Translations under genes and position numbers: made by a program
NCBI RefSeq assembly: GCF_004010195.1
Contig: NC_057718.1
Coordinates: 5,995,110 to 6,059,109, forward strand
Source: Chiloscyllium plagiosum
Taxonomy: Eukaryota
Direction: 5' to 3'
Length of the DNA stretch: 64,000 nt
Shown here: in pieces, positions 1 to 64,000 of the stretch
How positions within the stretch are numbered: the first letter of the stretch is position 1
Layout: every line of letters starts with the position of its first letter
The notes under the pieces: generated by a model
The model's input: only the letters and a program-made list of their open reading frames with translations
What the model was told of the DNA's origin: nothing
Database searches by the model: none

Positions 1-1944
1 AAGTTGTCAAATAATAAATGTTGACTTATAAAAATAGGAAATTAGAAGGTAGTCAGTGGGACTATCACATTCAAGGAATGATTGTAGAAATGATTCAGGG
101 GAGTTTCCCTGAAGTAGATATGACAAATAGGTTCAAGGGAGTACTAGATATCTCCTGAAGACAACGCATTGAAGGATTTGGCTGGTGATTTGCAGACAGC
201 CATCTGATCTATAAAACTGGACTGACTCATTGGTTTTAATAGCCTCTACTTATCCTTGAAAAAATTCTTCTCTTCTTCCAAAAATTACAATGACGAGAGT
301 AGACTTCAGTCTGTCCGGGGAAACTGCATAACAGCGCTAGATGATATCCAAAACTAGCATCTGATAGCCCTCTCAAATCTTACCTCCAAACTCTCTCCAG
401 CACACCCCCTCTCATCTTTAATTATGCTGCTTATAAGTTATTGTATAAAGTATTTAACATGTATTTTTCTGCATTAGACAGTACTGCTCCAACCACAAAG
501 GAGATAGTTGTGATTCTTGAGGGTCAATTATCTTAGTCTCAAATCATCTCGTAGGCATTCCCTTAGGGTAGTGTCCTAGGCCCAACCATTTTCAGCTTCT
601 TCGTCTATGGTCTTGCCTCCATTGTAAGGTCAGGAGTGGGAATCTCCACCGCCGATTGCATAACTCTCAGTAATGATAACTATGATGCCTATCACTAGTT
701 GTGAAAACCATCTGAATCACTAATATTCTTTAGGAGTGGAAATTTATCGAATCAGTCATGAAAGCAACAAAAGGAAGAGGGCATGGATTTAAAGCGTTAG
801 CAAACAAATCAAGGGAGTTATGAGTACAAGCTTTTTCAGACAGCGAGTAGAGACAGTCTGGAATGAACTGCCAGGAATGTATTGATGGAGATTGATTCAT
901 GTGAGGCACTGAAGAGGATATTTAATGATTATTTGGATAGAAAGTTGTGCAGGGGAGAAAGATGGAGGAAAGGCAGGGGATTGGCATTAAGTGCTGGCAC
1001 AATGGGCCAAATGGCTTATTCTGCACAATTCTGTAATGCTATTGTTCTAACCTGGTCTGGGGCCTAAATATATAAAAGCCAGATCCGCAGGAATATGTTT
1101 GATTCTTAACAGTTCTTTGCACTGGCCAGTAAGTCATTCAGTTGAGGAGCAATTAGGGATTGGCAAAAAATGGTGGCCTTGCCAGGGACACTCATAATAC
1201 CTTAAATATTATAAACACAATAACATAGCGCTTCCCAAAAATAATCGATATATCCCTTGTCCTTGAAAGCCTTTTTGAAATGATTCATCATTTGTCATAA
1301 TCAAATTTGACCATTGTTTAATCAAATTGCTCCAAATTTTCGTTCTCTCAAATACTAAGCCCAGTACAGCCATATTGAATTATGACATGATGAAATTCAA
1401 AAGCTGGATAGAAACATGCTCTTAAAATGGCTGTCGCAAATTCATGTGACGTTTGGTGTTTACACTGCAGGCAGTATGAAGGCTCTGGATAGTGGTCTCT
1501 GTGCAGTTATTCCAGCCACTGTGATATAACAAGAAACAGATGGAGACAATCGAGTTCCAAACTTTTCCATTGTCCAGTATTGAGACAAGGAGACTGCAAA
1601 CTTCAAAGTCTTCAGGTATTCTCCCAACTTTAAACAGTGGGACAAGTGAATTCTATAGATGGATGGGGTTTGAATCCTGCTATATCAGATGGTGATATTT
1701 AATTCTGTACAATCTAGAATAGAGAGCTGGCCTAAAGTATAGAATCAAACAGTACCTTCTACACTATCCATAGAATCCCTATTCGGCCCAACAAGTCCCC
1801 ATCGACCCTCCGATGAGCATCCCAGCATCCCTTATCTCATCCCTGTAATCCCTCACTTCCCATGGCTAACCCACATCGCCCGCACATCCATGGACATTAT
1901 GAGGCAATTTAACATGGTCAATCCACCAACCTTCACCTGGTTGG

Positions 1945-3105
1945 TGAGTGGGGCACGTTTTGGTGAAAGTGACCATAACTCAATAAGATTTCAGGTAGTT
2001 ATGGAAAAGGACAAAGATTGACAAGAAATAACTTGAGGGGAAGGATTGATTTTAATATGATAAGTCAGGACCTGGCTAAAGTAGTCTGGGAGCAGCTTCT
2101 AAGAGGCAAGGAGTCATTCAGAAAGGAAATCGTGAGAGTGCAGACCAATCTATTTGTGTCAAGGCAAAGAGTGAGATCAACAAAATCTAAAGCACCTTGG
2201 GTATCGAGGAAAGTACAGGATTGGATTAAACAAAGAGAGGCTTATGGTAGATACTGAAGTTCCGAAAATGTGAATGGCTTCGAGGCAGTTAGAAATTAGG
2301 AAAGTGAAGAGGGGACATGAAAAACACTGGCAGATAAATTAAAGGATAATCCAAAATATATTAAGGTGAGAAGAATTAAATAGTATATTAAGGTGAAAAG
2401 AATTACCAGGAAAAGAGTCAAGGCCATCAGGGACCAAAGCAGCAATCTGGATGTGAAGCTGGAAGATGTCGGTAATGTTTTCAATGAGTAGTTTGCATTT
2501 GTATTCAGTGTAAAGAAGGACGATGTAGGTATCGAAACCAGAGAGGGATACTGTGATATACTTAACAAATTAGCATTGAGAGGAAAGATGTGTTAATGGT
2601 TTTAGCAGACTAGAAGATGGATAAATCCCTAGGCCCAGGTAAGGTATGTTTCAGACTGCTGTGGGAGGCAAGAGAGGAGATTTTAGAGCTCTGACATTAA
2701 TTTTCAAATCCTCTCTGGTCACAGAACTGGGCAGATCATGTGGCACCTTACCAGAAGGTAGGTTGGGAAAAACCAGGAAACTACACAAATATAAGCCAGA
2801 CATCAGTGGAAAGTAAACCACTGGAAAAAGAATTGTAGTCCAGAACTAATCTCCACTTGGAGAGGCAAAGATTAATCAAGGAAAGTCTACATGACAGTGT
2901 CAGGGATAATTATGTCTAAAACATTTGACTGATTTTTTTTCAAACAGTTACAAGCTGTGTAAGATGAGGCTAGTGCAGTTGATGTAAGCATTAGCAAAGC
3001 TTTTGAACGGGTTTAATGTGGGAGTCTGTTCAAGATGGTACAAACCCATTGGATATGGAGTACTTTGGCAAATTGGATTCAAAAATGCCTTAGTGGTGAA
3101 AGGTA
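1945..3105 (+). mobile_element. Degenerate CR1 ORF2 fragment
   Basis: ESDHNSI, APW, KDNPK, DKSLGP and SKAF remnants. Confidence 0.85.
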
Positions 3106-3149
3106 ATATAGAAGTGAATGCTGGTCCTGTTTCTGTGGGGTAGCAGAGA

Positions 3150-3400
3150 GAAGATAGTGGAGTTGTACGTTGCTGAGCTCAGAAAGTCATCAAACTTCTT
3201 TCCATACTGAGGGGCATCCAGCTTCCCCTGGGACACAGTAGTCACCCAAGTTACTAGCGGTGGTCAGGCTGGCTCAGTCTGGTAGCATGACCTCTTGTAG
3301 AGGTCAGCTGGAGAAAGGACAACCTTCCTTTCCACCACACAAGTTCACCAGCACCTCCAGGTCTCAGAAAAAGGTGTGAGACATCCTTCCTGGGCCATGA
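3150..3400 (-). mobile_element. Degenerate Harbinger-type Myb/SANT-like protein fragment
   Basis: MAQEG..PFS.DLEVLV ... W ... QYGKKFDDFLSSA, with frameshifts. Confidence 0.5.
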
Positions 3401-3824
3401 TGCTTGAGCAGCACAGTTTGAGGCACAGTTCCTGGTTTGCAGCGTACAAATCGGTTTACAACTGGGCTTTAAACATGATGCTCATGATGTGAATGATGCT
3501 TCCACCTCTCCTGCTGTCCAATGGCACGAGAAAGTGTCCAAGGTGAAAAATGAACGAGGTGAAGGGAGGTGCATTCTGAAAGAAATGTCACTCTGGGACA
3601 TGGAGAAGCAGGTGCTGTGAATCTCACTGGATAAAACACTTGATCTGACAAGAGAAAATTCCAACCAATGTAAGCACGTGAAGATCTCACGTTTGGTTCT
3701 GCACCTGTGCTGTGATAAGAGGAGTGATGGTAACTTTCCACAGCATCCCTGAGCCAAACAGCAGGAAAGGAGGTCTTGCTCCCCATAGCGTTGGGCAAAG
3801 AATGAGGCAACTGATGATGCTGTA

Positions 3825-4078
3825 ATACATCACCGTGAATTCAAGCTTTCAGAAAAAGAAACGGAAATGACATCACCACAGGAAATTACATCACGAACCC
3901 AAGGAAACCTAAACACAAAATAGAAAGCTGGTCTCTAACACCAGTGTTTCACCAGAAACTCACTTATGATGTTGCCTAGTACGGTGACGAAACGTCTGAA
4001 AACAAACTTTCCAGCTCAGTGAGCAAACCTACATCCAGAACTTCAACCTGAGATCTAAATCATCTCAAAACTCACTAA
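3825..4078 (+). mobile_element. Penelope-like 3' pseudo-LTR of a different family, with a mutated hammerhead core
   Basis: CA-CUuAUGA-U-GUUGCC..GGUGAC-GAAA-CG-UC-UG at about 3961-3998. Confidence 0.6.
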
Positions 4079-4084
4079 GAAAAG

Positions 4085-5400
4085 GCCAGGTTTGGGGTAC
4101 TGTGTACAGTTCTGGTCATCCTGCTGTAGGAAGGATATTATTAAATTGGAGATGGTTTAGAAAAAGTTTTTCCCAGATGTTGGGGAGAGCTTGAGTTAGA
4201 AGGATAAGTTAGAACTCTTTTTTACTGGAGCATAGGAAGTTGAGGAGTGACCTTATTGAAGCTTATACAATTATGACGGGTATAGATAAGATGACTAGCA
4301 AAGGTCTTTTCCCCAGGGTGGGGGAGTTCAAAACTAGGGAGCATGCTAGTCACTGCCACCTTCTGGAACCTGACAAAGCCACCTTCCTGCCAAAACATGA
4401 CTTAAAAAAGAAGGGGAGAGAAAGCAAAGAAGAGATTTAAAAAAACAGAAAAGCTAAAAAATAGAAAAGAAAAGAAGATGGAGTGGACAAGCCTCGAGCA
4501 CAGGAGCCCAGATGCTGCCTCCACAATCATATGGCATCATGAAGCAAACAATAGAAACTGCAGAAAGCTGCAGCACAAACAGGCCTGGGGATACTTATGC
4601 ATGAAATACAGACAGCTAGCACCACAGAGGCAGCAGGAGATCAAAAAGGCAAATGCAATGGTTGGCCCTTATTTCAAGGGGAGAAGTCTTAATGCAACTG
4701 TACAAGGTGCTGGGGAGACCACAGCTGGAGTACTCTAGGCAGTTTTGGTCCCCTTATTTAAGGAAAGATTTCATTTCTTTGGAGGCGGTTCAGGGAAGAT
4801 TTGCGAGGATGATCCCTGGTATGGAGGGATTGTCTTATGAGAAAAGGCTAAAGAGGTTGGGACTCCATCCATTGGAGTTGATAAGAATGAAAGGTAATCT
4901 CATTGAAACATACAGGGGCTTGGCAGGGTAAGGGCTGAGAGACAAAAGTAGAAATTACTAGAAAGGCTCAGCAGGTCTGGTGGCATCTATGAAGAGAGAT
5001 CAGAGTTAACCTTTGTCTCTAATTTACAACATCCACAGTTCTTTTGGTATTTTTAAAGGCTGAGAAGATATTTCCCCTCAATGGAGAGTCTAGGACCAGA
5101 GGGTATAACTTAAGCATAAAGGAACACCAATTTAAGACTGAGTTGAGAAGGAATTTCTTCTCTCAGAAGATTGCAAGTCTTTGGAACTCTTTGCTGTAGA
5201 CACTTGTGTGGGCAGAGTCCTATTCGAAATACAAGGGCTGAGTTAGGTAGATTTTTGTTGAACCATAGAATCAAAGATAACAGGGAAATGGCACAAAGGT
5301 GGACATGAGGAATTTCAGATCAGCCATGATCCTACTGCCTGACAGGGCAGGTTCAAGGGGACAAATGGCCTCCTCCTGTTTCTATTCCTTACAGACTTAT
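4085..5400 (+). mobile_element. Cluster of CR1 3' fragments with nested inserts
   Basis: ORF 4653..4931 includes RPQLEYSRQFWSP. CR1 3'UTR present. Confidence 0.8.
4941..5057. mobile_element. Short fold-back-family insert in CR1
   Basis: TSD GGCTGAGA at 4933-4940 and 5058-5065. Confidence 0.65.
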
Positions 5401-6060
5401 TTGAACTTTTAATGTAATATTAAACTATGTCGCAGATTTTGAGAGTGTTTCCACAGAATTCATAAATCAAACTTCAAATTTTCGACAGGGAAATCTGTTC
5501 TCAATTATATTTAGAGCGAGACATAAACAGCAACAGGATAATTTGACCGTCTGAAGCAAATATGAAGAACAGAGCCTTAATCCGATGCCCAGGCATTGTT
5601 TCTTGGTGCTGTAATAACCTTTGTCCTTTCATACAGTTTTCTATTTCAAGCAAAAACTGATAGCACCCCTCCTTTAACATCACAATGTTACAGTTTCCAG
5701 CCGACAGTAGCTACAATTCTTGGTGGTAGCACCAACAAGAAACAGACAAGAAATTAAATCAAGATTCACTTGACATCGTGGTTCAGCATAAATTATCCCA
5801 GGTGGCAATTGTAAAGCAGAAAGTGGGATTCATCTAGGTGGCCTGGGAATATTTCAGCTAATAAGAGAAAGTGAGGACTGCAGATTGTGAAGGGTGGAGG
5901 AGACACAGCGCCACACTTTTCGACAACACATCAGCAAATATCAGTAATAGACATTATTGTTTGTGGAACTTTGCTGTGTACAAACTGGTTGTTGGTTTTT
6001 CCATGGCATTATCGGTTTTATCCTTTGTGATAATCCGAGGTCATGAAAGGTGCTATTATA

Positions 6061-6377
6061 GGGTGGAAGGTGGTTCAGTGGTTAGCACTGCTGCCTCACA
6101 GCACCAGGGACCCAGGTTTGTTTCCAGCCTTGGGTGACTGTGTGGAGTTTGTACATTCTCCCTGAATCTGCATGGGTTTCTTCCCACAGTCCAAAGATGT
6201 GCAGGTTAGGTGGCCATGCTAAATTCCCCATGGTGTTCAGGGATGTGTGGGTTAGGTGCATTAGTCAGGGTAAATAGGGGTAAATAGGGGAGGGATATGG
6301 GTCTGGGTGGGTTAATATTCGGAGGGTTGGTGTGGACTTTTTTGGTCAAAGGGCCTATTTCCACACTGTAGAGATTC
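6061..6377 (+). mobile_element. HE1-type V-SINE
   Basis: tRNA head (TCAGTGGTTAGCACTGCTGCCTCACAGC) and V-domain. Confidence 0.88.
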
Positions 6378-7025
6378 AATAAAAATTTTAAATGCAAGCA
6401 TTTCATTCTTGCTTCATGTGAAATTGTGTATAGAGTTGGCAAACAAATACTTTAGGGAAATAAATGCAAAGATTGAAATGGCAAACTTCTTTGACTTATT
6501 GTTTTGCCACCTGTCCAACTATGAATTCTCATCAGTCTGCCTCAAATATTAATCCACTCACCGGTCATTCTGAATCCCCTCCTTACTGTTGCCACTGACC
6601 TCAGGCAGCAGTGTTCCCACTGCCCAGCTAAAAATTATACTGATATCAAGTGACCAGGAGAAAACAAATGCAACTGAATGTGTTCTTCTTCTCATTGCTA
6701 TGGTGAGGGTCAGTCTACCCAACAACAAAAAAGTTTATTTTGCTGAGAAGCAGAGAAGTGAATGATAAAAGCATCGACAGACAAAAAAATATCAGCTAAG
6801 ACATTCACCAATGGACTAAGAAACTAAACCACATCAAGGAACCAGATACAATTGGCACATGTGGGTCCAAGTAGGTACAGCCTCACTTAATCATGGAAAT
6901 AATAACAATATCCATATCTAAAAAGTGACAATGGGAACTACAGATAGGTAATCTTAAATATCAGTTATGGATAATATCGATATGGTCAGAGGTATTCTGT
7001 TTGTTAGAGAAGGAATAGTAGGCTG

Positions 7026-7838
7026 CAGGTAGTTCCTGAGTTGCAAACCCAGGTTTCCGTTCTTGCGTCGAATTGCAAGTTGATTTGTACACAAGGCAGA
7101 TTTTAGATTTAGCTTTCATTGTCATGTGTACTCAAGTACAGGGTACACGAGTCCAGTGAAAAGTGTACAATGTCACCACACGCAGCACCATCTGAGGTGC
7201 AAAGTACCCTGGTACAAATTCTTAGTTACAGAAGTAGGAAAATAAGGAAATAAGTTAAAAAGTTCAACACTACAGTCTTTTGAGCATAAAGTGGAAAATG
7301 AAGAACTAACATTAAAAGTCAAACAGGACAGTTCTTTCCTAAGCCATAGTTCAGCAAACACTCCAAGCTGGGCTGTCCCCAGGAGGGCTCACTCTCCCCC
7401 ATACTGACCACGTTTTACCACACTGGGCTAAGATCCAGCTGTGCTCACCAACTGCCTTCACAGCTGACTGCCTCTGCTGACCTCGATAGGACACTCTGGG
7501 CTTCAGAGTTGCTTGCAAAGCTTCGGCCCTGACCGCCCCTTCGCCACTAACCATTACTGCCGCCATCTTTTTACGGCTGCCGCCATCCTTCGCTGTTGAC
7601 CACCGCCTCGCCACCATCTGGGCCCACGCTTGTCCATAATCCATTGCCACGTTAGCCACCTCACTGCAAAATCCCACTCTGGTACCACTCCGGACGCAAT
7701 GCAGGACAATATAAAATAGCCAGTCATATAATGGGAATGTTTATACATTGGGTCTTTAAAAATTGAAACCACATATGAGATCGTGTTTGCATATGCGAGC
7801 ATTCGTAAGTCAGAGGTTTGTAAATTAGGGAACCCCTG
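7026..7838. mobile_element. Tigger-like MITE interrupted by a minus-strand non-autonomous retroelement (about 7098-7705)
   Basis: TIRs CAGGTAGTTCCTGAGTTGCAAAC and CAGGGGTTCCCTAATTTACAAAC. Confidence 0.6.
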
Positions 7839-8902
7839 TATACAGCTTAGGGGCACAAGTCTGCACCAAGCGTCAGAGAATGCGATCAGGTAGCTATCCA
7901 TGAGCTACTGCAATTGACGTAGGAATAAAACCCACACCATTGTGATCATTCTGCACCACACTCTGGACAACTCAACTAATTGACTCACTAGAGGGATGAA
8001 GATTCACCTAAGCTGGACAAAGTCAGATCTCCGAATCTACAGCACTCGAGAAGACTTTTGTCCTTGGATTTATTTGGGATGGAGTTAGCATGGAATTGTC
8101 AGTGTGTGGATTCATCTCTGAGATTTAGTGGGAATCTTTAAAAAACACTCAAATTCCATCCCGGTATTTTGGATTTAGACAAGGTTCATTGTTCTGCTAA
8201 ATGAGCAATTGATTCCCAAAGGAAGAAGCCATTGAATAGGATGTTCTCAAGAGCAGTGAAAATCAACAAAAGTCAGAGAAAGTAAAAAGAATGATTGTGA
8301 CTGGAACTATACTGATAAAGAAAGGATTCTATAGAGAGCCGCTCAGAGGAAAGGGAAGTGAAAAAACATCACCTGACTTTGCAGATGTTGCTGAACCTTT
8401 GGGGAGGTGATGGGAGATGATGAAAGGTGATTATACTATAAGAAAGAGAAATGTGAACAATCTCAGGCGACTGACAGAAACATCCCCTGTTCCTTTGTTC
8501 CTGAAAAGAAGTTTTGTAGAACTATTGTTTGAGAACATTCTGGACAACCAGCATTCCTTCATCTTTTTTTACACTCCAGTAGTTCCTCCAACAAGATCCT
8601 TGTCCACAAGTTGAACAGCTTTCCATAGTCTTACTCCACCCTATCAGAGTGATCTTCTTTGCTTACAAGTCCTTGTCTGATCCCTCAGGTTCACTGACAC
8701 CAGATTAGTTATTGGCTCCCATTCACATTGCATTACTATCAAAGAATGATCACACATTTAGATTGCCTTTGGTCACTTCAACAATCACTCACAACCCCTA
8801 TGACACACCTTAGCGAGGGGCACTGCTTGATTGATGTAGCTCCTTCATTAATGTCACCCTTCCATTGCTCCTATGTCTTGACTGGGGCTATCTGATGGCA
8901 GG

Positions 8903-9125
8903 TACCATCCTTTCTGGTATTATGTATGTTTTGTCAACACAAGTTGACTGTAAAGCAATTGATGAATAGGTGAACATTGTTTGTAAAACACACACTTTTG
9001 CATATGTGTATTGGCTATAACACCATTCCATTCCGACACTTTAAGTATATTTTTATTGCACAATTTTTATGTAGCTCAAGGTCACGCAAGGACACAACTA
9101 CCATGTTATAGCAGAAAGGACTGTA
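8903..9125. mobile_element. Older copy of the same MITE, reversed
   Basis: Colinear similarity to 36516-36734, with TA-like ends. Confidence 0.6.
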
Positions 9126-9377
9126 TTGTGATGAATAACTGAGGTTAGTTTTCCTGGGACAGGACTGCAGCAGCATGTTCCAAAACTACGGCTGTAGAAC
9201 ATTCTGTGGCATTTGTGAGCACAAAGATTTTGCCACAAATCCTTTTTCTTTGATTGGGTTTAAGAGCCTAATTGGTTCATATTGGTTGACTAACCGCCAT
9301 CATTGATTTGTAACAAATTGTACTTTATTACACTTAGGTTAGCTTTTGAACATTCTAACTTAGAACATGAGGAGAAG

Positions 9378-9800
9378 GGGCCCCTCTTGCAGTGGTAGTT
9401 TCCTTACCCCTGGACTGAGAGGCCCAGTTTCAAGTCCCACCAGCTCCAGAGGTGTGTAGTAACATCTCTAAACAGACTAATGAGAAAAATGTTTCTATAA
9501 ATAAATTCTAGAATATGAGGAGATAGTAAGGGCCTTTGTGATGCCATGGTAGTGTCCTCATCTCTGAGCCAGGAGATCTGGATTCAAGTCCCACCTGCTT
9601 CAGCAGTATGTCTTACCATGTCTGAACAAGATGATTTAAATAATTATCAGGAACCCCTTTGCTCAGAGAGTGTTGAATGCTTTGGGCTCTTGCAGCGCTG
9701 TGGTTCTGCCTCTACCTCTGATTCAGAAGGTTTGTTTTCAGTCTGACTGTCCCCAGACATAAGCCATAGCATGTTCAAACAGCTTGTTGAAAAATTAACA
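9378..9800 (+). repeat. Three head-to-tail short tRNA-like SINE units
   Basis: Units at about 9378, 9529 and 9684 share tggtagt...ttcaagtcccac...catgtctgaacag. Confidence 0.6.
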
Positions 9801-10809
9801 ATGAGGAGACCTGTAGATTTCACTGCACAAAATCTATTTTCTGGTTTATTCCTACCAAGTCTAGTTTGACATCACCATCTTGATGCAATCTCCAACATTG
9901 ACCCTTTCAAAAGCACCACCTTATGCAGCACCTTTTACCAACTTGTAAGATCTATGAGTTAGAGACCATTAAAAATGATGGTGACTTATCTTGATTCAAT
10001 GCAAATCTCACCTGGTTTGCTCTTCTTTGAAGTTAATGGACAGTAACACAGAACAGTTTGTAAAATAAACATACTATTAATTATTTTTGGTATCCATCCT
10101 GAGGAGTAAAATTAAACTACCTCCATTGTCTCCACGATTTATTTTGAATTATGTATCAAATACAGGTTGTAATCACTGGTTCTTCAGGACAAGATAAAAC
10201 AGCAGAATAGATGGGAAAGCCTGCACAAAACCTGGCTGGGCTGTAGCTCCAACCCATCACTGAATGTATACCAGCACATGTAAGATCTTTCTGAGATGCA
10301 TAATTTCCAAATTATCTTTTAAAATTTTCAAGCATCTTTCCAAGAATAATTTTAACTTGTGCAAGATAATTGTATTCCTAACATATTGTCCAAATAAAAT
10401 AGGTGTGTTATATCTATGTAAGTTCCCTGCAGTCTTGTTATTTTGTATTCTAACTCCCACTACGCCCATATTATCTCAGATCTGTGATTTCAAAGTGGAA
10501 ATTCCCTCTGCTTTTCTGCGATTCTTTTGATTTTTCTCACTTTCGCATCATACTATGATAAAAGAGCCTGCCTAAAGCAGCAACAGAGATCAATTTTAGT
10601 TCCCCCCTCCAGGACTTAATGGGATCTGATAACAAACAGCTGTTAGCTGCCTCACAGTGAAACAGCATCCTTTCCCTGGGATTAAGCCAATTCCTGCACT
10701 GCTGGATGGAATCCATCTGCTCTGCAAGAGGAAGACACAGAAAATTGCAAGTATTCATGTGCATTTACTTGCACTAATAAATATATGATTGATCTGATTG
10801 TAATATCTA

Positions 10810-11233
10810 ATCAAGCAGAGTCAGAATGGGAAGCTGTGCCTGATTAATTTATTAGAGTTTTTCAAGGAATTCTCAACCAGAGTGGATAGAGGGGAACAAG
10901 TAGATGTGCTGTATTTCGAATTTCAAATTTGTGTTTAGCACAGCGCCTCACAAAGTATTAAGTCATAAGATAAGAGCCCATGGTGTTCAATGTAGCATAT
11001 TGTCGTGGATAGAGAATTGGCTCAAAAACAGGAAACAGGGAATGGGAATAAGGGTATTTTTTCAGGTTGATGACCAGTGGTGTTCCACAGGGATCAGTGC
11101 TGTGACTTCAACTATTTCAATATATGTCGATGACTTGGAGAAAGGAAGCGAATGTACTGTAGCCAAATTTGTAGGGGACACAAGAATAGGTGAAAAGGTA
11201 AACTGTGAGAGGGTTACAAACAGTTTACAGATA
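10810..11233 (+). mobile_element. CR1 RT fragment, left part of the host interrupted by the Penelope-like element
   Basis: SWIENWL, YVDDLE, KFVGDT and NSLQI motifs. Confidence 0.85.
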
Positions 11234-11489
11234 TGATTTGGAGATGCTGGTGTTAGACTACAGTGTACAAAGTTAAAAATCACACAACACCAAGGTTATA
11301 GTTCAACAGGTTTATTTGGAAGCACTAGCTTTTGGAGCGCTGCTCCTTCATCAGGTGGTTGTGGAGAATAAGATCATAAGACACAGAATTTACAGCAAAA
11401 GTTTGCAGTGTGATGTAACTGAAATTATATATTGAAAACAGCCTGGATTGTTTGTAAAGTCTCTCATCTTTTAGAATGTTCCCTCGGAG

Positions 11490-12012
11490 ACTACTTCAAC
11501 AGAGCAACAGAGCAACAGAGGATTACTAAGAAGGAAATACGCAGAGGAAAAATTAGGTATGAAGGTAAACTGGCCAAGAATATTAAGGAGGATAGTAAAA
11601 GCTTTTTTAGGTATGTGCAAGGCAAAAAAATGGTTAGGACAAAAATTGGGCCCTTGAAGACAGAAACAGGGGAATATATTACTAGGAACAAAGAAATGGC
11701 AGAGGAATTAAATGGGTACTTCAGATCTGTGTTCACTGGGGAAGACACAAGCAATCTCCCTGAGGTAACAGTGGTTGAAGGACCTGAACTTAAGGGAATT
11801 TATATTTGCCAGGATTTGGTGTTGGAGAGACTGTTAGGTCTGAAGGTTGATAAGTCTCCGGGGCCTGATGGTCTGAATCTCAGGGTACTGAAGGAGGTGG
11901 CTCGAGAAATCGTGGATGCATTTGTGATTATTTTCCAGAGTTCAATAGATTCGGGGTCGGTTCCTGAGGATTGGAGGGTGGCTAATGTTATACCACTTTT
12001 TAAGAAAGGTGA
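11490..12012 (+). mobile_element. CR1 ORF2 internal fragment
   Basis: ORF 11432..12145 includes KSFFRY, KSPGPDG and VPEDWRVANV. Confidence 0.88.
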
Positions 12013-12929
12013 GCGAAATTTTGTGGCTAGAATTCACTCTATAATTCAAGTTATAACTCACTTTACAAACACTTACATTATTTCCTGCACAAATAAGGGA
12101 CCATGTGATAATCTCAATTCATCTTACTCAGCTTTCATTTTATAGAAGCTCTCTCTTCTCATCATTTCTTTTCAGACCTTGAGTCATATCCATCAATAGC
12201 TCTATTCTATCTGAAGTCCCCAGGCATGGTTAGTATCAAGGCACACATCCATAAACCCTCTCCCACTCGGATTACACCAACACAAAATTCACAGAAATCT
12301 ATGATCCCTTTAAGCACTTCACCACCAGAAGGGATATTGTCCAATAGCAATCCTGCTTTTCCTGTCTTCAATGTTCTGTCCTTTCTGACTATATAACTCT
12401 GTATAACACAGAATCTTCTCTATTCTCATGAGACCAGCCTCAGCATTAGGAGTCCTTCAAAACTGACACATCAAAAACTGTTCAATCTGAAGGGAGCATA
12501 ATTTGTTTTCCTTTTTTCCTGAATTTCCACTCTTCTGAACTGCCAAACAGAAAAATGCTGAAACTAACCCTACTGCAATTATCTTTCCATTTGCCATTTG
12601 TTTTTAAATTGTTCATTCCCTAGGCAACCAAAGGTCAGATGGGCATTGCTTCGAACGGAATGATATCTTAATCAGGAAACAATTAAATCATCTTTCAGAA
12701 AACATACACAGTGAAAATAGAGGCTTTTTCCAGCACAGAGGTCAGCGCCGAATAAATAAAAAATGGTTAAATAAATACTAGATTTTCTGAGATACAAATA
12801 CTTTTATCTTTGTACAACTACAATGCCTTATTTTTTTTCTGCTACTCATGCATAGTGCAATTTGTATGTTTTCAGCTGAGCTAGAGGCCAGTTGCTGAGA
12901 TCCCTGCACTAACTACTGAAGTGTTCCTG

Positions 12930-13060
12930 ACAAGGTTCAGTTCATTTGGGGGACATTGAGGGGTTCCTGATGAATCAAACAATCATTGGCAAAACTTTAG
13001 ATATCATGTATAACTTATTTGCTAACTATGGAATCCTAGAGGAAATTATGTCCAACAGAG
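12930..13060 (+). mobile_element. Degenerate Gypsy-type integrase core fragment
   Basis: FLMNQTIIGKTLDIMYNLFANYGILEEIMSNR resembles the rve motif 'T...L..LFA.YGxPE.IVSDNG'. Confidence 0.5.
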
Positions 13061-13061
13061 C

Positions 13062-13211
13062 TCTCAAAGATAATGGAGTCAAGGGTTATGGAGATAAGGC
13101 AGGAACAGGATACTGATTAGGAATGATCAGCCATGATTATATTGAATGGCGGTGCAGGCTCGAAGGGCTGAATGGCCTACTCCTGCACCTATTGTCTATT
13201 GTCTATTGTCT
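13062..13211 (+). mobile_element. CR1 3' end with (CTATTGT)3 tail
   Basis: Typical CR1 3'UTR and a heptamer microsatellite tail. Confidence 0.85.
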
Positions 13212-13388
13212 AACAGTCCAGGAAATTTGACCTTCGACCTTCACGCGACCATTCTTCAAGGCAGATTTTGGGACAGGCAACAACGAAAAGTGGCCGAGCC
13301 GAGGCTGTTAGCCGAGTTCGGTACCCATGAGGATGACCTCAACCGGGACCTTGGGTTCATGTCACACTACAGGTGACCCCATTGCAAT

Positions 13389-13437
13389 ACACGCACGCAC
13401 GCATGCACACACATACGCACACACACACACACACACA
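13389..13437. repeat. (CA/CG)n microsatellite
   Basis: acacgcacgcacgcatgcacacacatacgcacacacacacac. Confidence 0.9.
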
Positions 13438-13571
13438 TAGACATATAAGCTTGTGGGGTGAATTTGTACTTGCAGAATTACATTTTACTTTGCTCAAAAA
13501 CTGCATGAATCCATGTCAGATTCTGTAAATCCATCTTTTAGATTAGAATCAGTCTGACTGTTGTGGCACAG

Positions 13572-13782
13572 GTAACAACAATGACTGCAGATGCTGGAAA
13601 CCAGAGTTTAGATTAGAGTGGTGTTGGAAAAGCACAGCAGTCCAGGCAGCATCCGAGGAGCAGTAAAATCGACGTTTCGGGCAAAAGCCCTTCATCAGGC
13701 TTTTGCCCAAAACGTCGATTTTACTGGTCCTCAGATGCTGCCTGAACTACTGTGCTTTTCCAGCACCACTCTAATCTAAAAC
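13572..13782. mobile_element. Fold-back element with a minus-strand hammerhead core
   Basis: 14-bp TSD CTGTTGTGGCACAG (13558-13571 and 13783-13796). Core CUGAUGA-A-GGGC(uuuu)GCCC-GAAA-CG-UC. Confidence 0.85.
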
Positions 13783-14053
13783 CTGTTGTGGCACAGTCTC
13801 ACACAGGGCACCTCACACCTTCGATACACTATTTGGGCCGACATGATACCTATTGTTAAAGTTCACTTGAGAATATAACTTCTAAAAAAAGGTTTTATGA
13901 TTTACATATGAAAGAACTGAAACTAACATGTTCATTCTAAAAGATGAGAGACTTAACAAACAGTCCAGATCTTTTTCAATATATAATTTCAGTTACATCA
14001 CACTGTAAACCTTTGCTGTAAATTCTGTGTCTTACGATCTTATACTCCACAAC

Positions 14054-14088
14054 CACCTGATGAAGGAGCAGTGCTCTGAAAGCTAGTG
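14054..14088 (+). ncRNA. Minimal type I hammerhead ribozyme motif in a Penelope pseudo-LTR
   Basis: CAC-CUGAUGA-A-GGAGC(agu)GCUCU-GAAA-GC-UA-GUG. Stem I is CAC/GUG and stem III is the palindrome AGCU. Confidence 0.7.
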
Positions 14089-14139
14089 CTTCCAAATAAA
14101 CCTGTTGGACTATAACCAGACGTTGTGTGATATTTTACC

Positions 14140-15095
14140 GTTTACAGATAGATATTGATGGGTTAATCAAATGGGCAAAATTTGGCAAATGGAGTACAGT
14201 ATTGGAAAATACAAAGTTGTACATTTCAGAAGGGACAAAAGACCAGACTATTATTTAACTGGAGCCAAATTGACAAAATCTACAACATGACGGGTCTTGG
14301 GGGAACTTGTACATAAAACACAGAAAGCTAGCACGCAAGGACAGCAAGTAATCAGGAAGGGGAATGGAATGTTGGCCCTTATTTCAAGAGGATTGGAGTA
14401 TAAGAGTAGGGAAGTCTTACTGCAACTATACAAGGGACTGGGGAGACCACATCTGGAGTACTGTGAGCAGTTTTGGTCTCCGTATTTAAAGAAAGTATTC
14501 ATTTTTTGGAGACTGGTCAGAGAAGGTTCACTGGGATGATCCTTGGTATAGAGGATTTGTCTTATGAGCAAAAGCTAAATGGATTGGGACGCCACTCACT
14601 GGAGTTTAGAAGAATGAGAGGTGATCTCATTGGAACTTAAAGGGCTTGACAGGGTCAATGCTGAATATTTCCTCTCATGGGAGAGTCTAGGACCAGAGGC
14701 CACAAGATATAGGGGCACCAATTTAAGGTTGAGATGAGAAGGAATTTCTTCTCTCAGAGGGTTGTGAGTCTTTGGAACTCTTTGCTAGAGAGAGCTGTGG
14801 GGACAAAATTCTTGTATATATTTAAGATGAGATAGATAGGTTTTTGGTGAACTAAGGAATCAAGGGTTACGGTGGAAGGGCAAAAAATTGGAATGCCAGA
14901 TCAGCCATGATCCTATTGCATAGAGACATCCCTAAAGAAGGGTTACACCTGAAACGTTGACCTCTCCACCTCCTGATACTGCCTAGCTTGCTGTGTTCTT
15001 CCAGCCTCCTGCTGGTCTATATTATGATCCTATTTAATGACAGAGTAGGCTCGAGGGACCGAACAGCCTACTCCCGTTCCTGTTTCTTATGGTCT
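14140..15095 (+). mobile_element. CR1 RT C-terminus and 3'UTR, right part of the host
   Basis: DIDGL..W..WQME and RPHLEYCEQFWSP motifs, plus a 3' tail. Confidence 0.85.
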
Positions 15096-15493
15096 TATAA
15101 TGCAGTGCAATGTAAGTGGAGGATGCAGAAGAGACCGGAATTGGAGGAACACGGAATTTACAAAGCAAATTATACTTGACCTAGTTGTGTTTTCCTCTGC
15201 AGCCACCCCAAACTCTGCTTGGCGTGGAAAAAACACGATGAAGCAATGGTTAGCCATTGTTAATCCAACCTTTGAAATTGGATGCTGCCTGAACTGCTGT
15301 GCTCTTCCAGCACCACTAATCCAGAATCTGGTTTCCAGCATCTGCAGTCATTGTTTTTACCTCAATATGTGGGCAGGCAGGATGGGGCTAAATATTCCAT
15401 CAGCTCTATCCTACACATCAAAGAAGCATTTGTTAGTGAGATTCCAGGATTTTCATTCTTCAGATCCTCACAAGGCCCGAATGAAATTCTGGT

Positions 15494-15632
15494 AGAAAGT
15501 GAGGACTGCAGATACTGGAAATCAAAATTGGGATTTTCCAGATTGAAAGTCTTTTGCCCGAAATGTCAATTCTCCTGCTCCTCGGATGCTGCCTGACCTC
15601 ATGTGCTTTTCCAGCACCACAATCCCAAATCT
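15494..15632. mobile_element. Internally deleted fold-back element
   Basis: TSD GAATG(A/G)AATTCTGG at 15480-15493 and 15633-15646. Confidence 0.7.
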
Positions 15633-15740
15633 GAATGGAATTCTGGAGAGTTGAGATGAATACACCTATGGAAACGCAAATATTTAATGATGGAGAAGGA
15701 ATGTATCCCAGTATAGATGTTAATTTGCACATGAATTTCT

Positions 15741-16059
15741 TAGATTAGATTAGATTCCCTACAGTGTGGAAAAAGGCCCTTCAGCCCAACAAGTCCACAT
15801 CGATCCTCTGAAGAGTAACCCACCCAGTCCCATTTCCTTTTGACTAATGCACCTAACACTATGGACAATTTAGCGTGGCCAATCCACCTGACCTGCACAT
15901 ATTTGGACTGTGGGAGGAAACCGAGCACCCGGAGGAAACCCATGCAGACATAGGGAGAATGTGCAAACTCCACACAGACAGTCGCCCGAAGCTGGAATCG
16001 AACCTGGGACCCTGGTGCTGTGAGGCAGCAGTGCTAACAACTGAGCCACTGTGCCGCCC
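15741..16059 (-). mobile_element. HE1-type V-SINE
   Basis: Full head, V-domain and (AATCT)n tail. Confidence 0.9.
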
Positions 16060-16360
16060 AAATGGAAACAACAAACATGGAGAATACTGGAGAAACTCAG
16101 CAGGTCTGGCAGCATCGTTGGTAAGAAATGAGAGGTGATGTTTTGAGTCTGGTTAGATTCTTTTTCAGAGCTGAAAGGGGTTGGAAATTTCTTTTTATAC
16201 AAACTTTTAATAGACATGGAGGCCCAGTGTAAAGGACAAAAGGCCTGATAATGATGAATACAAAAAAGAATTGATGGAAATCAGGCGTAAATTAAGTTGT
16301 GAAAGTAAGAGAATTGATCCTCTCCACTAAATGCAAGGTAAACAAGTCACAAACAAGACA

Positions 16361-16556
16361 AGAGAAGGTGAGGACTGTAAGGACGAGAGTGTAGTGCTGG
16401 AAAAGCACAGCAAGTCAGGCAGCATCTGAGGAGCAGGAGAATCAATATTTCAGGCATAAGCCCTTCATCAGGAAGGGCGTGTGCCCAAAACATCAATTCC
16501 CCTGCTCCTCGGATGCTGACTGACCTGCTGTGCTTTTCCAGCTCCATACTTTTTTA
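16361..16556. mobile_element. Fold-back element
   Basis: 13-bp TSD CACAAACAAGACA (16348-16360 and 16557-16569) and inverted arms. Confidence 0.8.
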
Positions 16557-17142
16557 CACAAACAAGACAGGGCTGTGTGGGGGTGGTGGTGGTTGGCAGA
16601 GGGTAAGGGGAGAATGAAAGAAAGATGTAGTCCAGGTATAATGTGGTCAGTTTCTGAAGGTTTTTCAAAGGATATCCTTTTGTACTATGAGGAGCTAAAG
16701 ATGTGAGACAGAGCACATCAGATAACATTGAGGATGAAGTTTCTCCTGTTGTGGCTACATGTGACTTGCAGTTCCTTCAGTGAGTTCTGTACAAGCCCAG
16801 AAGGAACCGGGAGTTGTACTGGACTGATAGAAGCAGAAATCTACCTGCAATTACCTACAGACTGCTAGATTCTGCTTGCCCAGTATATTCTCTCCTGGTT
16901 CTGGGCAGTAAGTCCCAGTAGAATTCTGGTTCACCACCACTAGATTGTTGCAGCTGTTTCTGCCCAGAGTCCAGTGACATGAATTGTCCAGTGACCATTG
17001 AAGTGACCATAATTTAAACAAATAAATGAAAATAAATTTGAATGTGTTTAATATCTACATGATATCCTAAAGCACTTAATGGAATCATACAGGACAAATC
17101 ATATTGTCTAAAAGAGGGCTTTCAGCCCACAGAGCCTGTAAT

Positions 17143-17454
17143 TTAGATTCCCTACAGCGTGGAAACAGGCCCTTCGGCCCAACCAGTCCACACCGACCCT
17201 CCGAAGAGTAACCCACCCAGACCCATTTCCCTTTTGACTAATATACCTAACACTACTGACAATTTAGCATGACCAATTCACCTGACCTGCACACGTTTGG
17301 ACTGTGGGAGGAAACCGGAGCACCCAGAGGAAACCCACGCAGACACGGGGAGAAGGTGCAAACTCCACACAGACAGTCACTTGAGGTTGGAATCGAACCT
17401 AGAACCTGCTGTTGTGAGGCAACAGTGCTAACCACTGAGCCACTGTGCCGCCCC
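17143..17454 (-). mobile_element. HE1-type V-SINE
   Basis: Same head, V-domain and tail as the other copies. Confidence 0.9.
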
Positions 17455-18289
17455 CATGTCACATAACTTGCCAATAACTTGAGCCCATGGGGAATGGATG
17501 ACAGTATATTTGGGGCATAAGAAACTTTTAGGAGAAGCGATGATTGAGAGATGTGAGGAGTTCTGAAGTCCTGGAAAGGAATGAGTTAATTTAACAAGTG
17601 AAAATGCAGAGAAGTAAAGGAATGTGTTGGATGATGCACTTGGTCCATTTGTAATTATTCTGTTTTCTTTAAACAAGAGGGCTCTAATTACAATTACAGA
17701 CATGCTGGCCTGAAGAATTTCCTGTTTCCAACAGCATAAAGCAACTGAGCTTCATTCTGCGTGTGTGTTCGGTTTGCTGTTACTGTTCAGCTGAGTAACT
17801 GAGTTATTCATCACTGGAGATTATCACATTTTTTGAACAAGAAATTTGGTAAAAGAGAAATCACATGTAGACAAGGATTTCCTTTCATGTAGATTCTTAA
17901 AAATAGTTCCTCAAACATTTTCTTTGACTGGAGTCATGGTAGTGAAATTGTTTCTTTTAAATGAGTCTCAGTGGTTTAACTATCACCAAAAAGAATCCTG
18001 GTGGTGAGGTCATTCTTTAAAAGCGAAGGGGGAAGGCTGGAAAGTTGAGTTGAGCTCAAGATCAGACCAGCTTTGACCTTACTGAAAAATGGGCCTGGCC
18101 CAAAGTCCCAGGTGGCTTATTTCTGCTTCCATCTCTTGTTCCAGGGTTCTTATTTAGATTTGAGTTCCAAGCATAGGAGTTTCTCTTTCTGAATACTGAG
18201 AAAGTCATTTAAATTGGAGCCAGAATTATTCCCTCTTTAACAGTGATCATCGTATCATAAGATTCACAATGATGGGTAGAGAATGAGAT

Positions 18290-20300
18290 GTAACAATCCA
18301 GAAATGTTTGCAGAAAAAAAGATCAGAAGCTGAGCAGGATTGACTGGAATGAGAGGAAAATCAGTGGGCTACCTTCAAAGAAGAAATAGTTCGGGTATAA
18401 TCGAGATATAGGCCCTCAAATGGGAAAGGTAGGACAAACCAATCCAGAGCTCCCTGAATGATGAAGGAGGTAGTAATTAAGATAAAACGATAAGGAAGAA
18501 AAAGTGTACGGTAGAATATCAAAATGAGAACCAATAGGAATATCCAAGGTTTGTGGGGATGTGAAAAATCAGAGGAGCAAAGAGAAATTATGAGAGAAGA
18601 CTGGCAGCCAGTATAAGGAGGTGTTTAAAGCCTTCTAAAGCAATTTAATAAAAAGAGAATGGTAGGTCAAGGTGTAGTGCAGATTAGGGGCTACAAAGGA
18701 GATTTACACCTAGAAACGGGGTGCATAGCTGAAGTGTTCAAAGAATACTTTCCACCTGTCTTTCCCAAAGAGTGAGATGAAACCGTGCCCATGGTGGCAC
18801 AGGAGAGAACTCAGCCATTAGAAAGGTTCAAAATTGACAGGCAGCATTTCAAAAAACTATCTGTACTGAAAGTTGACAAAGTTGCTGGGGGTCAGATGAG
18901 ATGCATCCAAACATTTTGAAGGAAATGGGGGTGGAAATTGCAGGGACATTGACCATGACCTTCAGTCCTCCCTGCACTCGGGCCAAGTGGCAGAAGACTG
19001 GAGATTTGCAAACATTGTGCCTTTGTTCAAGAAAGGTTGTAAGGATAAGCCAGTATTACAGACTAGTCAGTTTAACTTCAGTGGTGGGGAAGCTTCTGAA
19101 GATAATTATCCAGGATAGAATTGTAGTTATGTGGGACCAAGTGGGTAGATTAGGATGGGTCAGCGTGGATTTCTAAAGGAAGCCTTGCTTATCTAACTTG
19201 CTGAAGTTTTTTTGAAGAGGTAACAGGTCACACTGAGGGTAATGATGTGGCGTACATGAACTTTCAGAAGGCATTTGATATACTGCCAAACAACAGTAAT
19301 GTGAGTAAAAAACTCTGTGATGGGAAGGATGATCGGAAGCAGACAGTAATGGTCAGCAATGGCCTTTTGAGCTGGAGGAGGGCTTGTACTGGAGTTCTCC
19401 AGGGGTCAGTGTTGGGACTATTGCTTTTCCTGATATACATTAATGATTTAGATGCTCATGCAGAGGGGGCAGTTTCAAGGCTTACAGATGACTCAAATTG
19501 AGGATGACATTGTAGAACTCAAGAAGATCATTGACAAGCTGTTGGAGTAGACAGATAGGTGGCAGGTGATGTTCAATGCAAAGACGGGCAAGGTGATGCA
19601 CTTTGGTCAGAAGAACATTGAAAGACAATATAAAAGAGGGGTACAATTCTCAGTGGAGGTTGCAGGAACAGCAGGATCTGTGTGAACATACATTGAAAGA
19701 GGCAGAGTAGGTAGAGACGATATCAGGTACAGCATACAGCCGTCTCAGCTTTATGTTCAGGGGAAGATTCTTGTTCGACCCCAGCTAGAGTATTGTGTAA
19801 TGTTCCGGACGCCATATGATAGGAAGGAAATATAGAGAGAGTGCAGAGGTGGTTTACAAGAGTGGAGTGAGGGTTGGGGAATTTTAGTTGTAAGGATAGA
19901 GTGAAGAAGTTGAGACTATTCTTCTTGGAGAGAAGAAAGCTAAGAGTAAGGCTTTGATAAAGGCTTTCAAAATCATGAGCAAGCTGGATAGAGTTGACAG
20001 AGAGACACTGTTTCTGCTCGTAAAGGAAAAAGATTGAGAAAACATAGATTTAATGGATCGGCAAAAAGAAGTAAGAGTGAAATGAGGTAAAGTAGTTGGT
20101 GTATAGGAATGTATTGCTTGGAAATGTGATGGAGGCACATTCAATTGAGGTATTCAAGAGGGAAATGGATGATTATTTAGGTAGAAAGGGATGGGGAAAA
20201 GGTAGCAGATTTGCATGAGGTAATGATGCTCATTTAATGAGCCAGTACAGGTTCACTGGTCCAAATGGCCTCCTTTTGCACGGTAACAGTGACACTGTGA
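18290..20300 (+). mobile_element. Long degenerate CR1 ORF2 and 3'UTR
   Basis: YRLVSLTSVVGK, FQKAFD and QGSVLGLLLFLIYINDLD motifs. Confidence 0.88.
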
Positions 20301-20354
20301 TTCTGAACGGAGCAAACTTTTAAACATTTATCATGTTCTGGAATGCCACGGTAC

Positions 20355-21955
20355 ATGAACTTATGAATTAGGAGCAGAATCAGGCTGCTCAGTCCTTCAA
20401 GTCTGGTCTGCCACTCAATGAGATCATGGATGATCTGATTGTATTCTGAATTCCACATCCCTTGTTATCCCTGATAGCTTCTGGATACCTTGCACAACAC
20501 GAAAATATCTACCTCTGCCTTAAAAACTTACAATGAACCCACCTCGACAGCCTTCCTCAGCTGAGTTACAAAGTCACACCCAGTCTGAGAGAAATTGTTT
20601 CCTCTGATCTCTGTTCTAAAAGGGTGACCCCTAATTTGAAAATAATACCCACCTCGTTCTCCACTCACCCACGAGAGGAAACAGTCTTTCCACACCCACC
20701 TTGTCAAGACCATTCCGGATCTTATACACTTCAATCAAATCATCCCTGACACTTCTCAACTCCAATGGAGACAAGCCCAGCCTATCCAACCTTTCCTCAT
20801 GATCCACATGTCGAAACTAGGAGAAGGAGTAGACCATTCAGCACCTCGAGTCTGCTCTGTCGTTTATTACCATCATGGCTGATCTCATCTCAGCCTCAAC
20901 TCCACTTTCCTGCCACTCTCTCTCACCCTTCAACCCATTCCCAATTTAAAACCTTCTTGTTAAATTTACTCAATGTCCCAGCACCCTCCACACTCGAGAA
21001 GGAGGGGCTTGATTAGTTCAGTTGGCTAGATGATTGGTGAGTGAAACCAACAGCATGGGTTCAATTCCTACACCAGCTGAGGTTACCAAGATGGACTCTC
21101 GTTCTCAACCTCTCACCTTGCCTGAGGTGCGGTGATCCTCAGGTTAAAAGACCAGCAGTCATCTCTCTCTCTCTAATGAGAGAGCAGGCTTATGGTCTGG
21201 TAAGTCTACGATGACTGTTCCTTTACTGCACTCTGCGATTTGGAATTCCACAGATTCACAGCCCTTTGTGAGAAGCATCAATCCAGCAAGCCTCACCTGA
21301 ACCAGTTCCAAAGCATTAGCTTCTCACTTAAATAAGGAGACCAAAACTGCACACTGTATTTGGGAGGTGGGCTTATTAACGCTCTGTCACAGTGAAATGT
21401 TATTTCCTTACTGTTATGTTAAATCCCTCTCTTAATAAACAATAGCATTCCATTTGGTCTCCTTAATCGTTTGTGGTATCTGCAAACTAGCTTCCTGTGA
21501 CTCATGCAGTAGTTTGATGTTCTGATATAACTGGATATCTTTTCCTGACTCCCTTGTGAGTTAAACTCCCAAAATCTTAAAGCACTGGAGACTGTTTCAT
21601 GGACTCAGCTCCACTTATCCACCCGCTCACCAAAACCCTTAATTCCTTTACTGTTCAAATAGTTATCTGTCATTGCCTGAAAAAAATTCAACACAGTAAC
21701 CTCAACAACTTCACTGGGCAGGGAATTCCACAGATTCACAACCCTCTGGGTGAAGACATTCCTCCTCTGCTCAGTCCTAAATCCTACTCCCTGTTATTTT
21801 GAGGCCATGCCTCCTAGTTCTAGTTTCACCCGCCAGTGGAAACAACCTCCCTGATTCTATCTTATCTATTCCCGTCATAATTTTGTATGCTTCTATAAGA
21901 CTCCCCCCTCATTCTTCTGAATTCCAAAATGCATAATCCCAGTGTACTCAACCTC
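20355..21955 (-). mobile_element. Stack of CR1 3' fragments in minus orientation
   Basis: Several reversed CR1 3' ends (e.g. GHPFRTEIRGNNFSQ). Confidence 0.75.
21000..21226 (+). mobile_element. tRNA-derived SINE (second copy 28710-28915, fragment 61050-61135)
   Basis: A/B-box head and shared 'cctgagg..cctcaggttaaa' body. Confidence 0.7.
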
Positions 21956-21959
21956 GAAG

Positions 21960-22180
21960 TAAAAAAACGAAAAAAATTGGGAATGCTGTAAGTCAGAAAA
22001 TCAAAAACAGAAATTGCTGGAAAAGCTCAGCAGGTCTGGCAGCACCTGTGGAGAGAAATCAGAGTTAAAGCTTCAGGTTAAGTTCTGAGGAAGGGTCACT
22101 CAACCTGAAAGGTAAACTCTGATTTCTCTCCACCAGTGCAGCCAGTCCTGATGAGCTTTTCCAGCTATTTCTGTATTTGA
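21960..22180. mobile_element. Fold-back element
   Basis: Inverted arms gctggaaaagctcagcagg..gagagaaatcagagtt and a degenerate CUGAGGA..GAAA core. Confidence 0.75.
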
Positions 22181-22261
22181 ACTCAATTTCATTCCAGCGT
22201 TAGCTCTTAGTATAAGCTACTCAATTAGTTCCACTGCCCAGCTCTTTCTCTGTTCCATTCT

Positions 22262-22445
22262 GTTCATGGGATGCCCTGCCAGTAGCAGTGGTGGACTCTC
22301 CCTCTTTATGGGCATTTAAATGGGCATTGGATAGGCATATGGAGGATAGTGGGCTAGTGTAGGTTAGGTGGGCTTGGATCGGCGCAACATCGAGGGCCAA
22401 AGGGCCTGTACTGCGCTGTATGTTTCTATGTTCTATGTTCTATGT
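22262..22445 (+). mobile_element. Young 5'-truncated CR1 with (TTCTATG)3 tail
   Basis: Same tail and 3'UTR type as the 40621-44867 element. Confidence 0.85.
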
Positions 22446-22461
22446 ATCATAACAACCTCCA

Positions 22462-22786
22462 GCACGGTGGACGAGTCGTTAGCACTGCTGCCTCACAGGG
22501 CAGGGACCCAGGTTCAATTCCAGCCACAGGTGACTGTCTGTATGGAGTTTACACATTCTCCCCGTGTCTGCATGGGTTTCCTCCCACAGTCCAAAGATGT
22601 GCAGATTAGGTTGAAATGTCCAAGGGAAATTGCCCATAGTGTTCTGGGATGTAGCTTAGGAGCATTATTCAGGGGAAATGTAAAGTAATAGAGGTAGGGG
22701 AATGGGTCTGGGTGGATACTCTTCAGAGGGTCAATGTGGACAGGTTTGGCCAATTGGCCTGTGTCTGCACTGCAGAGATTTTATGA
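22462..22786 (+). mobile_element. HE1-type V-SINE
   Basis: Same head and V-domain as the other copies. Confidence 0.85.
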
Positions 22787-23017
22787 TTTGTGAGGATCAA
22801 ATGTTGCCTGTGGTTCTTCTACCACTCTTATCAGTGAAAATATTTTCTCCTTATTTAGTCACTGTAATGTTGAACACCTCCATCATATCATTCACTTACT
22901 CTTTTTTTCTCTAGGCTGTATACATAGCCGAAACACGTCATTCCTGGTATCACTCTAAGTAAAATAAAAATGTCATTGGCTAAATGAAGACAGAGAGTTT
23001 GGTTTAATTTCAGTAGT

Positions 23018-23023
23018 TTTATT
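23018..23023 (-). promoter_or_regulatory. Polyadenylation signal AATAAA
   Basis: tttatt on the + strand. An ATTAAA lies at 23003-23008, with U-rich sequence downstream on the minus strand. TE-dense DNA resumes just beyond. Confidence 0.7.
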
Positions 23024-24368
23024 GAAAAATGCCTCTTTCATTTCAGAAATAAATAGGAAATTTAGGCTGTGAAATTCACAATCTGCAGTTACAAATATGA
23101 AGCAGCAATTCTATATCCATAGTCTTGCAAACAGATTCCAACTGCATTCGAGTTTCTGAAAACACTATATTCTGGTAAAGGTTCCATACTAAATATACAT
23201 CACAGACATGCATTTCCACCACCCTTTGTAACAGATCTGCTGAGAACCAGCACATTTATATTTAAAGTTTTAATGTAAAAAAAAAGTTATAAGCAGTGTT
23301 AAGTACTGTATTGGTAGGTACAATGATTTTAAGCAGTATTTGTTTTAAGAGTGTGTTGCACCTAATTCTTGATTTAACCAGCTGATACACTTGTAAGATA
23401 AAGTAACATATTCCTAATAGGATTATAACTGAAAATACAGATAAACTATATAATTGGAATGTAGTAGACAAGCTTGTCGTATTTAAATAGCATTTGAAAT
23501 GCTAACTTGGGATAAAGTTGCAGAGTAACCATTGTGAAGGGTGAGTATTGAGTGCCATTGGAAGGAAGGGTAGGAGACTGTCTATGGTGTGGATCAATGT
23601 GGGCATTTTTTTTGTTTTTCTATTTTGAAAAAAAATATTGATTATAGGATTTTTTTGGGTTTTTTTTTAGCGCAGTGTAAATAAAGTGAACAGAGGCACA
23701 GTTAAAACCAATCTCTGCAGGTTGAGACCAACAGAACAGGTGAGTTACTACATAGAAGCATATACACAACAGTGGAAAGTGACAGATTGAGATTACACAG
23801 GCGTTAGGTTCATTTTGCATCAGTCACATGTGCAAGAGTCCTGGCTTTCAAACATTCGTAGGGAAGGGGGCAGGGTAAAAAAATTAGCTTGATTGTCAAT
23901 GTTAAGAAAAGTTATTGCTGCTTAGTATTTCTTGCAAAGATGTAAATGCAGTTTGTACAGGGCACAGGGCTGGGATGGGACAGTTGTCTCCCTGTATGAT
24001 ATCCCAACTCTTTGCAATTGGAAGTTTCTGACTTTTGCTATTCCCCAGTGCACCATTACAGTTACAAGAGGTATAGATAAGGAAGAGCTCTCATTATTTG
24101 TTCAGTAACATTAAAAGAAATGTGAGTTGAAAAGGAGCATCCTTGTGCTGTGGTTGGAATGAGAATAAAGTTATCTTTTACTGGTCATAGCCAACACCAA
24201 AATTAAGTGGTTACAAGTCAAACTAACACAGGTTTGCTCAAATTTAAAAGCACAGAGATGATCTGCAGATGTGAATGTCGCAACAAAAGAAAGATTGAAA
24301 GTTTAGTTCATATAAAACCACTCCATGCCCTCCCCTGTTTTTGGTATTGGATAAATGATGGTCGTTCC

Positions 24369-24508
24369 TCATGAATAGGCTCGGCTAAATCCAGGCGACT
24401 GAATTTCAGTTTCAATTTGGTCTTCTTCCTCTTCCCTTTCTATGGGTACAACATGGGTTTCTGGTCGATAAGGTTGCGGCTCGTATGGTCCTGGTTGGAA
24501 ATATGGGT
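24369..24508 (-). CDS. COL12A1: Alternative terminal exon, long acidic NC1 (DPYFQPGPYEPQPYRPETHVVPIEREEEEDQIETEIQSPGFSRAYS*)
   Basis: Acceptor ttgttatattag|, phase 1, open to TGA. The Pro/Tyr-rich then acidic 'VVPxE' pattern matches the long NC1 splice form. Confidence 0.88.
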
Positions 24509-26209
24509 CTAATATAACAAACACTATATTTGGCAATCACCAATGCTCTTGTTTAGACATGCATTTGACATGTCATAGGCAAGTTAAATTCTTATAACAT
24601 ATACATTTTACATATATATATATTTGTAGGCACATTCATCCGGAAATGAGGCTTTAGCTCAATTATACTATTTTCTAACAAAGTAGTGGGGTGGTTAAAA
24701 TTGCTTTCTTTTCAATCGTTATTAATATTTATAAAAACAAGAAGAGATTTTTTTTGTTGGAACAAAAGAAGCAATAATTGCACAGAATGTATAATCAACA
24801 CTATGTAGTGACAGGGCAGTTGAAATCATGCTGTGCTGTTGTAGTAAGGGGCTGCTTTAACAAAGTTGCTGAGCCGAATGTTAAAATGTATGTCATATGA
24901 ATTTCTCAGCTTGATCATTACTAATACAGAACACTACGATTTGAACTGCCCATGGCTGTTTAAAAATTATCCATTAACTTCAAAACAATAACATGAAAGA
25001 GAATCATTCAATGGCGATTACAGTTTTAACTAAAGACCACAATAGTAAAATGGAAAGAGCAGACAAAAATAAGTGTCAGCAAACATAGAAACACGAGAGA
25101 GACGGGAAACAAAGTGAAAAGCAATGGTGGGTGCACTGCTAAAACTTAAGTTTCGAATTCACTAATCAAATGCTGGCAGAGGGAGCACAGGTCAAAGGCA
25201 GAGCTGAAATTCCAACCCATGCTTACTTGTGACTGTGAATGCTCAAAATTTGTGGTGCTGCTCCTGTACTACAAGCTTCTGTCCAGGTGGAATGCCACAA
25301 CAGTTATGCCACATGGTATTCCTTCTGCCAATCATGCATGATTGCACAAAACCTATGTTCTTTCTAGCTGATCAATACTTCCAAAAGAAATAATTTGCAT
25401 TGCGAAGTTCAAGAAGCCTGAAACAGAAATCATTTTTCCTAATGTCCCACCATTGAAATGTTTTGGGGTTGAAGTCAGTCTCTTCCAACAGCACAAGATG
25501 GATAATAGTGAATTTTTAAGCCAGTTTTACACTCTGCCTAATTTTCCATTCCGTTGGATAAGAAATTCAGCCAGGGCATAGAACAGACTGCCAATTTGCC
25601 ATCACCCATCTTGCAGCTGAGACTGGTTTTAACTCTACTTTTTCCATTGACATTTGTTGGTATTCTCAGTGTTCTAGTACAGTTTCAGGTGGGCGGTTCC
25701 TATCTAAAGCAAGTAGCAAGCAGCAGGCCCGAACGCAGAAGCCGGTTTACTAGATGTTACAGCTGGTGTGGGTTGTAATTCAGTTCGAACCTTTGCGGTG
25801 CCGCAATTAGTTATTTACAGAAACAATACGACAAAGTAATTTGAACATTCCAGGCTAAAAAGTCTGTGTTTTGTTTTGTAGCTGTAGTTTGTAAAATGGT
25901 GTATCTCCACAAGGTTAGTAGTAAGTTTAAGCCTTGTTCGTGAGTGAGACTTTTTTTTTGCTTCACGATGAAACAGCCTTAAAAGGACAGGCATCTGACG
26001 TCTGTTTCATATATAGAAACTGCAAACTCTCTTAGTTTAGTAGGTGTGTCTTTCTGTCTCCTTACGAAGAACTGATGGTCAACAGAGTTCGTTAAATCAA
26101 CTCCTGGTGAATTTTCCAAAAAGGCTCATTTCTTATTAAGCTCGGGAACAAATATTTCAGAAACAGGGCTTTTCGGTTTTTGTGAACATCATGGGTAACC
26201 TAGTAAAAT

Positions 26210-26220
26210 TTATCCGGAAC
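26210..26220 (-). CDS. COL12A1: Alternative terminal exon, short NC1 (G|GT TCC GGA TAA = GSG*)
   Basis: Acceptor cattcttaacctgtttcag| with a branch-like cttaac. Splicing gives ...YPGSG*, the recalled human collagen XII C-terminus. Confidence 0.85.
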
Positions 26221-28914
26221 CTGAAACAGGTTAAGAATGTTGTTAGTTTTGGGAAAAATTGCTATATATTTTTGTTTTTTTCTGCAGTGGAGAATAAATG
26301 AGCTATTTCTGTTTTGTTTTTAATTACTCAGAACAAAAATCAAACACATAACATCACAATAATTAGACTGTTAACATATCTGGGCTGCCCAGATTTTTTG
26401 ACGTTCTGGTTGGTGCTAAGTTGTAGTCAGTCTTGTGACATAACAGCTACTTTCAAACAAACAGCTTGTCTTCCATCAATACAAATCGGGGTAGAACGCA
26501 AGGTCACTAGAATCAGAGCACTAAGAATATTAAAGTTCGCTTTGTCAATACTTTAATTGCAATTGCTATTTAAAGCAGTATATTTGAACTATTGACGACA
26601 GGCGAAAACATTACTTTTTTTTGCCCGAAATTATAAAATAAATTGGACTTTACGGTCTTAAGTTATATCTAAATATTAACTTTTTTTTAGTTCCTTTAGG
26701 TTTTTTTATAATCAGATTGAGAGTTTTATACTTTGTTAATTTTTGTTAAAATATGGTTATTTTTATAAGATTGGTTACAAACATAATGCCTCTATTTAGG
26801 GATCAGTCAGTAGCTGCAAAACTCTTTTATAATTGCAACAATTTGTTTGTTCCTTTTATTCAGAGCCAGCTTTCTCTGTGATTCGAGCAGAGCTTAGTTC
26901 CAGCAACAATTTGACCTGAAATGCTGCAGTGCTGAGTTAGGAGGTCATATATATAAAATGGATCACTCAGGGATTAATAGCCAGAAGGGAAGGGGAGCCT
27001 TAACTCAGAGATTTGGAGAGGAATGGAAAGCTTACATTGGGTTCTTGAGGGAGGGGAAGCTCTGGACATTGGATTGGTGAGTAAAAACAAGTCGTAGGTA
27101 TGGATTTGATGAATGATTAGAAACTGCACAATGAGGTTGATGGCTGAAGGGGAACTGATGGAGATAAGGCTACCCTACAAATACTGAGTTGGTTGGAAGA
27201 GGATTCATTTCAACTGGCTACTTTCAATTCACTTGCTAGGCTGCATAAACTTTACTGGGACTATTTGATCCTGGTTTCTGAAAGTTTGACGAAAATTCAA
27301 AATTTTGAGACGTGAGCCAAGTCAGTCGCAAGAAAACTGGTACAAATTACCAATAATTTGAATGTATTGGTTCATAACAGTGATAGAGAATTGAAAGACA
27401 AGAACAGTAATGCAGCTGGCAGGAAAGATATGCATTGGATATATTTAAGGATAGATTTTCAGGATGCCTTACAAAGATGTGCAGTGCCTTCTGGATCACT
27501 CTTTACAATTAACCTGGTCCCACATTGCTATCCAAGCAATAGACCTAGGCAGATACAAAGATATAATAGTTTACCCGCTGAAAAGGGACAATTATGTTAT
27601 TTTTGCAAGGAATGCTTCCAGGCTTTAGTTTCCAAGAAATATCCAGATAACCAGTAAAATCCCACAAGAAGAATAAAGTTCTTGATATGGGATGGGGTCT
27701 AAGGGGAATATTCTGCTTACAGTAATCAATGCAAGAAGTTACACTGATGGATTAAAATCTGGTTTTACACCCTCCAGCTAATGGAGGAGGTTTATATGCT
27801 GAATTCTTCTGAGTTATACATATGGCTTTCTTTAAGAAGTACTTCATTGAAACAAATGTTTTTGTGTTTAGCTACAGACTGCTCTATATGTGCTCATCTT
27901 AACATTGTAAAAATTGAGAAGGTATAGTAAAGGTATATTTCTTCAAGCAAACCTTTTTGTGCAATTTTTCAATTGGGTAACTTTGGGGAATAATATGGTT
28001 CAAAAAAGAGGAAGGAATGTGTCAGTGCATCAGTGTTAATACAATTTGTTGCTGTGCAAGAGATTTCTCCATTAAGAAAGTTTTCAAGCATTTAATTTTA
28101 AGAAGATGGCACTTCTTAAAAATCTCAACACTTTCCCTTGCCTTCTGCTGGCCAGAAATCAAAAGGAATACTGAGGTCATATTGAGTTTAAAGGTAATTA
28201 TCTTTGTTTAAACATGCAATACAAGTTAAATTGTCCAAAGTAACAGATGATCCATCTCCTTCCTCAAAAGAAGAGAAACTTGGAAAACTTTTATTCTTCA
28301 TAAGTTTTTAACGATCAGTACAGCCACGTGTGAGTCTAGATTTATGTTTAATAATACTGATATTTTAGTAAAATACTTCAAGCCAACCAAGGCTGTTTAA
28401 CAATGAAGTTTAAAATATTTTACTGTTGAAATATTATTTTTCTATCTAAAGAAAATAAAATTTCATTCATGATTACACTTTATTGCTGCTTTAGTTAACA
28501 AATAGCCTGTCAATGTTCTGAAGAGATTGGTCTCCTTGAATCTGAGCTAATGACATTTTTGCCAGACAATAAGCCAAAATCTGTGGGGTCGTTTTCAGTA
28601 TCTCTCAGACAGGTCTCACTGCATTGGTGTTTCCCTTTCAGGGCTCCCTCTTTCTTAGCTTTGAGATTGGACTTATGCCTATTGTTTGTTAATATACATT
28701 AAAGAGATGGAGGTTGATTTGGCTCAGTTGGCTGGATGGTTGGTTTGTGATGCCTGGCTTCAGTCCCACACCAGCTGAAGATACCATGAAGGACTCTCCT
28801 TCTCAACTTCCCCCCCCTCACCTGAGGTATTGTCACCCTCAGGTTAAACCACCAAATAGTCATTTCTGTCTAATGAGAAAGCAGGAGGTCTGGTAAGACT
28901 ATGGCAATTTAACT

Positions 28915-30520
28915 TGACTGAAAGGGGTAAATGCAAGTAAGATATTTTCCCTGGTTGGGAAGCCTAAAACCCGGGAGCATCGTTGATAGATAATGTGGGG
29001 GCAGGGAGCACTTTGGTTGGAGATAAGAGCTAAGTATTTAACTCAGAGAATTGTGGATCTTTGGAATTCATGGCTTTGGAGGGCTGCCTTTGAGTTTGTT
29101 TAATCTTGAGATTGATAGATTTCTGAATAATGGTGCTGTACAGGGTTATAGGGATGGGGTGGATAAACGTTTGAACAGCCATGATTGTATTGAATGGTGG
29201 AGAAGGCTCAATGGGCTGAATGGCCTACTCCTGTCCCTATAGTCATGTGATGATACCTGATCATGTGCTATTGATTCAAGTTTCATCTGCTTGCAAACAT
29301 TACTCCACCCAAACTTTGCTTTTTGTATCTTTGCACATGGGTTTAGCCAGCAGTTGTAATGACTGAAGTTGTAAGAGCCACAGGTGCAAGCCCAGAACTA
29401 CGAATTAATCCAGGCAGGAAACAATTAGGAAAGCAAACACACAGTTGGGAGTACAAGGCGAAAGGTCTTATTGCAAGAATATAGGGTCGTGGTGAAATTA
29501 TACGTGGTGTTGCGTACAATTCTTCTCTCCTTATACTGAAGGAATCCTCAGAAGGACTGATTTCTGGGATGAAATCAGCTGTTCAGAGAAATTGAGAAGA
29601 ATAGGTCTGACAGTTAGAAGTTATTATTGAAACATACAAAATTCATACGGTGTTAACCAATTAGAAGCTGAGAAAATATTTCTCCTGGGTGGGGAAGGTA
29701 GCACGAAGGATCATGATCACAGATGAAGGGTGGCCCATTTAGAACTGGGAAGGGGACCAATGTCTTCACTCAAAGGGTTCTATCCGAGAAACCTATGGAT
29801 GCTCAATCAGTTGGTGAGCTTAAGTCAGAGGTCAAGAGATTTGTGGATATTAAGGCAATCGAAGATGTAGGAATAGTGCATGAAGGTGGAGTTGAATTAG
29901 AAGATCAACTATTATCTGAATGAATGATACAGCAGGCTCAAGGGGCCGAATGGCCTCCTATTACTTGTATCCCTTAAGCCTTTATGTTGACAATTCAACT
30001 GAGCAAAGTGTCAGAATCACACAGTACAATAAAAACCATTTGGGCTGTCATGCCTGTGCTGATTTTTTGATAGGGCCAGTCAATTATCCCACTATTTCTC
30101 TGTTGACCTGCAAATCATTTTTCCAATTCTCCCTTGGAAATTATGATTGAATCCGCTTCCACCGCCTTCCAGGTCAGAACAACTCTTTGCATAAAGAGCA
30201 GGCTTTCCTTATTTCCTTCCTTTTCCTTTGGGGAAATATCTAAACTTATGCTCTGTGCTAATTCTTCCTGTCAGCAAAGGAAACAGTTTTGCCTTATTTC
30301 CTCAATTTCACACTCACAATTTCAAGCACCTCTCATGAATCTGGATGGAGAACAATTACAGTTTCTCCAGTGTTTGCACTTTACTATGATCCCTGGAACC
30401 ATGTGAGTAAATCTCCTCTGCACCCCTTCCAAAGCCATGACATCTCTTCTACACAGTGGTGCCTAAAATTAAATACTATACTCCAAATGAGGTCTAAGTA
30501 GTGATTTATAAAGGTTTAGG
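28915..30520. mobile_element. Degenerate CR1 3' fragments (two +, one -)
   Basis: FTQRV, EIDRFL and 3'UTR motifs. Confidence 0.7.
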
Positions 30521-31499
30521 AACTTTTGCCAAGTGAAATTATAGTCAAGTGCTCTGGAGTGGTGGGTAGCTTTAGTAATTGACAGAAATTACCCAGATCA
30601 TTATTTGTTTCTCAAAAGCTAAGGTGACAGCTTGTATTTTGTTTGAGTTTTCAGGGTATCAGCTACAAGAATCTAAGAATTGCGACTGGGACTGTGCTTT
30701 GGGTTGTGGTCGATTCTCCTCCTCCTGACTTGGTCTTTCCACTCATGTTCCTGAGATCATGTGGATTTCTCTTACACTCACGGTCATCCAGCTTCATGGA
30801 CACTGCTCCCATAACCTCTTCACCAAACCTCAATGACTAACAGCCCAAATAGGCAGGTCGTACACCTTACTGAACACTCCTCTCTACTAGGAGACAATCA
30901 TTTTGGATTAGCTTCCTTAAACACAATGACTAACCAAGAATACATTTCACCACTACCTTGTGGTAACCTACTACGTTACTTTGTTACTTCCTAGTTTAGA
31001 TGCTTTTTAAAAATAATAGTCAAATTTATATCAGCAGCCACTGGATCATTTAGCAAATGTTCCTGCCACTCCATAAGTTTAAAGAAAGAAAAGTTACAGC
31101 CTTATAAATCTTTGCAATGGATGCTTCTCTTGTTCTCTTTAATCTCTTGCCTGGGGTGCAGTTAGGTCTCATGCATTGCAAGGTCCAGGACAGAATGGTC
31201 GACTGACCATTCTCCAGTTTACTGAGGTGTAAACTCTTTACTTGCCTACCGAGTGGTTAGTTTACAAATTATATAAGAAGCTCATTAGATTTTAGTGCCT
31301 CAGTTTAATTCAAGTTAATTAATCGTGTTAAATTTCTTTTAAAAGGTTGTTTATAGAATAGTTATAAAAGCAGTTAAAAATAATTTCACCCAAATCAGCC
31401 GTGTTTAAAGGTTTTAAAGAATGTTGCCTGATGTCAATCACTTACCGACTTTAAAAACCCGTCACAATTGTTGCACTAATTCTGAAGATTGCAACCTAC

Positions 31500-31664
31500 C
31501 TGGATAACCATTGTAGGGAATGCCTGCACACATTGAGGAATCACAGTAACCAGGTGGACCAGCTGGACCCCGAGACCCATATCGCCCTGGACGACCTGGT
31601 GGTCCAATTGGCCCCCTTGGACCTGGAGGACCTGTGGGACCAGTTCTTGATTGTCCTGGTGGGC
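31500..31664 (-). CDS. COL12A1: Collagen XII alpha1 exon, end of COL1 and start of NC1, 165 bp ([10 protein letters not shown]...[20 protein letters not shown])
   Basis: aatcatag| ... |gtaggt, phase 1/1. Contains the second imperfection (GQSRT) and the FACIT GYC-x4-C motif. Confidence 0.96.
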
Positions 31665-31677
31665 CTATGATTAAACG

Positions 31678-32605
31678 CAGAGAGTCATTGAGTCATAGAG
31701 ATGTACAGCACAGAAACAGACCTGTCGGTCCAACTTGTCCACATCGACTGAATTAATCTAGTCCTATTTGCCAGCACTTGGCCCATATCCCTCTAAACCC
31801 TTCCTATTCTTATATCCATACAGACACTTTTTAAATGTTGTAATTGTACCAGACTCCACTGCTTCCTCTGGCAGCTCATTCCATATACACACCACCCTCT
31901 GCATGAAAACGTTTTCTCTTAAGTCCCTTTTAAATCTTTCCTCTTTCACCTTAAACCTGTATCCCCTAGTTTTGGACTCCCCCACAATAGGGAAAAGACC
32001 TTGGCTATTCACCCTATCCATGCTCCTCATGATCTTTTAGACCTCTATAAGGTCACCCCTCAGCCTCTGACCCTCTGGAGATTAGAACAATCCTTCCATC
32101 GACCTTCTGTTTATAGAGTCATAGAGATGTACAGCACAGAAACAGACCCTTTGGTCAAACTCGTCCATGCTGACCAGATATCATAACCTAATCTAGTCCC
32201 ATTTGGCCCATATTCCTATTCATATACCCATCCAGATGCTTTTGAAATGTTGTAATCGTACCAACCTTTACCACTTCCCCTGGCAGCTCATTCCATTCAC
32301 GCAACATCCTCTGAGTAAAAATGTTGCCCTTTATGACCGATTTGTATCTTTCCTCTCTCACCCTGAACCTATGCCCTCTAGTTTTGGACTCCCCTCCCCT
32401 GGGAAGAGACCTTGTCTATTTACCCTATACGTGCCCCTCGTGATTTTATAAACCTCTATAAGGTCACGTCTCAGCCTTCGACGCTCCAGGGAAAACAGCC
32501 CCAGCTTATTTAGCCTCTCCCTACAGCTCGAGCCTTCCAACCGTGGCAACATCCTTGCTAATCTCTCTGAACCTTTTCAAGTTGAACAAATCTTTCCAAT
32601 AGGAG
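31678..32605 (-). mobile_element. Two tandem CR1 (HER1-like) 3' fragments with TCTATGAC tails
   Basis: ORFs 31764..32030 and 32358..32552. Tails at about 31680 and 32115. Confidence 0.88.
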
Positions 32606-33502
32606 ACATTTTATTTCCTATCCATTTTGTTTTCTATCACCTCTTCAGAAACATTGCTCCTTCCCCCACCAAAAAAAACAAACTCAACCTTTCCTCGTAG
32701 ATCAGCCTGGAGACTGAGTTGGACTTTCATCTTTGAGTCAGTACCTCAGTGTGAGGAGTATTTCTGATTCCCAACTCAGCATTTTTTACACAAATTGACC
32801 TGGGAGAAAAGGTCAAGATAGCTGGCCTGTGATACATGGCTTTGGAAGTTAAGGAGGATTTCGAGCAATAAGGGACTAGCCTTTGAGATGGGTGCTACCC
32901 CTGAGGTTTGCACGTTGGAAATGTCCTTTGAAGGATCCTTTTAAAGTAAAAAGTGACTACATCACCAGTGTGATCTGTGACTCTATTATATCAAATGGTT
33001 ACTTAACTTTCAATAATGGAGCACTCCTACTCCTGTCATTCTCTGGGTTTTCAGAATGGCAACTGGAAAGCATCAGTCACAGTTGGTCTTATTGGACATT
33101 TAATTAGTTCAAGTATCTACTTGATTTGTGTGGGGGCATTTACCCATTGTTTGCCCCCCTCCCCAACCCCAGCATACCCTGAAGAAACCTGATCCAAAAA
33201 CGGCATGGGTACAAGAACCAGCTGACAATCCACCATGCCAGCTCATTCTGAGAAAATTGCTGACTCATCCACCTTGGTCCCAAACAGCCAGATGAAACTT
33301 AACCCTGAGGGTCTGCTGCTAGACACTGCACTATGGGAAGATGAATTGGGTACCGTGCACTTCTTAACACAAACATGCAGGCATGTACAACCACACAGGC
33401 AGGACTGTGAATATAGTGAAGACTGCAGACGCTGGAGGGTCAGAGTTGAAAAATGCGGTGCTGGAAAAGCACAGCAAGTCAGGCAGCATCCGAAAAGCAG
33501 GT

Positions 33503-34603
33503 TAAAGGGGAGCGTCTTAGGTCCAGCCACGGGCCGTGGAGGGGGTCATTAGGGCCGACTGTTTGCCCCTCTTCCATGGTTACGTTAGAGCCCGGGTGTC
33601 CCTGCCCTCCCCTTCACTGTATGATCACACAGCATTGCCCTTTGATGTGAAGGGCAGTGTTTGTCACTGGCCACCCGGGTGTTTTCCTATCTTCCTGGTG
33701 GTGGAAACTGAATAAAGATTCGTGCACTTTGTGTCTTTCACTGTGTCTCACACGTATACACACACACCATGGGTGCTGGGGAAAAAATAAGCACTACCGC
33801 ACTTAGGTGGTAGTGTGCGGGTTAAATTTTTTTAAAAAGGGAAAAAAAGAAAAAAAAAGAAAGAAAAAGAAAAAGAAAGAGAAAATAAAAGTGTAGTATG
33901 TGAAGGGCAGTGTTTGTCACTGGCCACTTGGGTGTTTTCCTATCTTCCTGGTGGTGGAAATTGAATAAAGATTCGTGCACTTTGTGTCTCTCACTGTGTC
34001 TCACACCTACACACACACACCATGGGTGCTGGGGAAAAAATAAGCACTACCGCACTTAGGTGGTAGTGTGGGGATTAATATAAAAAAAAGGAAAAAAAAG
34101 AAAATAATAAACAGTAGATTAAGGGCACTGCTTGTCAAAAAAAAAGGGGAGCGTCTTAGGTCCAGGCAACGGGCCGTGGAGGGGGTCATTAGGGCCGACT
34201 GCTTGCCCCTCTTCCGTGGTTACGTTAGAGCCCGGGTGTCTCTGGAAAAGGAGCACGCGGTGTCCGATACCCTGGAGTTGTTCAGGGAGAGGTGGGCGCC
34301 GCAAGGAGTGGAGTGCATTATTTCCCCCTCCAACTCTATTTTGATTTAATCCCTGCCCTCCCCTTCACTGTATGATCACACAGCATTGCCCTTTGATGTG
34401 AAGGGCACTGCTTGTCACTGGCCACTCGGGTGTTTCCTATCTTCCTGGTGGTGGAAACGGAATAAAGATTCGTGCACCTTGTGTCTCTCACTGTGTCTCA
34501 CACCTGCACACACACACCTGGATGCTGGGAAAAAAAATAAGCACTACCGCAGTTAGGCGGTAGTGTGGGGGAAAGAATAAAAAAGAACAGGAGAAAAAAT
34601 AAA
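33503..34603 (+). mobile_element. Tandem array of L1/Tx1-clade 3' ends
   Basis: ORF2 C-terminus RSRQRAVEG..DCLPLFRGYVRARVSLEKEH..FRERWAP. The 3'UTR with AATAAA, stem-loop and A-tail is repeated three times. Confidence 0.8.
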
Positions 34604-34730
34604 TAAAGGGGAGTGCCTGAGATTCTGGCACTTGGAGAGCTGGCTCTGAATGAGCAGTACTAAGGTCAAGCACTGTGTAAATAAAAGAGTGACTTGGTGA
34701 CAGGATACCAGCCTCTGTGGAGTTATTTCA
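34604..34730 (+). mobile_element. Probable LTR remnant
   Basis: AATAAA at about 34679 and an end in ...TTATTTCA. Confidence 0.4.
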
Positions 34731-34979
34731 GCTTTCTTCTTTCATTTTTATAATCCGGATGTTCGAACAACGGATGTTCAATGAATGGCTGTTCCCATCA
34801 AGAAATCACCTGTGGCAATTTTCACTAACTAGCACTAGTAAATTACCTAGATTTCTATTTGTTCAGATTATATGCACTACACACAATTTCTATCTAAATA
34901 ATCATCCAAAGCCCTGATAAATGCCTCAATTCAGCCTGCCCCCACCACATTCCCAGGGCGCGCATTTACATGGATTCAA

Positions 34980-35180
34980 GATAGCTCTGACGCAGGGTGA
35001 CTCTATGACTCTTTGTGAGCTCTCTACTACAGATCTTACTCTCACATTTCTTTCGGTCAGTTCAATCACCCTAAGATCTTTGTGTTTTTGTATGGTATGA
35101 TGCACCTGTACTGCACACAGAACAAAACCTTTCACTGCACTGAAGTACATGTGACAATAATAAATCCAATCAAATCCAGA
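34980..35180 (+). mobile_element. Rex1/Babar-like LINE 3' end
   Basis: tttcactgcac..gtacatgtgacaataataaatccaatcaaatc tail. Confidence 0.55.
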
Positions 35181-36515
35181 CCCTAATTACTCGCTGTGTG
35201 AAAACGTTATTCCTTGCCACTTTGCTCTCACCTCACTTTAAATCAATTTGGAAGGGAGAATGAAATCTTTTACACCTATCCATTACAAGAATAGCGGTTT
35301 TAAATGACTTGTGCTTTTACCCTTCTCTCCGTTCATTAACTTGGAAAACTCATATCTAACCCCAAACCTTACTGGCAGCTGTTCCCCATGCTGTCCAGAC
35401 TGTTTTCATGTAATTCAAGAGCAGTTGCTTGCACGTTTCCGCATTTGTTGTAAACAAAGCCACAAAACTAAACCCTCCCATTCCCAACCTCACGGGGTCT
35501 CCCTTTTATCCTGCTACTGTAAATTAAAATTCTGACAATTGAAATGAAAAATGAGCCATTATTCACTTCATTTTTAAAAAATTTTCCATGAGCATTTGAC
35601 TCCTATTTAACGATTGAACTATTCGCCTGTGGGTAGGAGGCTACACAGAAATGCATGGCTTTGCTTTTTTTTTAAATTATGAATTATGGCTACCTCAGGG
35701 GATAGCCCACCTTAAATAAATAAAACAAGGTAGCACCTTTGCTTCCCTCTGACCCATGAGTGGCTGATGTAATGCTTGTGTTGGAATGAGCCAAGTCATG
35801 GGTAACCAAACAACTCAACCTCTACTGCTGAGGACTCTGCAAACTACGTGCACTGCACATTTTGTGTTCCTCAACAGAAGAAACTTTTAGTACTCCTGGG
35901 ACATCATATAATTCAGTTTTCTGCTAGCTACTGCTCATCAGGAACCAGCACTTTGCACCCTGGCTGAGTCCTTGTGCCAGTAGTAGAATTCTATCAAGGA
36001 AGGAGGCAAAAACGGGACATCTTCTAGAATTTGCAAATCGCAATTGTCTTCAGGAATTAAGAATCAATTTCCCAGTCACTGCTGCGTGCAAATGGGGACA
36101 ACAAAACAAGTTTGTGGCAAAACAAAGAACAAACAAAGTTCTGCCAACTTGGTTCTGCCTTGAATAAATTATGATTTATCGTTCACATGGCAGAATGTTT
36201 GGGAAGGAGCTTTTGATATCTCTGCCAGAGAAGATGAGAGCTGTCTGGCCACAATTTGGCACAAAGATGACGACAGAGAGAAATTGTCCAAAGCTCATTC
36301 GGAATAATTGATTTTGGATCAGAAAATGCTGCATTTAATAGACATCCAATTTATTGCACAGCCAGCCAAATTAAAAATGGTACCCAAGATATACTGGCAC
36401 TGGGGAGGGGGGTTACTCTGTTTGTTTGTCATTTAAATTGTGTGAAAACAGTGAAAACTTTGAGGATTTCACAACCTTTTTCATCATGCGGTTTACATGT
36501 TGGGACCCAAACATG

Positions 36516-36734
36516 CAGGTGGTTCTTCTATAGCGTGATGGTTGCACTCTTGTGCAGCCCCACATTATAGTAAAATTGTGCTTTAGAAACAACGCTTAAA
36601 GTGCTGGCAACGTAATCGCATTACAGTCAATGCTCATTTTAAAAGTTCGCTCTTTGGAAACAGTGTCTCCAATTTGTCACTCGTGTAACAGCGAATTTGC
36701 GTCAATGAAACGCGCCTTATGGCAGAACGACCTG
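36516..36734. mobile_element. Tc1/mariner (Tigger-like) MITE
   Basis: TIRs CAGGT(G/C)GTTCT..ATA. A homolog lies at 8903-9125. Confidence 0.7.
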
Positions 36735-36751
36735 AACATAAAACGACATAC

Positions 36752-36829
36752 CTGGAGGTCCAGGTAAGCCACGTTGTCCTGGTTTCCCAATGCCTGAACT
36801 GCCTTGTTCACCTTTCTCTCCAGGGCTTC
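36752..36829 (-). CDS. COL12A1: Collagen XII alpha1 exon, COL1, 78 bp (GSPGEKGEQGSSGIGKPGQRGLPGPP)
   Basis: ctaacag| ... |gtatgt, phase 1/1. Contains the first FACIT helix imperfection (GIG). Confidence 0.93.
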
Positions 36830-37160
36830 CTGTTAGTCAAGGGGGGAAAAGATGTACCATTGAGAGTGTGCTAAAACACAGGAAACTTCAAATGATTCAC
36901 TCACAATGCAATTAAAAAGTAAGCAACAACAGGTCAACTATCTGCACTTCCAACACTGTTGTTTGTCAAGAGAATGAATGTACCAGTATAACTGGTTTTA
37001 AGCGGGAATGAGCCATATGGCCCTCCATTAGTCAATAAAGTACTGAGGCCTCTGGTGTCATGTTAATCATGCCCATACCTCTGATCCAGGAGTGATAAAT
37101 GAAAGATGAATTAGCCTAACCTCAGTGATGGACAAAATATTATCATTTAACAAGTTGGCA

Positions 37161-37496
37161 AGGGGTGGCTCAGTGGTTAGCACTGCTGCCTCACAGTGCC
37201 AGGGACCCAGGTTCGTTTCCAGCCTCAGGTAAATGCCTGTGTGAAGTTTGCACATTCTCCCTGTGCCTGTGTGGGTTTCCTCGGGTAGCTCCGGTTTCCT
37301 CCCATAGTCCAAAAATATGTTCAGGTTAGGTGAATTGCCCACAGTGTCCATGGATGTGCAGGTTAGGTGGATTAGCCATGGGAAATGCAGGGTTACAGGG
37401 ATGGGGTTGTGAGTCTGGGTGGGATACTCTATGGAGAATCAGTGCAGACTTGATGAGCTGAATAGCCTGCTTCCACACCATAGGGATTCTATTCTG
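37161..37496 (+). mobile_element. HE1-type V-SINE
   Basis: Same head and V-domain as the other copies. Confidence 0.88.
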
Positions 37497-37524
37497 TGAC
37501 AAGTCCAGGATGAACAATCAGTAT

Positions 37525-38490
37525 TTTGCATGGATTTGTTAAGGGAAGGTCATGTCTGCCTAACTTGACTGAAGCTTTTGAGAGGGTAACAAGGAATATT
37601 GATGAGATTGGCATGTTAATGACAGTCTACTGGCAATTTAGCAAAGCTTTTGACAAGGTCCCATATGGTAGATTGGTCACAAAAATAAAAACCTGTGGGA
37701 TTCACAGGAAGTTGGCAAATCTGGATCCCAAATTGGCTCAGCAACATGAAGGGTAAAGATTGACTGGTACTTTTGTAACTGGGAAATATTTGCCGATGTA
37801 TTTTCATGGAGCTCAGAGTTGGTGCTGCTTTTTGTGGGATATATTAACTATTCGGACTTAAGTATAGTTGGCATAATTAAGAATTTTTCAGCTAAAACAA
37901 AAATCGGCCAGGTAGTTTGATATTGTGGAATAAAACTGCAGGAATATATCAGTGGAGCGGTCAGGTGGAGAAGAAAAAAATGGAACTCTAATCCAGCAAA
38001 ATGTGAGATAATATATTTCAGGAATGCAAACTTGAATACACAACAAGTGATAAATAAGAAATGAGAAATGTAGAGAAACAGATGGACCAAGGAATGCATT
38101 TCCATTATCCTCTGAAGGTATCAGGTCAGGTCAATAATGCTGATGGGATATATTCCTCATTAAGTGAATCATTGATTTTAAAAGGAGGTTGTGCTGGAAT
38201 ATTATAAACACCTCCTTCGGTTGCAGCTAGACTACTGCATACAGTTTTGGTCATCACTTCAGAGGTCAGAGGTCAGATTTAAAGTGAGTGGCATAAGGAC
38301 CAGAGGGGAGATGAAGAGAAATCCTTTAAGCAGAAATAGACAACTTCTGGGTCTACCTGGGAATCTAGGGATGTGCGGAGCAGATGGGAAAATGAAGGTA
38401 AAGGTGAAGGCGAAGATCATACTGAATGATGGAACAGGTTTGATGGGCCAAATTGTCCGCTCCTGCTTGTATTTCTACATTCTTATGTTG
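37525..38490 (+). mobile_element. Degenerate CR1 RT fragment
   Basis: HGFVKGRSCLPNL and FSKAFDKVP motifs. Confidence 0.85.
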
Positions 38491-38544
38491 AGGCTGTTAA
38501 GTATCAGGAACTAGGTCTTGAAAGAATAGATGAGGGTATACCTT

Positions 38545-38840
38545 TAATGCATTGTCTGAGCTGAGATGTCACCTTTTTTTATATAAAACCTTAAGTTATC
38601 TCGAGAATGTGACTTAAAAGAATTTCTGGGATTTACATATTAATGAACTTGCACACCAATCTAAAAGATGAAAGACTTAACAGCAATTTGGTTGCATGAC
38701 ACTGCATTCTTTTGCTATAAATTCTGTGTCTTATGGGCCTGCTCCACAGCTACCTGATGAAGGAGCAGCGCTCTGAAAGCTAGTGCTTCCAAATAAATCT
38801 GTCAGACTATAACCTGCTCTTGTGTGATTTTTAATTTTGA
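38545..38840 (+). mobile_element. Solo Penelope pseudo-LTR
   Basis: Homologous to 13850-14135. Confidence 0.75.
38751..38785 (+). ncRNA. Minimal hammerhead ribozyme motif
   Basis: UAC-CUGAUGA-A-GGAGC(agc)GCUCU-GAAA-GC-UA-GUG. Confidence 0.7.
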
Positions 38841-39078
38841 AAGAATACAGCATCAAAACCCTCATTGTATATAAAAAGCAATTGACTATGCATCTTAAGA
38901 GCTGTAACCTACAGCTGTATGGACTAAGACTGGGGAGGTAATTGAGCTGAATAGCTTTTTCCAAGATCAGGTGTGATGGGCTCAGTTGCTACCTTCTGTA
39001 ACATGCATATTTGTAAATCTATAAGGAGCTTTAAGTCTGGCAAATGTAATTTCAAATTCCCGACGAGGTGCCTCTTAC

Positions 39079-39267
39079 CTCTTTCACCAGCTCGGCCTTG
39101 ATCACCAGGGGATCCTGGGAAACCTGGTGGGCCTGGGGGTCCTGCTTCTCCGAGTTGTCCAGCACTACCTGGTGGACCAGGTGGACCAGGTGGACCAGGA
39201 ACAGCTCGGTTCGAGTAGTAACCGTTGGGGATTTGGTTTATCAATGAGTTCACTCTCCTCATATGGT
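39079..39267 (-). CDS. COL12A1: Collagen XII alpha1 exon, NC2/COL1, 189 bp ([37 protein letters not shown]...GRAGER)
   Basis: tttgcag| ... |gtaaga, phase 1/1. Overlaps ORF 38924..39262. NQIPN motif followed by Gly-X-Y. Confidence 0.95.
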
Positions 39268-39876
39268 CTGCAAATTAGAAGATAAATGTTAACATTATCT
39301 CGAGCCAGCAGCTAACTTTTCATTCCGTACTTGCTATGCATTTGATACTCCTATCTTTTGGTGCAATGACCAGACCCAGAAATACTTGCCTGCCTGAACA
39401 ATTTTGTGTAAGTAATGCAGTTAAGGCTTCCACTGTGTTTTAATTCAACCTTTTGTGAACTATTCACAGCCATTTCCCTACCTTGTGGCCCAGGGGGGAA
39501 AACCAGTAATACTTGGTCGTGTCAGCACCCCACTTTGAAATATACAGGAAAGGTCAGGAAGGGACGTACCATTCAACAGCTTTTTCTGGATTTCCTCCTG
39601 GCAGAACAGCATCACCTGTTAACTAAAGATTGGAAATTGGAGTAGGAGCAGGTCATTCAGCCCCGTGAGCCTGCTCTGCCCTTCAGTACGATCATGGCTG
39701 GCGATCCAAGTAGTACCCTGTTGCTGTTTTTCTCCACATAACCTTTAACTCTATAAGCCATATGTAACTCCTTCTTGAAAACATTCAGTGTTTTTCCCTC
39801 AATCACTTTCTATGACGGAGAATCCCAACAGACTCACCACTCTCTGGGTGAAGAAGTTTCTCCACGTCTTACAGGG

Positions 39877-40620
39877 AGGCAATGGACTGGTGATAATGTC
39901 ACTAGACTATTAATCCAGAATTTAGCTAATCTTCTGGGGCCTGGATTTGAATCCCACCACAGCAGATGGTAGAACTTTGAATTAAGAATCTATTGATGGC
40001 CATGAAACCGTTGTTAATTGTCAGAAAACCCACCTAGTTCACTAATGCTGTTTTGGGAAGGAAATCTGCTATCCTTACCTGGTCTGGCCTATATGTGACT
40101 CCAGACCCACAGTAATGGGGTTGACTCTCAACTATCTTCAACTGCCCTCGAAATATATAAGCCACTACGAAGTCTCAACAAAAAAATGAAACTGGATGGG
40201 TCAGCCTGCATCAGCCTAGGCACTGGAAAAGACAACGGCAGAAACAGCGCTGTCAACTCTTCAAAGTCTGCATCACTAACTTCTGGGGTCTAGTTCCAAC
40301 ATTGGGAGAGCTGTCTCACCCAGACTCACAAAGCAATAGTCCAACATATTCGCACTCATGGAATCATACCTGACAAGGTTCCGGACACCATGATACCATC
40401 CCTGGATATGTCCTGTCCCATTGGCAGGACAGACCCAGCAGAGGTGGTGGCACAGTGGTATACAGTCAGGAGGGAGTTTCTTCAACATTGACTCTGGGCC
40501 CCATGTGTCTCGTAGCTTCAGGTTAACAGGGACAAGGAAACCTCCTACTGATTCCCAAGTACCATCCTCTCTCAGCTGATGAATGTTGAACAGCACTTAG
40601 AGGAAGTGCTGAGGATGGCA
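39877..40620 (+). mobile_element. Older CR1/L2-group LINE, 5' part (tRNA-like head and degenerate APE N-terminus)
   Basis: A-box- and B-box-like head, then RQDRPSRGGGTVVYSQ-type APE sequence. Continues at 44868. Confidence 0.7.
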
Positions 40621-40812
40621 GAGAGTAGCGGGAGCTGGGCGGAAGTGAAGTCGGAGTGCAAAGCCGGTCGGGAAGGTAAGTGATTGTTATTTGAGTGGAG
40701 AAGGAACCCGAGACACTACACGTGTAGTGTCTCCCACCCTCCATCCTCCTGTAACCTTAAAAAAAAAGGTAAACTACTTGGTGTTCTTGTTTTGGAGACT
40801 AAGTGTAGAGTT

Positions 40813-41742
40813 ATGGCAGCGCAGGCAGTGGAATGTTCCTCCTGCAGGATGTTTGAGGTAGGGGTGACCACCGATGCTCCTGCTGACTTCATCTACAGGA
40901 AGTGCAGCCAGCTCCAACTCCTCACAGACCGTGTTAGGGAACTGGAGCTGGAGTTGGATGAACTGAGAATTATTCGAGAGGCTGAGAGGGTGATAGATGG
41001 AAGCTACAGGGACATAGTTACGCCAGAGTACAGAGGTAGCTGGGTAACAGTTAGAGGTGGGAAGGGGAGGAAGCAGGTAGTGCAGAGATCCCCTGTGGTC
41101 GTTCCCCTCAACAATAAGTATACCGCTTTGGATACTGTTGGGGGGGACAGCCTAGCAGGGGTAAGCTGCAGTGACCAGGTCTCTGGCACAAGGTCCGGCT
41201 CTGAGGCTCAGAAGGGAAAGGGGGAGAGGAGGAGAGCGCTAGTTATAGGAGACTCTATAGTTAGAGGGACAGACAGGGGGTTCTGTGGACATGGGAGAGA
41301 CTCTCAGTTGGTTTGATGCCTCCCGGGTGATAGGGTCCGAGACGTCTCGGACCATGTCTTCAGAAAACTTAAGGGGGGGGATGTGCAGCCAGAAGTCGTG
41401 GAGCACATTGGCATCAACGACATGGGTAAGAAAAGGGATGGGGAGGTAATTCAGGAGCTCAGGGAGTTAGGCTGGAAGCTAAAAGCTAGGACGGACAGAG
41501 TCGTCATCTCTGGGTTGTTGCCGGTGTCACGTGACAGTGAGGCAAGGAATAGGGAGAGAGTGCAGTTGAGCACGTGGCTGCAAGGATGGTGTAGGAGGGA
41601 GGGCTTCAGGTATTTGGACAATTGGACTGCATTCTGGGGAAGGTGGGACCTGTACAAACAGGACGGGTTGCACCTGAACCAGAAGGGCACCAATATCCTG
41701 GGAGGTAGGTTTGCTAGCACTCTTCGGGGGGATTTAAACTAA
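40813..41742 (+). pseudogene. CR1 ORF1: zinc finger, leucine zipper and SGNH esterase; disrupted
   Basis: MAAQAVECSSC, heptad LTDRVRELELELDEL, GDSIVRG, IGIND and DGLHLN motifs. In-frame TGA at 41314-41316 and a frameshift near the G-run at about 41373. Confidence 0.9.
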
Positions 41743-41825
41743 TTTGGCAGGGGGATGGGATCCGGACTTGTAGTCCAGCAAGTAGGCTAGCTGTTTGTCA
41801 GCATGTCCAAGAATGTAGGGAGGCT

Positions 41826-44792
41826 GTGAAGAAGGTAGCACTGACAGGGAATACTTACGGACACAGAGATGGGTTCAAGTGTGTATACTTCAACGCAAGG
41901 AGTATCAGAAATAAGGTCGGTGAACTTAAGGCGTGGATAGGTACCTGGGACTACGATGTTGTGGCCATCACGGAAACATGGATAGAAGAGGGACAGGAAT
42001 GGTTGTTGGAGGTTCCTGGTTACAGATGTTTCAGTAAGATTAGGGAGGGTGGGAAAAAAGGAGGGGGGGTGGCATTGCTAATTAGAAATGGTATAACGGC
42101 TGCAGAAAGGAAGTTTGAGGGGGATCTGCCTCTGGAGGTAGTATGGGCTGAAGTCAGAAATAGGAAAGGAGCAGTCACCTTGTTGGGTGTTTACTATAGG
42201 CCCCCCAATAGCAGCAGAGATGTGGAGAAACAGATGGGGAAACAGATTTTGGAAAGGTGCAGAAACCACAGGGTAGTAGTCATGGACGATTTCAACTTCC
42301 CAAATATTGATTGGAAGCTCTTTAGATCAAGTAGATTGGATGCGGCGGTGCTTGTGCAGTGTGTCCAGGAAGCTTTTCTAACGCAGTATGTAGATTGTCC
42401 AACCAGAGGGGAGGCCATATTGGATTTGGTACTCGGTAATGAACCGGGACAAGTGGGGGGCTTGTTAGTGGGTGAACATTTTGGTGATGGTGACCACAAT
42501 TCTGTGACTTTCACCTTGGTGATGGAGAGAGATAGGTGCGCACAACAAGGTAGATTTTATAATTGGGGGAAGGGAAATTACGATGCTGTAAGGCAGGATT
42601 TGAGGAGCATACGTTGGGAGCATAGGCTGACAGGGAAGGATGTGGTGGAAATGTGGAACTTCTTCAAAGAGCAGATACGACGTGTCCATGAAATGTATGT
42701 ACCTATCAGGCAGGAAAGAAATGGTCGTGTGAAGGAGCCTTGGTTGACGAGAGAGGTTGAATGTCTGGTAAAGAGGAAGAAGGAGGCTTACATAAGGTTG
42801 AGGAAACAGGATTCAGACAGAGCAGTGGAGGGATACAGGATAGCCAGAAAGGACCTGAAGAAAGGGATTAGGAGAGCTAAGAGAGGGCATGAAAAATCGT
42901 TGGCGGATAGGATCAAGGATAACCCCAAGGCATTTTATGCGTATGTGAGAAACCTGAGAATCACGAGAACGAGGGTAGGTCCGATCAAGGACAGTAGTGG
43001 GAGACTGTGTATTGAGTCGGAAGAGATAGGAGAGGTCTTGAACAAGTACTTCTCTTCAGTATTTACGAACGAGAGGGACCGTATTGTAGAAGAGGAGAGT
43101 GTGAAATGGACTGGTAAGCTAGAAGAGATACCTGTTAGGAAGGAAGATGTGTTGGACATTTTGAACAACTTGAGGATAGACAAGTCCCCCGGGCCTGACG
43201 GGATATATCCTAGGATTATGTGGGAAGCAAGAGAGGAAAGTGCAGTACCGTTGGCAATGATCTTCTCGTCTTCACTGGCAACGGGGGTGGTACCAGGGGA
43301 CTGGAGAGTAGCGAATGTTGTGCCCCAGTTCAAAAAAGGGAATAGGGATAACCCCGGGAATTACAGGCCTGTTAGTCTTACTTCTGTGGTAGGCAAAGTA
43401 ATGGAAAGGGTACTGAGGGATAGGATTTATGAGTATCTGGAAAGACACTGCTTGATTAGGGACAGCCAGCACAGATTTGTGAAGGGTAGGTCTTGCCTTA
43501 CAAGTCTTATTGAATCCTTCGAGGAGGTGACCAAGCATGTGGATGAAGGTAGAGCAGTGGATGTAGTGTACATGGATTTTAGTAAGGCATTTGATAAGGT
43601 TCCCCATGGTAGGCTTATGCGGAAAGTCAGGAGGCACGGGATAGAGGGAAATTTGGCCAATTGGATAGAAAACTGGATAATTGGCCAATTGGATAAAAAC
43701 CAGTCGAAGTCAGAGAGTGGTGGTAGATAGCAAATATTCAGCCTGGAGCCCAGTTACAAGTGGAGTTCCGCAGGGACCAGTNNNNNNNNNNNNNNNNNNN
43801 NNNNNNNNNNNNNNNNNNNNNNNNNNNNNNNNNNNNNNNNNNNNNNNNNNNNNNNNNNNNNNNNNNNNNNNNNNNNNNNNNNNNNNNNNNNNNNNNNNNN
43901 NNNNNNNNNNNNNNNNNNNNNNNNNNNNNNNNNNNNNNNNNNNNNNNNNNNNNNNNNNNNNNNNNNNNNNNNNNNNNNNNNNNNNNNNNNNNNNNNNNNN
44001 NNNNNNNNNNNNNNNNNNNNNNNNNNNNNNNNNNNNNNNNNNNNNNNNNNNNNNNNNNNNNNNNNNNNNNNNNNNNNNNNNNNNNNNNNNNNNNNNNNNN
44101 NNNNNNNNNNNNNNNNNNNNNNNNNNNNNNNNNNNNNNNNNNNNNNNNNNNNNNNNNNNNNNNNNNNNNNNNNNNNNNNNNNNNNNNNNNNNNNNNNNNN
44201 NNNNNNNNNNNNNNNNNNNNNNNNNNNNNNNNNNNNNNNNNNNNNNNNNNNNNNNNNNNNNNNNNNNNNNNNNNNNNNNNNNNNNNNNNNNNNNNNNNNN
44301 NNNNNNNNNNNNNNTGAAGTGGTGTTGCAGCTGTACAGGACTTTGGTTAGGCCACATTTGGAGTATTGTGTGCAGTTCTGGTCGCTTCACTTTAGGAAAG
44401 ATGTGGAAGCTTTGGAGAGGGTGCAGAGAAGATTTACCAGGATGTTGCCTGGAATGGAGAATAGGTCGTACGAGGATAGGTTGAGAGTGTTAGGCCTTTT
44501 CTCATTGGAACAGCGAGGGATGAGGGGTGACTTGATAGAGGTTTATAAGATGATCAGAGGAATAGGTAGAGTAGACAGTCAGAAACTTTTTCCCCGGGCA
44601 CAACCGAGTGTTACAAGGGGACATAAATTTACGGTGAAGGGTGGAAGGTATAGGGGAGATGTCAGGGGTAGGTTCTTTACCCAGAGAGTGGTGGGGGCAT
44701 GGAATGCGCTGCCTGTGGGAGTGGCAGAGTCAGAATCATTGGCGACCTTTAAGCGGCAATTGGATAGGTACATGGATAGGTGCTTAGGCTAG
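41826..44792 (+). pseudogene. CR1 ORF2: APE endonuclease and reverse transcriptase; frameshifted, RT core in assembly gap
   Basis: YFNARS, ITETW, YRPP, DFN, GDHN, KSPGPDG, NYRPVSL, DFSKAFDKVPH, VPQG and RPHLEYC motifs. Confidence 0.93.
43782..44314. other. Assembly gap (533 N)
   Basis: Run of N. Confidence 1.
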
Positions 44793-44867
44793 GCCAAATG
44801 TTCGGCACAACATCGTGGGCCGAAGGGCCTGTTCTGTGCTGTATTGTTCTATGTTCTATGTTCTATG

Positions 44868-45640
44868 ACACAAAACGTATCCTGGGTGGGGGATTTCAAT
44901 GTCACCATCAAGAGTGGCTCGGCAGCAATACGACTGATGGAGCTGGACGGGTCCTAAAGGACTGAGCTGCTAAACTGGGTCTGCAGCAGGTGGTGAGGGA
45001 ACCACCAAGAGGGAAAACCATACCTAACCTCATCCTTACCAATTTGCCGGCTGCAGATGCATCTGTCCATGACAGCATCGGTAAGAGTGACCACTGCACA
45101 GTCCTTGTGGAGACAAAGTCCCACCTTCACATTGATAATACTCTTCATCTTGATGTTGGCACTATCACTGTGCTAAATAGGACAGATTTCAAACAAATCA
45201 AGCAATTCAAGACTGGGTCTCCATGAGGCGCTGTGGGTCATCAACAGCAGCAAAATTGTACTCCAGCACAGTCTGTAATCTCTTGGACTGGCATATCCCC
45301 TACTCAACCATTACCATCAAGCCAGGAGATCAAGCCTGGTTCAATGGAGAGTGCAAGAGAGCATGCCAGGAGCAGCACCAGGCATATCTGAAGATGAGGT
45401 GTCAACCTGGTGAAGCCACCAAGTAGGACCACATGCACACCAAACAACGTAAGCAGCAAGTGATAGACAGCATCAAGCAATCTCACAACTAACAAATCAG
45501 ATCTAATCTCTGCAGTCCTGGCATATCCAATTCTGGACGGTGGACCTTCACAAATATTCCCATCCTCAATAATGGAAGAGCTCAACACATCAGTGCAAAA
45601 GATAAGGCTGAAGCTTTCACAGCAATCTTCAGCCAGAGCC
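44868..45640 (+). mobile_element. Continuation of the same older LINE (APE C-terminus and linker)
   Basis: WVGDFNV, QVVREPPRGK..NLILTN, IGKSDH and DQAWFN motifs. Confidence 0.8.
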
Positions 45641-45767
45641 AGCTAGATAATAGCCAATATGAAATACTTCAGGTAAACTAAATTAAATGATTTAGACTAA
45701 CAGGTATGCTCTTAAATTTTAGCCAATGATGCTCTGAACCAGCTAAGAGTCATAATTTTATTTCATA

Positions 45768-46076
45768 AAATCCCTACAGTGTTCCATTCAGCCCAACAAG
45801 CCCACACCAACTTTCTGATGAGTATCCCAGCCAGACTCACCCCCTTACCCTATCACCTCACATTTCCCATGGCTAATCCATCTAACCTACACATCCCTGG
45901 ACCCTACAGGCAATTTAGCATGGTCAATCCACCTAAACTGCACATCTTTGGACTGTGGGAAAAAACCCACTCAGAAATTGGGAGAACGTGCAAACTCCAT
46001 ACAGACAGTTGCCCGAGGCTGGAATTGAACCGAGGTCCCTTGTGGTGTGAGGTAGCAGTGCTAACCATTGAGCCAT
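45768..46076 (-). mobile_element. HE1-type V-SINE
   Basis: Same head and V-domain as the other copies. Confidence 0.85.
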
Positions 46077-46079
46077 CAT

Positions 46080-46402
46080 ATTTGTTCAGGTGTTGTGGGT
46101 ATCGGTGGCTAGACCAGCATTCATTGCCCTTCTCTAATTGCCTAGAGGGCAGTTAAGAGTCTACCACATTCCTGTGGGCCTGGAGTCACATGTAGGCTAG
46201 ACCAGGTAAGGATGGAAGATTTTCATTCTTAAAGAACATTCGCAAACCAGGTGGGTTTTACCTGACAATCTGCAACAATTTCACCATTACATTCTTATTT
46301 CCAGATTTTTTATTGGGTATTCCATATTTTATCTAGTCCCAGGACATTGTCTGAGTCTCTCGATTAATAGTCTAGCAATAACACCCCTGGGTGATCACTC
46401 CA
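46080..46402 (-). mobile_element. tRNA-headed bipartite SINE
   Basis: Head and body match 39877-40150. Tail matches the LINE 3' end at 52980-53070. Confidence 0.75.
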
Positions 46403-48355
46403 CTTTGTTTAAAGTGGTATCTTCCTTTTTTTAGATCATAGTTCAAAATTAAAGGAAATGAAAGGAGCTTTACAAAGCTAAGAGGCGATATGATGGTTTT
46501 TTCAAAATTATGAGGGGTCTGCATACAGTGAATTGGAAGAAGCTGTTGCTGCTTTCAGAAGGATAATGAACAAGGGGCTCAGATTTAAAGTAATCTGAAA
46601 CAGATGCAAGGTCAGAAAACACTTCTTATTTTAACAAGTGGTTTAGGTCTGCAAATGTGCTGCCCAGAAGTGTGATGAAGGCAAGTATCTAAAAGGTCAT
46701 TGGTTGGTTATTTAAATAGAAACAATGTTCAAGTGTATGGCACCGAGTAATGATACCCATGTGGAGAGCTGCAGCAGACAAAAAGGGCTGAATGGCCTTC
46801 TCCTGCAGCATTACCAATCTGTGATGTTGGGAAATGTTTGATCTGTCTGAACAGAAGCAAATCATTGTGAGGTGACGTGGTTCAGTTGCTGATCTTTGAT
46901 CTCAGCGGGATATGGACTTCCTTGCAACATGCTAGGAGCTTTGTGAAGTTGGCAAACATCAGCCTGCTTGGGGGAGATCTGAAGAGAAAGCTGGTCATGA
47001 GAGCATTCATATTCTGAGCTGTACTCACTACCTAATCATCCTATTGCAGACACACATACAACTAGTGTCCAAGAATTGAAATAATTTTTTAAAAGATTAT
47101 GAATGTCTTTTGTCCAGTTAATGATAAACCTAAATATGAACACACATACATTTTCTATATATATGTATGTAAAGATATACAAACACATCTAAATATAACA
47201 CATATCTACATCACCACTCATATTGATGATTATGGCAAAGTAAAATCCAGTAGAATTAACCATCTAGTCTACACTTACTCAGGATTTGTATGACTAGATA
47301 TCAAGAATTTTCAGCAAATATTTTACCATATCCTCAGTCAAAGATTGTCATACAAACAACTCCATCATTGGCATTCAACTAAATAATGATTGAATGAACA
47401 ATGTTTGTTTGCAGTCTTTTATGACTGAATTTCCACAGTGAGTTTACTCCTCCTCTGTTCCTAATCTGTTGCAAGTTCTGAGTGCATGCTTCCTGCACTT
47501 ACCTTTGCAGTAAGAACGGATGAAAGGCATACATTTCTATAGTGCCTTCCAGGACCTCAAAATGTCCCAAAGCACCCCACAGCCAACAGAGTTCTTTTGA
47601 AGTGTAGTCTCTGTTTTAACGAAGCAAACCCAGCTGCCAATTAATGCACAGCAAGAGCCACAATGGGAATAGCATGTCTGAATGCCATCTGTCATTACTG
47701 GGAGGTCAATTGTTGTAGGTTCTCATTTCCTGCTCCTGACTCTAAGGACTCACAAAACACTTTAAATACCACTGGAGATATTTGATATGTCGGCATTATT
47801 GAAGTGTCCTCAAGTTTAGCTGAACCTTCTTTTGGTCTACATATCAGTTTCAGAAACTTATGGTCCATTTTACATACTCTTTTGATTGTATAAGTGTTTG
47901 TGTAAACTTCCCCTCTCCACCCCTTCCCCCAAGGAAACCAATTGATAAATATAAGATATTAAAGTTCGCAGAAGAAAATTGGCATTTGAAATGTTGACCG
48001 CCCACTATTTACCACTTAACAAGAGAAGGCTTTGTCTGTTTACAAATATGAAATAGCTAGATTGAACGGGGACAAGTAAAACCTGGGTGTGTGTGCCAAA
48101 ATTCTCCGACTGGTGTGTCAGGCAACTGACAGCGAACTTCAGTCCTGTGGCTCCGAAGATGGAAAGTATGATTGTAATTGGCTAAATGATGTGAAATGCT
48201 TTCTTTGCACCACCTCACTCTCAGATACATGAGAATGTAGATCAGGTAATGCTAATTGCTGTCTCGAGTGCATGGAAACAGAAACATCATAGAGTTCCAA
48301 CTCTAGTCGCAACAACCTTGAGGTTTCCCTGAGTAACCAACCCAGTCATACTCAC

Positions 48356-48422
48356 TGTTCATCAGCTGCTCACAGACCTGCCTTGAAATTGCTCTCATCA
48401 TGTTCTGGGGGGCAAAGTCACC
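48356..48422 (-). CDS. COL12A1: Collagen XII alpha1 exon, NC2, 67 bp (GDFAPQNMMRAISRQVCEQLMN)
   Basis: tttccag| ... |gtgagt, phase 0/1. QNMMRAxxRQVCEQL is the collagen XII NC2 signature. Confidence 0.95.
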
Positions 48423-48499
48423 CTGGAAACATTATGAAAAAAGGAAACACATATCACAAATTCAATTATCAGAAAGGAATAGGAAAAGAAAAGTTAGAT

Positions 48500-48900
48500 C
48501 TGTCATTTATCTTTCAGAACTTTAGTGCATTCCAAAGTGTTCAGTAGCCAAAGATGTACTTTTGAAGTATGGTCACATTAAATTGGAGCGAACATGGCAG
48601 CCAATTTTCAGACAATGAGCCCCCAGAAGCAGCAATGAAATGAATTACCAGATGTTTGTTTTTAGGTAATGGCTGAAGGGTGAACTTCAGCCAGCAAACC
48701 ACAAAAATGTGCTGATTCCTCGGCAAAGAGGGCAGTGGGATCAGATGCACTCTCCTGTAGTTTAATGTCTAATCCACAGGAGGATATGTTTGACAGTGCA
48801 GCACAACCTCGGTACTGGCCTGGAAAAGTATCCTCAATGATGGTCTCAAATCTCTGGAGTGGGGTTTGAGCTCACAAAATTCTCACTCAGAAGTGAGGGC
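48500..48900 (-). mobile_element. DeuSINE-like (SacSINE1/AmnSINE-type) SINE
   Basis: tRNA head, Deu-like core 'tgctgcactgtcaa' and tail 'cttcaaaagtac'. Tail fragments also at 47525-47665, 5925-6060 and 62500-62620. Confidence 0.6.
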
Positions 48901-49676
48901 AAGTCATTGTTAAAAAAGAACTCGCTTTTACACACTAATGTCTAAGACTAGTTTCAGTCATAAAGTGCTGTAAAGCAGTGAGAGAGAACACACAATAAAT
49001 TGTACTTGGATCTTTTGTTCATTATGAATTTTACTCAGTGGTATCCAAACTTTTAAGGTGTTTTGCTTAAAGATGCTGTCCTGCTGCATCCTAATGGCTA
49101 CCTGTTGCTTCGTCTCCTGCACAGAACACACAATGAAACTGATGCTAAACTTTCAGGAAAGATGTGCTCATTTTCCAATAAAATAAGCTTCTGGGGTGGT
49201 GGGTTATGGAAGGTTTAACAGTAGCTCACAGAAGAGTGATGCTATTGTTATGTTCAGGTCAACAGATGATGGTGATTATAAACCGTGTGGGATGCCGTTC
49301 CCAGATCTTGGAATTATAAAGTGGCTACAAAGTGGGCAATGCCATTGGGCCACTTCAGAGTGCCCCCAGTAGGGGTATCTGGGCTGCTTGATGGATGCCT
49401 CATCTTATGAATGCTCTTGAGTTACACATGCTGAGGCAACACCCATAGGCATCTGAAGTTAGCTAGACAAATTCTGTCCGTAACTCACAAATTCTACATT
49501 ATATTAACTCTCGGCTCAATTCCAACCTTTAATTCACACAGAGCCAGGTCATGAGCTCAAACAGCTCCTTTAGAAGCTGGGGGAGTCTCAACGGATACCC
49601 TCTTACCTTCAGAGATGCTGCATTACAAGCAGAGATTGAGTCACATAATAGAAATAGGGTTAGTATCTGCACTTAC

Positions 49677-49712
49677 CCGGTCACCTTTCTCTCCCTTTGG
49701 ACCAGTTTGTCC
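49677..49712 (-). CDS. COL12A1: Collagen XII alpha1 exon, end of COL2, 36 bp (GQTGPKGEKGDR)
   Basis: ttgtatag| ... |gtaagt. The KGEKGDR ending precedes NC2 in collagen XII. Confidence 0.93.
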
Positions 49713-51952
49713 CTATACAAAAGAAAGTACATTAATTTAGTTGCATTTCAGCATCAAATGTAATTGAATCTCTTTGGTTTCAGTATGAAAACACCCAGAG
49801 GATCACATCAAGGGATTACCCAGTGCCCACTGCTTCTGAAGTAAACAGCATGCAATCTTTGTACTGCCTGCTAATTTCAATGATAGAGGCTTATGGCCAG
49901 CATTATGTTAATTGCCAAGTGGCTAACTCTAATCTTATTGCAGGAGGTGGTGTAATATTGAGAGACTATAGCATACGTTAGAGCTAGCCTTCACCAATAA
50001 AAGCCACTTTCTAAGGAACAAAGTGATTTTCACTAAAGCAAGTGCTGCAAGCTATTCTCATTGATTTTGATATGGGGGTACATTCAATCACGGTGTAAAA
50101 TGGCAGACAGAAAAAGGTAAGGCTTTCTGCAGCTGCACTGGAGGCTTTGACACATCAAGATATCACCTATGCATAGACTTCTATGAGACTTTCCAAAGAA
50201 ACTTAGTGGAAGCAATGGAACCAGATCGCCTTGACTTCAATCCCAGAAGTCTCACCCCAATGGTCCTGGATTCAGAACTAAGTGTTCAATGGTCTCACAC
50301 GCTGACAGTCTCACAAGTCTCTCCATATAGTTTTAAAAGCCACATCCCAACAACTGTACAACAAACCTCATATCCTGGATGCTGGGCTCTAAGAAGTTAG
50401 AAGTCCTTACCATGAATGGTTAAGGTCAGTGAAAAATCTTCACTGGTCCATCCTACTAACTTCAAAACTAGCCTCGCACACTGCTTACATGACCACACTT
50501 ACATGAGCCACTGAATAACCATCTTTGTCAGTGGCAAGACATATCTAACATCCATAGTTTCACTTCAGCTCTCTCTCACCACTGGTCCAAGACTCGCACC
50601 TACATCTCACAACTTGCATGCACTGCTTGGTTCACAACAACCCAGCCCATATCACCCAAATGGATTGCACCAGCCTCATTCATAAGAGCGGTGGATGGAC
50701 AAGAGCTGAAGGTGGCAACATCTGACTGACAGGGCGAAGCATGATCGCATTTCCCAGCGGAAATTATCACCATCACTGGAATGCTGAGGCTGTGGACAGC
50801 AACTGGACTCAAACCAACAAAGTTGATCATTTCCCCACGAACAATCCTCCTTCCCACATCACACAATATGTTGCTGAGAAGTGAAAGGGACATGCTATTG
50901 AATCTTTCTGACCTGCACCCATTTCAAAAGGAACAATAGTTTATACTGCACAGGGTGCTGACTGGTTGGCACTTGAGACATTGCCATGTGAATGCACCAA
51001 TTTATCCTCAAGATTTTATTTTAATTCAAAAAGGTAAGTCAACTCCAATTAGATCATAAATAGGAAATGTTTGGAGGGACTTGGACCATGCATAGGTAGG
51101 TGGGACTAGTTTAGTTTGGGACTATGGTCAGCATAAACTGGTTGGACTGAAGGGTCTGTTTCCATGCTGTATGACTCTATGATTGGATGAGACAAGCCAC
51201 AGGGAAAGCATTGAGAAACAATGTCCTCTCAAGATTTTGTTTAATTGAGAAGATGCAATACTTGGACAAATTCTGTTCTCCTGCAGAGGACCAGGTTCTG
51301 CACACACGTATATGTAGCTTCTAGAAAGTGTCAGCTCAAATGATAATTTTAAATAGTTTTTCGTGGAATTGTTGGCAAATTTAGGAATGTCGAATAAGTG
51401 TTGGCGAAGCATTGAACCACTTCCAATGCTGGACATTCTGTCCTGAGGTTTGAAAACACAGATTGGTTGAGAACATCCAATAATCTTACTGTTGCAAATA
51501 GCCAAAAAGATGTGTTTTTTGTTATGATGCGCCACTCACTGGGACAGACAGACAACAGACCTGGCATTACACCAGAATTGAAACTCATTCACCACATTAC
51601 TCATTTATGTGGTAGGAAGAACGTCTTTTTGGTGAGACTACATTCTGTTGGTTAAAAGAGCAGCACCATGAACAACTAACTTCACCTGTTGCATTGATCT
51701 GCATTGGTAGCCATTGTATTGTGGGACTGTTTTGATATGCCCTATTTGACCATCAAGCCTCCAAGGTGAGTAAATGACTTAAGCACTATTTACAAGATTT
51801 ACGATAGGGCTAAGCTCATAGCTTGTGGAGTTGTAGTAATCCTGACATACACATTGATCACTGAATCTGTTCTGATTTGTCAGCTACAGATGGACGGTTG
51901 AAAGAACCTTATGCTTTGCTCACTCCTTTTACCAAATCCCTGCAGCTATCGT

Positions 51953-52190
51953 AAAACAAAAGAACTGCAGATGCTGAAAATCTGAAACAAAACCAGAAAA
52001 TGCTACAGAAACTCAGCAGGTCTGGCAGCATTTGTGGGGAGAAAGCAGAGTAATCACCTTGCGTTCAGTGACCTTCTTCAGAACTAGCAGTTCTGAGGGT
52101 AACTGAGACCAACATCCAAATGTGAACTTTTTTTCTTATAGTTGCTGCAGTTCCTCCAGCACCTTCTGTTTCTTCCCTACCTGTATAGCT
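51953..52190. mobile_element. Degenerate fold-back element
   Basis: Left arm of the same family with a partial right arm. Confidence 0.6.
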
Positions 52191-52974
52191 TACTTCTTTC
52201 AGATTTCCAAGTCAAGAGCAAGAAGGACAGAGATGGAATACCATCAATTATTTATGCACTCTACAATTACAGCATTTAAAAGGCATCTGATTGGGTATAT
52301 GAATAGGAAGGCTTAAGGGGGTATTGGGCCAGATGCTGGTAAACAGGACTAGATTAATTTAGGATATCTGGTCATCATGGATGAGTTGAACCAAAGGGTC
52401 TGTTTCCGTGCTGTACATCTCTATGACTCTCTGACTCCACAACCATCATCCTAAAGGATAACATAGACCTTCAATCAGACTGCCTGCAGACAGTTGAGGA
52501 ATAAGGAATAAGCCCAGGTGCTAGTTCGCTGTAAGGATCACAGGGGAGATTTGCTGCAGAGGTCCTTGATGCCTGGCCTACATGAGTAGACTGATGGATT
52601 TGCACAGTAAAATACTTGATGCATTGGCAAACCCGCTGAAATACATGTCAGGGAGCCTGCAGCAGTCTGACATTAATACGGCACACTAGGGATTTTCATG
52701 GGGCTTGGATAGCATCCTTTCCAATGCATAGTGGCAGCCAATACTGAGGTCCCCAGCCTGAAGCAGCATCTGACGCTCAATACAGAAGCTAGACTGCCCT
52801 GGTGCCAGATGAGCTTGACGCCAGCAACTGGGACTCTCCGAAATAATACCCTCCAGACAAGTCCCTGCAAGCACCCTGCTAGGCAATCTATTGTTTCCCA
52901 ACAATAATCAGCAACAGCTTTCTATTAACCAAGCTACTGCTACTGGGCGATCATGAGGAGCCACCCAAGGTCAT

Positions 52975-53545
52975 GTTTGACTAGTTTACATATTTTTTGC
53001 TTTTTTTTAAACTCATTGAATGTGGGTGTTACTGGCAGGGCCAGTATTTATTGCCTGAGCCGAGTTGACCTTGAGAAGGTGATGGTGAGCTGCCTTCTGG
53101 AACCACAGCTATGGGTTGACACACAATGCCCTAGTGGAGGGAATTCCAGGATTTTGACCCAGCCACAGTGAAGGAACGTCTAGATGTTTCCATGTCAGGA
53201 TGGTAAGTGGCTTGGAGGTGAACTTGCAGGGAGTGCTGCTCCCACGTATCTGCTGCCCTTGTCCTTCAAGATGGAAGGGATGTGGGCTTAGAAGGTGCTG
53301 TCTAAAGATCTTTGGAGAATTTCTGCAGTGCATCTTGTAGATAGTACACACTACCGCTACCGAGCGTAGGTGGTGGAGGGAGTGGACGCTTGTGGGTGTG
53401 GCACCAATCAAACGGGCTGCTTAGTCCTGGATGGTGCCAAGCTTCTTGAATGTTGTTGGAGCTGTACCCATCCAAGCAAGTGGGGAGTATTCCATCACAG
53501 TCCTGACTTGCACCTTGTAGATGGTGGCCAGGCTGTGGGGAGTGA
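52975..53545 (-). mobile_element. 3' end of CR1/L2-group LINE (RT C-terminus and tail)
   Basis: IYKVQVRTVMEYSPLAWM ... HSLHHLRSVA motif. Confidence 0.85.
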
Positions 53546-53581
53546 GTATGCAGAATGCCTGTGTTTGATTTATACATTTGT

Positions 53582-53937
53582 CTAGAGGGGCATTGATAGG
53601 GTGAATAGACAAGGTCTTTTCCCCAGGGCAGGGAAGTCCAAATCTAGAGGGCATAGGTTTAAGGTGAGAGGAGAAAATTTTAAGAGGGACCTAAGAGGCA
53701 ACGTTTTCACACAGAGGCTGGAACGTGTATGGAATGAGCTGCCAGAGGAAGTGGTGGAGGCTGATACAATTGCAACATTTAAAAGGCATCTGGATGGGTA
53801 TATGAATAGGAAAGGTTTAGAGGGATATGGGCCAAGCGCTGGCAAATGGGACTAGGTTTATTAAGGATATCTGGTCGGCATGGACGAGTTGGACCGAAGG
53901 GTCTGTTTCCGTGCTGTACATCTCTATGACTCTATGA
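53582..53937 (+). mobile_element. CR1 (HER1-like) 3' end
   Basis: ORF 53601..53855 and a tctatgac tail. Confidence 0.88.
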
Positions 53938-54849
53938 GTTGACTGGAGTGATCTTCTCTGATCACTGTTTTTGCAGACTGGGCAAAACGTTTTGTTAATT
54001 TTGTGCCAAAGAGCACACAAAGTTCACCATAGCATGTTCACAAATTCATTACAACTAGTTACGACATCACAAAATGTTTACCACTTCATTGTAAATGTTG
54101 TGTACGGAAACTACACCAAACAATCCAACAATCATGAATAACAATACACAGAGAAAATGTACTTCAACTTTTAATGAATTCATTGAAAGCACTGCACAGG
54201 GATACCTCAAGAACAAGTTAATCAATTTGTCAATTCAAGCATCTTACAGGAGAAGTTCAGCCAAATGTATTCACCATCTCTTTAACAATAGGACCTCAGA
54301 GGGGTTTTCTTCCAGGAGAGCACTGAGTTTACCTTAGATGAAGGATGTGTGTGGAATTCTTTGTTGCATGGAAATGAAAAGTTGCCAAAACAACCTCATT
54401 GATCTATTTGTGGTCCACATTCCCATATGCAGCTTTCTACATTTTTCTATGATAGAACTATATCTGGAAACGAGTCTGAAATCCTGGAACATTACACTAT
54501 TTTTCCTATGAGAATGTACTGTACAGCTACAAGCCTTTCTCAATCCAACCAACAAAAATAATTTAACCCACAAGGAACAAGAGTCCTAATGCAAAGCAGC
54601 TGTTGAATTCAAAAGTTTATTTTATTACTATTGTTTTTTAATATTTACAGTTTGGGCTATTTTCATATTTCTATATATTTTGACTGGGCAATAAATGCTG
54701 GCATCGCTAGTCAGAGCCATTTCCCAAAACTGGATGTTATTAAAAATGAAATCATAGTATGAAAGACATGCTGGGGGATGAGCAAGCTGCATTACCTAAG
54801 TTGACTCCTGTCAAAGGCTGCCAATCATACCCACCTAAAAGTCTGAAGA

Positions 54850-55385
54850 CCTTAAGAGATAGGAGGAGACCATTTGACCCCTCAAATCTGCTTCACCATT
54901 CAATAGAATCATGGCTGATCCGATATTCCTCATGTCCACATTCCTGCTGATTCCCCGTAACCCTTGATTCCCCGACTGATCAAGTATCCCTCGATCTTAG
55001 TCTTAAATGTACACAAGGACTCTGCGTTCACAGCGCTCTATGGCAAGGAGTTCCAAAGAATCACAACTCTCGGAGAGAATAAATTCTTCCTCATCTCAGT
55101 CTTAAATTGAGACTATTTTGAGACTATGCCCTCTGGCCATAGACTCTCCCATGAGGGGAAACAGCCTCTCAGCATTTACTGTCAAACCCCTTAAAAATCT
55201 GATACATTCCAATCAGATCACCTCCCATTCTTCTAAACTCCAGTGAACACAGTCCTAATCTGCTTAATCTTTGCTCTCTGGACAGTCTCTCCATATCCAC
55301 GGATCATCCAAACGAACTTTCTCTCAACTGCCTCCAATGAAACAAAATTTTTTTCTGAGGTAAGGGGACCTAAGCTGCTCAATGC
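54850..55385 (-). mobile_element. CR1 3' fragment
   Basis: Reverse of the CR1 3' region seen at 14460-14920. Confidence 0.8.
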
Positions 55386-55892
55386 AGTGGTCTTAAAGGC
55401 GAACTAATGTCTCAGAGCCTGTTTCATGAAGTACAGTTGGAGGACCTGCTGAAAGGTGTCTCTCCCTAATACATATCCTGGAGCTGGTATGTCCAGTGGG
55501 GTCAGTACTTACCTTGGAAGCTAAATCTTGATTGTACCTCCAGTTGGCACAATGGAAGAGGATGAAACTCCACCCTACCACGCTGTGCAATATCATTTCT
55601 ATTGATGCTTCCCACAGGCTCATGATTTCACCTTGATTGCCCTTTCCCTATTATTTGTCCATTGCTTCTTATTCCCTGCCTCCCTAGACTTGACAATAGC
55701 CATTAATGTAAATTTCTTTCAGACTGTCTGACACGTTTCAAGGTTTTGTACTCCGTTCCAACACTCCTTCGACCCCTTAAATTTCTTCAGTGCACAATTT
55801 TCCATTCACTGGTAGACTTCCTAACTTCATCCAACTTTTCACTCATGAGCTGGCTTTAGAAAATTTTGCACAAGCAACAAATTTCCATTGAT

Positions 55893-56158
55893 CTAAAAAT
55901 AAAACCAAAAGATGTGGATGCTGAAGATCTGAAATGAAAGCAGAAACCGCTGGAGAAGCTCAGCAGGTCCAGCAGCATCTGTGGAGTGGAAGCAGAGTTA
56001 ATATTTAAGTCCAGTGACTTTTCCTCAGAACTTATGGCAGCTAGGAAAGTTATGAGTTCTGAAAAAGGGGTCACTGGGCTCGACACGTTGATTCTGCTTT
56101 CTCTTCATAGATCCTGCCAGACCTGCTGATTTTCTCCAGCAGTTTCTGCTTTTGTTTG
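55893..56158. mobile_element. Fold-back element
   Basis: Inverted arms of the same family as 21960-22180. Confidence 0.75.
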
Positions 56159-57308
56159 AAACTTCTATTTGTGTCCGCTGACAAGACAGTCAATTGGGTT
56201 AAATTATACAGACAATTAAAAATCTAGACTAAGGCCTGTCAGGGTAAACTGAAGTCATAAGGAAAGACTTCATTGATATACATTAGATCAGGATTTGTTA
56301 GAAATAAGACTAGTCACATAACAATGTTAGTGTAAAGACTATAACATTGAGGTCACATCTGAGTTTAATTTATTGGTAAGTCAGGAACCAGCTCAAATCA
56401 CTGAATATACACAGCTTGAAACAGTCAGCAGTGAGAATCATAAGGACTTTGAAACTACCATGTTCAATATTAGTGTCTGAATATTTAATGGGGGTTGATC
56501 TGAAGTTCCCCACATAGGGAATTTTAAAAGAAAGTTAACATCTCCTTTAAAATAGCAGGGAGTGAAAAGTTATGTGGATGTGTTAAATATTTGCACACTC
56601 CACACTGTTTCTCAAATCTAAAGTTATTTTTAAATGCCATCAACTGATTGATATGCACATTGAGGACCTAAATCAGCCCTCAATGATTAATATTGGGAAG
56701 GAGAAAATATGAGGTTCAGTTACTCTAGTGGAAAAGAAAATATTTTGTTGCTCAACCACTGGGCATGGCTGCATTAAGGATAGCTGTCCAGTGAAATTGA
56801 CTTGATTGATTGCAGAGAATTGGAGGAAAAGTGCCAATGCAACAATGCAGGGATACAAACTGATGCCATTTGGGCAAAACTGAGAAGAAATTTGGAGTTT
56901 TCATCCACGCATTTCATATGAAAAAATAGGAAGTGGTGTAATGCTTGCAAATTGCCCACACCCAACCCACAGGACCATACACATGGGTAAAATTATGCAT
57001 ATAGGGAAGGCATCAATGTCCCATGGCTTGACAGATTTGACTTGATTTTGCGTGTGCACTGCAAATTGCTTCATTTTTCAACAACAGGCTTTCTCTATGC
57101 TCATCCTAATTCTCATAGCAACAGAACACAGCTTGCCTTTGAAAAACAATATGGGATTGCACACGTCCTCTTCTGATCTGCTGCCGCACGGGCTTCAGTC
57201 TTATGCAATTGTAAAGGGAATAGCAGACAGCACAGACTCCAGCTGATTCATGTCAAATGCTATATCCCTTCCTTCTGCAAATTTGAATTTGTTAAGTTCA
57301 TCACTTAC

Positions 57309-57380
57309 CACTGATCCCATTTCACCTTTTGGTCCTTGACTCCCTGGTTGACCGGGAGGGCCAGAAACACCAATTGGGCC
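57309..57380 (-). CDS. COL12A1: Collagen XII alpha1 exon, COL2, 72 bp (GPIGVSGPPGQPGSQGPKGEMGSV)
   Basis: Acceptor ttttgtttag|, donor |gtaagt, Gly-X-Y, phase 0/0. Confidence 0.93.
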
Positions 57381-57856
57381 CTAAACAAAACAAATAATTT
57401 GTGAGTATTGAGAATCTATAATTAGCATTTCATAGAATCATAGAATTTTACAGAACAGAAGGAGGCCATTTGACCCATCATGACTGTACCGGCTCCTGAA
57501 AGAGTTACCCAGCCAGTCTCAGTCCTTGTGGCCCTCTAAGTTCTAGTCTCGGAAAGATAGACAGTTACATCAGTCAAAAGTAGTTCAGCAAGTGTAATTC
57601 TCTGATGAGTCAGAGATGGTGAAGATTGAGGTCATTATTAGGAAGAGGAATGTGGAATATCACTATGTCAAAATTAATTTGAAGTTACATTTCTAGACAG
57701 CAGGGATTGGCAAACAGGATAGTGTGCATTGAACTGAAAAAAAACATCAGCTGAATTCACTGTAGGCACAACACATCATGTTCCTCTGAAAACTAAATTC
57801 AAACCCTCAAATTGCCAAGTTAAATGCTGAACCCCCAGTCCCTGGATTATTTATCT

Positions 57857-58175
57857 AGGTTTCCTCCCACAGTCCAAAGATGTGCAAGTGGATTGGCCAT
57901 GCTAAATTGCCCATAGTGTCCAAGGATGTCCAGGTTAGGTGGATTGGCCAAGCTGAATTGCCCATAGTGTCCAAGGATGTGGAGGTTAGGTGGATTAGCC
58001 ATGTTAAATTTCCCATAGTGTTCAGGGATGTGTAGGTGAGGTGCATTAATCATGGGAAATGCAAGCTTACGGGACAGGATTGGGGGGGTAGGTCAGGGTG
58101 AGATGACTTGCAGAGGGTCAGCATGGATTCAATGGGCCAATGGCCTTCAGCGACACTGTAGTGATTCTATGACTG
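57857..58175 (+). mobile_element. 5'-truncated HE1 SINE with an internal 51-bp tandem expansion
   Basis: Units start at about 57879, 57925, 57976 and 58027. Confidence 0.85.
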
Positions 58176-58542
58176 TATAATGCCAATGCCACAGTGGTAG
58201 AGGTGGTTCACAGTGAAGGTGGAACTTCACTCTAAAATCTGTGTATTGATCACAGAGACCTAAACTGCTCCGGTCATTAGATTCATCTGTAGCTGGGAGG
58301 TTTTCCGAAGATGACAGTAAGCAGGCTTTCCCCTTGTATTGGCTCTCCTCAAAAAGCCACAGAAACTGTCATTCTATTATTTAATGCACTGCAATCATAC
58401 AATGAGTGTCTACCTGTGCTTGTATGTTGTTACACAGAGAGATGGCACCAATACCAATTCTGACTCCTGTCTCTCCACTGTAACAATGACAGTGGTCCTT
58501 GGAATGTTAGCAGGTGACAGATTCCTCACACTCTTTTGGTTC

Positions 58543-58846
58543 ATTAGATTAGATTACTTTACAGTGTGGAAATAGGCCCTTCGGCCCAACAAGTCCACAC
58601 CGCCCCGCCGAAGCGCAACCCACCCATACCCCTACATTTACCCCTTACCTAACACTACGGGCAATTTAGCTTGGCCAATTCACCTGACCTGCACATCTTT
58701 GTGACTGTGGGAGGAAACCGGAGCACCGGGAGGAAACCCGCGCAGATACAGGGAGAACGTGCAAACTCCACACAGTCAGTGGGTGGGAATTGAACCCGGG
58801 TCTCTGGCGCTGTGAGGCAGCAGTGCTAACCACTGTGCCACCCTGC
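58543..58846 (-). mobile_element. Young HE1-type V-SINE
   Basis: CpG-rich, intact head, (AATCT)n tail. Confidence 0.9.
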
Positions 58847-60274
58847 CATTCATGTTCCTTTTAAACCTAATTACAAGTTCAGTGATATCCTCTTGTCTCT
58901 CCTGACTCCCTGTGATGGGGGTGTTCCAACAATGGTGTCATGGATTGAATCTGAGCCATACTTGTTGCATTATCTGTTTAACTTGTGACATAATGCAGTG
59001 GACTGGAGCCAGTATAAAGACTGGTGTAATATAATTTCAGCAATGGTGTGCACGGTGTACACATAAAATAGTAAGCTTCATCTCAAGAGGATTGGATGGT
59101 TATCCTGACAGAGAATGAGATGAGCATTACAAGGTGAAGTAAAGGCAGAGATAACTGAATGCTCTCAATAACGCAATGGGTTCATAACGCCCCTCACAGT
59201 GGACAGGAAGCTGGCTGCGCGAGCAGCTCAATTGTCCTTTCTGTTGAAGTCAGTGGAAAATAAAACCACGCATATTGTGGGATGGGTGTCCAATCCAATA
59301 ATGCTCATCCTACAATCCTGCCTGAGACAAATTCTGATTATTTCTGAGCTTTGTGTTTGCACATACAAATGTAGGCAACTGTCCTCTTGAACCTGTAGCG
59401 AGGCTATCTCTACATTGGAGATACGAGCATCTTCTTTCCAACTTGTATTGGCCTAAATAATCTGATGGCCAGAGAGTCATTGGAGCAGTGCAGACTGTAT
59501 TTCCACAATTGGGTCATGTGGATCCCTCACTGGGGAACTGCCCAAGAAACTTGATTTTCTTGTGGGCAACACCCTCAAGACTGGAATCTTCCAGAAGATC
59601 CCACTGAAGATGAAGAATTAGGAGTATTCCAACTCACTAAAACTTAGTCATTACGCACCTACAGTTAGAGGACTAAAGTCTTCATCTGGACAGAAGGCCA
59701 GAAGACACAGGAGCAAAAGTAGGCCATTCAGCCCATCAATTCTGCTCCACCACTCAACAAAATCATTGCTGATCTGATAATCCTCGATTCCACTTTTGTG
59801 CCTTTTCCCAATCGTCCTAGATTGCCTCACTGATTAAAAGTCTATGTCCCTCAACCTTGAATATACTTAAAGAGCCATGCTCAATAGAGCTCTATGGTAA
59901 AGAATTCTGCAGACTGGCTACTCTGCAAGATAACGGCTGGATAACTCTAAAACTGAGCTCCAAACTCATCAGTGACTTACCCAAATATACCCACTGAACA
60001 GACCCTCTGTCCTGCCTGAAACTGATTCCACTTCATACGCCTAATTACCCTCGGACTGTCACCACAACCTTCGCCCCTGACTCCGTTCCACTCCATCACC
60101 AGCTTGACCAACCCCTCTCACCCCTGAACTGACATCTCTCCCACTTGATGTCGGAACCGACAGCCATTTCCACTGTCAGACCCCAACAGCCCCCCAATCC
60201 CAGTCTGACATCCTCCCGAAACAACAAACTTAACTTGACAACCGCACCCCACCTGCACTTCCTGTGACAGTTTT

Positions 60275-60740
60275 GTTTTTCTTTATTCATTTGTAGGATG
60301 TGGGCTTTGCTGACTGAGTCAGCATATTTTTGCCCATCTCTAGTTGCCCCTTGAGAAGGTGGGGGTGAGCTGCCTTCTTGAATTGCTGCAGTCCATGTGC
60401 TGTGGATTGACCCATAATATCTTTAGGGAGGGAGACCCAGGATTTTGGCCCAGTGACAGTGAAGGAACAGCAACATATTTCCAACTCAGGGTGGTGAATG
60501 GCTTGGAGGGGAGCTTACAGGGGTTGATGGTCCCATGTATCTGCTGCCCTTGTCCTCTTAGATGAAGGTGTTTGTGGGTTTGGAAGATACTGTCTGAGGA
60601 TCTTTGGTGAATTTCTGCAGTGCATCTGTAGATGATACACACTGCTGCTCCTGAGGGTTGGTGTTGGAGGGAATGGATGCTTATGGATGTGGTGCCAATC
60701 AAGCAGCTGCTTTGTCCTGGATGGAGTCAAGCTTCTTGAG
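60275..60740 (-). mobile_element. 3' end of the same LINE family
   Basis: Homologous to 52975-53450. Confidence 0.85.
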
Positions 60741-61323
60741 CAAATAAAGTGGCTTTAGTCTATCATCATAACTCCATCCTATTTTCTCGATGGACTGAGT
60801 CAAATAGATGCTGTGAGCTTGAAATGTTCTACTGCAGAGAATGGAAGAGGCAGAGACAAATGTATCTTTCAGAACAAAAGTGTATAAAATTTAATCAGAA
60901 GGTGATATAGGTCCCTGGGACAATGGAACTGGTTTTCAACTGCTCTAATATTAGTTGGTGCTGTTATTATGGACTGAATAGATTCATACTATGCTGTAAA
61001 CTTCTGTTGCTTCATAGATTAAATCAATGAGTGAGAGCAAGAGGTCATTAAGACATGGTGACTCTCAGGTTAAACTCACCAATTGACTCTCTTTAATAAG
61101 AAAGCTATCAGGGACTATGGAGACTTTACCTTTCCTTAATCAGATTTAAGGCAAAGGAAAACCTTTTGTTATTCCATGATTTCTGTCCTTGATGCTGAGT
61201 TACAGTGAAGAACTTGTGCAGTGAAACTTTAAGCTAAAACTGTTTGTATGATGATTATTCATAATTCATAACATTGGTTAAAGACATTGAACAGCAGTAT
61301 TTCTTTCTGAAGGTATGACTTAC

Positions 61324-61377
61324 AGGTGGTCCTCGTGGTCCTGAAGGTCCAATTGGTCCTTGTTTACCTGGAAAACC
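61324..61377 (-). CDS. COL12A1: Collagen XII alpha1 exon, COL2 domain, 54 bp (GFPGKQGPIGPSGPRGPP)
   Basis: Flanked by ttacag| and |gtaagt on the minus strand. Perfect Gly-X-Y, phase 0/0, classic 54-bp collagen exon. Confidence 0.93.
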
Positions 61378-61559
61378 CTGTAATATGAAAGAAATACAGT
61401 CTTGAAAAAGATTGGAGTTAATGTATCTTTTGGCATTAAGCATTTATGCCCCCCCCCATAAAAAACTGTCTGGCAGCACAGTCTTGACATCAATCAGCTG
61501 GAATTGGCAAGTATCATGAATCAGCTACTTGAGGATCTTGTTAAGTGGGACCTCTTATT

Positions 61560-61895
61560 AATTCATTTATTGTGGGACATCAATGAGGGTGTTGCTGAAT
61601 GGGCAAGCATGTCAGATGTCAGTTCAGAGTCAGCCACATTGTTCTGAGTCTGGAGTCACATATAGGCCAGACCAGATAAGGATGGCCATTTCCTTCCTAA
61701 AGGGCATTAGTGAGCCAGGAGGGTGTTTTCCACAACAATTGACAATGATCATCATTAGACTCTTAGTTTCAAATTTTTAACTGGATTAAAATTTCACCAT
61801 CTTTCATGGTGGGAGTTGAACTCAGGTCCCCAGAACATTAACTAGATTTCTGCATTAACAATCCAACAATAATACCCAAGGCCAATGCCTTCCCA
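61560..61895 (-). mobile_element. tRNA-headed bipartite SINE, second copy
   Basis: Homologous to 46080-46402. Other fragments lie at 690-750 and 1045-1200. Confidence 0.7.
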
Positions 61896-62959
61896 GACTC
61901 TTCCAACTGCTCCAAATATGGCACATTACATCACAGAGATGGGTTAAACCAAACAAAGAGGAATCCCAAATGGGGAACCTTCCCTGCACTGGTCTCTTTC
62001 AGTGCCAAATGTTCAAATGCCTGACAACCAGTTAGCTAAAGGTCAGAAAGTGCCACCCACTGGGTATTCCAGGCCTGTCAAAGCTGAAGCAGCAACAAAT
62101 CATCCTTGACAAAATCAAACAGCAGTGGTCCTGTATGACTGTCAGGGTCACTTTTTCTGCCTCCTTCCCTCATTCAACAAGCAACCTGAGTAAACCCACC
62201 ATGGCATTCATGTTTATATACCATCGCTCAGTAATAGAAGGCGTGTCCCTTTGACTCTAGCAGCATCAAGAGCAGAAGTGGCTTCTGCCAGGAGATTTTG
62301 GAAAAAAATTCATGGGATAAATTTCTAGTCAGCCCACAGCAAGAATGAAGTGGATCTGAATAAGTTTTGCAAAATTGATGTTGGAGACTCGGTGGCCTGA
62401 TTTACACACTGCCAGATTTTCATCCTTAGTAGAAATTAGCATGGGGTAGAAAAGAGGTCGCTGATTCACCATCAATCTTTTGCAGCTCAGCTTAAAAATA
62501 ATCTGGCATTTATTCAATGACCACTGGGCATCTCAAAGCTCCTTGGAGTCACTAAAGTATTTTTGAAGTGCAATTTAGGAAACAGAACAGTAGCTTTGTG
62601 CAGGAAATAACATCATGGTAAAGATAATTTGTTTGATCAGAGGAATGCATCTAAGTTTTTTTCTTTTGCAATGCAACAGAATAACTCTGAATTATTCATT
62701 CAGATCCTCAGCTTTATACAGTCTCTCACTCTGTTGTCTAGTTTAGCTGACACTAATCATTCAGTCAGTTAGTGATTAACATGAAGGTAACACTAGTGAA
62801 GAGCTTTTATTTCTTATTGTTAAGCTTAACTCATTTGGTCGTTCCTCCACCTTAAGACAAGTCAGTTCAATCTCCCTCCATGGCTTAATCCTACCATCTA
62901 GCACTGCACTTTGGTAAATGTTCTTGTCCAGATGACTTGTTGAAGTCATCACTTACTTG

Positions 62960-63435
62960 TTAAAAACCAAAAAAACTGCAGATTCTGTAAATCACAAAGA
63001 CAAACAGAAATTGCTGAAAAACCTCAGCAGGTCCAGCAGCATCTGTGGAGAGAAATCAAAGTTAACGTTTCAGGTCCAGTGACCCTTCCTTAGAACATGG
63101 TTCTGAGGAACGGTCACTGGACACGAAAAGTTAATTTTGCTTTCTCTCCATAGAGCTGAAAATGTGTTGCTGGAAAAGCACAGCAGGTCAGGCAGCATCC
63201 AAGGAACAGGAGAATCGACGTTTCGGGCATAAGCCCTTCTTCAGGAATGAAGCCTGAAGAAGGGCTTATGCCCGAAACGTCGATTCTCCTGTTCCCTGGA
63301 TGCTGCCTGACCTGCTGCGCTTTTCCAGCAACACATTTTCAGCTCTGATCTCCAGCATCTGCAGCCCTCATTTTCTCCTTTCTCTCCATAGATGCTACCA
63401 GACCTGCTGAGCTTTTCCAACGATTTCTGTTTTTA
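62960..63435. mobile_element. Older fold-back element hosting the 63155-63377 insert
   Basis: Inverted arms ctcagcagg..agcatctgtggagagaaa. Degenerate CUxAGGA-GGGUC-ACUG-GACCU-GAAACGUU cores. Confidence 0.75.
63155..63377. mobile_element. Young fold-back (Penelope-derived) element with a hammerhead core on each strand
   Basis: About 94-bp near-perfect arms (63152-63245 and 63253-63346), a 3' tail, and a 15-bp TSD CTTTCTCTCCATAGA. Confidence 0.85.
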
Positions 63436-64000
63436 TCACTTACGTGTTGTTCTAGATGTTAAACATTCTGACCTCAATTTTACGACTGTAAGCTATTCAG
63501 CTCATTGGGTTCCCGTTGGTGTTTTGATTGAAAATGTTAGGCCATTGTATCACTACTGAACAAAGAGTAACTGCCATCCTTCTTGTACACATAATGGTAC
63601 AAAAGTATAAAGCAATTGGTTATTTATCTCTATACCATTTGTGGGAGTGTACTCATCACTGCTTTGTTTATTACACCTTGTATATCTCACTTCCCTACGT
63701 GCCCCCAATTTCATGAAGGCGCCCACTCCTGGTAGATATGATCCATGACTATCCAGCAGTCTTTGGAGCTTTACCTCAGTACCATGTCTCCACATCTAAG
63801 ACTTGTCTGTTACAGTGAGCAGACTGCTTGTTCCTGGGGGTAACTCAGCAAAAGTCCCACGTTTAAATACACTGTTCAGAAACTCACAACCAGGAGTATG
63901 ACACTTAGGTTTCCTTCTTTGACATCCAAGACCACTCTGAGGAGAAAGTGAGGACTGCAGATGCTGGAGATCAGAGCTGAGGAAGAAGGGCTCATACCCG

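Follow-up and report, generated by a model that had tools for sequence, protein, structure and literature searches.

In this 64-kb stretch of the Chiloscyllium plagiosum genome (the window, meaning the whole of the DNA analysed), hammerhead-like cores recur in repeats with differing helix II sequences, which raises the question of whether the cores are genuine catalytic-RNA motifs and how several types of repeat came to carry them. A strict descriptor (CTGANGA, 0-1 nt, a helix II of at least 3 bp, GAAA, one paired dinucleotide, T and H) finds six intact cores in the window. Comparison with shuffled sequence, a check that the preliminary description had proposed at genome scale, gives here a mean of 0.023 and a maximum of 1 over 300 dinucleotide-preserving shuffles, none of which reaches six. 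The heptamer CTGANGA alone is weakly enriched (60 occurrences against 45.5 +/- 6.6 after shuffling, with at least 60 in 3 of 100 shuffles). About a dozen decayed copies accompany the intact cores, and a covariance model built from B/C-type cores recovers 14 window sites at E<0.3, two intact A-type cores reaching E 0.5-0.9. All of the sites cited in the preliminary description exist, and several of them are decayed, as it had said. The cores are thus real hammerhead-type motifs, far above chance, and a reader of raw sequence alone can recover the grammar of a real catalytic RNA. With a probability of about 0.9, they are minimal type-I hammerhead motifs (min-HHRs) standing first in the pseudo-LTR, the terminal region at the 3' end, of Penelope-like elements (PLEs). 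Some 25 3' arms of PLEs lie in the window; they represent at least five lineages, here called A, B1, B2, C and D (Table 1).

Table 1. Positions of PLE arms, hammerhead cores and target-site duplications (TSDs) in the window.
Feature	Position	Strand	Details
D-type arm	3940..4040	+	decayed core 3963-3996, CUUAUGA-U-GUUGCC/GGUGAC-GAAACGUC; G5>U
Family A 3' arm	11268..11478	-	core 11326-11354(-), GAAA>AAAA by CpG decay
Family A PLE copy, 5'-truncated	13212..14154	+	interrupted by B1 insertion 13572-13784
TSD GTTGTGGCACAG, 12 bp, around older B1-type insertion	13560-13571 and 13785-13796
Older B1-type head-to-head insertion	13572..13784		tail on left side; partner arm cut inside core
Intact core of older B1-type insertion	13671-13698	-	strict descriptor
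Family A intact core	14057-14085	+	GGAGC/GCUCU, AGCU; predicted cleavage after A
C-type arm	14920..15010	+	decayed core 14932-14958: CUAAAGA (G5>A), GGGU/ACCU
B1-type fragments	15494..15634		decayed core near 15538-15577(+)
B1-type head-to-head pair	16395..16542		core 16444-16471(-): CUGAUGA and GAAA intact, ACGU decayed to AUAU; strict descriptor; partner arm decayed
B2 head-to-head pair	22005..22174		core-like site 22085-22114(+): helix II broken, stem III non-palindromic
Family A 3' arm	38690..38860	+	intact core 38754-38782(+), strict descriptor
B2 arm	51979..52084	-	core decayed
B2 head-to-head pair	55938..56158		both cores decayed (arms near 56028/56060)
B2 head-to-head element, split by B1 insertion	62990..63432		decayed cores 63064-63093(-), CUAAGGA, and 63103-63132(+)
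TSD TTTCTCTCCATAGA of young B1 insertion	63141..63154		second copy 63379-63392
Young B1 insertion, nested within B2 element 62990..63432	63155..63378		inverted left arm 63155-63245 (minus), right arm 63249-63343, 35-nt tail 63344-63378
Intact min-HHR core, inverted B1 arm	63217..63244	-	strict descriptor; covariance model 64.8 bits
Intact min-HHR core	63254..63281	+	CUGAAGA-A-GGGC-UUAU-GCCC-GAAA-CG-UC; predicted cleavage 3' of C63281; 61.5 bits with covariance model, though itself among the model's seeds

The recurring cores are an already published phenomenon, the min-HHRs of PLEs (Cervera and de la Pena 2014, PMC4209133), present here in an unusually large load. The window motifs share with those the sequences CUGANGA and GAAA, one nucleotide left unpaired after A9 and before 10.1, the pair G10.1-C11.1, the lack of a helix III loop and palindromic positions 15.2-16.2 (ACGU or AGCU); helix I is short in both, at 4-5 bp in the published definition and of varying extent here. 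Likewise shared are the location in a PLE terminal repeat, the many consensus families per genome and the opposite-strand pairs (PMC4209133). Small dimeric hammerheads are similarly PLE-associated and, as a review relates, cleave as dimers (Lunse, Weinberg and Breaker, RNA Biol 2016/17; via PMC6765202).

How strictly this grammar is kept can be read from a survey of 343,604 bases (a biased set) with 111 raw core matches, 93 of which have a helix II of at least 4 bp. The unpaired nucleotide between A9 and 10.1 is present in 91 of these 93 (A 89, C 1, T 1), the D lineage having U at this place before helix II (locus L070; window 3970). Position 17 is always H (C 64, A 24, U 5), and positions 15.2-16.2 read CG in 51/93 and GC in 21/93, the remainder being mostly one CpG decay step away (TG, CA, TA). 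Among 31 covariance-model hits in the GIY-YIG loci described below, 95.9% of helix II cells and 82.3% of stem III palindrome cells are paired, and pair 18-30 (G10.1-C11.1) is GC in 21, GU in 4, AU in 2 and other in 2. Helix I is paired in 56.9% of cells overall and varies by lineage, from a perfect 5 bp in subfamily B1c (L076:602-647) through 4 bp in B2 and C to 3 bp in A and D; in the main B1 type, the dominant lineage, helix I is weak, with three of four positions pairing (typically G-C, A-U, U.U, U-A, the U.U being the exception). The alignment of the 31 hits leans towards the structure, having been fitted to the covariance model, which itself drew 6 of its 11 seeds from these GIY-YIG loci.

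The preliminary description had stated that stem II changes while staying paired, that stem III switches between palindromes, and that both amount to covariation. The first statement is borne out between lineages, where helix II and likewise helix I vary in sequence yet remain paired, and stem III is indeed always a short palindrome of the ACGU or AGCU type. The claim of covariation stands only in part: helices of differing sequence are paired between lineages, but the GCUCY and GACCY variants on which it also leaned are CpG decay. Variation inside families is mostly of this kind: by CpG>TpG/CpA decay, GCUCC-GAAA and ACGU have given rise to GCUCY, GACCY, GAAAUGU/AAAACAU and, at 16444, AUAU. 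The 31 hits give a covariation score of 0.171; shuffled alignments give 0.140 (4 of 500 score at least as high), and sliding the pairing lowers it to 0.035-0.082. The covariation is modest because most model hits fall in one superfamily.

From the literature, a single min-HHR copy would be expected not to form an active site, because it lacks helix III. Two copies would pair through the ACGU or AGCU palindrome to form a 4-bp helix III, and the resulting dimeric ribozyme would cut after GUC, GUU or CUA; it would probably serve to process PLE transcripts that are multimeric or read-through. On this account selection acts on master elements, so that the helices remain paired across lineages; dispersed copies decay neutrally, mostly at CpG. 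Dimer cofold predictions give no decisive structure.

It is also conceivable, though somewhat unlikely, that PLEs conserve the motif as an RNA element that does not self-cleave in vivo; it could then serve the PLE protein as a binding or folding element, or hitch-hike on PLEs as a relic. B1 sits inside longer transcripts in run X22 (polyA single-cell RNA, 719 reads, ~2% of the run), and in this library, which is unsuited to cleavage ends, read ends pile up nowhere along B1, the predicted cut site included. Metazoan min-HHRs have shown low activity in vitro (PMC4209133), the helix I seen here is weak, and a study of PLE insertion reports that HHR mutants left in vitro insertion unaffected and that Anolis RNA-seq gave no ends at the HHR cut site (PMC11167929). 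Naiad PLEs devoid of HHRs are described as proliferating well, by authors who raise the possibility that HHRs are parasites of PLEs (PMC8557442). All of this would suit an RNA that is not cut in vivo. It is opposed by the fact that the catalytic letters, G10.1-C11.1, H17 and the palindrome are exactly what catalysis and dimer formation need, and that these features persist even between lineages whose arms can no longer be aligned; moreover, cleavage of the PAc HHR with C3G/G8C rescue is reported (PMC11167929). For min-HHRs at PLE termini, the very large and young B1 population would be good material for studying their role in vivo.

The anatomy of the insertions has a familiar form. Most window arms are extreme 5' truncations; many of them face an inverted copy head-to-head, and the 35-nt tail is optional. 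At 22 of 30 B1 loci an inverted partner lies next to the arm, and the inner junction between the two varies; family A also has an inverted arm (L056:58-245). The insertions show TSDs of 12-16 bp, and among single copies a TSD is visible in five of the seven inspected. Head-to-head copies, tail and TSDs are the known footprint of PLE insertion: the insertions described by Craig et al. 2021 (PMC8557442) and Frangieh et al. 2024 (PMC11167929) likewise show strong 5' truncation, a neighbouring copy that is inverted and itself 5'-truncated, and a tail of 30-40 bp confined to one end. Here 3' ends come in two forms, with and without the 35-nt tail; the 2024 paper explains such alternative ends by two start sites of reverse transcription (PMC11167929). 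No difference is seen from the architecture that these papers describe, of which B1 appears to be an extreme example, and a very short one.

Genomic copies of the young B1 insertion are 99-100% identical. A tentative and, in our estimate, quite unlikely reading makes B1 a very young, still active, non-autonomous foldback of ~225 bp, two inverted min-HHR arms and a tail, derived from a PLE pseudo-LTR. If B1 is such a derivative, the ribozyme arm of its transcript may be locked in a near-perfect hairpin of 70-90 bp, and B1 might for that reason act by turns as a hairpin RNA, the precursor of small RNA, and as a ribozyme that dimerises in trans. B1 contributes to the genome's 87,506 intact GGGC/GCCC cores, and on this reading these may be the largest hammerhead load on record for a genome. 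Very unlikely is a second proposal, that the short B1 elements are non-LTR retrozymes, that is, tandem hammerhead repeats from which unit-length pieces are cut, closed into circles and then copied by the reverse transcriptase of a PLE. Like the animal retrozymes described so far (PMC7229834; 10.64898/2026.07.22.740005), B1 is non-autonomous, hammerhead-bearing and related to PLE pLTRs, a homology that a 2026 preprint reports for vertebrate retrozymes (10.64898/2026.07.22.740005); it is also short (an arm of ~95 nt plus the tail), non-coding, very abundant and young. However, retrozymes as characterised in these two sources form head-to-tail tandems and circRNAs and have type-I HHRs with a short helix III, whereas B1 is dispersed, mostly head-to-head inverted and without helix III. 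Neither the window nor the 30 B1 loci contain a head-to-tail tandem, the inverted form being common instead; extra same-strand copies lie 740-1000 nt off and look like separate insertions, and each insertion has its own TSD.

The reverse transcriptase of PLEs carries a GIY-YIG endonuclease at its C-terminus, and the assignment of the cores to PLE pseudo-LTRs draws on this. A search of the same genome for GIY-YIG gave 14,403 first-look candidates, from which 30 loci were chosen solely for their match to the endonuclease. In 22 of the 30 the best match is a B1, C or D arm on the strand of the ORF, 48-673 nt downstream of GIY-YIG (22/28 counting the loci with at least 900 nt of downstream sequence); D-type arms occupy this position at L070 and L072, and B2 appears at the 30 loci as secondary, weaker matches alone. 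GIY-YIG exceeds the Pfam cut-off in all eight in-frame ORFs tested. The ORF at L081 aligns with the C-terminal 290 aa of P0001 (E 2e-24), a protein in which GIY-YIG is over the Pfam cut-off, RVT_1 is slightly under it (29.0 vs 29.6 bits) and PF00078 is present in the precomputed listing. The family A copies are variably 5'-truncated versions of a longer element: the homology among them extends variable distances back into its body, and in tblastn the ORF of that body is similar to the GIY-YIG ORFs (E 1e-6 to 1e-13). Pfam found no match in the family A ORF pieces, so the PLE identity of this family rests on tblastn and architecture.

These results bear directly on the kinship of the repeats, which had been described as at least four unrelated families. 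It would be extremely improbable, on present evidence, that several unrelated families carry the grammar independently, through convergence or repeated capture. A and D have no blastn similarity to B1, B2 or C, and helix II sequences and loop lengths differ, as independent origins would have it; but B1, B2 and C cross-match and have a 3' tail sequence in common, the motif is placed alike in every arm type, and each type forms the 3' arm of an element, the GIY-YIG ORFs of these elements being homologous. Because of the cross-matches, the GIY-YIG ORFs upstream of B1, C and D and the homologous ORF of family A, the five types are taken as PLE lineages, and the grammar common to them is inherited, not convergent. 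The grammar belongs to the termini of Penelope-like retroelements, not to independent families.

The very large genome-wide load foreseen from the window is found. The ACGU-type pattern matches 141,327 times against 1,145 for its reversed control and the AGCU-type pattern 51,544 times against 214, in total ~193,000 core-grammar matches against 1,359; by a different descriptor, the main text of PMC4209133 gives ~4,000 for coelacanth and ~9,000 for Xenopus. Exact B1-type cores number 87,506, with none for the reversed control. A chance match of a loose motif, amplified by residence in abundant repeats, is a negligible possibility: the bare heptamer is barely enriched and descent within families inflates the counts, but in five lineages the cores, the bulge, G10.1-C11.1 and the palindrome are retained together with a paired helix II of differing sequence, and the reversed-pattern controls are more than 100-fold lower.

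The results are of practical value for annotation. The Rfam hammerhead models miss the whole min-HHR class. Hammerhead_1 (RF00163) has the same type-I topology and catalytic core, and neither it nor Hammerhead_3, Hammerhead_II, HH9 or HH10 gives a match at gathering or at E<=10, even on 66-71 nt alone; genome-wide, the best score of RF00163 is 23.9 bits, below its cut-off of 34. What is missed is the minimal form lacking helix III, which RF00163 is assumed to expect. Rfam does return sub-threshold, microRNA-like matches in the window (MIR2118, MIR533, MIR5048 and others), and these are PLE foldbacks.

With a strict descriptor (CTGANGA, at most one unpaired nucleotide, helix II with 3 bp or more and GAAA, followed by one paired dinucleotide, U and then H), six intact hammerhead cores were found in the whole window, compared with a mean of 0.023 and a maximum of 1 in 300 dinucleotide-preserving shuffles. 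Cores are thus above chance, and the other sites cited in the preliminary description are present with the decay it had stated for them. The heptamer CTGANGA by itself is barely enriched in the window (60 vs. 45.5 ± 6.6 in shuffles). The window holds about 25 arms of Penelope-like elements (PLEs), that is, copies of their 3′ pseudo-LTRs, which fall into five stem II lineages (A, B1, B2, C and D).

Features of the window; intact cores are those of the strict descriptor
Feature	Position	Strand	Detail
Intact core	13671-13698	-	
Intact core	14057-14085	+	
Intact core	16444-16471	-	
Intact core	38754-38782	+	
Intact core	63217-63244	-	
Intact core	63254-63281	+	
Decayed core	3963		CUUAUGA
Decayed core	14932		CUAAAGA
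Decayed core	63093	-	CUAAGGA
Decayed core	11354	-	GAAA to AAAA
Decayed core	22085		
Decayed cores	56028/56060		
B1 insertion nested in B2 element	63155-63378		35-nt tail, one side only
Older B1 pair	13572-13784		target-site duplication GTTGTGGCACAG
5′-truncated A copy	13212-14154		
Sub-threshold miRNA-like match	63173-63326		
Sub-threshold miRNA-like match	16396-16542		
Sub-threshold miRNA-like match	22001-22180		
Sub-threshold miRNA-like match	13665-13720		
CR1/L2-like LINE	40684-46156		
Run of N in LINE	43782-44314		533 N
LINE ORF	41317-41742		GDSL-type esterase
LINE ORF	41718-43730		AP endonuclease + RT
Open frame, stop to stop	11423-12145	+	240 aa; adjoins inverted A arm

The terminal repeats of PLEs are known to carry minimal hammerhead ribozymes without helix III, in which positions 15.2–16.2 are palindromic and helix I is short; many consensus families with compensatory changes occur per genome, pairs lie on opposite strands, and the ribozymes, whose activity in vitro is low, are presumed to work as dimers (Cervera and de la Pena 2014, PMC4209133). 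Excerpts of a review (PMC6765202) agree, citing Lunse et al. for dimer cleavage. The window motif is exactly of this type. The observation of hammerhead cores is correct and the class already known; what is notable here is the size of the load and a very young population of B1 foldbacks, in which an arm is joined to its inverted copy.

The genome carrying the window (3.56 Gb, 101,977 contigs, 41% G+C) contains 87,506 exact matches to the intact B1-type core, against 0 in the reversed control. The pattern CTGANGA-N9-18-GAAACGTH has 141,327 genome matches (1,145 in the reversed control) and the AGCU form 51,544 (214 in the control), giving an overall density of about one match per 18 kb for patterns that include no check of helix II. 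These counts bear out the very large genome-wide load anticipated earlier, which is roughly an order of magnitude over the coelacanth and Xenopus counts in PMC4209133, where another descriptor served, and exceeds the 14,255 ‘active retrozymes’ given as the maximum in extracts of 10.64898/2026.07.22.740005, a differing measure.

The repeat families had been described as unrelated. Within the window, however, blastn matches B1, B2 and C to one another, and the three have in common a 3′ tail with the pattern GATGCTGCCTGACCTGCTG.GCTTTTCCAGC, whereas A (stem III AGCU) and D (helix II GUUGCC/GGUGAC in the window) give self-matches only. A Pfam GIY-YIG search of the genome (14,403 first-look candidates, 47 scored matches) yielded 30 loci picked without reference to the hammerhead motif, and at 22 of these (22 of 28 if only loci with 900 nt or more of downstream sequence are counted), the GIY-YIG match is followed 48-673 nt later by an arm on the ORF strand. 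The best-matching arm is D at L070 and L072, C at L063, L069 and L075 and B1 at the others, B2 appearing only as a weaker secondary match. GIY-YIG exceeds the Pfam cut-off in all eight in-frame ORFs tested. One 403-aa ORF (L081) aligns with the final 290 residues of protein P0001 (792 aa; E 2e-24), in which GIY-YIG is over the Pfam cut-off, RVT_1 is slightly under it (29.0 vs. 29.6 bits) and PF00078 appears in the precomputed listing; this layout is PLE architecture. For family A, copies show homology to locus L056, which has an inverted arm at 58-245, back to about position 245 (L058) or about 330-350 (L038, L061), and by tblastn the A body shares 26-33% identity with the GIY-YIG ORFs (E 1e-6 to 1e-13). 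Pfam searches of family A ORF pieces and the upstream pieces L092 and L093 gave no relevant match. The supposedly unrelated families are therefore PLE lineages, with B1, C and D joined to GIY-YIG ORFs by position and A by homology.

Dispersed genomic copies of B1 are 99-100% identical and those of A 85-92%. An inverted partner adjoins B1 in 22 of 30 loci, the remaining eight being single, and the inner junction of the inverted pairs varies from query position 14 to 72. Five of seven single copies inspected have target-site duplications of 10-16 bp, and single copies terminate in one of two alternative 3′ ends, ...TTTTCAGC or the same followed by a tail of ~35 nt. The B1 insertion nested in a B2 element carries TTTCTCTCCATAGA on each flank. 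In the published signature of PLE insertion (PMC8557442), 5′ truncation is high, a truncated copy in inverse orientation adjoins the element and one end bears a tail of 30-40 bp; PMC11167929 accounts for the tail by two internal reverse-transcription start sites. At the 5′ junctions of three single B1 copies (L006, L015, L024), either core letters duplicated as short direct repeats (GAAGGGCT-like) or small inverted fragments sit between the upstream target-site duplication and the start of the element, a pattern suggestive of 5′ template switching.

Helices of the lineages
Lineage	Helix II	Loop	Helix I
A	GGAGC/GCUCC	3 nt	YAC/GUG
B1 (main)	GGGC/GCCC	4 nt	only G-C, A-U, U.U, U-A
B1c (B1 subfamily)			GAUUC/GAAUC, 5 bp
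B2	GGGUC/GACCC	4 nt	AGUU/AACU
C	GGGU/ACCC	3 nt	AGUC/GACU
D	GUUACC/GGUAAC-like	6 nt	UCA/UGA

A motif scan of 343,604 bases, a biased set in which many loci were retrieved by B1 or A queries, gave 111 core matches with no helix II requirement. Helix II reaches at least 4 bp adjoining GAAA in 93 of them; within these 93, a single unpaired A precedes it in 89, and the dinucleotide 15.2–16.2 of the stem III palindrome reads CG 51 times and GC 21 times. Paired helix change, previously read as covariation, holds between lineages, whose helices I and II differ yet pair, but not inside families, where variation is decay, chiefly of CpG (GCUCC-GAAA to GCUCU-GAAA; ACGU to AUGU, ACAU or AUAU; CGAAA to CAAAA). 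Of 30 dispersed A copies, just eight have the motif intact, and the copies' mean identity of 0.93 in the hammerhead vs. 0.88 in the flanks is no clear difference because the flanks extend beyond the element end.

As MAFFT across all lineages placed A and D wrongly, a covariance model (seeded with 11 cores) and the pair counts were restricted to B/C types. The model hit 14 window sites at E<0.3 and 31 in GIY-YIG loci; six of the 11 seeds came from those loci, and the hits that correspond to seeds match by construction. Among the 31, the share of paired cells is 95.9% for helix II, 82.3% for the stem III palindrome and 56.9% for helix I. Their covariation score of 0.171, which 4 of 500 shuffles reach, compares with 0.140 shuffled and 0.035-0.082 when slid; covariation is modest, given an alignment that was fitted to the model and in which one superfamily predominates. 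By predicted folding, the cleanest candidate hammerhead seen is B1c (L076:560-647; helix II loop CUGU, perfect helix I), the monomer MFE of which has exactly helices I and II with the core open.

Judging from the motif itself and the cited work, a single copy would be unable to form helix III, so activity would need two copies paired via the palindrome. In RNAcofold of two copies, dimer MFEs do not pick out the ACGU:ACGU helix. That the motif is a conserved PLE RNA element that does not self-cleave in vivo is unlikely but worth retaining: in Anolis, hammerhead mutants left insertion in vitro unaffected and reads with an end at the cut site were absent (PMC11167929). In about 2% of X22, a raw single-cell polyA run, 97% of 719 matching reads continue into unlike sequence, placing B1 inside longer RNAs; read starts or ends pile up at no place in this library, which is ill-suited to the cleavage question. 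Run X23 yielded no matching read, which carries no weight either way, and two further runs (X1, X5), contigs of uncertain kind, give presence only. The listing of sequencing runs that contain the sequence includes no RNA run.

Rfam at gathering and E≤10 returned no hammerhead family for the whole window and 66-71 nt pieces, RF00163 scored at most 23.9 bits across the genome, and the Rfam hammerhead models detected none of these sites. The palindromes gave hairpin-like microRNA matches only, the sub-threshold ones being to plant and animal precursor families (MIR2118, MIR533, MIR5048, mir-680, mir-722). MicroRNA genes there were rejected, as the matches are long head-to-head PLE foldbacks.

A link between the arms and the CR1/L2-like LINE, into which a run of N breaks, was rejected, the ORFs of the LINE (APE, RT, esterase) being unrelated to the arms. 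For the 240-aa open frame, neither Pfam nor comparison with the tested PLE ORFs gives a match. The exon-like ORF at L092:1135-1458 matches CFAP298 (PF11069, 57 bits) and has a family A copy downstream of it, indicating a host gene neighbourhood. Finally, 28-63% of sampled words of window 62980-63440 are present in run sequences under four organism labels (A-D), and near-identical B1/B2 sequence is thus common to several related species.

Follow-up and report, generated by a model that had tools for sequence, protein, structure and literature searches.

Minimal hammerhead ribozymes (HHRs) without helix III are described in the pseudo-LTRs (pLTRs) of Penelope-like elements (PLEs), where they carry an extra base after position 9, a G10.1-C11.1 pair and palindromic positions 15.2-16.2, and where they number thousands per genome with close pairs on opposite strands (PMC4209133). 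[quoted passage not shown] For the Anolis Poseidon element PAc, both target strands were reported to be cleaved and extended, and RT to start at two internal sites that are spaced by the tail length, inside a stem-loop rich in A and C (PMC11167929). Metazoan non-LTR retrozymes were proposed to depend on PLE proteins (PMC7229834; 10.64898/2026.07.22.740005).

The window analysed here is the whole 64,000-nucleotide stretch of shark DNA, and the feature under study is a fold-back at 63140-63392. This feature is very probably a single insertion of the terminal or leader module (the pseudo-LTR end) of a canonical endonuclease-bearing PLE, arranged head to head in inverted orientation.

Structure of the insertion and its hammerhead motif

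The repeat search of the window showed two inverted arms (63152-63245 and 63253-63346) of 94 nt each, which were 98% complementary and 7 nt apart. The layout given in the preliminary description, with two inverted arms of ~94 bp, a short one-sided tail and an exact 15-bp target-site duplication (TSD), was re-found in all its parts. The features are as follows:

63140..63154, no strand: left TSD CTTTCTCTCCATAGA, 15 bp, exact
63155..63249, minus strand: tail-less inverted arm with CATTC, a complete minimal hammerhead and a conserved 3' block, terminus ...TTTTCAGC
63217..63244, minus strand: hammerhead core CUGAAGA-A-GGGC-UUAU-GCCC-GAAA-CGUC, helix-I 5' strand CAUUC (63245-63249) kept
63250..63252, no strand: filler AAG, 3 bases, at the head-to-head junction
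63253..63346, plus strand: forward arm, 5'-truncated, 1 of 4 helix-I 5' bases kept
63254..63281, plus strand: second copy of the hammerhead core, without helix I
63347..63377, plus strand: PLE tail, 31 nt, on the right arm only
63378..63392, no strand: right TSD, second copy of the 15-bp CTTTCTCTCCATAGA

The outermost 3 nt of the left arm in the repeat search (AGA at 63152-63154) are TSD sequence and not arm. Five of the seven 'spacer' bases (GAATG at 63245-63249), read on the opposite strand, give CATTC, which is the 5' side of helix I in the minus-strand ribozyme. The TSD is part of a 20-nt direct repeat with 90% identity in the same search, and the terminus of the tail-less left arm recurs in other copies of the family. 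Neither an ORF nor a tandem partner of the core is present in the element.

The core CTGAAGAAGGGCTTATGCCCGAAACGTC was found at 63254-63281 on the plus strand and at 63217-63244 on the minus strand, as had been claimed, and produced 3 matches at ≤3 mismatches in the window against 0 in 100 shuffles. The 'ambisense' character that had been attributed to the element is a mere mirror-image consequence of the inverted duplication. Stem I had been called partly paired; the plus-strand core is without helix I, and the minus-strand core keeps it. Since the plus-strand arm begins at 63253 and keeps one of the four 5' bases of helix I, the core on the minus strand is the only complete one.

The motif was recognised by the features of the published minimal descriptor, by eye and by pattern match. 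Both catalytic boxes (CUGANGA and GAAA) are present and were invariant in 32 of 32 aligned sequences, and the cleavage-site H (not G) is present as GUC. An unpaired A follows CUGAAGA and precedes GGGC/GCCC with its G10.1-C11.1 pair, as in minimal HHRs. The loop of helix III is absent, with GAAA-CG-UC giving A15.1, C15.2, G16.2 and U16.1 and hence a palindromic ACGU; the older family described below is likewise loop-less at helix III, with CGUU. The features of a minimal type I hammerhead of the PLE type, with a loop-less palindromic ACGU helix III, were thus those that had been proposed. Because the 15.2-16.2 positions are loop-less and palindromic, helix III can form only between two copies. 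Cleavage by dimers of minimal hammerheads has reportedly been described by Lunse, Weinberg and Breaker. Judged by its sequence, this is the minimal type I hammerhead already known from PLEs, for which a second sense copy would be needed to form helix III. Rfam hammerhead families gave no match at E ≤10 on 62900-63600 and none at gathering thresholds across the whole window, which is expected for a motif without helix III.

Covariation was assessed on four young subfamilies and one older family, represented by 32 sequences of which 19 are distinct. Helix cells in this alignment were paired at 88.7%, compared to 8.7-62.1% when the partner strand was slid, and the helix-II pairs 13-26, 14-25 and 15-24 were 100% paired. 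Two of the four helix-I pairs changed on both sides between the families (C-G to U-A and U-A to G-C), and the fourth helix-II pair, compared by eye, was C-G in young-family sequences and U-A in those of the older family, so that the compensatory changes looked for in stems I and II were found in both helices. The window's own subfamily showed a U.U mismatch in helix I (10 of the 19 distinct rows). The folding energy of a single arm was no better than that of shuffled sequences (z -0.02).

Family architecture and the autonomous partner

Four other fold-backs within the 64-kb window showed the same plan. The element at 63140-63392 itself interrupts the forward arm of another such fold-back, older and diverged, for which a candidate 14-bp TSD was found at 62948-62961 and 63435-63448. 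The related copies are:

62963..63096, minus strand: older-family inverted arm and tail, host of the insertion, from inverted repeats
63100 to about 63154-63158, plus strand: older-family forward arm, part 1, interrupted by the young element
about 63374-63393 to 63434, plus strand: older-family forward arm, part 2, tail-less, from repeat matches
13570..13790, minus strand: second fold-back of the element's family in the window, with a CUGAUGA core at 13671-13698, a shorter inverted arm and a 14-bp TSD

A total of 88,166 exact cores (44,050 and 44,116 by strand) were counted in the 3.56-Gb genome and none with the reversed control pattern, while 24,959 tail ends were counted with a pattern that fixes one flanking base. 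Both arm ends were readable in 14 two-arm copies, three additional two-arm copies with unreadable ends being kept outside this score. One arm reached reference position 112 or beyond in all 14, ending at 121-125 in 13 of them and at 112 in the copy at 13.6 kb of the window, while the opposite, tail-less arm ended at 82-98. The position of the head-to-head inner junction varied among copies, and head-to-tail junctions were rare in the copies sampled. Solo arms also occurred, tailed or tail-less, with TSDs of their own. A longest-common-substring scan near both ends of 36 copies gave TSD candidates for 24, at lengths of 7-17 bp; in 6 of these 24 the match lies 10-20 nt off a boundary, and the other 12 showed no match of at least 7 bp. 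The TSD length is therefore variable, which is a published PLE trait, where a fixed length would have favoured a DDE element.

An autonomous RT and GIY-YIG partner sharing the pseudo-LTR, for which the preliminary description had proposed a search, was found, both ends of its ORF aligning to the 902-aa protein P0006. This protein has RVT_1 (42 bits) and GIY-YIG (32 bits) domains, both above the Pfam cut-offs. In loci L060 and L062 the arm and tail continue into conserved sequence, and in L060 an ORF begins 38 nt 3' of the tail, with residues 7-175 aligning to P0006 residues 3-174 (E 4e-14). For the other ORF end, L014:840-1421, upstream of a CUGAUGA-subfamily core, aligns to P0006 residues 746-898 (49% identity, E 5e-46), and a core of the window type lies ~240 nt downstream of the C-terminus of a GIY-YIG endonuclease (L007:1-390). 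A second arm is found ~3.7 kb downstream in the ORF-bearing elements, which are about 3.7 kb long. The Pfam search for GIY-YIG gave a single weak match in the whole genome, and 20.4 and 13.7 bits on the locus ORFs, under the cut-off of 22.6; as these scores are marginal, the endonuclease link rests on BLASTP and HMMER matches to the longer homologue. The RT part of the full-length copies reads N, and we infer the RT of this lineage from the homologues of both ORF ends. Since the arm and tail stand beside both ORF ends, the arm is the pseudo-LTR or leader of a canonical endonuclease-bearing PLE. An ORF starting from the AUG of CUGAUGA, as in Anolis, was rejected because the frame stops ~20 codons in; the real ORF starts after the tail.

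Origin of the insertion and competing explanations

Insertion of a PLE end module draws on features observed directly, namely the anatomy, the family membership, the autonomous partner, the variable TSDs, the single tail per fold-back and the covariation. On this reading each arm is the cDNA of a PLE RNA segment whose 5' limit is the outer edge of hammerhead helix I (in ATTC, the A that precedes CUGA by 4 nt) and whose 3' limits are two RT start sites, ~95 nt (tail-less) and ~126 nt (tailed) downstream. As in the in vitro reactions of the Anolis Poseidon element, the target was probably cut with a stagger and each of its strands primed RT, one RT starting at the outer site and the other at the inner site. 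The two cDNAs would then extend to the RNA 5' end and be joined head to head, and the 15-bp stagger of the cut would become the TSD. With no ORF, one complete core (on the minus strand) and no tandem partner, the copy at 63140-63392 was most probably dead on arrival, as a by-product.

RNA transcribed across both arms was predicted to form a hairpin of 94 bp (-189.8 kcal/mol, z -26) and contains one sense core, so that a dimer is impossible in cis. The fold-back transcript is probably ribozyme-inert according to this fold prediction, and the 'gated' self-cleavage that had been suggested gives way to a lock, rather than a tunable gate, made of the single sense core and the hairpin. Among genomic arm 5' junctions, 808 lay exactly at the cleavage site compared to 412 and 461 one base to either side; recurrent microhomology junction classes account for much of this excess. 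The recurrent junction and deletion classes that dominate the matches listed were CAG|GA, CCT|GA, ACG|CGA, GCC|CGA and GGA|ATT, and a by-eye tally among the matches listed suggested clusters at the cleavage site and just 3' of helix II.

The 5' end of short arms is a single discrete base, which precedes the CUGA box by 4 nt. It is conceivable, though doubtful, that the short arm spreads by itself as a non-autonomous retroelement, in the manner of a SINE or a retrozyme, using PLE protein in trans, the fold-backs being one outcome of its insertion. Its parts would be an internal promoter of its own with an initiator overlapping helix I, the hammerhead and an RT entry site, and it would be transcribed from its first base. 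Consistent with this, the CTC of the long form precedes ATTC and the core in 15 of the 100 matches listed (of 7,840), the rest joining flank or an inverted arm within 3 nt, with a pattern that is conditioned on A at -19, to the advantage of one long form and the exclusion of another. Solo arms adjoin the TSD exactly at ATTC in several loci; by eye, two of them (L038 and L057) bear one extra G. The arm starts TCATTC (young) and TCAGTT (old) both fit the initiator consensus (TCAKTY / YYANWYY) in spite of the covariation of helix I between the two families. For Drosophila Penelope the promoter is described as internal and TATA-less, with Inr and DPE (PMC2377424), and the internal start of PLE RT, as described for PAc, makes read-through 3' ends irrelevant (PMC11167929). 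At least three composite copies share 100%, 100% and 99.5% identity over 751-760 nt and stop exactly where the tail does, which indicates that a fold-back can be copied whole; the left edge of the composite 855-nt repeat was located, and no convincing TSD was found at it.

Against self-spreading arms stands the identity of the arm sequence with the pseudo-LTR or leader of ORF-bearing copies, since run-off cDNA of the master mRNA would explain the same 5' end. Read-through of ATTC was seen in 52 of the 100 matches listed (of 8,592) for the CCTG-loop subfamily. Of two raw-read RNA runs, one gave 0 reads and is uninformative; in the other, a polyA single-cell run, 1,594 family reads were found in both orientations, 97% of which continue into unlike flanks; a pile-up of read starts or ends, including RNA 5' ends, was not seen in this library, which is ill-suited to short RNAs and weak for 5' ends. 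That the 95-126-nt arm is a complete minimal mobile unit rather than the result of truncation, with an internal initiator-type promoter over helix I, the ribozyme as the first 32 nt of its RNA and an internal RT entry, appears unlikely. If it were so, the A of (TC)ATTC or (TC)AGTT would be the first base of the RNA, and the 5' ends of the arms, over 10^5 in the genome, would mark where PLE transcription starts; every transcript would lose its cap to ribozyme cleavage; and the centre of a fold-back would be a divergent promoter from which the arms leave as separate hairpin-free RNAs. The discrete 5' end at the helix-I edge, with an initiator-like sequence kept in two families with covarying helix I, is a new lead. 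Should it be the transcription start, the ribozyme would sit at the extreme 5' end of PLE RNA, and the long-open role of the PLE hammerhead would become directly testable.

A hairpin small-RNA gene of the miRNA or siRNA type is very improbable. The predicted 94-bp hairpin, the reads in both orientations and Rfam miRNA models scoring 20-69 bits at the element are in its favour, but all of these matches were below the gathering scores of 59-104 bits (best 69.2 against a threshold of 90) and reflect generic hairpin shape only, and the insertion mechanism that leaves the hairpin as a by-product gives rise to solo arms as well. A MITE moved by a DDE transposase, with the hammerhead-like motif coincidental, can practically be dismissed despite its near-perfect terminal inverted repeat between direct repeats, since the TSD length varies (7-17 bp) where this class has fixed TSDs and symmetric inverted repeats, the tail stands on just one of the arms and makes the ends asymmetric (14 of 14 scorable two-arm copies), single arms insert with their own TSDs, the inner junction position is variable, the arm is the leader or pLTR of an RT and GIY-YIG element, and the motif recurs 88,166 times against 0 for the control. 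The earlier preference for a retroelement related to PLEs over a MITE was well placed, and in genome annotation such fold-backs should be filed neither as MITEs nor as miRNA hairpins.

Comparison with known systems

MITEs and Foldback transposons likewise have long terminal inverted repeats and a flanking duplication; unlike them, the shark element has a variable TSD, a one-sided tail, solo arms and a retroelement-leader origin. The promoter of the Schistosoma elements Sm-alpha and Sj-alpha is of the Pol III type. As described, these are likewise short non-coding retroposons with a promoter followed by a hammerhead, which is canonical, unlike that of the shark element, where a promoter is suggested by the initiator-like start only (PMC6765202). 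Retrozymes are likewise described as non-coding, hammerhead-bearing and PLE-derived, but with head-to-tail tandems, canonical type I hammerheads and circular RNAs (PMC7229834; Li, Clavereau & Pollet 2026, 10.64898/2026.07.22.740005), compared to an inverted pair and a minimal hammerhead in the shark element. Assignment to the metazoan non-LTR retrozymes was rejected, the arms being inverted and not tandem and the hammerhead being without helix III.

The shark element shares with PAc, as far as it is described, the GAAACGUC-type hammerhead and two RT starts near an AC-rich hairpin, ~95-126 nt after the hammerhead (PMC11167929). The ORF starts inside the hammerhead in PAc (PMC11167929) and 38 nt after the tail in the shark element, and, unlike PAc, most shark copies consist of no more than the 95-126-nt module, whose 5' end is discrete. 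Genomic copies alone show the features found in vitro for Anolis, with two RT starts one tail apart and products consistent with priming on both strands.

The PLE minimal HHRs described by Cervera and de la Pena (2014, PMC4209133) have the same CUGANGA and GAAA boxes as the shark element, the extra base between 9 and 10.1, G10.1-C11.1, a helix III without loop and with palindromic C15.2-G16.2 giving ACGU, a 4-bp helix I, the pLTR location, massive copy number and opposite-strand pairs. Helix II has 4 bp in the young shark family and 5 bp in the older one, compared to 6-8 bp in the invertebrate examples published there, and the 88,166 exact shark cores are about ten times the ~9,000 quoted for Xenopus (PMC4209133). 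This single 3.56-Gb genome is a very large vertebrate example of the link between PLEs and minimal hammerheads. The 5' truncation, the inverted copy and the 30-40-bp tail at one end are common to the shark element and the PLE insertions described by Craig et al. (2021, PMC8557442). Each architectural trait of what had been put forward as an undescribed system is thus already published for PLEs in these accounts (PMC8557442; PMC4209133), and the insertion is of an ordinary though very abundant PLE kind and not a new system.

Structure and genomic copies of the fold-back element

Repeat and pattern searches of the window recovered the inverted arms, the one-sided tail, the target site duplication (TSD) and the hammerhead core on both strands that had been noticed in a preliminary description of the sequence. 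Its insertion site lies within another fold-back, older and from a related family, in that copy's forward arm.

Features of the element, its host fold-back and a related core
63152-63245 (-) and 63253-63346 (+): inverted arms of 94 nt, 98% complementary, 7 nt between them; repeat search
63140-63154 and 63378-63392 (no strand): direct repeat CTTTCTCTCCATAGA (TSD) flanking both arms
63347-63377 (+): 31-nt tail separating the right arm from its flanking repeat, without a counterpart on the left side
63254-63281 (+) and 63217-63244 (-): hammerhead core CTGAAGAAGGGCTTATGCCCGAAACGTC; pattern search of the window
13671-13698 (-): related third core, CTGATGA...TTTT...; same pattern search
62963-63096 with its own tail, and 63100-63158 and 63374-63434: older host fold-back; its candidate duplication is 14 bp (62948-62961 and 63435-63448)

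The core pattern produced 3 matches in the window compared to 0 in 100 shuffles. The 94-nt inverted arms stood as first described, but three bases at the outer end of the left arm form part of the TSD and the spacer is not neutral: bases 63245-63249 (GAATG) are the complement of CATTC, the helix I 5' strand of the minus-strand hammerhead. The plus-strand arm starts at 63253 with 3 of the 4 helix I 5'-strand bases gone, and the core is complete in the minus-strand copy only.

In the 3.56-Gb assembly, a strict core pattern gave 44,050 forward and 44,116 reverse matches and the reversed control pattern gave none, while a tail-end pattern with one flanking base fixed gave 24,959 matches genome-wide. 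BLAST of the window with the arm showed about a dozen additional copies of varied ages. Three further fold-backs of the young family (that of the element) or the old family (CUGAGGA, that of its host) were present in the 64-kb window; the old-family ones at 21964-22179 and 55897-56157 each had one longer, tailed arm and one shorter arm, and that at 16385-16552 had both arms without a tail. About one third to two thirds of the sampled 31-mers of 63100-63420 were held in public runs under four organism labels, thus near-identical family copies are common to several labelled organisms.

Arm ends, tails and TSDs were compared in 36 distinct copies (eight core-pattern loci, 26 ATTC+core loci once three duplicates from palindromes and a locus already in the set had been dropped, plus two window copies), among them two-arm head-to-head copies, solo arms and a small number of long copies. 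One arm reached at least position 112 of the 125-nt reference in all 14 two-arm copies with both ends readable (three more were unscorable), ending at 121-125 in 13 and at 112 in the 13.6-kb window copy, and the other arm ended at position 82-98. Solo arms ended at either the tailed or the tail-less place, the tailed arm could be the one with the more complete 5' end or the other, and the inner arm-arm junction differed between copies. A longest-common-substring scan of both flanks produced candidate TSDs of 7-17 bp, mostly 12-16 bp, in 24 of the 36 copies, six of these matches being less certain at 10-20 nt off a boundary; the remaining 12 copies were long, masked or complex, or had a match below 7 bp. 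A DDE-type MITE, for which fixed TSDs and symmetric ends had been named as the signature, was excluded by the variable TSDs, the end asymmetry and the solo arms, and the proposed retroelement reading was borne out. About three quarters of the listed tail ends were followed by T, many by TA or TC, reflecting either a tail one base longer than drawn or an insertion target preference. At one locus (L002) an unrelated, ORF-like stretch of about 150 nt separates the candidate TSD (by eye) from the tailed arm, upstream of the core, as if the template had been switched to another RNA at the 5' end of the arm.

Hammerhead fold and the RNA of this copy

The Rfam search did not detect a hammerhead at the element, as expected from the absence of helix III. 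Pairing was scored in an alignment of 32 segments, 19 of them distinct, drawn from the old family and four young subfamilies. The old family had 1,014 exact cores and reads AGUU-CUGAGGA-A-GGGUC-ACYG-GACCC-GAAA-CGUU/AACU. The predicted helices paired in 88.7% of cells; sliding the 3' partner by 1-3 columns lowered this to 8.7-62.1%. Among the distinct rows, pair 2.1-1.1 was C-G in 7 and U-A in 10, while pair 2.3-1.3 was G-C in 8, U-A in 1 and unpaired (U.U) in 10, the window subfamily included. By eye, the young families have C-G as the fourth helix II pair where the old one has U-A, and the old family had a fifth pair, C-G. The catalytic boxes were invariant across the segments and loop II was variable (UUAU, CUGU, UCAU, UAAU, UUUU and ACYG). 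The covariation score was reached by 9 of 500 shuffles. Covariation was thus found in both stems I and II, where it had been suggested as a check; the apparent compensatory changes are few, two deep lineages being compared, and all point the same way.

In a transcript across the element the single sense core is accompanied by its antisense, and the lack of a second sense core makes helix III impossible in cis. For a transcript spanning both arms, the predicted fold was one uninterrupted hairpin (-189.8 kcal/mol, z -26). The predicted fold of a single arm (-26.7 kcal/mol, z -0.02) had helix II present and a long-range GGAUGCUG/CAGCAUCU pairing of the post-ribozyme block with the tail. Given one sense core and a locked hairpin, we read this copy as probably ribozyme-inert, and the suggested gating of self-cleavage reduces to plain sequestration.

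Arm 5' junctions lay exactly at the cleavage site in 808 cases and one base to either side in 412 and 461, in lists where recurrent classes of microhomology or deletion predominated. In a single-cell polyA RNA run, whose organism label is perhaps not that of the window, family reads of both orientations numbered 1,594; 97% of them continued into unlike flanks, and no read-end pile-up was seen among them. The loose-end consensus sequences at 63250 and 63253 matched the long-form UTR. Recurrent variants in the genome-wide junction listings lacked the whole ribozyme between two direct ATTC repeats (ATTC/TCCTG..., CCTGA/TTCTCC...) and are either deletion products or hammerhead-less sublineages.

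Autonomous partner and the discrete 5' end

Copies of the CUGAUGA subfamily had conserved sequence upstream of the core, and a genome search with this stretch showed loci with an ORF ending about 180 nt before the core. Protein search with one of them (L014:840-1421) produced 10 longer proteins including P0006, a 902-aa homologue with RVT_1 at 394-575 (42.4 bits) and GIY-YIG at 806-886 (32.4 bits), both above the Pfam cut-off; the locus ORF had 49% identity with P0006 residues 746-898 (E 5e-46). For the window subfamily (CUGAAGA, UUAU loop), one locus (L007:1-390) ran from an endonuclease C-terminus through about 190 nt of UTR into the core and arm, and in the long copies L040 and L055 the sequence turned to N exactly where the ORF end was expected. 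Beyond the tail, one conserved sequence followed in 5 to 7 of the 100 tails listed, and it exceeded 340 nt in L060 and L062. An ORF opened 38 nt past the tail in L060, with residues 7-175 showing 27% identity to P0006 residues 3-174 (E 4e-14), and L060:3-67 was the endonuclease of the preceding tandem unit. A second arm was located about 3.7 kb further downstream. As ORF ends matching P0006 lie on both sides of the arm, homology places the arm and tail at the end of the pseudo-LTR (pLTR), the leader directly before the ORF, of a canonical Penelope-like element (PLE) with a GIY-YIG endonuclease (EN+). The RT and GIY-YIG partner sharing this pLTR, a search for which had been proposed, was thereby found, assigned from the alignment of both ORF ends to P0006, the RT core of these loci being N. 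Similar N runs covered PLE ORF bodies in many loci, and a 533-base run (43782-44314) was located in the window within the reverse-transcriptase ORF of a CR1/L2-like LINE, its flanks translating to ...SGVPQGPV / EVVLQLYRTLVRPHLEYCVQFW...; these runs look like masked-type stretches rather than assembly gaps.

Among 100 listed ATTC+core matches (of 7,840; 19 upstream bases; by eye), the long-form CTC continued upstream in 15, an approximate share because the listing needs A at -19, which admits all of one long form and excludes another; the remaining matches changed to flank, filler or inverted arm within 3 nt. Perfect palindromes (...CAGGAAT-G/C-ATTCCTG...) were common among the listed matches. 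At several loci a solo arm abutted the TSD directly at ATTC, and the solo arms of L038 and L057 had one additional G at this boundary (by eye). Old-family short arms started at (C)AGTT, and the short-arm start was the exact 5' edge of helix I in both families. The long-form sequence at this position, TCATTC or TCAGTT, agrees with the initiator consensus (TCAKTY, YYANWYY). Drosophila Penelope is transcribed from a TATA-less internal promoter that has Inr and DPE elements (PMC2377424). The discrete 5' end fits run-off cDNA, with the RT entering a 5'-proximal site of the master's own capped mRNA, and it also fits short arms that have their own promoter and spread by themselves.

A start at ATTC as a universal rule is countered by the CCTG-loop subfamily, in which 52 of 100 listed matches (of 8,592) read through ATTC. 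Part of this read-through is a composite unit of about 855 nt with at least three copies at distant places of one contig (L089:1-751, L090:15-765 and L092:22-780; 100%, 100% and 99.5% pairwise identity over 751-760 nt; left edge at L095:2397 and L096:2411). The composite opens with about 495 nt of 5' sequence unrelated to PLEs and continues into a CCTG-loop fold-back, with arms carrying about 150 and 66 nt of UTR respectively, ending exactly at the tail, and no convincing TSD was found at the edges of the composite. It could be a 5' transduction or a young non-autonomous lineage, and its identical copies show that a fold-back within a longer unit can be copied whole.

Comparison with published Penelope-like elements

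Cervera and de la Pena (PMC4209133) described the minimal hammerhead of PLEs as a type I form pared down to the conserved boxes, lacking helix III and loop 3, with an extra base between 9 and 10.1, a G10.1-C11.1 pair and a palindromic 15.2-16.2. The same text reports it in PLE pLTRs in thousands of copies per metazoan genome, mostly solitary and sometimes paired on opposite strands 100-700 bp apart, with weak in vitro cleavage only as a dimer. The core of the element is exactly the ribozyme defined there. PLE insertions, in the available part of Craig et al. (PMC8557442), show strong 5' truncation, often adjoin an inverted 5'-truncated copy and have a 30-40-bp tail at one end.

For Anolis Poseidon, excerpts of PMC11167929 describe a protein that cleaves and extends both DNA strands, reverse transcription beginning at two internal sites in an AC-rich stem-loop shortly past the hammerhead, and a tail that is the stretch between the two start sites; in these excerpts ribozyme cleavage was dispensable in vitro and no RNA-seq reads started or ended at the ribozyme site. 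The shark element has this geometry, with the tail-less end in ...CCAGCAACACAUUUUCAGC, adjoining a predicted UGCUG/CAGCA hairpin, and the tailed end 31 nt further. Priming from both target strands, one per RT start site, would leave two arms head to head, one of them tailed.

The family's scale and the 5' end at the helix I edge are worth keeping. The relation to PLEs had been correctly recognised in the preliminary description, while its candidate undescribed system has both hammerhead type and insertion form already published for PLEs in the parts of PMC4209133 and PMC8557442 cited here. The feature is real and well described: an ordinary PLE insertion product with a known minimal hammerhead, not a new class.
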